Shown here: piece after piece, positions 1 through 64,000 of the stretch
How the letters are laid out: each line of letters begins with the position of its first letter
Numbering within the stretch: the first letter of the stretch is position 1
The notes under the pieces: generated by a model
Told to the model about the DNA's origin: nothing
Databases searched by the model: none
The model's input: only the letters and a program-made list of their open reading frames with translations
Assembly (NCBI GenBank): GCA_964247055.1
Contig: OZ176058.1
Coordinates: forward strand, 806,001 to 870,000
Direction of reading: 5' to 3'
Source of the DNA: Paragordius varius
Lineage: Eukaryota > Animalia > Nematomorpha
Length of the DNA: 64,000 nt
Position numbers and translations under genes: made by a program

Positions 1-309
1 ATATAAATTAAAAATATTTAATGAGAAATGAAATTTGTACAATTTTTTGGCCTTAAAAGGTCTTTTAATTGGTGAATAGGGAAAAAATGTGTGATAAAAA
101 GTAATCAGAAATAGCTAAAAAAGCTAAAAATATTTCACACATCCTTGCATACTAAATTGTTACAGTATGCATTTTAGAAAAATTATGTCATAAATATAAA
201 ATATTATTTGAATTTAATTATTTTCCATTCATAATAATTATAATTTATTTTTACATTTTTTTCTACTTTTTATTTTTGTTGTAATAATTTTAGGTTTCCT
301 AATATACAG

Positions 310-464
310 TACAGTATGCATTTTAATGGTTAACTATTTCACATTTTATATGTGGGAAATTTGCAACCAGTAGTGTATGGAAAAAAACGAAATGTGTTGA
401 ATAAACCATTTATTTCTTTTCTTTTTTTCCATACACTACTGTGTTGTGTTGCAAATTACCGAAT

Positions 465-513
<49 letters not shown>

Positions 514-825
514 AAAATAAGCAACCATTAAAATGCATATACTATATTAGGAAACACCTATTATTACAACAAAAATAAAATTATAATTGAAATTATAAAT
601 GGAAAATTAATAAATTTTCTGTTTTTTAATATTTATTACATAATGCAATTTAATGGTTACTTATTTCACACTTTATAGTTTGGAAATTTGCAACACACAA
701 CAGTAGTGTATGGAAAAAACAACGAAATGAATAAAACATTTATATCCTTTCTTTTTTCCATACACTACTGTTTTGCAAATAACTATACTGTGAAATAAGC
801 AACCATTAAAATAAGCTGTATCTTT
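310..825. mobile_element. MITE family C (palindromic, TACAGTATGCATTTTAATGGTT ends), two adjacent copies; third copy at ~59818-60010
   Basis: Inverted ends TATGCATTTTAATGGTT / AACCATTAAAATGCATA and inner inverted pair CAGTAGTGTATGGAAAAAA / TTTTTTCCATACACTACTG, at 310-546, 645-825 and 59818-60010. Confidence 0.75.
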
Positions 826-1214
826 TCAGTATGTACCAAATAAAGAAATCTTAAGCAATTTTGCTATTCTATAAAGAATTTGAAAATTTAAAAACGACAA
901 AAATCTATAAATAATTAAATTTAATTTATAAAAAATTTTTTTTTACAAAAAAATAAATATATATAAATGATAAACTTTAATGAGATAGTAAGTATATAAA
1001 GTTTTTTTTTAAAATTATTATAGATAAATATATCGATTCGGAAAATTTTTAATATATATATATATACATATTATAACACACCACTTAAAATATGCAAAAT
1101 AAATCTAAAACCAATATTTAAAATGTGTTTTTTGGGGCCAATTTAAAGGTTTTATTTAAATTATTATTACAACAGTTAAATCATATTAAATTAAAAATAA
1201 TTTATCAAATTATG

Positions 1215-1259
<45 letters not shown>

Positions 1260-1347
1260 TATTACTTTTTTATCAAAATTTATTTTTACATAATAAATGC
1301 ACATACAATTTTTTTAATTTTTAAAAATATATTTTTATTCACTATAG

Positions 1348-4300
1348 ATCACAAAAAGGATCGTGATTCTAGCGTTAAAAACACACCACAAACAGATGCT
1401 AAAAAATCAGCTGATCTTGATACTGAAATTATTGTTGATAAGTCTGGTATTATATTTCTTTAGATAAATTTTGTTTTTAAAATATTTAATAATCATGTAG
1501 TATGTATTATGAAAAAAATATATAAAAAAATTAAATATTTTGATATTATTTGGAATTTATATTCATTAGATAATCGAATTTATTAAAAAAAACATTTTCG
1601 ATTACTACAAATGAAAGATTTATTCAATGTAATAATTAAAATAAAAATATAAATATGAAAATATAGGAAATTAGAAAAAGAAACCAAAAATAAAGATTTG
1701 ATAAGAATAAATTTAATGTCAAATAGTTACCAAAAAACATTAACATATTAATAATAAATTTTAATAATTAAAATCTAAAAATTAAAATATATAACTTTTT
1801 AAAAAATATTTAATTTTTTTTGTAAAAAATTTAAAAATATTAATTAGATACTCAAATGAATGGATTATCTTCTTTTGGTGATTACATTAAAAGTGAAATG
1901 GTTAAAATTGACGCGACTAAAACGGAAACCGAAAAATCAGCTGATCTGGACGAAAAACCGAACGAAAAAAGGGCGAAAACGGTGAAAAGTCATTGTGAAG
2001 AAAGAAAATCGAAAAAGTATATTAACGTATTTTACTTTGGAATTTTAAATTTTTACATATAAACCATTTTATTCTTAAAATTTGTTATGTTTGAAAAATC
2101 AAGAATTTTTTATTTATATTTGTTGTATAACAAGATTATAAGCTAGAGTTTTATTGATTTATTATGCATAAACATTTATTATTGAGATGAGTAAGGGCAA
2201 ACATAAAGTGTTCAGGGTAAATTTGAAAGGGCTAACATAAACGTGTTAAGGATGTTTGAAATGTTTTTTGGATGAATTTAAAGTGTTAAAGGTCTAAATT
2301 TGAAATGGAAGGTAAATATAAAAAATGATTTAAGAAAAAATTTGAAATGCTTTTTTGGATGAATCTGAAGTGTTAAAGTATTAATTTAAAATGGTTTAAG
2401 GGTAAATTAAAAATGTTTAAGGGCAAATATAAAATTATTAAGGGTGAATTTGAAATGTTTTTATGGATGAATTTGAAGTGTTAAATTTTAAATTTAAAAT
2501 GGTTCAAGGGTAAAATTTTGAAATGTTTAAGGGTAAATATAAAATTGTTAAGGTTTGAAGGGTGTTTGAAATGTTTTTATGGATGACATACGTCATAAAT
2601 AATTTGCCCAAGTTCGCTCATATCAGCTGTTTTTTAATTTTTTGTGTAAAAATTAAATTAATTCTTAACCACCCCATGATATTAATCATCTGTTTTGATG
2701 GCCAAAAATAAACTTAATTCAATAAATAAGCTGTTAGTTTCATCGTAAAAATATTCCATTTATTCTCGCCTCTCCAATTAAGAACAGCTGTTGTTTTTTA
2801 AAAAATATTACTTTTTGATGCCGTATACATATATATATGTAAAATGGTTTATATCAGCTGTTTCCTTTAACGTAGTCATCTGTTTTTTCTTTTTACAATT
2901 AGGGAGGAAAAACAGCTGGGAAAAAATCTAAATAGCCGAAGTAGGAGTAAGAGTACTTCAAGTACAAGCTCAAGTGCTTCAAGTACAAGTTCAAGTTCTA
3001 AACGCAACAAAAAGGTGAAAAAACGTGACTCTCGGTCGCCATCGGCAACCAGGAAAACAGCTGATCGTCGGCATCACCATGGTAACGAAAGAAGAAGCAG
3101 TAAAAGAAGGAGTAGTCGTGATAGAAAGAGGGAATCATCTACGTCCAGGTAAGATTAGTTTGAAATAAAAGTAAATTTGTTTAAAAATTGCTATATTTTG
3201 ATTTATAATACGATTAACTCCTTTGAAAATGTATATATTGGAAATTATGCATCCTTAAATATATCATTTCTTTAAATCTCCCCCTTGATTAATTCAAATT
3301 AACCCTCAAATGGATGTTCTTGATTTAAAAAGTACCTATATTTTTATATTTTTAAAAAATAAATTTTTCTTAAATTAAAATAATACTGAAAAAATAATAT
3401 ACTATGCTACATAAAGATATATTTCACTTTAATGGTATATTAGTTCGGAAACACATAATTTATTTTTAGGGTGAATTTGAATTGTTCAAGGATTATTTTG
3501 AACTGTTAATGAACAATAATTCACCCTTGAAAAATTTAAATTCACCCTTATATAAAAAAACATGTTTTAAAATTAAAAATTACCTATATTTTTATATATT
3601 TTTAAAAAATAAATTTTGTTTTTAATTAAAATAATGCCATAAGAATATATTTCTTTTTTATGATGAGTTATATTAGTTCGAAAATACACATATATTTTTA
3701 GGGTGAATTTGAATCGTAAATGGTATATATATCAATTTTTCTGTAATTTTTTTCTGTATAATTATTTATATTATTTGAAAATTTTATTTTGCTTAAATTT
3801 TTACTATCAGCTGTTGTTTATTGCGTTACAGACGCCATCATAGACACCGATCTCCATCAGCTGATCGCCACCGTCATCGAAGGAAACGTTCACCTTCGTC
3901 GTCGTCTAGGCAACGACGCCGACACCGATCATCACGTGATAAAAGCCGGTCGCCTAGGCAACGCTCACGCCGTTCACGTGACGATAATCATCACGATGAC
4001 GATAGAGGAACACGTGACATGACCAAACGATACATTGATGAACGGACGGGAAAAAGTGTTTCCCCTCCACCTAGGTTTTTATTTTTCAAGAATTTCTGTT
4101 TTGAAATTATATTCAATATTTGATAGTTTTAAAAATTATTAAATTATTGTTTGATAGTTTTGAAATTTATTAAATATTTGATTTTAAATTTTTTTAGAAA
4201 ATTAGTAGATTGATAGTTTTAAAAACTATATTTGATAGTTTTGAAAATTATTAAATATTTGATAGTTTTGAAAGTTATTAAATATTTGATAGTTTTGAAA

Positions 4301-5049
4301 ATTATTAAATATTTTATAGTTTTGAAAATTAGTAAATATTTGATAGTTTTTGAAAATTATTAAATATTTGATACTTTTAAAATTTATTAAATATTTGATA
4401 GTTTTGAAAATTTATTAAATATTTGATAGTTTTGAAAAATATTAAATATTTGATTGTTTTAAAAACTAGTAAATATTTAATAGTGTTTGAAAATTATTAA
4501 ATATTTGTTTGATAGTTTTAAAAATTATTAAATATTTGATAGTTTTGAAAATTAGTAAATATTTGATAGTTTTGAAAAATATTAAATAACTGATAATTTT
4601 GCAAATTATTAAATAATTGATAGTTTAGGAAATTAGTAAATATTTGATCGTTTTGAAAATTAGTAAATTTTTGATAGTTTTGAAAATTATTAAATATTTG
4701 TTTGATAGTTTTGAAAATTATTAAATATTTGATAGTTTATAGAATTGAAAATTAATAAATATCTGTTAATTTAAGTGCTTTAAAAGAAAGTTTTACAAAA
4801 AAATCTTTTTTTAGTGTTTTATAAACTTTGACATTTTTTTATGTTTTGGAAAATTTGATTTTTTTTTTTAAATTTGAAAAATTTTATTAAAGTTTTGTGA
4901 AGTTTCTTATTTTTTTAGGGATTTTTGGTCCATATTCATAATAATTTAATAATTTTAACTTTTTAAACTTTTTTTTCTTTTTTTGAAAATTTATATATGA
5001 AATTTAAGATTTTAATAAATTTGTTACTTTAATAAATACTTTTATTGTT

Positions 5050-5083
<34 letters not shown>

Positions 5084-7390
5084 TAATTATTTGAAAAAAA
5101 TTATTTTGATTTTATATATTTTTAGTAACTTTTTATCTATATTATATGTAAACAGGCGTGGAGTTACAGATATAAATGCGCCACCATCTGTTAATAATCC
5201 ATCAGCTGTTACTCAACCACCTAACAACACATCTGAGGAAGATACGTTAACCCCTGAAGTATATATTTATAATTTTTAATTTTTTTTATAATTAAATAAA
5301 AATTTATAATATTTAATTTTTTTATATAATTTACAGCTTCACCCCAAGAATAAATTATTCTGTTTTCGAACTTATATGACTCATAGTTAATATGAAATAT
5401 ATCTTTATGGCCCATAGTTATTATTTTTTAATTATTATTTTAAAATTTAAAACAAAATTTTAAATTTTTTTAAAAATATATAAAAATATAAGGGTAATTT
5501 TAATCTTTAAAAACATTTATCTTATTTGAGGTTGAATTTAAATTGTTTAAGGGTGAATTTAATGTGTTTAAGGGTGAATTTGAATTGTTAATGGTATATA
5601 TATAATTTTCTAGGAAATGTATCAACCCATGCTGTTTAACTCTATTTCCAATAATTCTCTAATTATAATTCTTCTTATATTTTAAATTATTTTTAGCAAA
5701 ATTTAAATACATTTTTTAGAAATTTTATTATTATTTATTTGTAAATTATAATTCTTATTATATCATAAATTTTAAATTATTTTTAGCAATATATAAAATA
5801 ATATATTTTAATGTGAATCATAAATTCTCATTATAAACAACAATATTTTTTATAAATTTATAATTTTTTATATTATTTTCATTGCCATTTTTTGCTCATA
5901 TTAAATTTTTACGTTTTGTCTAAATAAATAATTTCAAAAAAATTATAAAATTTTTGTACTTTTTTTAATAATTTTAAACAATTCAATTTTTATTTATTTT
6001 CACTTTTTTAGGAAGGGGATCAACTTTTTTTTAAAATTTTAACTTTTTCTTTCTTTAAAATACATATATTAATTAATAATTTTCTTTATTTAAAATATAT
6101 AAAATTAATTTTTAATTTTACCTATGTAATTTTGTATATAAATTATACAATTTTTATATATTTTTATTTCGTTTTTTTTGAGTTTTTCTCTTTTTTTTTA
6201 ATTTTTTAATTTTACTTTTGAAAAATTAGTTTTTCTCATTAAATTTTTTTTTAATTTTAAACAACCAAACTTGAGTTTTTAATAATTTTATTTTAATTTT
6301 TTATTTAAATTTTTCATATTTTCAAAATTATTTTTTTTAGGAAAGAGATCAACGTACAGTCTTGTTTATGCAACTTTTTTATAATTATTCATTTCTATTA
6401 ACAATTTATATATAATTAGATTTATAAGGTTTTTTTAAAATCTTTTTTTATTGACTTTTTAGGTATATATATATATATATATTAGTTAAATTATTAAAAA
6501 ACTTTTTAAACTTCTTTTGCAAAAGATGATACATATTAATGAATATTATCAACATATTTACCAACTATATCTGAGTTATTTTAAAATATAAATTTATTTA
6601 AATATATATATTTAAATAAAAATTCAAAAATTTCAATTTTTTTTAAATTTTCTATAGGAAAGAGATCAACGTACAGTGTTGTTTATGCAACTTTTTAAAC
6701 TTTTAACTTTATAATATATTAATTTTCTTGATTTTTTTAAAAAAAAATTTAAGTTTTACCTTATTTTTTTCTAATTTTAAATAAAATATTTTTATTTTAG
6801 ATTAATTTTTTCCTTATTTTTTTCAAATTTTACCTTTGAAAAATTAGTTTTTTACAACTTTTTTTATAACTTTTTTTTTAATAATAGTTTTTTACAACTT
6901 TTTTTTTAAAAAATATACAATTTTTCATATTTATTAAAAAAACAATTCAATTTTTTTTTAATAATTTTCGATAGGAAAGAGATCAACGTACAGTCTTGTT
7001 TATTCAACTTTAGGATTCTTATAATTTTACAATTTTTATATTAACTATATATATATATATATATTATACCATTTACAGTTCAAATTTACCCTCAAAGAAA
7101 TTATGTTTTTTTAAATTAAAAATTAACTATATTTTTAAAAATAAAATATTACGTTTAAAATTAATATAATTCTGAAAAAATAATATACTAAGCGCAATAA
7201 GAATATATTTCTTAATAATTATTTATATTAGTTCGAAAACACATAATTATAGGGTGAATTTTAATTGTTATTTTAAAAATATATATAAATATATATATAT
7301 TTTAAAAAAAAATTCAATTTTTTACTTAAAATTCTTTAGGAAAGAGATCAACGTACAGTCTTGTTTATGCAACTTTAGAATTATAGCTAT

Positions 7391-7421
<31 letters not shown>

Positions 7422-10400
7422 TCATTATAAACGCATTTTTTTCAAACTTTAAACAAATTTTATATTTATATAAATCATTAAATTAATATTTTATACTTTT
7501 TAAAAAAAAATTCAGTTTTTTTTTAAAATTTTTTTCTATAGGAAAGAGATCAACGTACAGTGTTGTTTATGCAATTTTTTTTATAACTATTAACTCTCTA
7601 AAATATATAATTTAAATAAAATACTTTTCTATTCAAAACATATAAAATATCTTAAATTTTTTAAAGTTTTTCCTTATTTTTAAAATTTCTTGAATTTTTA
7701 ATTTTACCCATATGTGATTATAATATATTAAAAAAATTTACATTTTTTACAATTTTTTTCCACTTTTTTAACAAAAATTTTCAATTTTTTCTTTAGGAAA
7801 GAGATCAACGTACAGTGTTGTTTATGCAACTTGGCCCCTACGTGGATGAACGTGATATCATGGATTTCCTCCGGGCTCATGGGAAACGGACCCGTGATGT
7901 TCGAGATATTAGACTCATCGTTGATAGTCGAACTCGAAGATCTAAAGGTCTGGCTTACGTGGAATTCCGCGATCCTGATTCGGTCGCTTTTGTAAGTTTT
8001 TTTGCATAAAAAATTGGATTTTTTGGGAAAAACGATAAAAATGGAGTGTTTTTTAGCTTTTTTGGAAAAAAATGAGTGTTTTTGAAGGTTTTTAAGTAAA
8101 AATTTGATAAAAATTGAGTTATTAGAAAAAAATTGAGATTTTGAGGGTTTACGATTTTTTGGGGGCAAAATGACAAAAATTGAGCGTTTTTAATGGTTTT
8201 TAGGAAAAAAATGATTGATTTTTGAGTAATAATTGATTTTCAGGTGTTTTTCAAGATTTTAGGGTTTTTTAAGATTTTTGGCATGTTTTATTTGTGTTTA
8301 AACCTTTTAAAAAAGGTTTAAACACAGTTTTTAGTTTTTTTAGCTTTGAGTTTAAAAAGCGGACGCGAGATGTTTGAGATATAGACTCATAGTTGATAGT
8401 CGAACTCGAAGATCTAAAGGATTGGCCTACGTCGAATTTAGAGATCCTGATTCGGTCGCTTTTGTAAGTTTTTTTTTGAAAAAATTGGTTTTTTGGGAAA
8501 AAACGATAAAAATGGAGTGTTTTTTAGTTTTTTTGGTAAAAAAATGAGTGTTTTTGAAGGTTTTACGATGTTTTCCTTGAAAAAATGGGTTTTTAGACAA
8601 AAATTTGATAAAAATGGAGTGTTTTTGATGGTTTTTTGGTAAAAAATGAGTTTTTTTGATGGTTTTTAGGCAAAAATTTGATAAAAATTGACAAAAACTG
8701 AGCGTTTTTAAGGTTTTGGTTGTTTTTTGGAAAAAAATGAGTGTTTTTGATGGTTTTTAGGCAAAAGATTGATAAAAATTAAGTTATTTTGATGGTTTTA
8801 CGAAGTTTTTCTTGAAAAAACGCTAAAAATGGAGTTACTTTGACGGTTTTTAGGGTGTTTTTAAGAAAAAATGATTGATTTTTGAGGATCAGGTATTTAG
8901 TCAAGTTTTTAGGGTTTTTCAAGTTGATTAGCATGTTTTATTAGTGTTTTAACCTTTTAAATAAGATATAAGGACAGATTTTAGTTTTTTAGCTTTGAGT
9001 TTTAAAAGCGGACTCGAGATGTTCGAGATATTAGACTCATCGTTGATAGTCGAACTCGAAGATCTAAAGGATTGGCCTACGTGGAATTCCGCGATCCTGA
9101 TTCGGTCGCTTTTGTAAGTTTTTTTCGTAGAAAAATGGATTTTTAAACAAAAATTTGACAAAAATGGAGTTTTTTTTTGGTTTTTTTGGAAAAAAATGAG
9201 TGTTTTTGATGGTTTTTAGGGAAAAAATTGATAAAAAATGAGTTATTTTAAGGGTTTTACCTGTTTTTGTCTAGTTTTTAGGGTTTTTCAAGATTTTTGA
9301 CATGTTTCATTAGTGTTTTAAACATTTTAAAGAAGGTTTTGAGACAGATTTTAGTTAAGCTTTTTTAGCATTGAGATTAAATAACGGACTCGAGATGTTC
9401 GAGATATTAGACTTATAGTTGATAGTCGAACTCGAAGATCTAAAGGACTGGCTTACGTGGAATTTCGCGATCCTGATTCGGTCGCTTTTGTAAGTTTTTT
9501 TTGAAAAAATTGATAAAAAAATGGGTTTTTAGACAAAAATTTGGTAAAAAATGATAAAAATGGAGTTATTTTGAGGGTTCTGGGTGTTTTTGAACATTTT
9601 TTGGAAAAAAGATCATTTATAGATTTTTTCAGGAGTTTTGATGTTTTTTTTTCCTAAAAATAATTCGTATTTTTGTGAAAAAATTTAAAAGTTTTTAGCG
9701 TTTAAATTTGTTTTTTTGTTTTATTAGTGTTTAAACCTTTAAAAAAGATTTTAAAGGCATATTTTAGCTTTTTTAGTGTTGTATGTATATAAAGGACCCG
9801 AGATGTTTGAGATATACCATTTACAGTTCAAATTCACCCTTAACAAATTCACCCTCAAATAAATAACACGATTTTTAAGATTAATAATTACCTATATTTT
9901 TATATATTTTTAAAAAATAAAATTTTGTTTTAAATTAAAATAATACTGAAAAAAATAAATAATTATGCCATAAAAATATATTTAATTTGAATAATGAGTT
10001 ATATTAGTTCGAAAACACACATAATTTATTTTTAGGGTGAATTTGAACTGTAAATGGTATATTTGACTCATATAAGCAATAATTTCGTTCTATAATTTAT
10101 TATATAAATATTAAAATTCTCACATTTTTTGTTTTATCTATTTTACAAGGCTACTCTACCTTGCTTAATGGGCAAAAACTTTCGTGGACGACCCACATTA
10201 TATTTTGTTTTTAATTATTAATATTGTTTTACGTTTTTAATACCTTTTTTTAATTCATTTTTTTGCATACTTTTCTCCCCTAATTCTCTCAAATAAACAA
10301 ATTTTGATATTTATTTAACATATTTTACCATTTTACAATTCAAATTCACCCTTAAACTATTTATTCAAATTCCCACCATAATTTAATATATCTTTTTTAA

Positions 10401-13400
10401 GATTAAATATTATCACCTATATTTTTTTACATACTTTAAAAACAATCAAATTATGTTTAAAAATCAAATAATACTAAAAAATAATAAACTATGCGCTATT
10501 AAAATATGTTTCATATTATAATGAGTTATATTAGCTGCCTGAAAACATATTATTTATATTTTTAAGGTGAATTTGAATCGTTTAAGGGTGAAATTGAATT
10601 GTTCAAGGATAAATTTAAATTTTTCAAGAGTTAATTGAATTGGTCGAGGGTGAATTTGAATTGGTTAAGAGTGAATTTAAATTGCTCAAAAGTTAATTGA
10701 ATTTGTTCGGGGTGAATTTGATTGTTCAAGGGTAAATTTGATTTGTTCAAAAGTAAATTGTTCATGGCTAAATATTAATTGTTCAAGAGTTAATTGAATT
10801 GTTCGAGGGTGAGTTTGAATTGTTCGAGGGTGAATTTGAATTGTTCAAGGGTGATTTGAATACAAGGGTGAAATAAAATTTTCCAAAAGTTAATTGAATT
10901 TTTCAAGGATGAATTTGAATTGTTCAAGGGTAAATTTGAATTGTTCAAGGGTGAATTAAAATTGTTTAACGGTGAATTTGAATTGCTTAAGGGGGTATTA
11001 TGAACTGTTCAAGGGTTAATTAAAATTGTTTAACGGTGAATTTGAATTGCTTAAGGGGGTATTATGAACTGTTAAGGGGTGAATTTGAATTGTTCAAGGG
11101 TAAATTTTAATTCTTCAAAAATGAATTTGAATTGTTCAAGAGTAAATTTGATTTGTTCAAAAGTAAATTGTTCATGGCTAAATATTAATTGTTCAAGGGT
11201 GAATTTGAATTGTTCAAGGGTAATTTTGATTTGTTCAAGGGTAAATTTAAATTCTTCAAAAATGAATTTGAATTGTATAAGGGTGAATATCAATTGTTCA
11301 AGGTTGAATTTGAATTGTTCAAGGGTGATTTGAATACAAGGATGAAATAAAATTTTTCAAAAGTTAATTGAATTTTTCGAGGGTGAATGAATTGGTTAAG
11401 GGTGAATTTTAATTCTTCAAAAATGAATTTGAATTGTAAACGGTATATTATCCATTTTTAACATTTTTTCATTTTTATCTATTTTAAAAGGCTACTACCT
11501 TACTTAATGGGCAAAAACTACGTGGCCGTCCCATTATAGTTCAACACAGTCAAGCTGAAAAAAATAGGATTGCCGCATCACTTGTAGCTGGTTTTCCCAC
11601 TCAAACTGGTTCATTACAGTATGAGTAAGTTTTTTTTATATATTTTTATAATACCCTTGAATAATTCCAATTTACCCTTTGAAGAATTTAAATTAACCTT
11701 AAAGAATTCAAGTTGGTCCTTAAAAACTTTAAATTTACTCTAAAAATAATATTATTTTACCTTGAAAAGTTTAAATTTACTCTTGAATAATTTATATTTA
11801 TTCTTGAATAATATAAATTTACTCTAAATAATATACCATTTACGGTTCAAATTTACTCTTGAACAATTTAAAATTACCCTTGAACAATTTAAATTTAATC
11901 TTGAATAATTCAAATTCATTCTTGAACAATTCAAATATACCCTTGAACAATTCAAATTGACCCTTGAACAATTCAAATTCACACCCTTAAACAATTTAAA
12001 TTTACCCTTAAACCGTTTAAATTCACCCCTTGAATAATTAAAAATTTAAATTTACCCCTTGAACAATTCTAATTTACCTTGAATTCTAATTTCCCTTTAG
12101 CAAAATTTACCTTTGAACAATTTAAATTCACTCTAAAAATATTATGCCATTTACAAATTAGATTCACCCTTGAACAATTCAAACCCTAAAAGTAAATTTT
12201 ATGTTTTCGGGCATACTCATCATTAAAATATTATTTTTTCAGTATTTTTATGATTACGTACAAAATTTTCATTTTAAAAAATATAAAAAAAATATAGGAA
12301 TATTTAATCTTAAAAAACACATAATATATTTGAGGGTGAATTTAAATTGTTCGAAGGTGAATTTGTATTGTTTAAGGGTGAATTTGAACTGTAAATGGTA
12401 TACATAATATATATAACTTCTAGTAAATATTGAAATTATACTATGGACAAAACGTAAAAATATAAAGACTAACATTTTTTTATCAAAATACAACCCAACC
12501 ATACTTTTTAAACCTTAAAGATGTATATAGGTAATACAATTACAGTAAAAATTCAAATTATACTATTAAAACGTAAAATTATAAAGACATCTATTTTTTT
12601 TCAAAACACAACCCCATACTTTATTATAAACCTTAAAAATGCCATTGAAAACACAATTACAGCAAAAATTGAAATTATACTATGGAGAAAACATAAAATT
12701 ATAAAGACAGCTATTTTTTTCAAAAGACAATCCCATACTTTTTTAAACCAACTCAATTACAGTTTTATACTAAGGACAAAACGTAAAAATATAAAGACTA
12801 TCATTTTTTTATCAAAAGACAACTCAGCCATACTTTTTAAACCTTAATTTTTCTTTAATTTGCCATGTAATACGATTGTAAAATATTAAAACTTTAGAAA
12901 AATATTTTATTTGTCTATATATTTGCTTTTGTCCATATAATTTTAATTTTTACGATATATATACATATAACTTTTAATCACCTTGAACCCATTTAAATCT
13001 TAATTTAAGTATATACTTTAATGTATTTTTTTATATTAATTTTTTTTTGTTTTATTAATTATTAATTTATTTTATTACAATCTAATTTTAGCTCCCTTGT
13101 GATAAATAACTCCATTGGTGGCGCATTAAACGCGGGCGGCGTTCAATCAGCTGGTGGTCCGAAACAACCAACACCCCTGAAATTATATGTGGGTACTTTG
13201 CATCCCGAAATAACGGAAGATATGTTGAAGGCAATTTTTGAACCTTTTGGAAAGGTATTTTTGAATTTTAATCAAAAAAATTATTAAAAATAATTAAATT
13301 TTTATTAAAATTGGTTAAAAATGGTTTAAAAATAAGTGTAAAGATGAAAAAATCATTTAAAATGTTGTAATTTTGGTGAAAATTGGTTAAAAATTGGTTA

Positions 13401-16400
13401 AAAATTGAATAGTATAACATATTTAACAAACCTCTTAACGTAAAAAATTAAAAAAATGGGTAAAAAATCTGTTTTAGGGTGAAAAAATATTAAAACTATG
13501 AAATTATTAAAAATGGTTAAAATGATTAAAAACGCTTAAAAAATATGTTTAAAGTGAAAAAAATGGTTAAAAACGCTTAAGAAATTCGTTTAAATGGTTT
13601 AAAATAATTTAAAAAAATTATATGTGGGAACTTTGCATTCCGAAATAACGAAAGATATGTTGAAGGCAATCTTTGAACCTTTTGGTAAGGTATTTATTAC
13701 AAAAAACTAATAAAAATTTAAAAAAATAGTTGAAATTTTAATAAAAATTAGCTAAAAATGGTTAAAAACGCTTAAGATATACGTTTAAATTGAAAAAATT
13801 GGTTAAAAATAATATAAAATGCTTTTTTAATGGTTTAAACTGAAAATTTTTTAAAAAAATTATATGTGGGTATTTTGCACCCCGAAATAACGGAAGATAT
13901 GTCGAAGGCAATCTTTGAACCGTTTGGAAAGGTAAAAATTAAAATCTAAAAATAGTGGATTATAAATAAAAATTGGTTAAAAACGCTTAAGAAATACTGA
14001 ATTTGATAATTGTGAGAAATGAGAGTTAAAAGTGGTAAAAATGGTATATTTTTTGTGAAATAAGCTTAAAAATTGTTTAACATAGTGTGAAATTCTCAAT
14101 GATTATTATTTTTTAAAATTTGGGTTAACCTCCTTGAAATTGTATGTTGGCATTTTGCATTAACGCAAAATATGTTGAAAGCAAGCTTTGAACCTTTTTG
14201 GAAAGGTAAAAATGTGTTGATATAGTGAAATTTGGTAAATTTTAATTAAAAATAGTGAAATTGTAATATTAAAGAAAAAAGTTAAAAATGGTGTTAAAAA
14301 CGCTTAAGAAATACGTTTAAAGTCAAAAAATTGGTTAAAAATTATGCAAAATGTTAAATCTTTTTTTAATGGTTTAAAATAAATTAAAACTGTTTTGAAA
14401 CAACTATCCCACTCTGTATTATATATGGGAACTTTGCATCCCGAAATAACTAAATATATGTTGAAAGCAATCTTTGAACCTTTTGGAAAGGTAAATTATG
14501 ACAAAAATTATATTAAAAAAAAATAGTTGAATTTTAATTAAAAATTAGCTAAAAATGATTCAAAAATAAGTTCGAAGGTTAAAAATGGTAAGATACACAT
14601 TTAAAAATAGCTTTTTAATGAAAATTGGTTAAAAATTGAATAGTATATTACACAAACCTTTTTCGGGTTAAAAAAAATTGTAAAAAATTGCTAAATATGT
14701 TTGAGAGTGAAATATTTTTAATTAAAAATAGTTAAATTTTGATTAAAATTGGCTAAAAATGATTCAAAAATAAGTTTAGAGGTAAAATATCATTTAAAAT
14801 AATGTAATTTTGGTGAAAATTGGTTGAAAATATGCCAAAAAGCTTGAGAGCCACACAATGGGTAAAAATATTATATAGTTGGTTAAAGTTGTTAAAATTA
14901 ATTAATTTTGATTTAAAATACGACTGACTCTTTGAAATTCTATGTGGGAACTCTTTTAATAAGAACAATTTTTAGTATTTTATTTTAAATATATTTTTAT
15001 AAATAATATCTTTATTTTTATTAAAGTTTTATTTTATGTTATAATTTTAGATTGATTATATAACTTTAATTATGGATCACGAGACCCGAAAATCACGTGG
15101 GTACGGATATATTCAAGTTAGTTTATAAATAATATATATATATATATAATTTTTAGTATTTTTTATTTATTTATAATAAAATAATCTATTTCAAATATTT
15201 TTTAAATGATAATACTTTAAAAATTATTAATTTAGTAAAAAACATATTTTTTGGACCATCAATCTTATAAAGACAATATTTTTTTAAGACATGGCTCTAT
15301 ACTTTTGAAAATTTTTAATTTTTTTAAAAATCAATAACTTGAAAAGTATGTAATCGAAGAGTAAAATTTGCCAATATTTTAATAATTTTTTATATTTTAA
15401 AATTCTAATCAAATAATTTATATATAAAATATAAAAATTATAACCTTTTTAATAAAAATTTCATTATTTTTTAATTCTATCGTTATTAAGAAAGTATTTT
15501 AACGGTAAAAACTGCATTTATACGTAAGAGTACAAAACGTAAAAATATAAAGACAAATGTTTTATTTTTAAAAGACATTAACCATACTTTTTTAAGTAGC
15601 CTTGTAATATTTTTTCTATAAAACTCTTTAATATTATTAAAATTTTAAAATATATGATTGATTGTGTGTTACCATTGTACAGTAAAAATAGAAATTATAC
15701 GGACAAAACGTAAAAATATAAAATTAAAAATATTTCGAGATTAATTATTTTTATTTTTAAGGATTTTTTTTAAATTATTTTTTTTAAATTTTTTTAAAAT
15801 CAAACTATATTTTATTTTCTAGTTTCACGATTCTGAAGACGCTAAACGCGCTCTTGAAAGTTTAGATGGTTTTGAATTGGCTGGTAAGGCTATGCGAGTA
15901 AGTACTCACGATTCTGAACAAGTAAATACTTCATCAGCAAAGGCTGAAAAAAGTCCAGAAGAAACTAGAAATAGTAGTCGAGACTCTAAGAAAACGAGCA
16001 AAAAGGACAATAAAGAATGTAAGTTTTTTGGTCTTTTAAATATTTTTATAGATTTCTTCAAGAGTTTAAGAAAGTTTTGTATGATTTTTTATCTTTTTAT
16101 CAGAGTATTTTAGCTGAAAATATTGATTTTACATGTGTAGAGTAAAAATATTGTTTTTTTGAGTATTTTTGATCTTAAATGTAAAAATTTTGAGCAGTTC
16201 TTGAACTGGCTGCTAAGGCTATGCGAGTAAGTACTCATGATTCTGAACAAGTAAATACTTCATCAGCAAAAGCTGATTCTATTAGCAAAAGTCCTGAAGA
16301 AACTAGAAATAATAGTCGAGACTCTAAGAAAACGAGCAAAAAGGATAATAAGTTTACGTCCTTTGAAAAATGTAATTTTTTTGGTTTTTTATTGCTTTCT

Positions 16401-19400
16401 TGCGGGTTTTTAAATGGAAGAAGGGGGAATTTGAATTTTTACAGAGTTTATAAAGAGTTTTTTTGATATTTTACTCTTTAGATAGTATTTGAGCTGAAAA
16501 TATTGATATTAGATGGTTTTTGAGTGTTTTTTTGATCCTAAATGTAAAAAATTTTGATTTTTTGAGCAAAAAGCTTATACGAGTAAGTACTCACGATTCT
16601 TAACAAGTAAATACTTCATCAAAATCTGATTCTATTGGCAAAAGTCCTGAAGAAACTAGAAATAGTAGCGACTCTAAGAAAACTAGCAAAAAGTACAATA
16701 AAGAAACGTCCTATGAAAAATATATATTTATTGGTTTTTTAATTTACAAATGTTTTTAGATGGGATTTTTTGGATTATCTTCTCTCTAGAGAGTTTTTGA
16801 GCTAAAAATATTAATTTTAGATGGTTTTTGAGTTAAAAATAGGATTTTTCGAAGTTTTTTTGATCTTAAGTGTAAAAAATTTGAACTGGCTGGTAAGGCT
16901 ATGCGAGTAAGTACTCACGATTCCGAACAAGTAAATACTTCATCATCAATAGCTAAGAAAAGTCCAGAAGAAACTAGAAATAGTAGTCGAGACTCTAAGA
17001 AAACTAGTAAAAAGGACATTAAAGAATGTAAGTTTTTTGGTTTTTTAAATATTTTTAGAGTTCTTGAAGAGTTTTTTATGTTTCTTTTTTTGGAGTATGA
17101 AAATACTGATTTGAAAAAAAGCTAAAAGGACAATAAAAAAACCATAGAAATATGTGAGTTTTTTGCTTTTTTTAAATTTTTTACAGAGTTCAAGAGTTTT
17201 TTTAATTTTTTGTTTTATTAGTAGTATTTGAGCTAAAAATATTAGTTTTAGAGAGCTTTTGAATGTTTTTATCTTTAATGTAAATATTTTGAGCATTTTT
17301 TGAACTGGCGGGTAAGGCTATGCGAGTTAGTACTCACGATTCTGAACAAGTAAATACTTTATCAGCAAAAGCTGAGAAAAGTCCAGAAGAAACTAGAAAT
17401 AGTAGTCGAGACTCTAAGAAAACAAGCAAAAAGGACAATAAAGATTGTAAGTTTTTTGGTTTTTTAACACAAAACATCAATTTTTCGGTTTTTTCTTTTT
17501 ATAGAATATATTTGGCCTAAAAATATTAATTTTAGATGGTTTTGAGTAAAATAAGATATAGAAAACGAGCAAAAAGTACAATAAAGAAACGTCCTTTGAA
17601 AAATGTAAGTTTTTTGGTTTTTATTATATTTTTTAGGGGTTTTATGAAAGGTTTTTTGGTTTTTTCTTTTTAGAGAGTTTTTGAGCTAAAAATATTGATT
17701 TTAAATGGTTTTTCAGTTATTTTTGGACATTTTTTTAGTTTTTTTGATCCTAAATGTAATTTTATCTTTTTATAGAGTATCTGAGCTAAATATTGATTTT
17801 AGATGGTTTTTGAATAAAAATATTGATTTTTGAGTATTTTTGATTTTAAATGTAAAAATTCTGGGCATATTTTGAACTGGCGGGTAAGGCTATGCGAGTA
17901 AGTATTCCAGATTCTGAACAAGTCAATACTACTTTAGCAAAAGCTGAAAAAAGTTTTGAAGAAACTAGAAATAGTAGTCGATACTCTAAGAAAACGAGCA
18001 AAAAGGATAATAAAGAAACGCCCTTTGAAAAATGTAAGTTTTTTGGTTTTTTATTGAATTTTTTAGGGGGGATTTTTTGGATTTTTTCTCTTTAGAGAGT
18101 ATTTGAGCAAAAAATAATAATTTTTGATGGTTTTTGTGTATTTTTGGGTATTTTTTAAGTTTTTTTCATCTTAAATGTAATTTTACCCTTTGGATAGTAT
18201 TTGAGCTTAAAATATTGATTTTCAAAAAAGCAAAAAGGACAATAAATAAATGTCCTTTAAAAAATGTAAGTTTTTTGGTTTTTTAACTCAAAACATCAAT
18301 TTTTTCGGTTTATTTTTCTTTTTATAGAATATATTTGATCTAAAAATATTGGTTTTAGATGGTTTTCGAGTTAAATTATTGATTTAGAAAACGAGCAAAA
18401 AGGATATTAAGGAAACGTCCTTTGAAAAATGTAGTTTGTTGGTTTTTTATAATATTTTACAGAGTTCAAGAGTTTGAAAAGAGTTTTTTTATTTTTTTTA
18501 TAGAATATTTGAGCTGAAAATATTGATTTTAGATGGTTTTTGAGTAAAAATATTGATTTAGAAAACGAGCAAAAAGGATAAAGAAACCATTGAAAAATGT
18601 AATTTTTTTGGTTTTTTATGATTTTTTTGCGTGTTCTATAGAGTTTAAAAAGAGTTTTTTATTAGATAGTATTTGAGCTGAAAATATTTAAAAGGTTTTT
18701 GACTAAATATGGTATTTTTTGTAAAAAGGCTATGCGAGTAAGTACTCATGATTCTGAACAAGTAAATACTTCATCAGCAAAAGCTGAGAAAAGCAAAAGT
18801 CCTGAAGAAACTAGTAATAGTAGTCGAGACTCTAAAAAACGAGCAAAAAGGAAAATAAAGAAACTCATTTGAAAAATGTAGGTTTTTTTGGTTTTTTAAC
18901 TCAAAACATCAATTTTTATAGATTTCTTTAAGACTTTTAAACGAATTTGTATGATTTTTTTCTTTTTATCAGAGTATTTTAGTTGAAAATATTGATTTTA
19001 CATGGTTTTAGAGTAAAAATATTGATTTGTTAAAGTTTTTTGATCTTTAATGTAAAAAATGTTGAGCATTTTTTGAACTGGCGGGTAAGGCTATGCGAGT
19101 AAGTACTCATGATTCTGAACAAGTAAATACTTCATCAGCAAAAGCTGAAAAAAGTCCTGAAGAAACTAGAAATAGTAGTCAAGACTCTAAGAAAACGAAC
19201 AAAAAGGATAATAAAGAATGTAAGTTTTATGATTTTTTAATTTAAAAGGTTTTTTAGATGGGTTTATGAGATTTTACTATTTAGAGAGTATTTGAGGTGA
19301 AAATATTGAATTTAGATGGTTTTTGAGTGTTTTATCCATCATAAATGGAAAAGGGTTTTTGACCAAAAAAATATCTCATGAAGCTATTACTAATCAACAA

Positions 19401-22400
19401 CAACTTCCACCCTTAAAAACAATTTTATATGAATTTTATTTAAAAAATTTTAAATTATGTATGAAATGATTCAATATTAAATTAATAAAAAAACTATTTT
19501 TATCCATAAAATTATTTTATAATATATAAAGATTAAAATATCTGTTATTCATTAATTTTAGCACATGAGGCTAATAATAATCAACCAAAATATAACCATT
19601 TTTTTAAAAACAATTATTCTTAATTTTTTGGAAAAAAATAATATTAAATTTATTTATAATTTAATAAAATAATTTAATATCTTAATATTTTTATTAAAAA
19701 AAAATTATAAAATTTAATTAATTTACAAAAAAATTAATTTTTATTAATTTTAGCACATGAAAATAGCAATAATCAACAACAATTCAACCCATTTCCCCCT
19801 ATTCCAGTCCCAGCCGTCGTCAGTCTACCCAATCTTATTGGCGGGCTTGCTGGTCTCAACACTAACGATTTAGTTAATTATACGGGCGGTCGACATTTAA
19901 CTGGTAAATAATTTATAAATTTAATTTAATTAGAAATAATTAAAAAATAAATCTCAAAATTAATTATAATTATTGTTTTTATAATATTTCCTAAAAATAT
20001 AATTTTTTTTAAAATATTCCTTAAAAATATTAATATTTTACATGAAAATCAACGATATTATCAATTTTTGATATTTTTTTAATTATATATATATGGTTAT
20101 TGTTAATTTTTAATTTATTTGTTAAAAAAATATTTTTGGGAATATTTTTTAAAAAAGTTCGTTTTTAGTTTAAAATAATGATTGGCGGGCTTGCTGGTCT
20201 CAACATTAATGATCTAGTTAATTATACGGGCGGGCGGCATTTAACCGGTAAATTATAAAAATTAAAATATTATTTTTTGAAACTTGAAAATATCGTAATA
20301 AAAAATATATTTAGAATTCCTAAAAATATTGCAAATTTGCAAAAATCCTAGAAAATTAAAGATTTTTGATTAAATATAAAAGTTTTTTCATATTTATTGA
20401 AATTTTTGATAAAAAATCAAATTTTTAAAAAAAACTATTTTTAGAACTTTTTAATTTTTTTAAGATTTTTATAAAATTTGTTTGATAAAAAAATATTTTT
20501 AAGAATTTTTTTAAAAAGTTGTTTTATAAAATAAAATCTGATTGGCGGTTTAATGGTCTCATACGAATGATCTAGTTAATTATACGGGTGGTCGGCATTT
20601 AACAGGTAAAAAAATTATTTTAGAAATAATTTAAAAAATATTTATTAAAAATCTAAAAAATATATATGTTTTTTAAAATATTTCTTAAAAATATTTATAT
20701 TTTGCTAAAATCCCAGAAAATTAAGGATAATAAATTAAATTTAAAAGTTTTTTTTAATTGTTTAAAATATTTATTAAATATATATATTATAATAATATTC
20801 CTCAAAAATATAAAATAAAATTTTGCAAAAATCTCAGAAAATCAACGATTTTTGATATAAATCAGGACTTTATATTAATTTTTTTGATCAATTTTCATTA
20901 AAAATATCAAAATTGAAAAACAAAAACTATTTTTAGAATGTTTTTATTTTTTTTTAAGATTTTTAATATATTTATATGGTTTTTTTAGATTTTATTTGAT
21001 ATAAAAGATATTTTTGGGAATATTAAAATATAAATTCGTTTTATAAAATAAAATCTTATTGGCGGGCTTGCTGGTCTCAACACTAACGATCTAGTTAATT
21101 ATACGGGCGGTCGACATTTAACTGGTAAATTATAAAATGAAAAATAATTTTTTTTTGAAATATTCCTTAAAATATTATTTTTTAAATAATATTTAAATTA
21201 AACTTAAAACTTACAAAAATGTTAAAATTCTGAAAAAATCTCAGAAAATCAAAGATTTTTGATTAATTAAAGTTTTTTATAAATATATCTTTATTTTAGT
21301 TTTAAGTTTCGAAAAGTTTTTTTTATATATAGTTTTTGATTTTTTCATTTTTCTGATAAAAAAGATATTTTTGAATTTTTTTTTAAAAATATACGTTTTA
21401 ATTAAAAATAATTATCAGAGGTTTTGCTGGTCTTACAAATTTAGTGAATTATACATGAGGTCTGTATATAACTGGTAAATTTTTTATAATAATTCTCAAA
21501 TTCACCCTAAAATAATTTTTTATAAATCAAAAATTACCTTTATTTTATAATATTTTTAAAATATGAAATTTTGTTTAAAAATTAATATAATGCTGAAAAA
21601 ATAATAAACTATGCGCCATAAATTTATATTTCATTATAATAATGAGTTATATTAGCTGTCCAAAAACACATAATTTATTTTTAGGAAATTGAATTTTAGG
21701 TGTAAATAAAGTTTTAAAAATATTTTAAACTATAAATATATATATGTATATATATATATATATATATTATATATTTTTAATAAAATTTATTTAAAAATAA
21801 TTATATATTTAATTTCTCCAAATCAATCAGTTTATAATTATTTTTATATACATTTTTTGAATTTTGCAATTATTAATATGTATTTAAATATATAAATATA
21901 TATTTTAAGTTTTATGAATTTAATTAGTTTTTAAATAAAATTATTAAATAATTATTAAATTATAAAATATTAATTATTTAATATTTTCAGCCAGCATAAA
22001 TCAATCAGGCCCGGCTTACAGTATTTTGGATAGCTTTCTATTTTTTTTATGAAAAAATAAATTTTAAAAATTTAATTAGTATATAAATAAAATAATTATT
22101 AAATATATATATATATATTAAAAATTTATTAAAAACTTAAACTATATAATAAAATTATAAATTATGTAAAATATTTTTTAATTCATAAATTAACTAAAAT
22201 ATTTAAATTATATATTTTTTATAGCCAGTATAAATCAATCAGGCACGGCTTACATTTTCTGATATTTAATATAAAAAGTTTTTTTGTAAATATAATTTTA
22301 ATTAAATCCATATATATAAAATTTTCGCAATTATTATATATATATATATCTTGAGTTCTAAAAATTTAATTAGTATTTAAACAAAATAACTTCATATATA

Positions 22401-22531
22401 TATATTATTATAAAAAAATAAAATTGATAATTTTAAATTTTATTCAAATAAAATTTATATATATATATAATATATATGTACTTAAAATTTATTAAAAACC
22501 TAAAATAAATTATGTAAAATATTTTTGCAAT

Positions 22532-22564
<33 letters not shown>

Positions 22565-23137
22565 AATATTTTTTTAAATTAAGTGAATTTACTTATTATT
22601 TAAATTTATTAAAAACTTAAAATATTTAATAAAAATTTTTTTAAATTAATTAAAATATATATATATATATTCCTCAGCCAGTATAAATCAATCAGGCACA
22701 GCTTACAGTATATTGGATAGCGAAGAAACTGAAAAGCGTGGAATTGATATTGGAACCACGGGACGTATACAGCTCATGGCGAAATTAGCTCAAGGTTTAT
22801 TTAAATTTTAAAATTTTTAAAAAAATTTATTAATTAAGTTTTTTTAAATTTTAAGAAAATTATTTAATAAACTTTAGTTCTAATTTAAATTTAATTAAAT
22901 TTATATTTATTAAAACTTAATAAATATTAAATTTTTAAATATTTGAATTTCATAATGTTTTTTTAAAAATTATTAAATTTATGTACTATTAAGATATATT
23001 TTATATCTAATAAAAATAGTTTTACATAATTTTAATTATATATAAAATATTTAATTTTAAAAAAATAGTTAATAAAAATATAAAATTTGGAAATTTTTTG
23101 AATATTATAATGTTTCTTTAAAATTGATTTTTAAGGA

Positions 23138-23169
<32 letters not shown>

Positions 23170-26100
23170 AATTATTTAAAAATATTTTTCTGAAATTAAT
23201 TTTAATGAAAATTATAATTGGAACCACGGGTCGTATACAACTCATGGCGAAATAAGCTCAAGGTTTAAATTTAAATTATCAAAAAAATTTTAAAAATAAA
23301 TTAAAAATTAATTTAGAAATTATTAAGTTTTAGTTTTATCAAATTTAAAATAATTTATTAAATATTTTTTAAAAAAATTATGTTTTTATTGGACAGCTGA
23401 TGGCGAAATTAGCTCTAGGTTTTTTATTAAATTTAAAATAAATTTTAAAAAATATCTAAAATAAAATAAAAATTAAAAAAAAATTATTTTTAAATAATTT
23501 GAGTTTCATATTTGGACAGCTGATGTCTAAATTAGCCCAGGTTTTTTATTCAAATTAAATTAAAAATAAATAAATTTTATTATTAAAAATTAATTAATTA
23601 TTTAAGTTTTTTAAAAAAAAATTATTTAGAAATTATTAAATTTTAGTTTTATATAAAAATATGTAATTTTAAAATAATTTTAGATTATAAATATTGATAT
23701 ATAAGATGTATAAAATCAAATAAATAGTTTTTATATAGAAAATGAAAGCGTTAAATAATATATATTTAATATAATTTAATTAATATAAAATGCTATATTT
23801 GAATAAAAAAATACTTGTTAAAATAAATATTTTTTAATAAATGTTTATTATTTATTAGATTAAATTTTTAATAATTTTTAAGCATTGATATCAATTTTTG
23901 AATATAAAACATTTTTTTGTTAAATATTAAACATTAAAACGTAGAATTGATATATGAACCACGGGCCGCATTCAGCTTATGGTGAAATTAGTTTTTTAAA
24001 AAAATATTTTTTTAGAAAAAAAATAATTTTAATTAATTATGAAATAAATAAAAAAGATTTTGATGTATATGTAATTTATTATATGTTTTTAAAAACTCCT
24101 AATATCCAATTTAATTTTTTTTTATTTATATCTAAATATATTTTATTTAAAAATTTTTTTTTTGATTTTTAATTATAAATTTCAATAATAAAAAAATATT
24201 TTTTGATGTTGAAAAAAAATATAATTAAATAGTAGAAAATATTCGTTTTAATATTTTTCTAAAATTTTAAAATTAAAAAAACTTAAACTTTTAAATTTGT
24301 GTTTCAGGCACGGGTCTTCAATTACCCAAAGCCGCGCATGATGTCCTAAAATCAGCTGCGTCGGCTGTCAGTCATCCAGCTATCGCTAAACAGCTGACAC
24401 CCCCTGTGACCGAACCGCCGATTGCAACATCTGCTTTTATGTTGTCAAATATGTTTGACCCCTCACAGTAAGGATAGATATATATAATTATATTGTTCTA
24501 TTTAAAGTTATATTTTTTTAATTTAATGCGCTCTCTTTAACAAATATTAATTTTTCATTTTAGCGAAAAATTCAGAATTGAGCATTGAAAAAATTTTAAT
24601 TTTCTCTGTAAGGTATATTAGAGATATCATGAGTTTATCTAAATAGATTCAATGGTTTTTGTCGACCGTATAGTAAAAAATGACTATTATTTGCCATTTT
24701 CCAATTTTATACCTGATACCCCGTTTGTTATAAAATTATGGACTAAATTTTAGACAAATAAACTAATTAGTAAACATTTGAATAATTAACATGAAATCAA
24801 TTTTATACAGACGAAATGTAAAAATTATATTATAGCAAAAAATAACTATTATTTATGGTTAATCTTCCGGTCGGTGTTTTTTGTTTTTCCAGTTTGTCTG
24901 TATATAATTTGAATTTTTACTGTACATCCTATAAATTTAAAAATGTATATATATTTCTCTTTAAATTGAATGAATGCATTGTTTAACATCATATGTTTTA
25001 ATGAACATGTGTGTTCAGAGAATCAGGTGATGACTGGACAGCTGATATTCGTGATGACGTGATTGAGGAATGCGAAAAGTACGGAGGTGGTGGTGGAGTC
25101 CTCCATTGCCATGTGGATGCCCAAAGTGCTGCTGGTTCAGTTTACGTAAAGTGCACAGATGTTGCTACAGCTCAATTCGCTGTAACAGCGTTGCATGGAC
25201 GCTTTTTTGCAGGTTAGCTGTTTATCTGAATGAATGCTTTGAACAGGTGTTTTAAGACAGCTGATTTTAGTATATAAAACACTACTTGTTTTAAATACCA
25301 AAATTTTTAAGTTACGCTTATTTAAGGTTTTAATTATATGGTTAAATATATGATTGCTGAACTGTGGAGACATGTTAATAAGCAGATGTTTAATAAACAC
25401 GTGTTTTAAAGACTTCTCAGAAATGGTATTGATCATATATTTGAGTGAGTTTTCAGAATATTTTGAATAGAACTCAAGAGTATAATTATTTTGTGATGTA
25501 TTATATCATAATGGCAGTTTACGTAAAGTGCACAGATGTAGCCACGGCTCAATTCGCTGTAACAGCGTTGCATGGACGCTTTTTTGCAGGTTAGATCATA
25601 AAATCAGGTGTTTTAACACATGATTGCTAAGAACAGATGGTAGAAAACATGTGTTAATAAACACGTGTTTCATAAATGGTACTGATCATATGTTTGAGTA
25701 AGTATATTTAGTAGCAAATTGTACCGAATTTCAATGATAAAAACCCATGTACAAATAAAGTTGTTTTACACTAAAGAAGTACTTTTTTAAAATATTTTTG
25801 AATAGAACTCAAGAGTTATTATTTTTGTCTATGTTATATCATAATGTCAGTTTACGTAAAATGATTTAACAGGTGTTTTGAGACAACTGATTTTATCTAT
25901 ATAGAACAATACTTGTTTTATATACCAAAATTTTAAGTTACGCTTTTTTGCAGGTTTAAATCATATTATAAATTTTATAATTGCTTTGAAACTTTGGAGA
26001 GAGCATGCGTTAATAAGCAGATGTTTTATAATTACGTTTCAAGATTCTCAATGAATATGATCATATGTTTGAGTCAGTGAATTTAGTAAAAGAGTGTGCC

Positions 26101-27689
26101 CATTTTTGATAAATGATTGTAAAGTAAGTTGTTTTACACTAAAGAATACACTTTCAGAATATTTTTGAATAGAACTCTAGAGTATAATTATTTTGTCATG
26201 TATCAAAACATCAGTTTACGTAAAGAGCACGGATGTTACTACAGCTCAATATATTGTAACAGCGTTGCATAGAGGCTTTTTTGCAGGTTTGATTCATAAA
26301 AACAGGTGTTTAGAAGGCATTTTTCTGACCAGGTGATATTGAACATATGACTGTTTTGATTTGAACAATTTTGGAGATAGATTAGATTTTTAACAGCTGA
26401 CTGAAATATTATATGAAAGATTATGATTGAGAGGTGTTAAGTATACTTATAATTTTACTCGATATGTAATATTAAAATTGACACTAATAATATTTAATGT
26501 ACTATTAAATAAATTGATAGTTTTTAAAAAAGCCGTGATATACAATAAATTTAATAAAATTAAGTTACAGATGTTACCACAGCTCAATTTGCTGTAACAG
26601 CGCTGCATGGACGCTTTTTTGCAGGTTAGAATAATAAAAACATGTGTTTAAACGAATGATCGCTAAAAACAGATGGTAGAAAACATGTGTTAATAAACAC
26701 GTGTTTCATAAATGGTGCTGATCATATGTTTAAGTGAGTCATTTTATCAGCAGAGTGTACCGATTTAAAATATAAAAACCGATGTACAAAGAAAGTTGTT
26801 TTACACTAAAAAAGATTTTTTTCAGAATATTTTTCAATAGAACCCAAAAGTATAATTATTTTGTCATGTATCATATCACACGTCAGTTTACGTAAAGTGC
26901 ACATATGTCGCTCAGTTTACGTAAAGTGCACGGGCTCAATTCTCTGTAACAGCGTTGCATATAGCTGTTTATCTGAATGAATGCTTTTATCAGGTGTTTT
27001 CATACAGCTGATTTTAAACACGTGCTTATGAGTGAATTAATATATATTATAGAACCATCATGTCTTTAGTTTAACAGATGTTTGGGCGCGGAACCTCTCA
27101 TCTAGACATATTTATATGCCAAAATTTTTAATTTAGGATCTTTAAGAATGTGTTTTTTTAAAATAATTGCGTTATATGTATATTTTTTAGTTAATTTAAC
27201 CTGTTTTGATGTGTTTTTAAAATTGGAGCTCTAATTACAGTTGTTATCGATTAATCCTTATGATTTCTCTGAAATAATATATTAAAAGTTTAAATTATAC
27301 GGGAAAACGCAAAAATATCAAGACAATATTTTGTTTTAAAGACAACCATACTTTTAAAATTTTAATTTTTTTAAACATAACACATTTGTTAAATGGCAAA
27401 GTGTGAAATTGAGGCGTATATCAATATCTCTATATTTTAACTAAATAGCTTATGTAGAAAAATTTACAGTTTAAAAAGTTTTTAGAAATGTCATAATATT
27501 TTTACGTTTTGTCCATAGTATAATTTCACTTTTTACTGTATGTTTATATATCTAGATATATTAATAAATTTTTCATTATTAGGAAAAATGATAACAGCTG
27601 CTTACGTGCCCCTAACAAATTATCACAATTTATTCCCCGAATCTGTAACGGCAAATCTTAGGCTAAAACCACATAGTTTGAAAGTTTAA
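1348..27689 (+). CDS. RBM39: RNA-binding protein 39 (CAPER/HCC1) splicing factor: RS-rich N-terminus, RRM1, RRM2, C-terminal UHM/RRM3; 15 coding exons found, start codon not found
   Basis: Phase-consistent GT-AG exons: 1348-1446, 1848-2016, 2903-3148, 3832-4074, 5156-5258, 7797-7991, 11491-11624, 13092-13254, 15051-15116, 15823-16018, 19754-19903, 22678-22794, 24308-24467, 25019-25212, 27583-27689 (TAA). Translation has RBM39 hallmarks: LTPE|ERDQRTV, RSKGLAYVEF, PIIVQHSQAEKNR, LKLYVGTLHPEITEDMLKAIFEPFGK, GIDIGTTGRIQLMAKLAQGTGLQLP, LSNMFDP, IRDDVIEEC, LHGRFFAG|KMITAAYVP...YHNLFP. Confidence 0.95.
2190..2582 (+). repeat. Degenerate ~21-bp tandem array related to the family A terminal repeat, RBM39 intron 2
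   Basis: Recurring AAGGGT(A/G)AATTTGAAATGTTT and GGATGAATTTGAAGTGTTAAA units. Confidence 0.7.
4120..4760 (+). repeat. ~30-bp minisatellite (ATATTTGATAGTTTTGAAAATTATTAA-like), ~20 units, RBM39 intron 4
   Basis: Direct tandem repetition of AAATATTTGATAGTTTTGAAAATTA(T/G)T visible throughout. Confidence 0.9.
6009..7580 (+). repeat. Six acceptor-side half-exon copies of RBM39 exon 7797-7991 (AG + first ~35 nt)
   Basis: TAG|GAAAGAGATCAACGTACAGT(C/G)TTGTTTATGCAACT at 6341, 6658, 6975, 7340 and 7542, plus a degenerate copy at 6012. The five intact copies stop at about the same point (ATGCAACT). Confidence 0.95.
8360..10072 (+). repeat. Four donor-side half-exon copies of RBM39 exon 7797-7991 (last 105 nt + GTAAGT)
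   Basis: Copies of 7887-7991 at 8360-8463, 9009-9113 and 9385-9489, each followed by GTAAGTTTTT. A partial fourth copy at 9794-10072 is split by a MITE. Confidence 0.95.
9816..10058. mobile_element. MITE family A (foldback-like), clean copy; about 20 copies in the window
   Basis: Inverted ends ACCATTTACAGTTCAAATTCACCC / GGGTGAATTTGAACTGTAAATGGT around a ~200-bp core (AATAAACTATGCGCCATAAA...GAGTTATATTAGTTCGAAAACACATAATTT). Related copies near 3290-3725, 5340-5600, 7065-7270, 21490-21690, 31645-31965, 36645-37075, 39190-39455, 40195-40600, 51040-51735, 52290-52550, 54222-54495, 55395-55630, 55975-56255 and 56870-57145. Confidence 0.88.
10148..10200 (+). repeat. Acceptor-side copy of RBM39 exon 11491-11624
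   Basis: AG|GCTACT(ct)ACCTTgCTTAATGGGCAAAAACT..CGTGGaCGaCCC aligns to the exon start GCTACTACCTTACTTAATGGGCAAAAACTACGTGGCCGTCCC. Confidence 0.85.
10325..11448. mobile_element. MITE family A copy with an expanded array of 21-bp units (GGGTGAATTTGAATTGTTCAA)n
   Basis: Left end TACCATTTTACAATTCAAATTCACCC at ~10325, conserved core, 21-bp tandem units at ~10570-11440, right end GAATTGTAAACGGTATAT. Confidence 0.85.
11650..12395. mobile_element. MITE family A copy with an array of (TTGAACAATTCAAATTCACCC)n
   Basis: 21-bp units at ~11650-12180, core at ~12200-12330, right end GGGTGAATTTGAACTGTAAATGGTATA ending ~12402. Confidence 0.8.
13614..14955 (+). repeat. Five donor-side copies of RBM39 exon 13092-13254
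   Basis: AAATTATATGTGGG...TTTGGAAAG|GTA copies ending at 13689, 13931, 14205 and 14490, plus a fragment at ~14933-14952. Confidence 0.92.
16203..19224 (+). repeat. About twelve donor-side copies (7 long, ~5 short) of RBM39 exon 15823-16018
   Basis: Long copies at 16203-16371, ~16575-16720, 16883-17027, 17302-17446, 17874-18033, ~18727-18878 and 19075-19219. Short GAAAACGAGCAAAAAG..TGTAAG pieces near 17130, 17560, 18230, 18387 and 18560. Confidence 0.95.
19376..21478 (+). repeat. Acceptor-side (2) and donor-side (4) copies around RBM39 exon 19754-19903
   Basis: Acceptor side: TTAG|CACATGAGGCTAATAATAATCAAC at 19562 and a degenerate copy at ~19376. Donor side: ATTGGCGG...TTAAC(T/C/A)G|GTAAA at 20181-20247, 20541-20605, 21053-21124 and a degenerate copy at 21419-21474. 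Confidence 0.92.
21989..23991 (+). repeat. Acceptor-side (2) and donor-side (4) copies around RBM39 exon 22678-22794
   Basis: Acceptor side: AG|CCAG(C/T)ATAAATCAATCAGGC at 21991 and 22225. Donor side: copies ending at 23262, 23418 and 23540, and GAACCACGGGCCGCATTCAGCTTATGGTGAAATTAG at ~23956-23990. Confidence 0.9.
25515..26960 (+). repeat. About five donor-side copies of RBM39 exon 25019-25212
   Basis: CAGTTTACGTAAAGTGCAC...TTTTTTGCAG|GTT copies at 25515-25589, ~26212-26287, ~26566-26624 and ~26883-26960, with fragments near 25847 and 25940. Confidence 0.9.
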
Positions 27690-28546
27690 TCTTTCGAGAA
27701 TATTCGGTAAAAACGTTACAAATAAATGTTCTCCATATCAGCTGATATATATAGTCCTAAAGTCGGAAATTTTGTGAAATTTATATATATACACAATATG
27801 TATATAATGATGATTGTTGATTATATTATGCGTATATTCTTAAATAAATGTCCACATATATATTTATTACATTTGATTATAAAATTGACATAACGGGATA
27901 TATATATATATATATATGGTATTAAAAAATATTTCATTTCAACAGATTAATTTATGTTTTACAAAAAAATGTCGAATATTTAGAAAAATACTTATACTAT
28001 AGAAATTATACGGACAAAATGTAAAAATATAAAGACAAAAGTTTATTTCAAAAGACAACCATACTTTTTAAACCTTAATTTATCCTATATACATTATTTA
28101 ATTAATATCGTAAATATATAATTGATTAGTGTTACCAACTTACCTTTCCATATTATACTTTGTAGTTTAAAACAATGATTTATATTTAAAAAAATCAAGT
28201 TTTAAAATAGGGTTGTGTTTTTTTAAAAAATATTTGTCTTTATATTTTCACGTTTGGTCCATATAAGTTCAATTTTTACTGTATTATATATACACAAAAA
28301 ATAAATTTAGAAGAAAACTTATGGACAAAAATTGTAAAGACAGTTTTTTACTACTGTTCTACCAATTAATATACCTGCTTTCTATGTCAATATTTGTCAT
28401 TTTAAATAATTATTTATATAAAAAAATTGATAAAAATAAAGAAGCATTAAACTAAATCACAATTTTTTTTATAAAGAAGGCATACTTAACAAACTTTGGT
28501 TATTTCATATACACATAAATTATTACGATTTCGATATATATAATTA

Positions 28547-28838
28547 CAGTAAAAACTGAAATTATACGGGGACAAAACGCAAAAGTATAAAGACAAATAT
28601 TTTTTTCTAAAAGACAACCAGCATACTTTTCAAATGTAGATTTATATATATAAAACTCATTGTTTTAAATGGCAAAGTGTGAAATAAAAATATTGGTAAT
28701 AAATTAATTCTATATTTTACAATTGTAACTAAAAAGCTAATAGAAAAATTAAGAGTTAAAAAACTATGGCTGTCTTTTAGATATAAATATTTGTCGTTAT
28801 AATTTCACGTTTTGTCCGTATAATTTCAATATTTACTG
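28547..28838. mobile_element. MITE family B, Tc1/mariner-type (TA|CAGT...ACTG|TA), clean copy; about 25 copies or fragments in the window
   Basis: TIR of ~70 bp, CAGTAAAAA(C/T)TGAAATTATACGGACAAAACGTAAAAATATAAAGACAAAT, flanked by TA on both sides. Other copies at 30807-31074, ~38660-38947, ~50220-50522, ~50905-51475 (family A nested inside), ~55097-55372, ~56610-56850, ~62668-62955 and ~63160-63430; dense cluster at 27290-31080. Confidence 0.85.
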
Positions 28839-29656
28839 TAAATATGTTAACATTTTCCATTTTATTGAGTAAAAAAGTATAAAGATAAATATTTTTTGCA
28901 AAAGACCATAATTAATTAATTTTTCTTAAGTAAGCTATTTAATTACGATATTGTAAAATACAGAATTAATGTTGTTATCAATCTCATCTCTATTTCTTAC
29001 TTTGCTGTTCAAAACAACGATATTATATATATTTAAAAAATTAAATTTATAAAAAAGTACCGCAGTGGTCTTCAAATAAAAATATTTATCTTAATATTTT
29101 ACGTTTTGTCCGTATAGATTCAATTTTTACTGTAACATTGCGTCTGTAATCATTTTAAAATTTTGTGATATAAAAAATAAAAAAAAAATTTTGCAAAAAA
29201 CAACCATACTTTTTAACCCTTTTTTTCCTATAAAAAATATATAATAATACAATTGTAAAACACATAATTAATTATGTTAACAATCTCTGCAATTTTAAAC
29301 AATGAGTTATATATTAAAAAAATCTGGTTTAAAAAAGTACTGTAGTGGTCGTTTGAAATATATATTATATATATAGTAATAACTGAAATTATACGGACAA
29401 AATGGAAAAATTTAAAGACAAAAGTTTTATTCTAAAGACAACCATACTTTTTAAACCTTAATTTATCCTATATAAATTATTTAATTTATATTGTTAATAT
29501 ATAATTGATTGTGTTACCAACTTACTTTTCCATATTATACTTTGTAGTTTAAAACAATGACTTATATTTAAAAAAAAATAAGTTTAAAGTATAGGGTTGT
29601 GTTTTAAAAAAAATTGTCTTTATATATTCACGTTTTGTCCGTATAATTTTAATTTC

Positions 29657-29659
<3 letters not shown>

Positions 29660-29713
<54 letters not shown>
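29660..29713. repeat. (TA)n microsatellite, longest of many
   Basis: About 27 TA units; similar tracts near 470, 1219, 5055, 22525, 34228, 45755 and 56554. Confidence 0.9.
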
Positions 29714-29718
<5 letters not shown>

Positions 29719-31269
29719 ACACAAAAAAATAAATTTAGAAGAAAACTTATGGACAAATATTTTAAAGACAGTTTTTTACTACTGTTTTACCAATATACCT
29801 CCTTTCTATGTCAAACTTTTTAATTTGGAACAATGATTAATATTTAAAAAAAAATTGATAAAAATAAAGAAAAGCTTAATCAAAAAATTTTCTTTATAAA
29901 GACAGGCGCCTTTAAACCTTGGTTTTTATATACAACTATGTTATAACGATGGCAATGTATGAATTAAATCTGTTATACTATTTTCCATTTTATTTAGTTA
30001 AAAAATATAAAGACAAATATTTTTTCTAAAAGACAACTAACCATATTTTTTAAATCTTAAAAGATATAACCCATTGTTTTAAAAACAAAGTATAAAATAG
30101 AGAGATGTATATTGGTTAACAACACAATCAATTATATATTTTATCATTGTAAATAAAGCAATTATATAAGAAAAATTTATAAATAGAAAATTAAAAAAAT
30201 ATCTATTAGAAACAAATAATTGTCTTTATATTTTAAAGTTTTATCCATAGTTTTATTGTAGTTTTTAATGTAAACGTATATTTTAAAAATTTATTTTATA
30301 TACAAATATACATAATCACAATTATTTTTTTTCATATCCTACACATCACATATACTGAAGAGCCATAATATTAGGTTATAAAGCTTTTTAAATTGGAGGC
30401 ATGGGAAAAAAATTTTAATAGCATATTTTATATTAGAGTATTAAATAAAATTTCGTAAAATTTGAAATTAAAAATAATACAAAAACTAATTATAGATTAA
30501 AGTCGTAATCATACTTTAATTTTTATATAAGCTTTTTAAAATGAAATTTACGGACAAAACGTAAAATATATAATCAAATATTTTTTTATAGACACTCCTA
30601 TACTTTTTTAAAACTTATTTTTTGCTATATAAATACTATTAAATTAAAGTTGTAAAATATATAATGGATTGTATTATCAATGACATCTCTATTATTATAT
30701 GCTATGTATAATTAATATTTATTAATAATTCAAGGTTAAAAAAGTATAATTGTCTTTAGAAAAAAAATATTAAAATATTAACTTCAAGCACGCGAACAAA
30801 ATATTACAGTAAAAATTGAAATTATACGGACAAAACGTAAAAATATAAAGACAATTTTTTTCTAATGCTATTTTAAATTAATATATCCCTTGTAAAACTA
30901 TTTAATTATAATCGTAAAATACATAATTGATTGTGTTACCAATTTACATTTCCATACTATACTTTGTAATTTAAAACCATGAATTATATTAAAAAATAAT
31001 TCAAGTTTAAAAAATAATGTCTTTTGAAAAAATACTTGTATTACGTTTTGTCCGTATAATTTCAATTTTTACTGTAATTAATAAAATTTTACAATATCTA
31101 ATTTTATTTATTAAAAAATCAAGATACATTCATTTAACACGTTTCTATGCACACCAATATAAATACGCTTAAAAACCAATTTTATAGCTCTTTACTGTAT
31201 GTGATTTTAATAAAAAATCAAAAATATTTCAAAATTATATCAAAATTCTTAAAATTTCAAGGTAATTCT

Positions 31270-34225
31270 TCAGTGAGTAGATGGAGTATTTGGGTATCCT
31301 TGGGGTTTATAAGCAAATACGATATTTTCTGTCTCGTTTTCATTATTTTCAAAATTATTATTAATAAGATTGTTGTTTAAATTTTTTTCAAAATTATTAA
31401 AATTATTATTTAGATTTTGTGGATATTTTCCAGTAGCTATTAAGGTATCGTGCCTTTCACTTTTTTTCCAGAAATAGTAAAAGAATATCAAATCACCCAC
31501 AGTTTTTGTGTTTTTGTCTTTAAACTAAAAATATTGTAATATAATATAATATATATATTATTTATAGTTCGAACTCTTAAACGATTCAAATTAACCCTAG
31601 AACAATATTAACCTTTAAACAATTTAAATTCACTATGGTAAATATAAATACCATTTACAATTCAAATTCACCCTTAAATAAATTATATATTATTCAAAGT
31701 TAAAACTTACCTATATTTTTATATATTTTTGAAAAATAAAATTATGTTATAGTTAATATTTTTTCAGTATTATTTTAATTTTAAACAAAATTTTAAATTT
31801 TTTAAAAGCATATATAAAAATATCGGTAATTTTTAATCTTACCATAATTTATTTTTATGATAAATTTGAATTGTTTACGTATAATTTAAACTGTTTAAGG
31901 GTAAATTCAAATTGTTCAAGAATAAATTCCAATTGTTCAAGGGTGAATTTGAATTCTAAATGATATATATATATAAAATAAAATTATATATTACATAATT
32001 TTGTTAAATTTGATGGAAATTTTTGCCAAATTCAATCAAACCATTTTCAAAAGCCTGACAATCATCCAATGTCCATTCGTGTAATGTTAATTGGCTAAAA
32101 TCTAAAAGTTTAAGAGGGTAAAAAAAAAATTTTACAGTAAAAATTGATTTATATTTCAATAAAAAAATTAATGAAAATTTCAAAAAATTTAAATTTTTAT
32201 ATATATACATATATGTATATATATATTATTATTTTTAAATAAATTAACTATATTTTTAAATAATATTATATATGAAATAAAAAATATAAAATCTATAAAA
32301 AATATTATAATTTAAAAAAAAAAATTATAAATTAAATTATAATTAATATTTATTGATAATTAAATTTTTTAGAATAGTATTTAATATTTTTATGAAATTT
32401 TAAACCCACAAAAAAATTGATTTTTTATCATTATTAAAATAATAAATTTCACAAATTAAAAAATAGATAAATTATTTGTTAAAAATTTTTAAATTTATAT
32501 AATATTTTTTTACGAAAAATTTATTTAAATTAAAAAATTAAATTTTTGAAAAATTTAATTATATATATATGTGTGTGTTAATAAAAAATTATTTAAATAA
32601 AAGATTTTTTTAAAAAAAATAATTATTTAAAATATATTAAAATATACAATTTGCATATCTTTCCGTTTCTAACAATTGAATTGATTTTTCAAAATTATAA
32701 CCATTTTCAAGTAGTGTTGAGAGGGCCTATTATATGGTAAAAAATAAAAATTAAATTAAAATTTTTAATTAAAATTTAAAAAAAATTAAATTATAAAAGT
32801 AAAAAATTAAATAAAAATTTGCTAAAAATACCCAAAAATCGTTAAGAAAATTATATAAATTTTGAATATAAATAAAACTAAATTAAAAAAATGAAATCAA
32901 ATTTAAAAAATAAAAATAATTTAAATCTAAAAATTGTAAGGAAAATTATATAAATATATTCAAAAGATATTTGAATATAAATAATAACAAAAATTTTATA
33001 ATAAATTAATTTTAATGAATTGGAAAGAATTCAAAATTAAAAATACTAATAAAATAAAAAAATATAAATAACAATATTAAATATAAAATTTAATATTGTA
33101 ATTTTGAAAAAATATAAAAATATCGATAATTTAAGTAAAAATATTTAAAAAATATAAATTATTTAAAAAAATATAAAATATATAAAATAATTTAAATTAA
33201 ATATATAAATAAAAAAATCAAAATAAACAAGATATATAAATAAAAATTAATTCCATAAAAATATAAAAATTTAAATGATAAACAAAAAATAAAAAAATAT
33301 TTGAAAATCAATGTAAAAATAAAAAAAATATATATAAAAATTTTTTTAAAATATATAAAAATAAATTAAAATGTATAAAAATAAAAATTTATTAAAAAAA
33401 TAATTAAAATATAATGCTTAAAATATAAAAATAAAAATAACCAAAAAATAATTTATATAAAATTATTTAAAAAATATAAAAACATAAAAAAATTAAATAA
33501 ATCTAAAATTTATATAAAATATCTAAATATTTTAAACAAAAATATTTAAAAAATAAAAAAAGACATATAAAAATATTTTACCATTTCATTGTCTGGTATA
33601 GTATTAGCAGAATTTTGCAAATTTTCAAGATTTCCATTTGAATTATTATTATAATTATTAATATTTTCATTTAATTTTTGTTGAGATTTTAAGATTTTCT
33701 ACAATAAAAAAATTATATATATATATATATATATATAATTTTATTAATTTTAAAATAAGCTATTGAAACATATAAAAATTGAGTAATTATATAAAAAATA
33801 TATAATTAATAAAATTTCTTTTACGAAAAAAAAATACTACAAATACCTAATTTTCTCAAAAAAATTTGGAATAATATTAAAAGACTAAATATAAACAACC
33901 CATTTTAGTATATTCCCAAAAATTTTATTTAGGATTTTCTTAAAAATTTTAAAAAATTATACATTTAATTTTTAAGATAATTTTTTAAAATTAGCAAAAA
34001 GTATATAAAAAGGACATAAACTAAAAATTTTATTTTTAAAAATACCCTAAAAACGCCCAAAATATAATATCCCAATTTTTTTTAAAAAAAAATTTAAAAT
34101 ATCTCATATTTTAAATAAAAAAATTATTTTAAATAAAACAATTAAAAATAACTCAAAAATATATCAATATTAATATAAACTTAAAAATGAGGACAATTAA
34201 AAATAAAGTTAAAACAATTCAATTT

Positions 34226-34270
<45 letters not shown>

Positions 34271-37200
34271 ATTCAAAAATAAAATTATATAATATATCAA
34301 TATAAACTTTAAAATTAAAAATATTTTTAAATAAATTATATAAAATTTTAAAAATACCCTTTGAGAATATCGCGTAGGATTAATTAAGGGTTCAAAGTTT
34401 AAAAAAAATTTTAAAACTTAAAATAATTTAAATTTAAAAATATATAAAATAATTCGAAAAATAAACTAAAAATAAACTAAAAAAATTCAAAAATATATTC
34501 AAACATAAATAAACTAAAAACAAATTCAAAAATATAAATAAATTTAAAAAAAATATGTAATATTTAAAATTCAAAAGAAAATTTAAAATAAACTTTAAAA
34601 AATTTAAAATATATTTATAGAAAAAACATAAAAATTAAAATAAATTTAAAATATTTTTTAAATTAAAAAATTAAAATTTTAAATTGTTTAAAAAATATTT
34701 TATTAAATATAAAATAAAAATACCCTTTGTGAATATCGCGTAGGATTAATTAAGGGTTCAAAGGCCAATTTTTGTGGACTTAAACCAGGAGCTGTGTCAT
34801 ATTGGTTATTTAACCATTCATTGATATGGTATAGGAAATTTTCAACTAATTTATGAATTTTTAAAAATATTAAAATAAATTAATTATTTAAAATTAAAAA
34901 AAATAAATTATTTAAATATAAAAAATAAATTATTTAAATATAAAAAATATTAATTTAAATTAATAAATTGAAAAATATAAATAATTTAAATATATAATAC
35001 AAATTAACGTTTATAAAATATCAAATTAAATTTATATATATATATAGAATTATGTTGTAAATAAATTTCTTAAAAATATATAAAAATGTATAAAAAAATC
35101 ATATATATATATAGAATTAAAATTGAAATATATATTTTAAAAAACATAAGAACAATTGTTTAACCAAGCATTGATATGGTATAAAAAGTTTTAAACTATA
35201 AAATTGTAAAAATATAAAAAATTAAAATAGATATAAAAAAATAAAATAACGTTTGATAAATATAAATTAAATTAATGAATAAAAAATAATATAAAAAATT
35301 AAAAAATATTAAAAATATAAATTTAAAAATATATTATTTAGATATATAAATTTAAAATTAATAAAATATAAAAATTATTACAAAGTTTTCAACTATTTTG
35401 GAATTTAAAATATAAAATTCATAAGTTTTTTGGAATTATAAATAAAAATATAGAATAATTAAATATATTAAATAATATATATTTATATAGAATTAACATT
35501 ATAATATATTGTGAAAAATATAAGAAAGATCGTTTAACCATTCATTGATATGGAAAAGGAAATTTTCAACTAATTAGGAATTTTTAAATATAAAATTAAA
35601 AATTTAAATTCATAAATTTTTTGGAATTTTGAATAAAAAAATAAATTAAAATTATAAAAAATGACGTTTATAATATATGTCAAATTATATATAATATATT
35701 TATCCAAATATATAAATTATAAATGTATTAGAATCTTTTAAAAAAAAATCATTAAATTAAAAAATATAAAATATATGAAAAATATAAAATAATTGTTTAA
35801 CCATTCATTGATATGGTATAAAAACTTTTCAACTATAAAATTTATAAATTTTTTGAAATTTTTAATAAAAAATAATAATATATTTTAAAAATAAAATTAT
35901 TTAAATATATAATATAAATTAATAAAAAAGATAAATTAAATATGTCAAATTATATATTTATATAAAATTAACATTATAATATATTGTGAAAAACAAAGAA
36001 AATTTTTTTAACCAAGCATTGATATGGTATAAAAAGTTTTCAACTAAATTGAAAATAATAAATTTAATTAAAAAATATAAATTAATAAAAAAATAAAATT
36101 ATTTAAATAATAAATTAAATATATAAATTAATAATTTAAAAATATAAAAAAATAATATATATTGTGAAAAACATAAAAAAAATTAATTTTTGACGTTTAA
36201 AAATTTGAAACAAAATTATTAATTTTAATTAATTTTTAAAAATATTAAAATAAATAAATTATTTAAAATTAAAAAAAATAAATTATTTAAATATAAATAA
36301 AAATATTGATTGATTAATTTAAATAAATAATAGAATATTAAAAAAATATAGATTATTTAAATATAAAAAATATAAAAATATAAGAAAAATTGTTTAACCA
36401 TTCATTGATACAAAAGGAAATTTTCAACTAATTTGGAATTTTTATAAAAAATATAAATTTATTATTAATTTTTAAAAAAATATAAATTTAAAATTAAGAA
36501 ATTTAAAATTGAGAAAAATCAAAAATATAAAAATATGACGTTTAAAATATAAGTCAAATTATATATTTATATATAGAATTATATATATATTAAAAAAAAT
36601 AAAAAACTACTGATATATTAAATTTTTATTTATTCCCTATAAAAAAGATACCATTTACAATTTAAATTCACCCTTGAACAATTCAAATTCTATTCAATTC
36701 ACCCTTGAACAATCCAATTTCCCCCTTAAACAATTTAAATTCACTCTTAAATAACTCAAATTCACCCTAAAACTATTCAAATTCACCCTTGAACAATTAA
36801 AATTATTCCTTGAACAATTCAAATTCAAACCTTAAATAATTTAAATTCACCCTAAAAATAAATTGTGTTTTCAAGCTCTAATATCACCTTTCCGTATTAA
36901 TATAAAATATATCTTTATGGCGCATAGTTTATTACTTTTTCAGTATATACAATAATTATTTTATTTTTTAATATGTTTACAAATATAGGTAATTTTTAAT
37001 TTTAAAAAACATATAATTTATATGAGGATGAATTTGAATAGGCCAAGAGTGAATTCGAACTGTAAATGGTATATTTACAATAATTTTAAACAAAATTTTA
37101 CAAAAATTTAGCAAATTTTAAATCTAAAATAATACATATTTTAGAATGAATTTGAATGGTTCTAGGGTGAATTCAAAGTGTAAATGGTATATCAAAAAAT

Positions 37201-40200
37201 TACAAAAACTATCGTTTCCAAAAAAAATTGGAGTTAAAATCAAAAATTTGGTTAAAAACTTAAAAAAAACATTTTTAAAAAATATTACACTAAAAAATTC
37301 AATTTTTAAATATTTTTAAAAAAATGAAAATTATATCTTTAAAACAAATTAATTGTAACATTTTTATTGAGTATTTTTATAAAAATAAAAATAATATGTT
37401 TAAAATCTCAAATTATTTTTAACTTTTAAACTTATTGAATACTTTTTTTAAAAAAATAAAAAACTATTTTAGATAAAAACTTTCAGATTCAGATATAAGA
37501 CTGGATGGTTTCCATTTAAGGCAATCATCAACGCCATTTTTGCCTGTTAAATTATCTATTGTAGAATTTTTTGAATTAATATTATCATTTTGATTAGATA
37601 TTAATAATGGTATGTTGGCTTGAAACTCTTCACCTACATTAATCTGCTAAAAAACGAAAAAAAACAAAGTTAAAAATATTAAAAATTGAATTTGATATGT
37701 AAATTTGTTACATAAATATACCTTTATCAGACGCAAAAATAAGATCAAATTATTTATAGGTTAATTACCAAAAAAATTTTTTAAAGAAATCACAATAAAA
37801 CTTTATTTATTTGATAATTTTATCTATCTGGTCAATTCGGAACTTTAAACTTTCTGAACAACTAAAGATAAAAAACAACATAGAAAACCAATACCTTAAG
37901 GGAAAAAATGAAAAAAACTTTTTATCTTATTAGCAAAAGAAACCGAAACCAATATATACAAAACAAACGCTAAAATAAGAACAAAATATTTTAAGATCAA
38001 AATATTATAGCAGAATAATTTTAAAAGTCATAAAAATCTCCTTTTTACTCTAATGTAAATATGCTTGTGTTTGCTTGTTCTAATGTAATTTCCATTCCTA
38101 TAAATTATATAATCTTAAAATCCTTTTATTAAAAACTGTGTTTCAATGTAGGGTTATATCACTCTCATTTCCTAAGGAAAAGATATTTGCGTCATTTCAT
38201 TAGGAAAAGAAACAATAATATAACCGAACATTTTTACACATATATGTGCGCCTTAAACGCAAAAATAGGGACAAATTTGTAAAACCTAGTTTAGTAAAAA
38301 TTTAAATTATAAGGAAAATAAATATTTTTAAAAAGGACAATCATATTTAGAGTTTTACTTTAAGATATAACATATCGTTTTAGGTTGCGAAATAGAGAAT
38401 TAATGTGTAAATTATTATTCTTTTATAAATTTCCGAATGTTCTAATGTAATTTCCTATAAATTAAATAATCTTAAAATCCTTTCATAAAACACTGTGTGT
38501 CTCAATATAGGGTTATACCACTCCATTTCCTAAGGAAAAGAGATTTGCGTCATTTCATTAGGAAAAGAGACAGTAATATAACCGAACATTTTTACACATA
38601 TATATGCGCCTCAGATGCTAAACTTATTCATAGAATTTGGTTTAACTGGTAAATTGTACAGTAACTAAAATTATACGGACAAAAGGTAAAAAGATAAGGA
38701 CAAATATTTTTTTATTAAAAAACATCTACTTTTTAAATCATGATTTTTTTTCAATACAAATCATTGTTAAAAATGGCAAAGTGTGAATATAAATGTATAT
38801 TGGTAATACAATCAATTCTATATTTTACAATTGTAACTAAATAGCTTATATAAGAAAAATTTCGGTTTTAAAAAGAGTGGTGGTCTTTTAAACAAAATTT
38901 ATCATCATATTTTTACGTTTTGTCCGTATTATTTCAATTTTTACTGCATAATTCTTAAGGAAATATTTAAACTAATGTTAGTTATTAAGGCTTTAAACTT
39001 TTTTCCAAATTTCAGGGGGTAAGTAATCAGTATCATCCATTTCATCGTAATCATCAGATTCCCTGTGTTCATAAAAAATAATTAGGGTAATGTATTATAA
39101 TAAAAAAATCAAAATTATTAAATAAATTATTGTTAACGTGAAAGTTAAGTAAAATTGTGTATTATACTTCATTTGTAAATATGGGCAAACATACCATTTA
39201 CAAATTCACCCTAAACAATTCAAATTCACCCTCGAAAAATTCAAATTCACGCTTAATTATATGTATTTTAAGATTAGAAATTACCTATAATTTTAAAATA
39301 TAAAATTTGGTTTTAAAATAAAATAATGCTAAAATAATAAACTAGTCAAAAAACTATATTTTCATATTAATAATGACATGTATTGATTGGGAAACACATA
39401 ATTTATTTTTAGGGTGAATTAATTGTTAAAGGGTGAATTTGAACTGTAAATGGTATATTTTCTATACTCCTAACACTTCCTAATATATTTTTAGTATAAA
39501 TTTCAAAATTGTTGGAAAAAACACATCCTTAATATTTAAACAAAATTTTAAGCAAAATTTATTTGTTTATAAAATAACCCTTTAAAAAATTACAATTTTT
39601 ACATATTTAACAATTTCAAAACTTTACTTTGCTATATCACCATCATTTGTTATCAGGGATTTTAAGGCCAGCGATGTGTTACTTAATAAATATTTTGTAG
39701 TATATTTCAAATTGTGATTATCATTATTATTGGTATTAAAATAATTTTCATTATTGGTTTGAGGCAAATGTTCAACATTTTGTGTAAGGCTTGTTGGTAA
39801 ATTTTTATCACAGTTTAAAACTCTAGTTTCTTGGGAATCACCTAGAATAAATAGAATAAAGAAAAGAAAATAGTAAAAAAAAATTTAAAAAACTAAAAAA
39901 GGTATAATATAAAAATGAATAAATAGCTCAAATTTATAAGGTATTAATAAAATTTGAAAAAAAAAACTAATATCGATAAAAACAGGAAGAGATGTTTAAC
40001 ATGAAACCAATCACAAAATTTTTTTTTAGCTCGCGCGCGAACATCAAAAATTCCATACAAAAAATATTTATAAATGATCAAAGAATAAAATTGTATGTCT
40101 TAAACGAAATTTCTGAATAATTACATGTTTTTTCAAATTTAGCAAAAATTATTTATATAATATAGTTTTTTCGTATTTTTGACCTTATTATTTACCATTT

Positions 40201-40668
40201 ACAGTTAAAATTCACCCTTGAACAATTCAAATTCACCCTTAAACAATCCAAATTCATCCTTGAACAATTCGAATTTACCCTTAACCACTTCAAATTCACC
40301 CTTGAACAATTAATAAACCCTTATTCAATTCACCCCTCTAAAAATAAATTATGTGTTTTCAGGCAACTAATATAACTCATTATTCTTATAAAATATATCT
40401 TTATGGCGCATAGTTTATTATTTTTTCAGTATTATTTTATAATAAACAAAATTTTATATTTTAAATATATATTAAAATATAGGTAATTTTTAATGTAGAA
40501 AAACACTTATAATTTATATTAGAGGAATTTGAATTGTTCAAAGGTGAATTTATATATATATAACAATTAAAATTCACCCTTGAACCATTCAAATTCACCG
40601 TTTAAATTTGGATTTAACCATAGTTTTTGCATGTATCTTTTTGTGTTGTTTTTTTAAACCTAATTTTC

Positions 40669-40699
<31 letters not shown>

Positions 40700-43226
40700 G
40701 TTTTCATTTTAAAATATATTCTTTTAATTAATGACGCCACTTTATATATATATATATATATAGTAAAACTTACCAAACATCTTTTGATTTTGACTGACAA
40801 CTTTTAAATCATTTTCATGATTATAGGTGAGATCTCTATTAGAGGGGCTTTTCATATTAACAATTTTATCATTGCTTTGTTGAGTAACTATAGTTGAATT
40901 TTCAATTACAGAAATTTCAGATGTATTCGTATTGGTATTATTATAACCATATCGGGCCAATAATATTTCTATTGGTAATTCTGCTTCCTACAATATAATA
41001 TAAAATATAAATTACATAAAACAGTAAAAATCAGCTAAAATCACCCTTAAACAATTCAAATTCACCCCCTTGAACAATTCAAATTCATCCTTGGAAAATT
41101 CAAATTCACCCCTGAGCAATTCAAATTTACCCTTGAACAATTTAAATCACCCTTGAACAATTCAAATCACCCTTGAACAATTCAAAATCACCCTTGACCA
41201 ATTCAAATTCACCCTTGAACAATTAAAATTCACCCTTAAACAATTCAAAATTACCCTCGAGCAATTCAAATTCATCCTTAAACAATTCTAATTTACCCTT
41301 GAGCAAATTTAAATTCACCCTCGAACAATTCAAATTCACCCTTGAACAATTCAAATTCACCCTTAAACAATTCAAATTCACCCTTAAACAATTCAAATTC
41401 ACCCTTGAGCAATTCAAATGCACTCTCAAATAATTTATATGTTTTTTAAAAATTACCCCTATATTTTTATATATTTTTAGAAAATCCAAAATTTTGTTTT
41501 AAATTAATATAATACTATTGAAAAACTAATAAACTATGAGCGACATAAAGGTATATATTTCATATTAATAATGAGTTATATTAGTTGTTCGAAAACACAT
41601 AATTTATTTTTAGGTTTCAGTTCAAATTCACCCTTAAACAATTTGAATTCACCCCCTCAAATAATTTTTGTGTTTTTTAAGATTAAAAAATATCTCTAAT
41701 TTTTATATATTAAAAAAATCTAAAAAATTTTTTAAATTAAAATAATACTACTGTGAAAAACTAATAAAATGCGCGCCATAAAGATATATATCATATAAAT
41801 AATGAGTTATATTAGTTGTTCGAAAACACATAATTTATTTTTAAGTTACAATTCAAATTGTTCAAGGGTGATAATTGAAGTGTTCAAGGGGTAAATTTTA
41901 ATTGTTCAAGGGTGAATTTGAATTGTTCGAGGGTGAATTTGAACTGTAAATGGTATAATATTTTTGATTCAATAATCTTTCCAGTCCAATAATTTCATAT
42001 GTTTTATAATGAAACCAGTATTCGTATAATTAACTAAGGTTATTTGCCATCAAATTTTTGAAATTAAAAATGAAAATTTTAACTTTTTACAATAAAAATA
42101 ATATAAAACTTACTTTGTTAAAAATTGAAAAGTATGATTGAAATAGAAAGGTATATTGGTAATACAATTAATTATATATATATATGATTTATAATTGTAA
42201 TTATTAAATATATTTTAAACAAATTAGTCAAAGTTATAAAAAGTATGGTGTTTTCTTTTGGAAAAACAAATTGTCTTTATACAATTTTTACTGTAGTTTT
42301 CAAAAACTTCTGTGGTCAAAACACACATCTAACGGTTATAGCGGTTCGAGTCTTCAAACCCAATTTTGACAGTTATAACCGTATTTTTAGCGCTGCTAAC
42401 TACCCCATTTTTAGGGGTTTTAAACTGCTTTTTGAAACCGTTTTTTTTTATTCAAACCCAATTTTAACAGTTATAACCCGGTTTTAAACCCGTGTTTAAA
42501 AACGACGATGTACATACATTAGCTAGGTCCGTGAGTTCATTATCAGATTGGGAATTTTGGCCATCAGCTGATGCTGCCGCCAGCTGTTCTTCCTGTTCCA
42601 GCGTTTCTTCATCATCTTGACTATCAAAGTCTGAGGCATCAAACTCATCTGTGAGCCATAAAATATAGATTGCGTATTTAAAGTATTAATTTGGGGGCAG
42701 GCATAAAATTTTGTATGAATTATTTAGTAATAAATATAAAATTAAGAGTATTTTTTTAAAATTTAATATATTAAATTAAATTAGGTTTTTCTAAAAATCA
42801 TTTTTATAAATACAAATAATTAAATTTTGACTTTATATAATATGGAGTGAGTAAAAGAACTGAAATATTCTTAAATTAAAAATATCAATTAAAAGAATTT
42901 GGTTTATGATAAATTATAAAAAATATTTGGAATCTGAAAGACGACTAAAATTTTACAATTTTTCATAAAAATTAATATCTAATAGATTAAATATGTATTT
43001 TATACATTTTTAGGTGATATATTAAAAAAAATTGAAGATTTTTGGCAAATCTAAAATATATACCGCTTTCGGACATATAACTATCATCATCCTGAATAAA
43101 AATAAACATATATTGTTAAATATTTTTAAAACTGTAAAAATATTATAGAAAAACGGAAAATTTAAAGTAAAATAAAATATATATGTGAAAAAAATAGCAT
43201 AATATCTTTTTAACAGATACCTCCAT
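31270..43226 (-). CDS. MIER1: MIER-family (mesoderm induction early response) ELM2-SANT transcriptional corepressor; 11 coding exons; in-frame TAA at 32004-32006
   Basis: Minus-strand exons: 43226-43221 (ATG GAG), 43091-43064, 42648-42518, 40987-40774, 39841-39628, 39062-38999, 37646-37481, 34845-34724, 33698-33582, 32726-32648, 32101-31995, 31524-31270 (TGA); all phases agree (12 segments counting the 6-nt ATG exon). Motifs: DDEETLEQEEQ, EAELPIEILLARYGY, DYLPPEIWKK|QINVGEEFQANIP (ELM2), PDNEM|ALSTL, EWTLDDCQAFENGLIEFGKNFHQI, VGDLIFFYYFWKKSERHD (SANT). The paralog number (MIER1/2/3) cannot be assigned. Confidence 0.9.
34356..36432 (-). repeat. One donor-side and five acceptor-side copies around MIER exon 34845-34724
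   Basis: Donor-side copy ATACCCTTTGAGAATATCGCGTAGGATTAATTAAGGGTTCAAAG (+ strand) at ~34356-34406. Acceptor-side copies TTTAACCA(TT/AG)CATTGATATGG...TCAACTA at ~35160, 35531, 35795, 36008 and 36392. Confidence 0.92.
38076..38610 (+). repeat. Direct duplication of ~175 bp in a MIER intron (38076-38252 and 38438-38610)
   Basis: Near-identical blocks TGTTCTAATGTAATTTCC...TTCCTAAGGAAAAGA.ATTTGCGTCATTTCATTAGGAAAAGA...CCGAACATTTTTACACATATAT.TGCGCC. Confidence 0.85.
41030..41956. mobile_element. MITE family A composite with ~18 tandem 21-bp units and two cores
   Basis: TTGAACAATTCAAATTCACCC array at ~41040-41425, two copies of the core at ~41430-41840, right end GAACTGTAAATGGTATA at ~41941-41957. 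Confidence 0.82.
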
Positions 43227-45749
43227 TTGTGTGTCTGGCTTTGAAAATTCGAAAACGGATGAAAATATGAAACTATGCTAAACAAATATTATATTTATTT
43301 TTTGACAGTTACTTTTATATTTTCTTAGCAAATTCTAAATCATAAATTAGATATACCATTATAAAAATATTTTATATGTTAATTTAAAACATCATGACCT
43401 TGGGTTATATATATATCACAGAACTTTTGGATTTAAATATATGAAAAGGTAATTAAGGTATTAGGCCGAATTTTCCTTCTAGGTGCATATACAAATAATG
43501 TAATTATAATGTTAAATTGTAAAAAATACTCAAGCAAAACTTTTTCTAGCAACTTTTTTCTTTAATTTGATAACTCGACAAAATACAGTATGAGTAAGTT
43601 TTTGATTATTGCCTAATAGAAAAATCAGCAAAGAGAATTATTGGCTGAAAATATAAAAAAGTGGAAAAAATATATAAGCCAATAATACATCCCTTTTTTG
43701 TATATGCTATTTGGCAATAATTAAAAATTTTCCAGGATGGTTTACTTACTCACAATAGGCAAATAAAAGTTATTGTGGATGATAATGTCAATGATTAATT
43801 TTAACATTTCAAGCGATATACCGCAAACCTATTTAGCGATTTACATTAAACTGTTTGCCATCAAGCTTATAAAATTAAAACTCAAATAAATTGCAAAATT
43901 TATCAAATATGTAGACTTTGTGAAAAGATGAGTTAAAGCTAATATATCAATCTACCATTTGAGGTAGTACTATGTTCCAAATCCATTTCAAGTGTGAATA
44001 TTTAAAAAGGTATTAAAATAAGCGAAGTTAAATAGTATTCTTTCAATAGATTCTACGAAACATTATACAATTTTTTAAAAAAAATTGTTAAATTGTAAAA
44101 AAAATTTATTTCAAACTTGTTTGCCGCCATTTTTTCTAAAAATTTTTTAAAATTGCTAATGCAACAAGCAATTAATGCATATTATGGGTAAAAAGTGTAA
44201 AAAATTAACTCCTAAAAGTTATCAGGCTCCATTTTACCAGCAAAAACTTGATGCCTTTAAGAATTTAATATCATTTGTTCGTTTTATTTTGTTTTTTAGC
44301 TGTCCTAATTATAGAGAGGTCACAAAATTTTAAAAAATATATGTCCAATACACGAGAATAATGTTTGATAATCAAATTTTAACTAAAATAACTCTCAAAA
44401 CATTAGTTTACTCACAAAATGGAGCTTTGTCATGTAAAACTAACCCAAAATCCAAACTAGGAGAAAAAATTTGAAAAGGTAATCACTTAAAACTTTCACG
44501 CAGTATTTTATTTACAAGATTGAAAGGGTAAACTACCCTAATGATATATATATATAGATATCAGAAGTCTTACAAAATTACAAATGCTAATTTAACACTT
44601 GGATGCAACACATCCATTTCAGTCCTTTGATTTAAATGGGGGTAGTTGGATACCCAGGCCTGTTTAAAAGTAAATAATTCGAAAAATATGGAAGGAATTA
44701 AAACCATGGCAAATATTGCACTTTTATAACATAAATAAATTAAAATATATAAAAAATTTCATTTAAAAATACCTAATATTATTTATTTTCAGGTAAAACC
44801 TCATGGTAAAAATTTAGTCAACATGACATAAGTGCATAAACTAAATTGAAAAATAAAACAAAATAAACCTTTTACTGTTTCCATCAATGTTGGATGTAAT
44901 TTAAATGAAAAATTAGCTTTTATTTTAGCTTTATTATTAGATAAACACGATATTTTGCAAAAATGGTTTAAAATAAAAATGGCGTCGAAGTAGTTTGATA
45001 TAAATGTTTTTTTTCAAACCCAAATTTTACTTAGATATTTAGGCTTATTTATATAACTTTTATTATAGAAGCATAAATTTAAATTGGGATCGTTTCTTTC
45101 AGTAGTTTTTCAAAAATTTCAATTTTAATATAGACGGATTTAGATACCCCAATTTGAATCGAAGTGTCAAATTTATTATACAGTTTTTATCAGCCTCAAA
45201 AAAGTATATGTACGCTAATACTCCTTTTTTTAAGAAAAAATTTTTCATTCGCACGATAAATTAAAATTAAAATAATATTATACTTTTTAATGGTAGTTTA
45301 TAATATATTTTAGTGATGGAATGAAGCATGAGCTTTTCATCAAAAAAATTTATCAAAAATATGTGAGCTAATCTTTGATAAATTTTGATAAGGAGAATTT
45401 TTCAAAAATAGGAAATGACATACTTATATCACTAGTAAGGACCAAAACCAAAAGCAAGATGTAACCTTTAGACATTTCTCAATCAGATATTTCAGCGATT
45501 TATTTACGCCCCCAATTTTAAATGCAATATAAGGATATATTAATACCCCTCAATTTCGGACATGTTTAGGAGAGGGTTAACATTCGAGACTTTGGTAGTC
45601 CAGATGTACTAAATTTATATATGAATCGTTTTATATTTAGGATAAGTATCAAAATGACCGCGAAATTTGTGATTTCTGATATCTTCCAATTATAGCATAT
45701 CGGTAACAACTTTTTATGACGTATATAACTCAATATTCCCATTGTTAAG

Positions 45750-45789
<40 letters not shown>

Positions 45790-46901
45790 AAGATATTGAT
45801 TTAATCTGCGATGTTAAATACCATATAAATGAATTCATCAGTTACGATAAAAAATATGTAAAAACCGTTTTTTTCACTGTTTTTGCCCTACTTTAATTGT
45901 TGGGGTATTTATATGAGCTCAAATTTATAAATAAACTACAGTTTGAAATATATTTAAGTTTAAATTTAATTAACTAATATTGTTTCATGTTTTATATAAA
46001 ATTTAAATTTTTAACAGCTTTGTGTCTTCTAGAGTCTAAATTTGACACTGCTCAACACGAAAAAACGAACTCTCATATTAAAATCAAAATATCAAGCTTT
46101 TGATGGTAAAATGTAGACAGGTTTTTTTAAAGTTAATTATTTAAATTATTTAACCATAAATATACATTTAATTCCCTATTGCATCAGCGATTTAAAAAAT
46201 ATTTTAATAGAAATGGCGGCAACTGAAATGAGAATAATTTACAAATTGACATTTTTCAAATAAAATCTTTTAGTATAATGCGCCTAAAAGACAAAAAAAT
46301 ATTTTTAAATTTGAGTATATACCTTAACGACTTGTCAATATATTTACAATACGCTCTAGAATATAAAATACCGTAAAAGAGAAAGAAGTTTTAATACTCG
46401 ATATATTTGAAATAGATAGTCATAGATATAAATGATATTTTTCAAAATTTATGATGAAAATGGACCAACGATTTTAGAAATATTTTTCCCAATAACAATA
46501 ATATATCTAAATATTTTAAACAGCTTTTATATTAGAAGGCATAAGTAAAGCTTTTCATAATATTCTTTTTCATGATAATAAATTAAAGTTTTTATAGGGA
46601 ATTTTTTTATGTGTATCAATCCCAAACGATAAATGAAATTTACATATATTATGAAAAGTATTACGGTAAAAATATATAAAGCAGGTTTTGTATAATTATT
46701 TTAGGATTATAATATAATATACTTGTTAACAATTTTGGATTTTTATAAAAAAAATTATTATCATTAAATTGCCAGAATATAAATAATTTTGTAAATATAA
46801 TTTTAAATATTTTTATCTAAGGAGCTCACATGCAATATATTCATTCTTTTAATCATGTGATAAAAATTTAAATTATTTTTTTGATATATTTTATAATTAT
46901 T
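43227..46901. promoter_or_regulatory. Divergent (head-to-head) promoter region of MIER and RMDN with three YY1/Pho-like motifs
   Basis: The two start codons point away from each other (43226 minus, 46902 plus). GCCGCCATTTT at 44123-44133 (minus), AAAATGGCGTC at 44976-44986 and AAATGGCGGC at 46211-46220. Confidence 0.55.
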
Positions 46902-49900
46902 ATGTTATTTAAAGTTTTGAATAAACAATGCAGGAATCTTAATTTATATGGTGCCTCTTATAAAATTTATCAACTACTTAAATTATTTTATAACAATCAA
47001 AGACCAATTTTTAATACTGGCCAAAAATATATATTAACTCTACCTCCAACTTTATTCACATTATCCATCGTATATTGCAAACACAAAAATGAGAAATCTG
47101 AGGGTATGTGAGTTTGAAAATTTTTTTAATTGATTTTTAATTTAAGATTTTTTTAAAAAAGTTTTTTTGATATATATGCCTATACAGTAAAATTGAAATT
47201 ATACGGCAAAATAAATTAAATGACAAATATTTTTTAAAGTAAAGTAACTCATAGATACTCTTCTAAACTTTATTTTTTTTCACATAAACTATTAATTTTT
47301 ATAAATTATTGGTAAGTCCCTATTTAGCAACCCTAAATATTATAAAAAAAATAATAAGTATATTTTTCTTTATAAAAAAATATTTGTCTTTAATTATAAG
47401 TCTTTTATTGTATAATTACTTTTTTACTTTATTTTCTCAGATATATTTATACATGAGTTGGATAACCTATTTAATCAAGAGAAGTTCCTGGATTTATATA
47501 TTGCTGTTCAAGAACAAAAGGTAAAAAATTTTATATATCAAAATATTTAAATCATTATAATTGTTTCTGAAATAATTATTTTTTAAGTTTGGTCTGTATT
47601 ATAATTTCAATTTATAATATGAATCTAATTTGTTTGTTTTATATTTTATAAGTAAAACCTAATCCGTCTTTTCTCAAAATTTTTAATGCGTAGATTTGAA
47701 CATAGTGCCTAACGCTAATACCTAAGGTTTTGTATTATTGTTTATAAAATTTGAATGTTAATTCAACCATACTTGAACTTTAACTTTGTTAATTTTATTT
47801 AGATATTATTTAAAACATAATGCGTATATAAACTTAGACTAATAAATCATTTGATTTAAATGATTTTTATGACGGATTCGGGGAATGTGTAGATTCGTCA
47901 TAAAATATCCCGATTAATATTGTTAGAGAAATGTTCTTTTTTCACTCCAATCCATATATTTGAATTATAATCCTATTTTTTAGGAGCTATTTCAACAACA
48001 AACTATCACACCTCAACAACATTCCACAACACAGTCATTATCAGGGATAAAGACAGAACAAAATACCTTTAATTCCGCCCACCAAGCTGATATACTATGG
48101 CGAAAGGCAAGAGCTATTTGGACTCTGGTTAAACATCAGGATAGACTTGAACGGCGAATAGAAAAGTGTTGGGATCATATAATGTTGAACGTTACCGCGG
48201 TAAGACCCTCGATCGAAAAAGGTACATCAGGGGGTGTTCCCATGGTAACCACAACATTAGATTCTAACCTCCTAACCTCTGATGTCACATCAAGCGCTTA
48301 TAAGGATACGAATTCCGAAACTTTGGGAAAACGGCAATTAACCCACTTGTGTGATAATATTGAGACATATATCAAAAATTTACAAACAATTAACGCTTAT
48401 ATATCTCAAAGCGACGGGGAAAACACCGAAAATTCAATCAAACCAAAGACAAATAATAGTGGAAAGAAAAATAAATGCAATATATATATAGATATACACA
48501 AACAATTACAAAGCCAATTAATATCCTTAAAACAAAATGCACTCGACACAAATAAAAGTATAGATTTAAAGCCAAACGATATAATCGAATCAAAATCAAA
48601 TGAATTACATAAAGTATTGTATACATTACACAATCAATGGAAAAAGGCTACTTCGGAGTCAGACAGTTGGAGCAAAAGCTCAAGATCAATTTTATTACAA
48701 CAAGGCTACTCTTGTGCAAAACAAGCTGTGGAATTGAACCCTAATAATTTTTCTAGTCATAAAGTAGGATTTTACAGTTAAAAATTTAAACAAATCCAAA
48801 GTCAAATAGCCCATGAAAAATATTAAATTATTTTTTGGAGAAAATCATAGAATAAGGGAATTAAAAATTTTCGTTTTCTATTTTGAAGATTAATAAACTA
48901 AATCAGTATAATTTTTTTTATACCTCTAACTAATTAATAAACTTCTTGTCTAAAGCTTCGTATTAAAACAGAATAAAATTAATATAAATTATGGATGTTA
49001 GTTTAGAATTTATTTAAATTTCCAAAACATTTTCAAAAAACTTATTATAAAAATTGAACCTCAACCATTTTTTCCAAAATTTAATATATACTTTATTTAT
49101 TGCTTATAGTGGCTCAGTTTACTAATGGATAGTACAGTGCGTGAAAAAAGTATTCGTGAACAAATAAACTTATCTTTTATTATCAGGCATCACTTTGAGG
49201 TAAATTTTGAAATTATTGCCCTAAAAATTAAAATTATTTATTAACTTAGTGAAATAAAACAGAGCAATCATTTTATAGAATAGGTAGGTTTTTAAAGAGT
49301 TGATATATTATTGGTTTAAAGGCCTTTAAATGGGGCATTAAAAATATAAAAATGTTTAAACATTCATTCAGGCGTAGCTAACACCCGCCCTTCAAAATAT
49401 TTCTCTAGCCCATGAGAAATTTTAAAAATTTATAAACCAAGTAAATATGTTTCGTCAAACAAATTTTCTTAATTAATCTTTCCGGAATGATTTAGCAATG
49501 AACTATCAAAAAATGTTAAAATTAACATTTACAGTCTTAAACTTAAAATTTAATAAAATATTTGTAATACCCTCCCATATATTTTGTGAATGAGGTCCGC
49601 CCGTCAATTTTTTCGCCAAAAATACGACCCGTGAAGCCATTTTTGTTGAATTCAGACCTGCGTTAATGGATAGTTTAGTTAACTCTAACCAATTATAAAA
49701 CCTTATAATCACTATATAATTCTATATAAACTATTTTTAAACTGACCACAAATGTTTAATTTAGAGTTAATTATGAGAATTAATTGTACATATAAATATT
49801 TTACTAAACTAATATAATATAACTAACCATTTTTATCTATATTTTTATTTTTGGCTAAGCAAATGTAATATAACCTTGAATAAACAATACATTATATATA

Positions 49901-52900
49901 TATCTTTAATTATCTTTATTTTTATATGAGAAACTTGGTTTTAGCTGATAAGGATATATGGTTGTTTAAAATATCAAAAATTATCAAAAAAATTTTAGTT
50001 TAATCTTACTATACGAATTAGTAATATGTACATTTGAACTGATTTTGGTTTATAAAGTTTTATTATTGGTGAATGGAGAAAACATTTTTTGAAGAAATAG
50101 GATTTTCCTAGCTTTGTATATATATGGAATGTATAATTTACGCAAAAAATTAAATAATTTCATATTAATTTAATAAAAATATATTTTTTCACGCATTAAA
50201 TTTACAGAATTTGAAATTCAGTAATTTATATTATAACACGGACAAAACGTTAAAATATAAAGACAAATAATTTTTTTGAAAAGACAACCCCATATTTTTT
50301 TAAACCTTAATGATTCTCTATAACCTATTTAATTACGATGGTAAGTTATTAAATTTTAAGCATTATATTATATATATACCACACTTTGCAATATTAAATA
50401 GGGAGATTTATTTAAAAAATAAAGATTTACAAAGTATGGGGTTGTCTTTTAGAAAATAATATTTGTCTTTATATATATTTTTACGTTTTGACCTCACGAA
50501 TAATTTCAATTTTTTCTGTAATACCATACCAGGCATTATCTTTAAACTGTATAAAAGAATGTAATTATGATTAGTTATTGTAAAGCTATATTCTTTCTAT
50601 AATAATTTCTATTTTCAAAATATTTTTTTTAGTAAAATATTAAATTTTTTCAAGTTATAAATATACTATTGTTTAGTATAATTTGTAAGATATCAAATAA
50701 AAAAAGTTTTTTTTAAATGGTTATCTACGATTTATCTTTAACAATGTAGATCAATCTTAATAAATGCTAAAATTGTGGGAAAATTTAAAAACCTTAATTA
50801 TTTTATGGGAAAAATATTTATGGTTTAATAAATAATATTTAATTTTTTTATAACAATGGATACTTTTATAGGTTGCTTATATTTAATACTAATTAAAATT
50901 GTATTACGGTTAAAATTGAAATTATACGGACAAAACGTTAAAATATAAAGTCAATTTCCAAAAGACAACCATACTTTAACTTGATTTTTTTAATAAACTT
51001 TTGAATTTGCAAAGTGTGAAATAGAGATATATTTAGTACCATTTATAATTCAAATAAACTCTTAAACAATTCAAATTTACCCTAAAAATAATTTATGTAT
51101 TTTGGGCTAATATAACTCATCATTATATGAAATATATTCTTATGGCATATTTTATTATATTTTCGTATTATGTTAAGTTTAAACTAAACTTCATTTTCTT
51201 AAAATATATTAAAAATATAGGTAATTTTTAACTTAAAAAAATACACATTTTATTTTAGGGTGATTTAAATTATTCAAGGGTGAATTTGAATTGTTCAAGG
51301 GGAAATTAAATTGTAGAATGCATTTTACTAATAAAATTAATTACATATATTTTACAATCGTAATTTAATAGCTTATATAGGAATAATTAAGGTTCAAAAA
51401 GGTATAGGGTTGTCCTTTGAAAAAAATTTTTTTTCATATTCTTACGTTTTGTCCATATAATTCAATATTTACTATAATATTTTGTAGTTTTGTAAGTTTA
51501 TGTATACCATTTTAAACAATTTAAATAAATTATATGTTTTTTAAGAATAAAAATTACCTTTATTTTTATATACTTTTAATAAATTATGTTTAAAATTAAA
51601 GTAATACTAAAAAAGTAATAAACTATGCGCCATAAAGATATATATTTCATATCAATAATGATATTAGTTCGAAAACATATAAATAAATTTTAGGATTAAT
51701 TTGAATTCAAGGGTGAATTTGAATTGTTAATGGTATACTTTATTTTTTTGTAAATTAATTAACCATCAATTTTATTGCCCTTTAGTTTATAAAAAAAACT
51801 TTTTTGTATGAATTTTTTAGGAAGCTTTGAAATTGAATCCAAAAGATACGACTGTCTTACATTGTTTGGGTTGCTGGTAATATAATTTATTTAATTTTTA
51901 TTTGATAATAAAAAGTTTTTTGAATGAAATTTTTATCGTAATGATTTAAAATATGTATAAGCAAATTTTAATTTTAAATATTTTTAATAAAAAATAATAA
52001 TTGGATAAGCGTAATTAAAATAATAAGTTTAAACAATATTTATATTCTTTGATTTTATTTTTTTAATAATATATATTTTTTTTTCAAATCTCTAATAATT
52101 GGAAATAATACAGTGAAAATTATACGGACAAAACATTAAACCTAAAAGACAAATTTTAAACCATAACAATTTAAGAAAAAAGAATTAAAATTTAAAGACA
52201 AATATTTGTCTTACAAAATCACCCTATTTTAAAAAATAAAATAGATTTTAGGTTATGATTTTATAAAAAAACGAGTAATATCAAATCTAATATATACCAT
52301 TTACACCTTAAATTCACCGTCGAAAATTTCAAATAAACCCTAAAATAAGACAGGTGTGTGTTTATAATTAAAAATCACTTGCATATTTTATATATTGTTA
52401 TAAAATGAAATTTGTTCAAAATTATTAAAATAAAAAAATATGCCATAGTGTTATATTTTATATTAATAATTCAATATATTTGTTTGCAAACACATAATTC
52501 ATTTTTAAGGGGAAATTTGAATTGTTCGGTAGATTTGAATTGCAAATGGTATATTTCATTAAATTCACACATAAAAATCATAAATAAAATAAAAAGTATT
52601 GCCGTTTTAAAAAAAAATATTTTTCGATAATTTGTCTGTGTAATCCAAAATGTTAATTGTAGATTAAATGTATGTATATATATATTTACTGATCTCATTA
52701 TTTTTTAATTTATTTCGATTCTTTATTTAAACCAATTTAATTAATACAAGTTATAAAATATATTTTTAAAATGAATATAAAAATATTTTTTTATGTCTCA
52801 CCAAAAAATAGGCATTTTGAATTAGGACGTCCTTACTATACCAAATAATATAATTCAAAAATTATTTTCATGAAATTTGAAAAAAAATTTTATTTAAATA

Positions 52901-55900
52901 AATTATTTTATACGAGATAGTTTTTAATTTTCCAACAATAAATATAATTATTTTTAAATTATTAAAACTAATATATTTTTAAAATTAAAACTTTAAAATT
53001 ATTGAAATTTTAAAAATACATTTTTTAAAATTATTGAAACTTAATAATTTTTTTTTAATAAAATTTTTTATGTCTCACATCAAAATAGGCATTTTGAATT
53101 AGGACTGCTCTCATATTACAAATAATATATGATTTAACAATTATTTTTTAATTAAAATCTGAATTTTTTTTTCAAAATATATTATTTTACGAATTTTTTT
53201 ATAATTTATCTATCAATAATTTAAATAATTATATTTTTTTAAATTATTAGAACCTAAAAATTAATTTAATAAAACATATTAAATATGTCACCAAAAAATA
53301 TGCATTTTGAATTAGGACATCCTTACTATACGCAAATAATATATTATTTTGATTAAAAATATTTTGAATTCGAGTTTATTTTTTAATTTTTCTATTAATA
53401 TAAATTTTTATATTTTAAATAATTATATTTTTTAAATTATTGAAACTTAAAAATAAATTTTTTTTAATAAAATTTTTTATGTCTCACCTCAAAAACAGGC
53501 ATTTTGAATTAGGACGTCCCTACAACACAAATAATATGATTAAAAAATGAATTTTTTATTTAAATATATTATTTGATATGAGTTATATTATTATATTTTT
53601 AAAAAATATTTTCTAATTTTTTTTAAAAAATATTGTTTGTGTCATCAAAAATGATTTAAAAATTATTTTTCATTAATTTAAGTTATTAAATAAATTATTT
53701 AATACGATATTTTATAATTTTTCTATTAATATAAATATATATATATATATTATATATTTTTATATTATTAAAACTTTAAATATTTTTTCCTAAATTAATT
53801 TAAAAATTTTTTAAATAAATTTTAATAATATTTTTTATGTCTCACCTCAAAATAGGCATTTTGAATTAGGACGTCTTTCCTGGACAGCTAGGAAATTAGC
53901 TCAAGTCCTTACAGGTCATATCTATGATTCAACATTACAAGATGCCTTAAATTATTTGCTAAAAGCGGAACAAAGTTAGTTTTTTAAAATTCTTAAAAAT
54001 TTAAAAAGTTTTTTTCAAAAATTTTATAATTTCGTAAAATATATAGGTTTGAAATTAATTTTATTTATTATCTATATATACTTTTTTAGTTTTGTATCTA
54101 ATGTTTAATTTTGAATTGGTCAGTTTTAATCAAAAAATATTTAATACTTGCATTATTTGCAATCACTATTGATTAAAAAATATTTAAAATTAAAAATTTG
54201 TAATTTTGTTTTTATATATATAGATATACCATTTACAGTTCAAATTTACCCTTGAACAATTCTAAATTACCCTAAAATAAATTATGTTTTTTCGAGCTAA
54301 TATAACTCATCATTAATAAGAAATATATTTTTATGGCATAGTTTAATATTTTTTTAGTATTATATTAATTTTAAATGAAATTTTTGAAAATATAAAAAAA
54401 TATAGCTAATTGTTTTTCTTAAAAACACAAAATTCAATTTTGTTCAAAGTTGAAGTTAAATTGTTCGAAGGTGAATTTGAATTGTAAATGGCATATTAAA
54501 ATATAATAAGGTCAAATGTTCAAAACTTTGATAGCAAAAAATTTGATATCATTAATTTTATCTTAATAAAAATAGTATTTAAAGAATATATATATTATAG
54601 ATTATTTTTAATTTTTGATTTTATTTAATATATTATAGTGGAACCATTTTTCTACAGTCGAAATTTGTATATGATTGCGCTAACGTATAAAACTAAGGGC
54701 GATACACAACAAGCTAAGCAATATTGCCAAATTTTATTGGAAAAATTTAAGGCAAAAACCGACGAAGATTTTGAAGTTATATTAATTAAAATTTTAAATT
54801 TTATTATTGAAATTTTTTAATAAAATTTTTTAAAAAACAAAAAATAAATGTTATTTGGGGTAGTTATTGAATTGTAAAAATTAAATATTTCAGGAATTAA
54901 ATGGAAATGAAAATATTTTTAAAAAAAATTGAAAAAAAATGTAACTAACATTTTTATTTTTATAATTTTGCCTTAAAAAACTTATCTTGCGTAATGGTTT
55001 ATAAAACTCTTAAATACATAATTTTTTATTGCAATTGAATTAGATTTTTATACGGTTTTTATTTAATATTAATCAATTGAATTGAAAAATTAATTTTACA
55101 GTAAAAATTGAAATTAAACGGCCAAATGTAAAAATATAAAGACAATCCTTTTTTCTAATAGACAACCCAATGCTTTTTCAAACCTTAATTTGTCCCATAT
55201 AAGCTATTTAATTACGATTGTAAAATTGATTGTGTTAGTAATATCTATATTCTCTATTTGACACTTTTCACTATTAAATAAAAAGTAAGAATAAAATATA
55301 AAAAAACGTATGGTTAGCCTTTTAGAAAAAAAATATTTGTCTTTATAATTTTACGTTTTGTCCGTATAATTACCTCAATATATTTAACCAATGAATATAC
55401 CATTTACTGTTCAAATTCACCCTAAAATAATTATATCTATATTAAGATTAAAAATTACCAATATTTTTATATATTTTTAAAAAATAAAAATTTTGTTTTA
55501 AATTAAAATAATACTGAAAAAATAATAAAGTTTACCATTAACATATATTTCATATTAATAATAAGTTATATTAGTTCGAAAACATAATTTATTTTTAGGG
55601 TGAATTTGAATTGTTTGAGGGTGAATTTGAAATATAATATATATATATATAATATATATAAAATTATTATAACTTTTAAATTTTTTTATTGAAGCTTAAA
55701 TTTTTCAATTTTTTTAATAATTAGGTATAATAAGATTTTTGAAAACCAGTTAGCCTAAAGACTATTTTAAGACTCTTCAGTAAATGTAAGAAAAAATAAA
55801 AAAATCTAAGGACTGATAACAATATATTGCTAATAAATCAAAATATTGGGTAAAATGGTTATTCATATTTAGTAAATTAGTTATTTAACATAAATTTATC

Positions 55901-56550
55901 TAAAATAAGATATAAAGTACTTGACGTGTCTACTTATTTTAATAGGTTATAAATTATATTTTTCATAAATTATTATTTACCATTAAACCTTTATGACCCT
56001 TGAACAATTCCTATTCACCCTAAAATAAATTATGTATTTTTTAAGATTAAAAATTGCCTATATTTTTTTATATTTTAAAATTAGGTTTAAAATTAATATA
56101 TTACTAAAAAAATAAAAAACAAAGTTATAAAGATATATTTCATAATAATAATGAGTTATATTAGTTGCCCGAAAACATAATTAATTTTAGGGTGAATTTG
56201 AATTGTTCAAGGGTTGTGAATTGTTCTAGGGTGAATTTGAATTGTAAATGGTATATATTTTATCCATTTTACACATTTAGGGGAGACTTCTTCAATATAT
56301 ATTATAAAATCCAAATATCAGGAATTTAATTGATTTTAAGTTAAGGCTTATATTTTTAACAAAAATTTTATAAAAAAATAGGCATTTTTTTTGTGTGTGT
56401 TTATATTTATATATATATCATTAAAATTTAGCCATGTTTTATATATTTTATATAATTTCAAGCAATATTATTAAATAGACGGATATAATGTATGTTTGCT
56501 TAAGCTTGCTCAATTATAAAGGCTTTTATTAAATCTTTTAGTATTTAATT

Positions 56551-56587
<37 letters not shown>

Positions 56588-57283
56588 CAGAAGTGAGTAA
56601 TTAATAATTTACAGTAAATATTGAATTATAGGGACAAAACGTTAAAATATAAAGACAACCAACCATACTTTTTCAATTTATCTTTCTTCTATAAATTATT
56701 TAATTACGATTGTAAAAATGTAAATTTGAATATTATATATCTATATTTTTCTCCATTAAATAATGAGTTAGGATCAAAAAAAATCTAGATATAAAACGTA
56801 TGGTTGTCTTTAAATTTTTACGCTTTGTCCGTATTTCAATTTTTACTGTAGTTATATATTTAACCAATAAATATACCATTTACAGTTCAAATTCACCCCT
56901 GAACAATTCCAATTCACGTGTGTTTTATAATAAAAATTGCTTATATTTTTTTATATAAAATTTGAAAATCTATAAAATACTGAAAAAATAATAAACTATG
57001 CCATAGGAATAAATTTGTTTTTAATGATTAGTTATATTAGTTAGAAAACACATATATTTAGAGTGAATTTGAAAGGTTCAAGGGTAAATATTGTTAGAGA
57101 GTGAAATTAAATTGTTCAAGGGTTAATTTGAATAGTAAATGGTATATTTTATGTGTTAATTTATACCAAATATTGTTTTTTTTCAATAAAAAATATATGA
57201 TTTCTCTTATTTGCTATTAAAAATGTTAGATTTTAGAAGATACCAAAGCCTTATTGAAAGATATGGAAAATTTGAAAACTTGA
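46902..57283 (+). CDS. RMDN1: Regulator of microtubule dynamics (RMDN/FAM82) TPR-like protein; 8 exons
   Basis: Exons 46902-47103, 47441-47520, 47984-48763, 49110-49199, 51821-51876, 53856-53974, 54639-54775, 57230-57283 (TGA), phase-consistent. Motifs: ADILWRKARA, GYSCAKQAVELNPNNFSSHK|W, FIIRHHFE|EALKLNPKDTTVLHCLGCW, LSWTARKLA, DALNYLLKAEQ, FYSRNL. The first and last exons are less certain than the internal ones. Confidence 0.85.
49368..49661. mobile_element. Possible degenerate hAT-type MITE (CAGG...CCTG ends)
   Basis: GC-richer ends CAGGCGTAGCTAAC and GACCCGTGAAGCCATTTTTGTTGAATTCAGACCTG inside an AT-rich RMDN intron; no target-site duplication could be confirmed. Confidence 0.3.
52794..53524 (+). 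repeat. Four acceptor-side copies of RMDN exon 53856-53974
   Basis: TGTCTCAC..AAAA(T/C)AG|GCATTTTGAATTAGGAC at ~52794, 53071, 53286 (AG changed to AT) and 53480; the real site is 53838-53873. Confidence 0.92.
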
Positions 57284-57360
57284 ACACTTTAAGAGCCAAT
57301 ATGCCAAATATTAATCTTTTTTTTGAATATCAAGCACAACAATTATATCTTCATTTATTA

Positions 57361-57391
<31 letters not shown>

Positions 57392-59435
57392 GTAAAAATT
57401 GGAATTATACACAGACAAAATGTGAAATATTAAAAGAAAAATATTTTTTTTAAAAAAACTTCATACTTTTTAAATCTTAATTCTCTAAATATAATTCATT
57501 GTTTTAAACCTCTAAAGTATGATATAAAATATATATATATATATATATACAATCAATTCTATATTTTTTAATTTAACTGAATTTAATAATTTATATAGGA
57601 AAAATTACGGTTTAAAAAAGTATGGGGTTGACTCTTTAAAAAAATATTTTATTTTTGTCCGTATATCAATTTTTACTATGTTTATAGTAATAATTAAAAA
57701 TTGAAAAACAGACAAAATGTAAAGATTAAAAGATAACAAATATTTTTTTCTTAAACACCATAGTTTTTTTTAACCTTAATTTCCTATACAACGCATTTAA
57801 TTAATTTTTTGATATAATTGAGAGTGTATTTCCAATTTACATCTCTTTTTTAAAAGAGTTATATTTATGAAATTCAGGTTTAAAATAGGATGATTGTCTT
57901 TATAAAATGAATTTATCTTTTAATTTTACATTTTTTCAGTATATAATTTCAATTTTTATTGTATTTTTATATTTTCGAAAATCAGGGTTACACCAAAAAT
58001 TATATTTTTACACAATTATATATATATATATATATATATTTATAATCTATCAATTAATTTTAACCAATGCAATTCACTCCTAACATAGTTTTTCAAAAAA
58101 ATGTATATTCAAATCATGCATGCACTTATCTTTTTTTAAATTTTAACAATTAATTTATTTATTTTAATATTAATGATGATAAAAAAATTATTTTTATAAT
58201 AAATTTAAATTATATTAATTTTTTACTACTATTATATTTTTTATACACACAAAAAAATATATTTTAATAAATTTTATGACATATGATAGCTAAATATTTG
58301 AGGTAAAGGAATATCAAACTGCTAAATGCGGTTATAGCAGGTTAGAAAAAAGTTATTTTATTTTCTGCCATTATTCGAAATCAAAAAATCGCATTTTTGG
58401 TCGCACATTAGGTAGTCAAACAAACTCAAAACCATAAAGAAAACGTAGACAAATACATATGAATTTCTAATATATACGATATGGATAATTTAAAAGCAAA
58501 ATATTAGTGATAAAGTTTTCACAATTTTTCACAAATCCAGAAAGGACATACAAGAATTGAGATATTACATTTAAAAAAATCGATCTTTTTATTATGTTAA
58601 GCACCGAACAAAAGTATATCTATTATATCAAAATTATTTTTTATTACCCATCAAGCCGTTTTGGCAATATTGGATTAAAGTTCTTTAATACCTAATTTTT
58701 TAACTTATTTTTTTGTGGGAGGGTAATTAAATATTTTTTACTGTTGAAAAAAATAGAGACTTTTGAATTTACAGTAAAAAATAAAATTATATTGATTAAA
58801 GCTTAAATAAAAGTCACAAATACCATATTTTTTATATTTCATTCCTACATAAACTGTTGTATTATTACACTTATTAAATATATAATTGAATATGTTACCA
58901 ATTTAAAAAAATTATGGAAGTATGGTGTTTTTTATTAGAAATTTTGTCAATTTTAAGTTTTTTCTACTACAGTATAGAAAAGGGGGGGCATAATAGAGGT
59001 ATAACGTATTATTGGAAGAAAAAAGATAGGGTGAGTATATTGTAGAAATGTCCAACACAAATGATTTCTCGGGACGTATTAAAAATCAATAATTTGTTAG
59101 ATTTACAGTATGACTAAGTATATGCTATAAACTTATCAATTTTTGCCAAATAGTATAGACAACAAAGAGTAGTATTATTGACGTTTAGTTATTTTTAACA
59201 ATTTTAACTCTATTATTAGTTTATAATAATTCTCTTTGCTGCTGAATATGCTATTTAGCAACAATAATTAATAACTTACTAACAATATATACTTACTTAT
59301 ATACTGTACTTCAAACAAGTTAAACATGTAACTTTTAAAAAGGGTTATTCTATTTTGAATTTTTTTACCGATAAGAATAATTTACAAATTTAAGAAATAC
59401 TTTTATAATAATTTTTTTGTCCAATGGTGTTATTA

Positions 59436-59653
59436 CAGTCATGTGACCTTTGTTTTATCAAAAAAATTTTTTTTCGTTAAATTGGAATAATGGTAAAGTA
59501 TGGAAAAAACAAGAGCTCTATGGTATTAGCAATATTATATTCATCAAAAGTATAAGAATTACCATAGAGCTCTTGTTTTTTTCATTCTTTACCGAATATT
59601 TATTCCCATTTAACGAAAAAAAATAAATTTTTGATAAAAAGGATACCTGACTG
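59436..59653. mobile_element. MITE family D: near-fully palindromic ~220-bp element with TA|CAGTCA...TGACTG|TA ends
   Basis: Arms pair along most of their length, e.g. GGTAAAGTATGGAAAAAACAAGAGCTCTATGGTA with TACCATAGAGCTCTTGTTTTTTTCATTCTTTACC; TA flanks both ends. Confidence 0.7.
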
Positions 59654-60869
59654 TAGATTATTTATTTAATTATTGTGGATATAAAGAATATATACATTTA
59701 TTCGAACATTTAAAACTGGACAACATATAATTAAAAAGTTTTACATAATCTAAAAAATATAAATATGCCAATAATGTGGTGCATTGCTAATTTCATATGT
59801 ATTTATAATTATGAAAATACAGTATGCATTTTAATGGTTGCTTATTTCACACTATAGTATGGCAATTTGCAAAATCACAGTAGTGTATGGAAAAAACAAC
59901 AAAATGTTAAATAAACCAATTAATTCCTTTCTTTTTTCAGTGACTCTTATGTGTTTCGAATTGCCCAACTATACAGTGTGAAATAAGCAACCATTAGAAT
60001 ACATATTATATTTACAAAATATAGCATATAATATCTACGTTTCGGTTAAAAAAAACCCTATTGGCATCAATAAATGCGAAGTACAGTGAAAAACAGACAA
60101 ATAAAAGTACAATATATCTTTCTTAAACTATTTTCAATATAAAATTTTTCATAATATCATAGTTTTGTGTTGATAAATAAGGATTAGAGATGTAAATTGG
60201 GAATAAACTTAATTATATCATTGATATTGTAATTCTATAGTTAATATTGGAGTAAAAAATAGTATGGTAGTCTTTTAAAATAAAATATTGTAATGTTTAC
60301 ATTTTGTCCATATTATAATTTGAATTTTTATTGTAATTATACAATCAAAACGTATAAAATAAAAGATTTGTAAAACAACCACCATATTTACTATGATAAT
60401 TTCATGTATAACTCATACTTTTAGTTTGCTAAAGAGTAGAAATATGAATTAAACTCGATTTAATAGTTAGTTTATAAAGAAAATACAATATGCACATATC
60501 TACTGCCCTATTCGTATAATTATTGTTAGCCAATTGATAATACAGTAACGTATGTTATAAAAGAAATTGTGTCCAAAATTAAGCAAACATATTATAATGT
60601 AAGATAGAAAAAATTGTTTTGTTCAAATGTTGTTATATTTGATTTTCCATACACTAATGTGTTACCAATTAGCCAACTAATATAACGTGAATTGGTTACA
60701 TTTATAGTCTAGTGTTTCAAAGTTTTAAAAATATAATATCTTTCATTTTTACGTTTTGTCTGTATTATATTTTGAATTTTTATTGTAAAATGTAAAACAT
60801 AATTAATTTGTTATAAAATTATTATTTAGAAAAAAAAATTATGATATCGGGATATAATAAGCCATCTAT

Positions 60870-63127
60870 TTATTCGTTTTCCATGACTATATTGCCTATA
60901 ACAGTGCCTTCTACCACATTCTGTGAGTTATCGCCACTCCTTTGATGTAGCGCCGTGGTTTCTACTATAATCTATATACCAAAAATAAAATATTTAAATA
61001 TAAATTTTTTAAAATTTTTATTAATATCAATTTTCAAATTTATTTTTAAATAGTTTAGAAAAATTTTAAAAATTTTATGCATGAAAATTATGGTAAAAAT
61101 GATTATATATACCGCAATTTAAATAAAAAGTCTATAATAATTTTAATATCCTTTTCTCTATATGCCAATATAAGGGATATTTAAAATATGAATTTAGGAT
61201 CTATATCCCTTAAACAACCCTAATAAACCATTCCATATAAGTGTTGATTGGAATATCATAAGTCATATAAATATATATATATATATATAGTATGCTTTAA
61301 ACTATTTACATGTTTGCCTTACTTTATATGATCAAATATAGTATGTGTTCAATAACACGATATTAAACTTATAACTATATAAAAAATTTAAAAAAAAATA
61401 TTTTTAAACAATTAACTTTCGAAAATTAAATTTACACTCAAGTATTCTAATATTTATAATTAGATATATTCCAAACAGTTTTTTAATCTTTTGACTAAAT
61501 TTATCTTATAAAATTCAAAAAATTGTTTTGAAAAAATATATCTTTACCTTTTCTCGAGACGGATCTAAGATGAGTTTCCCAAAGTTATGGCGATGTTTAA
61601 GTTTGTTCAATGCATCTGGTAACTATTGGGGTAAAAAACAACTTTTGGTATAAAAATTAAAAATATTTATAAGTATAAATGGTATGCAGTGAAAAAATTT
61701 AGAAAACAGATATAAAAGACGAATTATATATATATATATATATATATATAATCACAGTTTTTAGTATAAGGAGGAAAGATACAAATTTATATAAACCACG
61801 ATTGTATTCATTTTGGTTAAATGGAAAATTTCCTAGTTTAAAAAATTGTTTAGAAATTAAAAACATTTTATAGTACCTTTTGTCACTATAATCTTATTTT
61901 TATCGTCAAATAAATATCAGTCTTTTACTTGTTAAATGGTATTTATATATAATCTCTAGCTTTTATATCGTATCTTTTATATTAAATTTCACTGTAAAGT
62001 TAATATCAGTCTTTTAATTATAAATTTTTGGCTTCACGTTTTTAAATTCCATTTTTTACATATTTACAATAACTTCATCAAAAGCATAGATAGAATCAAT
62101 AATGAGATATATTTTGATTGTTAAGTTTTGTTATATAATTTTAATATTTACAGTAAAATAATTTTATATGTTGTCTTTATAATTTTATTTTTTTTAACAT
62201 ATATATATACTTCATCAAAAGCCCAGATCAAACAATAACGAGATGTTTTATATTTAAATTTTATTTTTCACGGTTGACAAAAATTACTAGTAATCGAAAA
62301 TTCACCCCAAAATTCATATAATTTTAGCTGAATTATAATTGCAATCATATAAGATATGATTTTATTGTTACGTCTTACTATATAATTTTAATCTGTACCG
62401 TAAAATAACCTTATAAACTCTTTTATAATTTCATTTTTTAGATATTTATAATAAATGCTTCATCAAAAGCCCAGATAGAATCAATAATAAGATATATAAT
62501 TTTTACGTTTTGCAATATAATTACTGTAAAATAATTTTATATGCTGTCTATATAATTTTACTTTTTACATATTTATAATAAATACTTCTCAAAAGCCCAG
62601 CTAGAATCAGAATATTAAATTGTTACGTTTTGTTTTATAATTTTGATTTTTATTGGAAAATAATATTACAATAAAAATTGAATTTATACGGATAAAACGT
62701 AAAAACATAAAGACAAATATTTTTTTCTATAAGACAACCATACTTTTGAAACCTTTTTTTTTCATATAAGCAATTTAATAAAAATTAAAATATAGAATCG
62801 ATTATATTAGTTATATCTCTATTTCGCACTTTGCCATTTAAAACAATGAGTATATTGAAATAAATCAAAATTATTAAAGTATGGTTGTTTTTTAGAAATA
62901 AATATTTGTCTTTATATTATTAAGTTTTGTCCGTATAATTCAGTTTTTACTGTATATGTCTTTATAATTTCATTTTTTACTATATACATATATATATGTA
63001 TATATATATATAATAATTACTTCATCAAAAGCCCAGATAGAATCAATAATGGGATGCAGTTTTCCCTTTTTATACCATTCACATAAATCGTGCATTATAT
63101 GGCGTAGTAAACGCAACGGTTTATCTC
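60870..63127 (-). CDS. VAT1L: 3' part of a VAT1/VAT1L-like (MDR family quinone oxidoreductase-like) gene; 5' exons lie beyond the window
   Basis: Exons 63127-63021 (..KGKLHPIIDSIWAFDE), 61622-61548 (LPDALNKLKHRHNFGKLILDPSREK), 60971-60870 (IIVETT...VMENE*). Matches the VAT1-like C-terminal pattern IKPVVDSLWALEEV..AMQRIHDRGNIGKLILD. Confidence 0.75.
62070..62612 (-). repeat. Four donor-side copies of VAT1L-like exon 63127-63021
   Basis: ACTTCATCAAAAGCCCAGATAGAATCAATAAT (+ strand) variants at ~62072, 62208, 62457 and 62582; the real copy is 63019-63050. Confidence 0.9.
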
Positions 63128-64000
63128 CTATATATATATATGTATATATATATTTAAAATTTGAAATTATATGGAAAAATGTATAAATATAAAGACAAAA
63201 TTTTTTTCTCAAAAGACAACCATACTTTTTGAATCATGTTTTTTTTAAAAAAAATAACTGATTGATTGAATTGCTCTAAAATAAATATCTCTATTGAAAA
63301 CACTATTATTATATATATTACGATTGTTAAATTCTTTGAATACAAAAATTAAGGTTTGAAAAGTATGGTTGTTTTCTAATAAAAAATATTTGTCCTTATA
63401 TTTTTACGTTTTGTCCGTATAATTTCAGTTTTTATTTCATATTAAGCCTAATAAAAAAAATATCAAAACAAAACGCTAAAAACCAAGATATTTTTAAAAC
63501 GGCAGCTATACTTTTATTATACAATTTTAAGAAAACTCATCGTTTTAGAATAAAAAACGCAATTTATTTTTGAAATTGCTATATAGAGTTATGTATAAAA
63601 TGTAGAAAAAAATATAGTCAGATCAAATTTTCCTAAAATTCTCCTATTTTTTAGGAAACTATCAAAAATTTGCTAAACCGAGAAAGTAAAAATAACAATC
63701 TTTGAAAATTTATTCTATCGTTATAAAATATTCAATTTTTTAAAAATCTTATGGAAAATTCTAAATTCCTCTACCACTAAAGTGTATTTTTAGTTATCTA
63801 TAAAAAAACACAGTTTTCTAATTTAGGCTATCTAAACTTAAATTATTTTCCATATCAAAACTTGCTGTGAAGATTGAAATTATACGGACAAAACTTAAAA
63901 TATAAAGACATAAGTTTTTTTTTTAAAAGAACACATGATATTTTAAACTTTAACATTCCCTTATAAAACTATTTAATTAATTGATAAATTGATCGTTTTA

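What the first reader, a model, noticed from the sequence alone, without database searches (positions are those of the whole stretch)
6009..62612. 'Exon echoes': arrays of half-exon + splice-site copies beside exons in all four genes
Seen: at least 10 exons (7 RBM39, 1 MIER, 1 RMDN, 1 VAT1L-like) have 1-12 same-orientation copies of one of their ends in the adjacent intron, roughly 60 copies in total. Polarity is strict: acceptor + exon start lies upstream, exon end + donor lies downstream. The exon-derived part stays recognisable while the spacers diverge. Established: tandem exon duplication normally copies whole exons (e.g. mutually exclusive Dscam-type arrays); I do not recall a description of systematic half-exon arrays. 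Inference: this is either a genome-wide mutational process that expands introns at exon boundaries, or a functional system (splice-site decoys, or reservoirs for recombination or gene conversion).
Basis: partly seen in the sequence, partly recalled or inferred. Interest (0 to 1): 0.92.

Follow-up and report, generated by a model that had tools for sequence, protein, structure and literature searches.

The report
Introns built from exon-edge copies
Four genes in this AT-rich animal genome have introns largely made of tandem copies of their own exon–intron junctions. These copies look like decaying by-products of local duplication that still exchange sequence with the real exon, not a designed splicing system.

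Summary
I confirm 14 junction-anchored arrays holding 46-47 half-exon copies ("echoes"): RBM39 has 33 plus 1 truncated, across 7 exons. MIER has 6, RMDN 4, and the VAT1-like gene 3. Together they cover about 22 of the 64 kb.

- **Origin.** Every array has one shared breakpoint in the exon. That means one founding tandem duplication across a junction, followed by amplification of the unit.
- **Polarity.** The strict polarity follows automatically from tandem duplication.
- **Relative.** The closest RBM39 relative I could fetch (Gordionus sp., Nematomorpha) has an 8.9-kb gene with roughly 200-700-nt introns in this part and no echoes. The arrays are therefore lineage-specific. Short ancestral introns plus selection against whole-exon copies can explain why only half exons are seen.
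- **Decay.** 15 of 33 RBM39 echoes carry frameshifts or stops, changes run GC to AT, and some GT donors are lost.
- **Not independent of the live exon.** Exon-derived parts diverge 2-10 times less than spacers. One echo is 77/78 identical to its exon inside flanks 27% diverged. Variants are mosaic. Half of all changes are synonymous, against 25% expected if neutral.

I read this as ongoing gene conversion with the selected exon. There is no RNA evidence, because the single read-laying run was lost to a filter. First-stage notes report the same pattern in many other windows of this genome. I rate it a new variant of a known kind, of moderate interest.

The parts
5970..7796 (+). Acceptor-side echo array of RBM39 exon D. 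It holds 5 copies of the polypyrimidine tract, the AG and the first 36 nt of the exon, at 6341, 6658, 6975, 7340 and 7542.
   Evidence: The 36-nt islands are 94-100% identical while spacers are 19-25% diverged. The spacing of 317, 317, 365, 202 and 255 nt includes a 634-bp two-unit block.
7797..7991 (+). RBM39 live exon D (RRM1). It starts after an AG at 7795-7796 and ends before GTAAGT at 7992.
   Evidence: 73% identity to Gordionus RBM39.
7992..9830 (+). Donor-side echo array of exon D. Copies of the last 108 nt plus GTAAGT lie at 8357, 9006 and 9383. A copy near 9790 is truncated by a transposon-like insertion.
   Evidence: Differences are 12 synonymous, 1 missense and 2 stops. The four-gamete test gives P=0.001.
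10132..10205 (+). Single acceptor-side echo of RBM39 exon E (live exon start at about 11491).
   Evidence: Identity is 83%, and a 2-nt insertion breaks the frame.
13161..14831 (+). End of RBM39 exon F (to 13254) and its donor-side array of 4 echoes at 13615, 13857, 14132 and 14397.
15823..19333 (+). RBM39 exon G (15823-16018, phase-1 donor GAAT|GTAAGT) and its donor-side array of 7 echoes at 16201, 16580, 16880, 17298, 17870, 18726 and 19071.
   Evidence: The exon end was fixed by phase matching to the exon H acceptor and by the P0035 alignment.
19740..21580 (+). RBM39 exon H (to 19903) and its donor-side array of echoes at 20181, 20535, 21052 and 21439. Echo 21052 carries a gene-conversion tract.
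   Evidence: Echo 21052 is 77/78 identical to the live exon. Its flanks are 27% diverged and resemble those of echo 20181.
21700..23990 (+). RBM39 exon I (about 22678-22793) with 2 acceptor-side echoes (21987, 22223) and 3 donor-side echoes (23217, 23393, 23936).
25137..27016 (+). End of RBM39 exon K (to 25212) and its donor-side array of echoes at 25515, 26211, 26567 and 26912. Units of about 570 nt have since lost internal segments.
34349..36433 (-). MIER exon (about 34715-34852) with 5 acceptor-side echoes at 35159, 35533, 35796, 36007 and 36393, and 1 donor-side echo at 34349-34397.
   Evidence: The exon reads VENFLYHINEW..., following the ELM2 exon at 37467-37646.
52736..53881 (+). RMDN exon start (53840) with 4 acceptor-side echoes at 52787, 53064, 53288 and 53473. 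All share the same junction.
62040..63050 (-). VAT1-like exon end (...HPIIDSIWAFDE, donor GTAATT, near 63004-63050) with 3 donor-side echoes at 62569, 62442 and 62072.

Best explanation
Shown:
- The echoes are products of lineage-specific local tandem duplication. In each array, one founding duplication of about 200-650 bp began inside an exon and ended in the adjacent intron.
- That unit was then amplified, sometimes several units at a time, into as many as 7 extra copies.
- The copy that stays joined to the rest of the exon remains the live splice junction. The other copies necessarily lie in the intron on the matching side, which produces the polarity.

Inferred:
- Ancestral introns were short. 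The Gordionus ortholog has introns of roughly 200-700 nt here.
- With introns that short, most tolerated duplications of this size include exactly one junction. Copies containing a whole exon would be spliced in and removed by selection.
- The echoes are not used as coding sequence and they decay.
- While they stay similar enough, their exon-derived segments exchange short tracts with the live exon by gene conversion.
- This coupling to a selected sequence keeps the echoes more similar than the spacers and biases their differences toward synonymous sites.
- Very AT-rich spacers also scramble faster through indels.
For: Single origin and amplification:
- All copies in an array share the same exon breakpoint and junction sequence.
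- Multi-unit blocks are visible in D_acc (634 bp) and in MIER, where units about 850 bp apart share variants.

Scale:
- 57% of the window lies in local direct repeats. Adding up the junction-anchored arrays among them gives about 22 kb.

Lineage specificity:
- The Gordionus RBM39 locus (8.9-kb gene, GC 25%) has no exon-touching repeat.

Decay:
- 15 of 33 echoes carry a frameshift or stop.
- Private changes run GC>AT 38 against AT>GC 19.
- GT is lost in 3 of about 28 donor echoes.

Coupling to the live exon:
- Echo-echo divergence in the exon part is 0.48 times that of spacers.
- G/C sites are 79-93% conserved in the islands against 37-80% in spacers of the same alignments.
- Echo 21052 is 77/78 identical to the live exon, with flanks 27% diverged.
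- Incompatible site pairs in D_don give P=0.001.
- Shared variants are 24 synonymous against 3 non-synonymous.
- All changes are 50% synonymous against 25% expected from the mutation spectrum, z=7.8.
Against: - No RNA data, so use of the echo splice sites is untested (one search failed).
- The synonymous excess (50%) is higher than the roughly 35-40% I calculate for a model where only the live exon is constrained. Some constraint on the echoes themselves is therefore needed. I attribute it to two-way conversion, but occasional translation cannot be excluded.
- Intact and broken echoes show the same private synonymous fraction (40% and 41%). This does not fit a simple picture of coupled echoes followed by decaying ones.
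- Recombination signal is significant in only one array (D_don) and borderline in K_don.
- In the G and K arrays, where alignments are reliable, islands are only slightly better conserved than spacers.
- About 15 kb of the window (42-52.7 kb and 57.8-62 kb) has no arrays at all. Duplication is therefore not uniform, and some gene or junction bias remains possible.
Confidence: 0.62

Rival explanations
1. Junction-targeted mutagenesis. The founding duplications arise preferentially at exon-intron junctions or in transcribed gene bodies. Possible causes are transcription- or splicing-associated breaks, or template switching between GC-richer exon sequence and AT-rich intron.
For: - 13-14 anchored founding events stand against about 3 unanchored non-transposon duplications with units of 150 nt or more, each with only 2 copies.
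- My rough expectation for uniformly placed 400-nt units is about 1 anchored to 6 unanchored.
- Large stretches of the window carry no arrays.
Against: - Detection is biased. Arrays without a complex exon-derived island fade below BLAST detection, and islands may themselves promote amplification.
- Short ancestral introns make junction-spanning events the default inside genes.
- One 64-kb window is too little data to decide.
Confidence: 0.17
2. The echoes are kept because they work in RNA processing. They could act as decoy or auxiliary splice sites: U1 binding sites that suppress premature polyadenylation in very AT-rich introns, or decoys that tune unproductive splicing.
For: - Most donor echoes keep an intact GT with a near-native 5' splice site.
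- Donor echoes outnumber acceptor echoes, about 29 to 17.
- The introns are 80-90% AT.
- Exon-derived parts are better conserved than spacers.
Against: - Conservation covers the whole exon-derived tract (up to 148 nt) and stops at the duplication breakpoint. It is not centred on the splice site.
- GT is lost in 3 of about 28 echoes, and intron positions +3 to +6 vary freely.
- Echoes drift GC to AT.
- The equally AT-rich Gordionus gene has none.
Confidence: 0.1
3. The echoes are, or recently were, genuine alternative coding exons (cassette or mutually exclusive type), and the synonymous bias reflects direct selection on translated sequence.
For: - Synonymous excess is seen in private echo changes: 41% against 23% expected, z=5.
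- D_don echoes 9006 and 9383 differ from the exon only at synonymous sites.
- Echo 9009-9113 has an AG in front, GTAAGT behind, and 105 open in-frame nucleotides.
- Gordionus has an intron about 15 nt from the D_don breakpoint.
Against: - Copies are half exons that lack the partner splice site.
- 15 of 33 are broken.
- Inclusion would duplicate part of RRM1.
- The other breakpoints do not match intron positions in Gordionus.
Confidence: 0.07
4. Assembly artefact: mis-joined or over-expanded repeats.
For: The arrangement was not verified on single long reads (one search failed).
Against: - Copies differ by many private substitutions and indels.
- 81-91% of sampled 31-mers of two stretches of the gene (24200-27800, with the K array, and 24295-25214) are present in four runs from two samples.
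- First-stage notes report the pattern in many windows.
Confidence: 0.03

Closest known systems
Tandem genomic (internal gene) duplication affecting splice sites. This covers the Rogers AGGT model, Hellsten et al. 2011 and Gao & Lynch 2009, as reviewed in PMC3443670.
   Same: A local head-to-tail duplication of a gene segment creates extra splice sites, and correct splicing removes the extra copy, so coding sequence is preserved.
   Different: In that model an exonic AGGT is duplicated and a new intron is born. Here existing introns are lengthened, the unit spans an existing junction, and units are amplified to as many as 8 copies (live plus 7 echoes) across many junctions of many genes. I found no description of this as a dominant mode of intron growth.
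Tandem exon duplication and mutually exclusive exon clusters (Dscam type; Kondrashov & Koonin 2001 and Letunic et al. 2002, cited from my own knowledge).
   Same: Same-orientation local copies of exon sequence lie inside the gene.
   Different: Those copies are complete exons with both splice sites and an intact frame, and they are used in mRNA. Here every copy is a half exon with one splice site, and about half are broken.
Gene and adjacent pseudogene pairs that exchange sequence by gene conversion, for example CYP21A2/CYP21A1P (my own knowledge).
   Same: Non-functional tandem copies stay partly homogenised with a selected gene. The patterns are mosaic, and transfer of pseudogene variants into the gene has a potential cost.
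   Different: Here the partners are fragments of 20-150 nt inside the same gene's introns, present at many junctions. Conversion is inferred from sequence patterns only.
Higher-order tandem repeat (satellite-like) arrays evolving by unequal exchange.
   Same: Multi-unit block duplications, variable unit length, no age gradient along the array, and rapid indel turnover in spacers.
   Different: The arrays are seeded by unique exon-intron junction sequence inside genes and sit against a live exon.

Membership tests
Tandem segmental duplication array | Head-to-tail copies in the same orientation, with homologous spacers between them. | tested here: met
   Direct alignments link successive units including their spacers, for example 25532-25863 against 26567-26899 at 85%.
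Tandem segmental duplication array | All copies share the same duplication breakpoint or junction (single founding event). | tested here: met
   Every echo in an array starts or ends its exon homology at the same base and shares the junction sequence.
Mutually exclusive or cassette exon cluster (Dscam type) | Each copy is a complete exon with both an acceptor and a donor. | tested here: not met
   Copies cover only 21-148 nt of one exon end and carry one splice site. No whole-exon copy was found.
Mutually exclusive or cassette exon cluster (Dscam type) | Copies keep an open frame under purifying selection. | tested here: inconclusive
   15 of 33 copies have frameshifts or stops, yet private changes are 41% synonymous against 23% expected.
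Mutually exclusive or cassette exon cluster (Dscam type) | Copies appear in mature mRNA. | not testable with these tools
The listed RNA runs hold almost none of the sampled words.
Intron creation by AGGT tandem duplication | A new intron is bounded by a duplicated exonic AGGT. The intron starts with a copy of the downstream exon and ends with a copy of the upstream exon. | tested here: not met
   The polarity is the opposite: upstream-exon copies carry donors and lie after the live donor. The junctions duplicated are those of existing introns.
Concerted evolution by gene conversion with a selected master copy | A tract of near-identity to the master sits inside diverged flanks. | tested here: met
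   Echo 21052 is 77/78 identical to exon H, and its flanks are 27% diverged and closer to echo 20181.
Concerted evolution by gene conversion with a selected master copy | Phylogenetically incompatible (mosaic) sites occur beyond what recurrent mutation gives. | tested here: inconclusive
   D_don gives P=0.001 and K_don gives P=0.05. F, G, H and D_acc are not significant.
Functional splice-site decoys or U1 recruitment sites | The splice-site motif itself is conserved above the background of the copy. | tested here: not met
   GT is lost in 3 of about 28 donor echoes, and intron positions +3 to +6 vary. Conservation follows exon homology, not the motif.

The most novel reading that the evidence does not exclude
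This lineage (probably a hairworm) may have a duplication process that acts preferentially at exon-intron junctions, and the resulting echo arrays may be retained because they matter. One possibility is that regularly spaced U1 or splice-site decoys protect extremely AT-rich introns. Another is that a standing pool of exon fragments exchanges sequence with the live exon under selection by proxy. Either way, introns would grow by copying their own borders rather than by transposon insertion.
Probability: 0.15. Interest if true: 0.85.

Novelty: new variant of a known kind. Interest (0 to 1): 0.56.

Why it matters
**Intron growth.** Intron growth is usually credited to transposons. Here more than half of a 26-kb gene, and most of its threefold size excess over a relative's ortholog, comes from tandem copies of its own splice junctions.

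**Splice-site choice.** Each live splice site is left with up to seven decoys that match it over tens to more than a hundred nucleotides, most at 80-100% identity. This is a natural experiment: local sequence cannot tell the sites apart, so pairing across the exon must.

**Gene conversion.** The synonymous-biased, mosaic variation among copies suggests that non-coding fragments can be held under indirect selection through gene conversion with an essential exon. This could be tested with population data.

Tried and rejected
**RNA and long-read check.**
I therefore have no splice-junction, read-level or sister-species evidence.

**Close relatives through protein searches.**
- An exon-sized query found only 52-62% identical fragments.
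- The window's organism is not in those collections.
- P0010 has no gene on record, but its longer isoform P0157 gave the Gordionus locus.

**Conservation profile by fixed offsets from the donor, and a multiple alignment of K units.**
- Both were misleading, because indels and lost sub-segments shift the register.
- I replaced them with comparisons based on local alignments.

**Conserved islands at 34349-36433 as a non-exon control.**
- I first took these islands for intergenic sequence.
- They turned out to be echoes of a MIER exon on the minus strand, so the control failed.

**The 28-nt repeat next to the MIER exon at 42353/42451.**
- It is intronic and tRNA-like, not an echo.

**The 27-bp array after exon C (4098-4738).**
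- It shows no convincing derivation from the donor.

**Two-regime model (intact echoes constrained, broken ones neutral).**
- Not supported. The private synonymous fractions are equal.

**Other checks.**
- Rfam found nothing in the window.
- Literature searches found no description of the pattern.
- Gao & Lynch 2009 is not held in the library.
Full report
**What is there.**
The window is very AT-rich, with GC of 10-28% in 2-kb bins. It carries four intron-rich animal genes. A stop-free-stretch scan and Pfam identified RBM39 on the plus strand (RRM exons) and an ELM2 exon of MIER on the minus strand.

Full-length RBM39 homologs came from a representative search. The closest is named RNA-binding protein 39-like of Gordionus sp., Nematomorpha. 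tblastn against these homologs fixed the RBM39 exons:
- D 7797-7991
- E about 11491-11610
- F to 13254
- a small exon at 15051-15116
- G 15823-16018
- H 19740-19903
- I about 22678-22793
- J to 24468
- K to 25212
- L from about 27583

I set the end of exon G at GAAT|GTAAGT. Only that phase-1 donor matches the phase-1 acceptor of exon H, and the P0035 alignment runs past the earlier GTAAGT. The organism is probably a hairworm. This is an inference from 73% identity to Gordionus in exon D, against 55% to a damselfly.

**Checking the observation.**
I BLASTed each exon against the window, ran short-word self-BLAST and made alignments. These give 33 echoes plus one truncated copy for seven RBM39 exons.

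The apparently intergenic conserved islands at 34349-36433 are echoes of a minus-strand MIER exon that reads VENFLYHINEW... It has 5 acceptor-side copies and 1 donor-side copy. RMDN has 4 acceptor-side copies. The VAT1-like gene has 3 donor-side copies.

All 14 arrays obey the stated polarity, and no copy contains a whole exon. The 31-mers of two stretches of the gene (24200-27800, with the K array, and 24295-25214) are held at shares of 0.81-0.91 by four runs from two samples. The copies are therefore real sequence.

**Anatomy.**
Within each array every echo begins or ends its exon homology at the same base and shares the same junction sequence with the spacer. Each array therefore goes back to one founding duplication, about 14 events in all rather than 47.

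Later growth copied existing units, sometimes in blocks. D_acc shows 634-bp two-unit blocks. MIER units about 850 bp apart share variants. The K array is best read as units of about 570 nt that later lost internal segments. Identity to the live exon shows no gradient with distance.

Local direct repeats spaced 100-1500 nt apart cover 36.8 of the 64 kb. Adding up the junction-anchored arrays gives about 22 kb of this, and about 14 kb of the 26-kb RBM39 gene.

**Polarity and the restriction to half exons.**
A tandem duplication of a segment that starts in an exon and ends in the next intron must leave the extra exon-end-plus-donor copy downstream. The mirror case must leave the extra acceptor-plus-exon-start copy upstream. 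The polarity therefore carries no information.

The Gordionus RBM39 locus (L001, gene 8.9 kb, GC 25%) has introns of roughly 200-700 nt in this part of the gene. It has only seven direct-repeat alignments in 15 kb, and none touches an exon.

The arrays are therefore lineage-specific and account for most of the threefold size difference. Units of 200-650 nt are as long as the likely ancestral introns. Inside genes, a duplication can hardly avoid a junction. Copies with a whole exon would be spliced in and selected against. My rough geometry predicts whole-exon events to be about as frequent as half-exon ones, so their absence (none among about 14 founding events) points to selection.

**Are the echoes functional coding or splicing elements?**
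They decay:
- 15 of 33 RBM39 echoes carry frameshifts or stops.
- Private changes are GC>AT 38 against AT>GC 19. This implies an equilibrium GC near 25%, close to the window's overall composition (about 20%).
- GT is lost in 3 of about 28 donor echoes, and intron positions +3 to +6 vary.
- Conservation spans the entire exon-derived tract and stops at the duplication breakpoint, rather than peaking at the splice site.

None of this looks like selection for a splicing signal.

**They are not simply neutral either.**
- In alignments that pair units, exon-derived columns diverge less than spacer columns. For echo-echo pairs the figures are 9.3% against 19.5%, with 6% against 22% gap columns.
- G/C sites are 79-93% conserved in islands against 37-80% in spacers of the same alignments.
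- The contrast is about tenfold in the most AT-rich arrays (D_acc, H). It is slight in G and K, where alignments are reliable. Part of it is therefore rapid indel scrambling of low-complexity spacers.
- MIER echoes 35159 and 36007 keep shared variants, yet differ at only 2 of 38 island positions inside a region whose spacers align at about 70%. This points to fast spacer turnover.
- Echo 21052 is 77/78 identical to exon H, while its flanks are 27% diverged and resemble echo 20181. This is a conversion tract.
- D_don has four incompatible site pairs against 0.08 simulated (P=0.001). K_don is borderline, and the other arrays are not significant.

**The synonymous bias noted by first-stage readers.**
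I counted each variant once:
- Variants shared by several echoes are 24 synonymous against 3 non-synonymous.
- Private variants are 48 synonymous against 69 non-synonymous. That is 41%, against 23% expected for the same arrays and mutation types (z=5).
- All variants together are 50% synonymous against 25% expected (z=7.8).

Consider a model in which only the live exon is constrained and echoes drift. By my calculation this gives at most about 40% synonymous, and about 33-35% for arrays with 3-5 echoes. The excess is therefore real, although "almost only synonymous" holds only for D_don (12 synonymous, 1 missense, 2 stops).

Intact and broken echoes do not differ in this respect. I attribute the excess to two-way conversion that couples echoes to the selected exon. 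Under this idea, harmful echo variants are costly when they are copied into the exon. This is an inference. Occasional translation of some echoes is not excluded. For example, echo 9009-9113 has an AG in front, GTAAGT behind, and 105 open in-frame nucleotides.

**Is duplication aimed at junctions?**
Anchored founding events (13-14) outnumber unanchored non-transposon duplications with units of 150 nt or more (about 3, each with two copies). About 15 kb of the window has no arrays at all. This hints at a gene or junction bias.

Three things weaken the hint. Arrays lacking a complex island fade from detection. Islands may promote amplification. One window is too little data. I leave this as the main rival explanation.

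**Comparison with what is known.**
The nearest described process is tandem genomic or internal gene duplication that creates splice sites (review PMC3443670). There, an exonic AGGT duplication creates a new intron with the opposite internal polarity.

Whole-exon tandem duplication (the mutually exclusive exon type) fails the membership test, because the copies here are half exons.

Searches of the held literature found no description of introns built from arrays of their own junctions. These included two hairworm genome papers that never mention introns or tandem repeats. First-stage notes report the same pattern in many other windows of this genome. They are unchecked, and they cover this genome only.

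**Verdict.**
This is a real and striking genome architecture. It is best explained as a mutational by-product filtered by selection, with continuing gene conversion against the live exon. It is a new variant of a known kind and of moderate interest. RNA-seq junction counts and a genome-wide age-matched census are the decisive missing tests.

Noticed in passing
window 2339-2586, 3259-3717, 5322-5606, 7019-7306, 9812-10130, 10324-12406, 21496-21741, 31749-31955, 36657-37191, 39201-39465, 40190-41957, 51027-51748, 55343-57150: A dispersed repeat family in both orientations carries an internal 21-bp minisatellite (GGTGAATTTGAATTGTTCAAG) and a recurrent end motif (...CTGTAAATGGTATA). One copy truncates the fourth exon-D donor echo near 9815. 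It is probably a non-autonomous transposon.
   Followed up: partly
window 12425-12749, 27990-31077, 42240-42310, 62100-63200: A second small dispersed element (TTACAGTAAAAACTGAAATTATACGGACAAAACGTAAAA...TATAAAGACAA) is present in both orientations. It makes up much of the spacers between the VAT1-like echoes.
   Followed up: partly
window 42340-42480 (minus strand): A 28-nt repeat pair (GGTTATAACTGTCAAAATTGGGTTTGAA) lies 35 nt after a MIER donor. It is followed by a tRNA T-arm-like sequence, so it may be a tRNA-derived element. It is not an exon echo.
   Followed up: partly
window 7797-7991, 11491-13254, 15823-22793 compared with L001 7524-10555: Intron positions differ from the Gordionus ortholog. 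Gordionus splits the exon-D equivalent (intron at ...KDV|RDIRL..., about 15 nt from the D_don breakpoint) and fuses the E and F equivalents. The G/H/I region is cut at different places. This suggests active intron gain and loss between these lineages.
   Followed up: partly
window 16350-16373, 16700-16720, 18015-18033, 18870-18890: Four of the seven exon-G echoes carry an extra in-frame 15-nt segment (AAACGTCCTTTGAAA) just before the donor. The live exon and the other three echoes lack it. Either the live exon lost five codons after the array formed, or one echo lineage gained them and was then copied.
   Followed up: partly
window 38076-38264 and 38438-38622: A 160-nt duplication at 91% identity, 362 nt apart, lies in a MIER intron and has an acceptor-like TTTTCCTTAG|GAAATG on the minus strand. 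No open frame or source exon was identified, so I could not tell whether it is another echo.
   Followed up: partly
window 47984-48778 (+): A 265-aa open frame (GC 35%) has only a weak sub-threshold Pfam hit (clamp_Gag1-like, E=0.002). It sits in a 10-kb stretch that has no tandem arrays.
   Followed up: no
window 4098-4897: A 27-bp tandem array (about 23 copies, with higher-order periods of 140-500 nt) starts about 25 nt after the exon-C donor (CCTAG|GTTTTT). I found no convincing homology to the exon end.
   Followed up: partly

What the first reader, a model, noticed from the sequence alone, without database searches (positions are those of the whole stretch)
7887..9489. Donor-side echoes of RBM39 RRM1 differ almost only at synonymous sites, even from each other
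Seen, against exon nt 7887-7991: copy 9009-9113 has 5 changed codons, all synonymous (ACC>ACT, CGT>CGA, GGT>GGA, CTG>TTG, GCT>GCC). Copy 9385-9489 has 6, all synonymous. Copy 8360-8463 has 9 synonymous (including CGC>AGA), one nonsense and one 1-nt deletion. Copies 9009 and 9385 differ from each other at 5 codons, all synonymous. Established: neutral point changes in a reading frame are about three-quarters nonsynonymous. Inference: these 'intronic' copies have been under protein-level selection, or are recently captured divergent alleles of the exon. This suggests they swap into the coding exon (unequal crossover, gene conversion or somatic DNA rearrangement) or are spliced in.
Basis: partly seen in the sequence, partly recalled or inferred. 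Interest (0 to 1): 0.9.

Follow-up and report, generated by a model that had tools for sequence, protein, structure and literature searches.

The report
Intronic exon copies differing only synonymously
Three copies of the last 105 bases of an RBM39 exon sit in the intron behind it and differ from the exon, and from each other, almost only at silent codon positions, which implies they were read as protein for most of their history, although whether they are used today could not be tested.

Summary
Against exon part 7887-7991, copy 9009-9113 has 5 codon changes, 9385-9489 has 6 and 8360-8463 has 9. All are synonymous. Copy 8360 also has one nonsense change and a 1-nt deletion.

The live exon's own branch adds only synonymous changes, so 29-47% synonymous is expected. 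With that null, five other echo arrays of this gene (D, E, G, H, A) look like neutral copies beside a constrained exon.

This array does not: 12 synonymous events against 1 nonsense (P about 1e-5 to 8.5e-4). Among the copies alone, codon positions 1+2 differ by 0.029, position 3 by 0.133 and flanks by 0.13-0.24.

The 105 nt match an ancestral separate exon, because Limulus and Pecten have an intron at GK|V and Gordionus one 12 nt further on.

Best reading (about 0.4): these are tandem exon copies that were, or for 9009 perhaps still are, spliced in. Copies 8360, 9385 and 9794 now show first disabling lesions. Exchange by crossover or gene conversion is disfavoured. RNA evidence could not be obtained. 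Other readers of this scan noted echo arrays elsewhere in this genome.

The parts
5156..5258 (+). Upstream RBM39 exon (...EEDTLTPE). Its donor is GTATAT at 5259. The intron after it (TPE|ERD) is absent in Gordionus, Limulus and Pecten.
6339..6376 (+). Acceptor-side echo: AG plus the first 36 nt of the live exon. It is the first of five; the others are at 6656-6693, 6973-7010, 7338-7375 and 7540-7577. None has a donor. Islands are 94-100% identical although the flanks are almost unalignable.
7797..7991 (+). Live RRM1 exon: 195 nt, phase 0-0, acceptor TTCTTTAG|, donor GTAAGT at 7992. It consists of a 36-nt part echoed upstream, a unique 54 nt and a 105-nt part echoed downstream.
7887..7991 (+). 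B0, the exon part that the echoes copy (RTRDVRDIRLIVDSRTRRSKGLAYVEFRDPDSVAF). It equals the ancestral separate 96-nt exon plus 12 nt coding RTRD.
8360..8463 (+). Echo e1: 9 synonymous codon differences (including the probably ancestral AGA), a CGA>TGA nonsense change and a 1-nt deletion. It is preceded by AAAAAG| and followed by GTAAGT.
9009..9113 (+). Echo e2: 5 synonymous differences and an intact 35-codon frame. It is bounded by TTTTAAAAG| and GTAAGT, so it is an in-frame exon of 105 nt by sequence.
9385..9489 (+). Echo e3: 6 synonymous differences and an intact frame. It has no AG at its 5' edge (AAATAA|CGG), and an in-frame TAA lies just upstream.
9794..9815 (+). Echo e4: a truncated fifth copy of 22 nt that shares the TGA. 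It is cut off where a repeat family begins (ACCATTTACAGTTCAAATT...).
8235..8359 (+). Pre-island segment shared by the units; other copies lie at 8885-9008, 9255-9384 and 9668-9793. It is T-rich with several AGs and ends ...TTTTTTAGCTTTGAGTTTAAAAAG. It diverges at about 0.16-0.24 among the first three units.
10150..10205 (+). Decayed acceptor-side echo of the next exon: 4 synonymous and 1 nonsynonymous substitutions plus three frame-breaking insertions.
11491..11624 (+). Next live exon (ATTLLNGQKLRGRPIIVQHSQAEKNR...), with acceptor TTTTAAAAG|. It is flanked by inverted arrays of a 21-nt satellite.

Best explanation
The echoes are tandem copies of what used to be a separate small exon of RBM39. 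That exon encodes the beta2-beta3/RNP1 part of RRM1.

The array was made by tandem duplication of a unit running from the 3' splice region through 105 coding nt and GTAAGT into the 5' part of the intron. For most of the time since then (neutral divergence about 0.2), the copies evolved under the same protein-level purifying selection as the copy now in use. The simplest cause is that the spliceosome used them as exons, so a damaged copy produced damaged RBM39.

In the first copy, the conserved intron in front of this exon was lost, which fused it to the upstream exon (live exon 7797-7991). The downstream copies are now stranded and are starting to decay:
- 8360 has a stop and a frameshift.
- 9385 has lost its AG.
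- 9794 is truncated.
- 9009 is still a complete in-frame exon by sequence and may still be included at a low level.

Shown: the array structure, the codon-periodic divergence, the ancestral exon boundary in relatives and the lesions. Inferred: past or present splicing, and the order of events.
For: 1. Codon signature among the copies themselves: positions 1+2 at 0.029, position 3 at 0.133, flanks at 0.13-0.24. pS 0.18-0.23 is about equal to flank divergence of 0.10-0.24, while pN is 0-0.027. The event count is 12 synonymous, 1 nonsense and 1 indel.
2. The null of neutral copies plus a constrained exon predicts 33-47% synonymous. Its mean was 23-36 nonsynonymous events (10-18 synonymous).
3. 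Limulus and Pecten have a phase-0 intron at GK|VRDV followed by a separate 96-nt exon that ends where the live exon ends. Gordionus has the intron 12 nt downstream. The echoed segment therefore corresponds to an ancestral whole exon rather than an arbitrary exon piece.
4. 8360 and 9009 start right after AAAAG|, the same acceptor type as the live exon at 11491. All copies keep GTAAGTTTTTTT. The island is 35 whole codons in phase 0-0, and 9009 is open as a 105-nt cassette.
5. Codon 28 of 8360 is AGA, one step from Gordionus AAA. The live CGC is two synonymous steps further, as expected for long divergence under amino-acid constraint.
6. Other arrays of the same gene show ordinary neutral decay, so the method can detect decay.
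Against: - No RNA evidence was obtained.
- Run X11 holds the exon's words but did not reach the 5% threshold on 6200-10000. That hints weakly that its contigs lack the echoes.
- The echo's 5' edge (K|RTRD) lies 12 nt upstream of the Gordionus intron (D|V). It flanks the conserved position but is not identical to it, so a duplication breakpoint landing there by chance (about 13%) is possible.
- 9385 has neither an AG nor an open path, yet it has no nonsynonymous change.
- The TGA of 8360 is shared with 9794, whose flank is 37-41% diverged. Either this is a parallel CpG change or the stop is old.
- All copies encode the same peptide, so they add no isoform diversity. Inclusion after the fused exon would duplicate half an RRM.
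- 'Clean' echoes in other arrays do not correlate with having an in-frame acceptor.
- The array was chosen as striking among many in this genome. P of 1e-5 to 8.5e-4 is not decisive genome-wide.
Confidence: 0.4

Rival explanations
1. Neutral copies beside a constrained exon, with this array being the tail of a large distribution. The synonymous excess would come from the live exon's branch plus staggered copy births. The lack of nonsynonymous changes in the copies would be chance, made visible because a reader picked the most striking array.
For: This null fits five of the seven other arrays of the gene: D 13:13, E 16:26, G 7:11, H 3:3, A 1:2. Copy-private events outside this array run at dN/dS about 0.6-0.8. 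Scan notes say echo arrays are found throughout the genome, so thousands of arrays may exist and a P of 1e-4 would occur somewhere.
Against: P is 1e-5 to 8.5e-4 for this array. Heterogeneity among arrays gives chi-square about 17.7 on 7 df (computed by hand from the counts). Several single echoes in other arrays show the same deficit: 17298 at 6:1, 25515 at 3:0, 20181 at 5:1. Divergence between copies is itself codon-periodic, which staggered births can explain only down to pN/pS 0.5.
Confidence: 0.18
2. Frozen snapshots. Echo islands would be held at the nucleotide level by a non-coding role, for example decoy or helper splice sites in very long AT-rich introns. The live exon keeps drifting at synonymous sites. 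Differences would then mark when each island was copied or patch-converted from the exon.
For: Islands are far better kept than flanks in every array. The acceptor-side islands 6339-7577 are 94-100% identical, synonymous sites included, and cannot be exons because they lack a donor. Some clean echoes cannot be spliced in frame: 20181, 21052 and 9385. AGA in 8360 looks ancestral.
Against: Each of the three copies has private synonymous states and they conflict: codons 22/23 group 8360 with 9009, while codons 11/27 group 8360 with 9385. A linear series of snapshots therefore needs 4-6 reversals or several very short conversion patches. Echoes in arrays D, E and G are clearly not frozen (pN up to 0.17). 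No known non-coding function spares exactly the third codon positions.
Confidence: 0.15
3. Capture. The islands were overwritten by gene conversion from diverged but functional versions of the exon, namely deep alleles, an introgressed haplotype or a paralogue. They would have been born differing only synonymously.
For: It explains synonymous-only differences and the mosaic of shared states. A preprint reports possible introgression in one horsehair-worm genus.
Against: It needs at least three different donors with dS about 0.2. Gordionus heterozygosity is 0.55%. A second sample of the organism shares as many words with the window as the first. All copies share the same pre-island|island junction, so they descend from one intronic copy. 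The match between synonymous and flank divergence would be a coincidence. No paralogue was seen in the window or in Gordionus.
Confidence: 0.1
4. Exchange-driven indirect selection, which is the reader's 'swap'. Copies would recombine or convert into the live exon often enough that a damaging change in a copy is selected against.
For: The tandem homology permits it. The live exon shares each of its variable states, except three, with some copy.
Against: Exchange fast enough to matter (rate times Ne above 1) would homogenise synonymous sites. They are as diverged as the flanks (0.18-0.23 against 0.10-0.24), so exchange is about as slow as mutation. The induced selection coefficient would then be of the order of the mutation rate and ineffective at the Ne implied by 0.5% heterozygosity. 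This is an inference from standard population genetics.
Confidence: 0.07

Closest known systems
Tandem exon duplication giving mutually exclusive or cassette exons, including unannotated duplicates in introns (PMC9013439; PMC12772994, abstracts seen)
   Same: Same-strand copies of an exon lie in the adjacent intron, with equal length and phase, an AG in front and a GT behind. The sequence signature is that of coding constraint.
   Different: The copies encode an identical peptide, so they add no isoform diversity. The first copy is fused to the upstream exon, so the copies equal only 105 of its 195 nt. One copy lacks an acceptor and one carries a stop. Expression is untested. The array sits in a gene, and by scan notes a genome, full of partial exon-edge repeats that mostly decay neutrally.
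Pseudogene against parent-gene comparisons, where constraint on the parent branch alone gives dN/dS near 0.5 (established knowledge)
   Same: This explains five other echo arrays of this gene (D, E, G, H, A), and explains why synonymous differences exceed 25% even for dead copies.
   Different: For this array pN/pS is 0.04 (exon against copy) and 0.09 (copy against copy). Both are well below the 0.5 floor of that model.
Concerted evolution of tandem repeats by gene conversion
   Same: It may account for the near-identical acceptor-side islands at 6339-7577.
   Different: It cannot spare third codon positions, and here synonymous sites are not homogenised.
Poison exons of splicing regulators, including vertebrate RBM39 (from general knowledge, not tested here)
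   Same: Copy 8360 is an AG...GT-bounded segment with an in-frame stop, inside the intron of a splicing-factor gene.
   Different: Poison exons are conserved at the nucleotide level, not codon-periodically. No evidence of inclusion or of NMD coupling was obtained.

Membership tests
Tandemly duplicated alternative exon (mutually exclusive or cassette) | Same-strand copies of the exon in the adjacent intron | tested here: met
   A 4.05-unit tandem array spans 7887-9815.
Tandemly duplicated alternative exon (mutually exclusive or cassette) | Each copy is bounded by a usable 3' and 5' splice site | tested here: inconclusive
   All copies have GTAAGTTTTTTT. 8360 and 9009 have AAAAG| in front. 9385 has AAATAA| and an in-frame TAA upstream. 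Splice-site use was not measured.
Tandemly duplicated alternative exon (mutually exclusive or cassette) | The copy corresponds to a whole exon of the same length and phase | tested here: inconclusive
   Each copy is 105 nt in phase 0-0, but only the 3' 105 nt of the present 195-nt exon. It matches the ancestral separate 96-nt exon of Limulus and Pecten plus 12 nt. The Gordionus intron lies 12 nt away from the echo edge.
Tandemly duplicated alternative exon (mutually exclusive or cassette) | Coding constraint on the copies | tested here: met
   Copy-against-copy pN/pS is 0.09. Positions 1+2 differ by 0.029, position 3 by 0.133 and flanks by 0.13-0.24. P is 1e-5 to 8.5e-4 against the corrected null.
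Tandemly duplicated alternative exon (mutually exclusive or cassette) | Inclusion in mature mRNA | not testable with these tools
Both run searches are used. No transcript-derived protein of this species was found.
Neutral intronic pseudo-exon copies | dN/dS near 1 on copy-private branches, and at least 0.5 against the parent | tested here: not met
   For array B, private events are 5 synonymous against 0 nonsynonymous, and pN/pS is 0.04-0.09. The feature is met for arrays D, E and G of the same gene.
Concerted evolution by gene conversion | All site classes are homogenised relative to the flanks | tested here: not met
   Synonymous divergence of 0.18-0.23 is about equal to flank divergence.
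RRM_1 domain (PF00076) | Profile match above the curated cut-off | tested here: met
   The exon scores 31.7 bits. The echo peptides score 26.9 bits on profile positions 25-52. The cut-off is 20.7.

The most novel reading that the evidence does not exclude
The intronic copies are kept translatable without being conventional exons. They would form a standing set of synonymous versions of an essential exon segment that is substituted into the gene or its mRNA, by recombination, repair or unconventional splicing. Protein-level selection would then reach DNA that is formally intronic, and this would be one visible case of a genome-wide 'exon-edge echo' system.
Probability: 0.12. Interest if true: 0.85.

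Novelty: new variant of a known kind. Interest (0 to 1): 0.58.

Why it matters
If the copies are or were spliced, this locus records a rare sequence of events in an essential splicing-factor gene. An ancestral exon was duplicated in tandem, all copies were held under purifying selection with identical products, and loss of a conserved intron then stranded them.

It also supplies a calibrated test for the many exon-edge repeat arrays reported in this very AT-rich genome, which is probably a horsehair worm or a close relative. Most arrays behave as neutral copies. The correct neutral expectation is about 30-47% synonymous, not 25%.

If RNA shows no use of these copies and relatives still show constraint, then intronic DNA would be under protein-level selection by an unknown route. 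That would be surprising.

Tried and rejected
RNA and DNA reads:
- No reads could therefore be laid, and the relatives' loci (organisms B and C) could not be inspected.

Sequences of the species or close relatives:
- A protein search with the 65-aa exon found no candidate.
- Searches with the Gordionus protein and with a mixed alignment found no protein of this species.
- The exact look-up of an echo ORF found nothing.

Homology and coding checks:
- The pre-island segments are not a decayed copy of the exon's 5' part (no significant homology).
- They are not homologous to Gordionus introns.
- The middle 54 nt of the exon, with or without a donor, has no echo. There is thus no direct relic of a donor at the A|B boundary.
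- An antisense reading frame was rejected as the source of constraint. The antisense ORFs over the exon and over 9009 differ in amino acids.
- Cassette competence (in-frame AG and an open frame) does not separate clean from decayed echoes.
- Limulus, Pecten and Gordionus have no duplicates of the small exon.

Other:
- Recursive splicing was considered and rejected, because no AG|GT ratchet junction would be regenerated (sequence).
- CpG decay was considered. About ten CpGs are kept in all copies, apart from the one that gives the TGA.
- The literature searches found no description of such arrays.
Full report
**What is there**

The window is about 20% G+C. On the + strand, from about 1.9 to 27.7 kb, it carries an RBM39/CAPER-type gene with small exons and kilobase-long introns.

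The exon in question is 7797-7991. It is 195 nt long, in phase 0-0, with acceptor TTCTTTAG| and donor GTAAGT. It encodes ERDQRTVLFMQLGPYVDERDIMDFLRAHGKRTRDVRDIRLIVDSRTRRSKGLAYVEFRDPDSVAF and matches Pfam RRM_1.

The nearest protein in 1.8 billion representatives is RBM39 of Gordionus sp., a horsehair worm (Nematomorpha). It is 67% identical over the exon and 73% in a tblastn alignment. It shares the unusual LFMQLGPYV.ERDIMDFL and DVRDIRLIVDSRTR.SKGLAYVEF stretches. The organism is probably a nematomorph or a close ally, but I could not name it.

**The observation**

- 9009-9113 differs from 7887-7991 at 5 codons.
- 9385-9489 differs at 6 codons.
- These two copies differ from each other at 5 codons. 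All of these changes are synonymous, and both copies translate to the same 35 residues as the exon.
- 8360-8463 has 9 synonymous codon differences, including CGC>AGA. It also has CGA>TGA and a 1-nt deletion.
- A truncated fifth copy at 9794-9815 shares the TGA.

The copies are the coding islands of a tandem array of 4.05 units. Each unit runs island, GTAAGTTTTTTT, about 100 nt of alignable intron, a variable stretch of about 31-nt sub-repeats, and about 125 nt of a shared pre-island segment. That segment ends in AAAAG in front of 8360 and 9009, in AAATAA in front of 9385 and in ATAAA in front of 9794.

Upstream of the exon lie five acceptor-side echoes, each AG plus the first 36 nt of the exon. 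The middle 54 nt of the exon has no copy.

Runs from a second sample of the same organism hold 72-77% of the sampled 31-mers of 6200-10000. The array sequences are therefore present in an independent sample; the tandem order itself was not checked there.

**The right null**

That figure holds only for changes on a copy's own neutral branch. A difference between exon and copy can also arise on the exon's branch, where only synonymous changes survive.

I used three mutation spectra, one of them estimated from 3290 aligned flank positions. The share of random changes that are synonymous is 0.17-0.32. The expected synonymous share of exon-copy differences is 0.29-0.48.

Gene conversion from the exon into a copy, or staggered copy births, does not change this. 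Any stretch copied from the exon at time t gathers exon-branch synonymous changes and copy-branch changes of all kinds over the same t. Between two copies born from the exon at different times, pN/pS cannot fall below 0.5.

**All arrays of the gene**

I aligned eight echo arrays of this gene to their live exons and counted mutational events.

| Array | Synonymous | Nonsynonymous or stop |
|---|---|---|
| Total | 60 | 59 (56 + 3 stop) |
| D | 13 | 13 |
| E | 16 | 26 |
| G | 7 | 11 |
| H | 3 | 3 |
| A | 1 | 2 |
| C | 4 | 1 |
| F | 5 | 1 |
| B (this finding) | 12 | 1 nonsense, plus 1 indel |

The B row counts CGC>AGA by its all-synonymous path. One search printed 11 synonymous, 1 nonsynonymous and 1 stop, and the Total row keeps its raw sum.

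Events private to one echo run 29 synonymous against 46 others. Without array B they run 24 against 45, a dN/dS of about 0.6-0.8. Live-private and echo-shared patterns run 24 against 8.

In most arrays the copies decay about neutrally, and the synonymous excess maps to the exon lineage. The 'recurrent bias' noted elsewhere in this window is therefore mostly the expected pseudogene-type effect.

There is real heterogeneity, however. Chi-square among arrays is about 17.7 on 7 df, computed by hand from the counts. A few single echoes elsewhere also lack nonsynonymous changes: 17298 at 6:1, 25515 at 3:0 and 20181 at 5:1.

**This array does not fit the null**

With genealogies fitted to the observed synonymous distances, the expected synonymous share is 0.33-0.39. 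The chance of at least 12 of 13 is then 1e-5 to 1e-4. With the most conservative bound of 0.47 it is 8.5e-4.

In explicit simulations of neutral copies beside a constrained exon, tuned to give 10-18 synonymous events, the mean was 23-36 nonsynonymous events. None of 9000 runs had one or fewer.

The signature holds without the live exon. Among 8360, 9009 and 9385 alone:
- codon positions 1+2 differ by 0.029;
- position 3 differs by 0.133;
- the flanking intron segments differ by 0.13-0.24;
- copy-to-copy pS is 0.18-0.23, about equal to flank divergence, while pN is 0-0.027.

Each copy has its own private synonymous states, and the shared states conflict. Codons 22/23 group 8360 with 9009, while codons 11/27 group 8360 with 9385. 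The copies therefore cannot be a simple time series of snapshots of the exon.

G+C-rich nonsynonymous positions should decay fastest in a genome whose introns are about 15% G+C, yet they are untouched. An antisense frame cannot be the cause, because the antisense ORFs differ in amino acids between the exon and 9009.

The caveat is the look-elsewhere effect. Scan notes report such arrays across this genome, and this one was picked as striking. The P value is convincing for the window (8 arrays) but not for thousands of arrays.

**What the 105 nt are**

In Limulus and Pecten, RBM39 has a phase-0 intron exactly at GK|VRDV. It is followed by a separate 96-nt exon (VRDV...SV.LA) that ends at the position where the live exon here ends.

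Gordionus has the same small exon of 93 nt. Its intron lies after a nematomorph-specific four-residue insertion (GKKTKD|VRDIRL).

In the window species that intron is absent from the live exon. A new intron (TPE|ERD) lies in front of it, which none of the three relatives has.

The echoed segment starts at K|RTRDV, on the other side of the same four-residue insertion. The echoes are thus near-exact copies of an ancestral whole exon plus 12 nt. They are whole codons in phase 0-0, all followed by GTAAGT. In 8360 and 9009 they are preceded by AAAAG|, the same kind of acceptor as the live exon at 11491. By sequence, 9009 is a complete in-frame 105-nt exon, as another first-stage note also said.

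None of the three relatives has a duplicate of this exon, so the array is specific to this lineage.

**Most likely history and mechanism (confidence about 0.4)**

1. A unit holding the small exon with its splice regions was duplicated in tandem.
2. The copies were recognised by the spliceosome, so each was kept under the protein's purifying selection while synonymous sites and flanks drifted to about 0.2.
3. Loss of the conserved intron fused the first copy to the upstream exon.
4. The others, now useless or harmful, began to decay. 8360 gained a stop and a frameshift, 9385 lost its AG, and 9794 was truncated by a repeat.
5. 9009 is still intact and could be included at a low level, or in some condition.

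AGA in 8360 is one step from Gordionus AAA and two synonymous steps from the live CGC. That fits long divergence under amino-acid constraint.

Shown are the structure, the statistics, the ancestral exon and the lesions. Splicing and the order of events are inferred.

**Weak points**

- There is no RNA evidence.
- Run X11 holds 93% of the exon's words but did not reach the 5% threshold on the 3.8-kb region. It would have reached it if its contigs also held 9009 or 9385. This is a weak hint against abundant inclusion.
- The echo edge is 12 nt from the Gordionus intron. A random breakpoint landing that near has a chance of roughly 13%.
- 9385 cannot be spliced in frame, yet it has no nonsynonymous change.
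- The TGA shared by 8360 and 9794 is either a parallel CpG change or old.
- Identical peptides give no isoform diversity.
- In other arrays, clean echoes are not the ones with in-frame acceptors.

**Rivals**

- Chance tail of the neutral null: 0.18.
- Nucleotide-level 'frozen' islands plus synonymous drift of the exon and patchy conversion: 0.15. Support comes from the near-identical, donor-less acceptor-side islands and from island-against-flank contrasts in all arrays. Against it stand the private and conflicting synonymous states, and clearly unfrozen echoes elsewhere.
- Capture from diverged functional alleles or a paralogue: 0.10. It needs several donors at dS about 0.2, against 0.55% heterozygosity in Gordionus and a single shared junction.
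Exchange fast enough to transmit selection would have homogenised the synonymous sites, which are as diverged as the flanks.

**Comparison and novelty**

The closest known kind is tandem exon duplication with alternative use of the copies, including unannotated duplicates in introns (PMC9013439; PMC12772994). This case differs in four ways:
- the peptides are identical;
- the first copy is fused to its upstream exon;
- the other copies are partly decayed;
- the locus sits in a gene full of partial exon-edge repeats.

I file it as a new variant of a known kind. The membership feature 'included in mRNA' remains untested.

Noticed in passing
window 10566-11437 and 11652-12048: The live exon 11491-11624 is flanked by arrays of a 21-nt satellite (GGTGAATTTGAATTGTTCAAG) in opposite orientations. 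The arms are up to 168 nt long and 70-86% complementary. Inverted repeats of this kind around an exon could pair in the pre-mRNA and favour skipping or circularisation. The same satellite recurs at 41037-41423.
   Followed up: no
window 5259-7796 compared with L001, L002, L003: The 2.5-kb intron at TPE|ERD is absent in Gordionus, Limulus and Pecten. The conserved GK|V intron is absent here. That makes two intron-position changes within 65 codons. The lineage-specific intron is the one filled with acceptor-side echoes.
   Followed up: partly
window 6339-7577: Five acceptor-side echoes (AG plus 36 nt) are 94-100% identical to the exon start, synonymous sites included, although their flanks are almost unalignable. 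They have no donor. This pattern (nucleotide-level conservation or recent homogenisation) differs from that of the donor-side array.
   Followed up: partly
window 15823-19240: There are six donor-side echoes of the RRM2-end/linker exon. Four of them (16185, 17870, 18726, 19058) share synonymous states and then differ mostly by nonsynonymous changes, as if one old copy had been amplified. Echo 17298 has 6 synonymous changes against 1 nonsynonymous. Several are open in-frame cassettes behind a GAG| acceptor. Indels of 9, 6 and 15 nt occur.
   Followed up: partly
window 7058-7103, 9806-9851, 11825-11870: A shared sequence (ATATACCATTTACAGTTCAAATTYACCCT) marks the start of the satellite-bearing repeat. 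At 9816 it cuts off the fifth echo. It may be the end of a mobile element.
   Followed up: no
window 7887-7991 compared with all echoes: The only two states private to the live exon are CGT and GGT, where every echo has CGA and GGA. Both differences remove a GT dinucleotide from the echoes; in the live exon they read CC|GTGATG and AAAG|GTCTGG. This may be chance.
   Followed up: no
window 4098-4738; 52798-52852 and 53288-53343: A 27-nt tandem repeat of 23 copies lies just behind the RS-domain exon. A 56-nt direct repeat (95% identical, about 490 nt apart) lies outside RBM39 and may be an echo in another gene.
   Followed up: no
literature: Horsehair-worm mitochondrial genes are reported to carry long perfect inverted repeats inside coding sequence (PMC6649704). 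This is a different, organellar phenomenon, but it is another case of repeats embedded in coding DNA in what is probably the same phylum.
   Followed up: no
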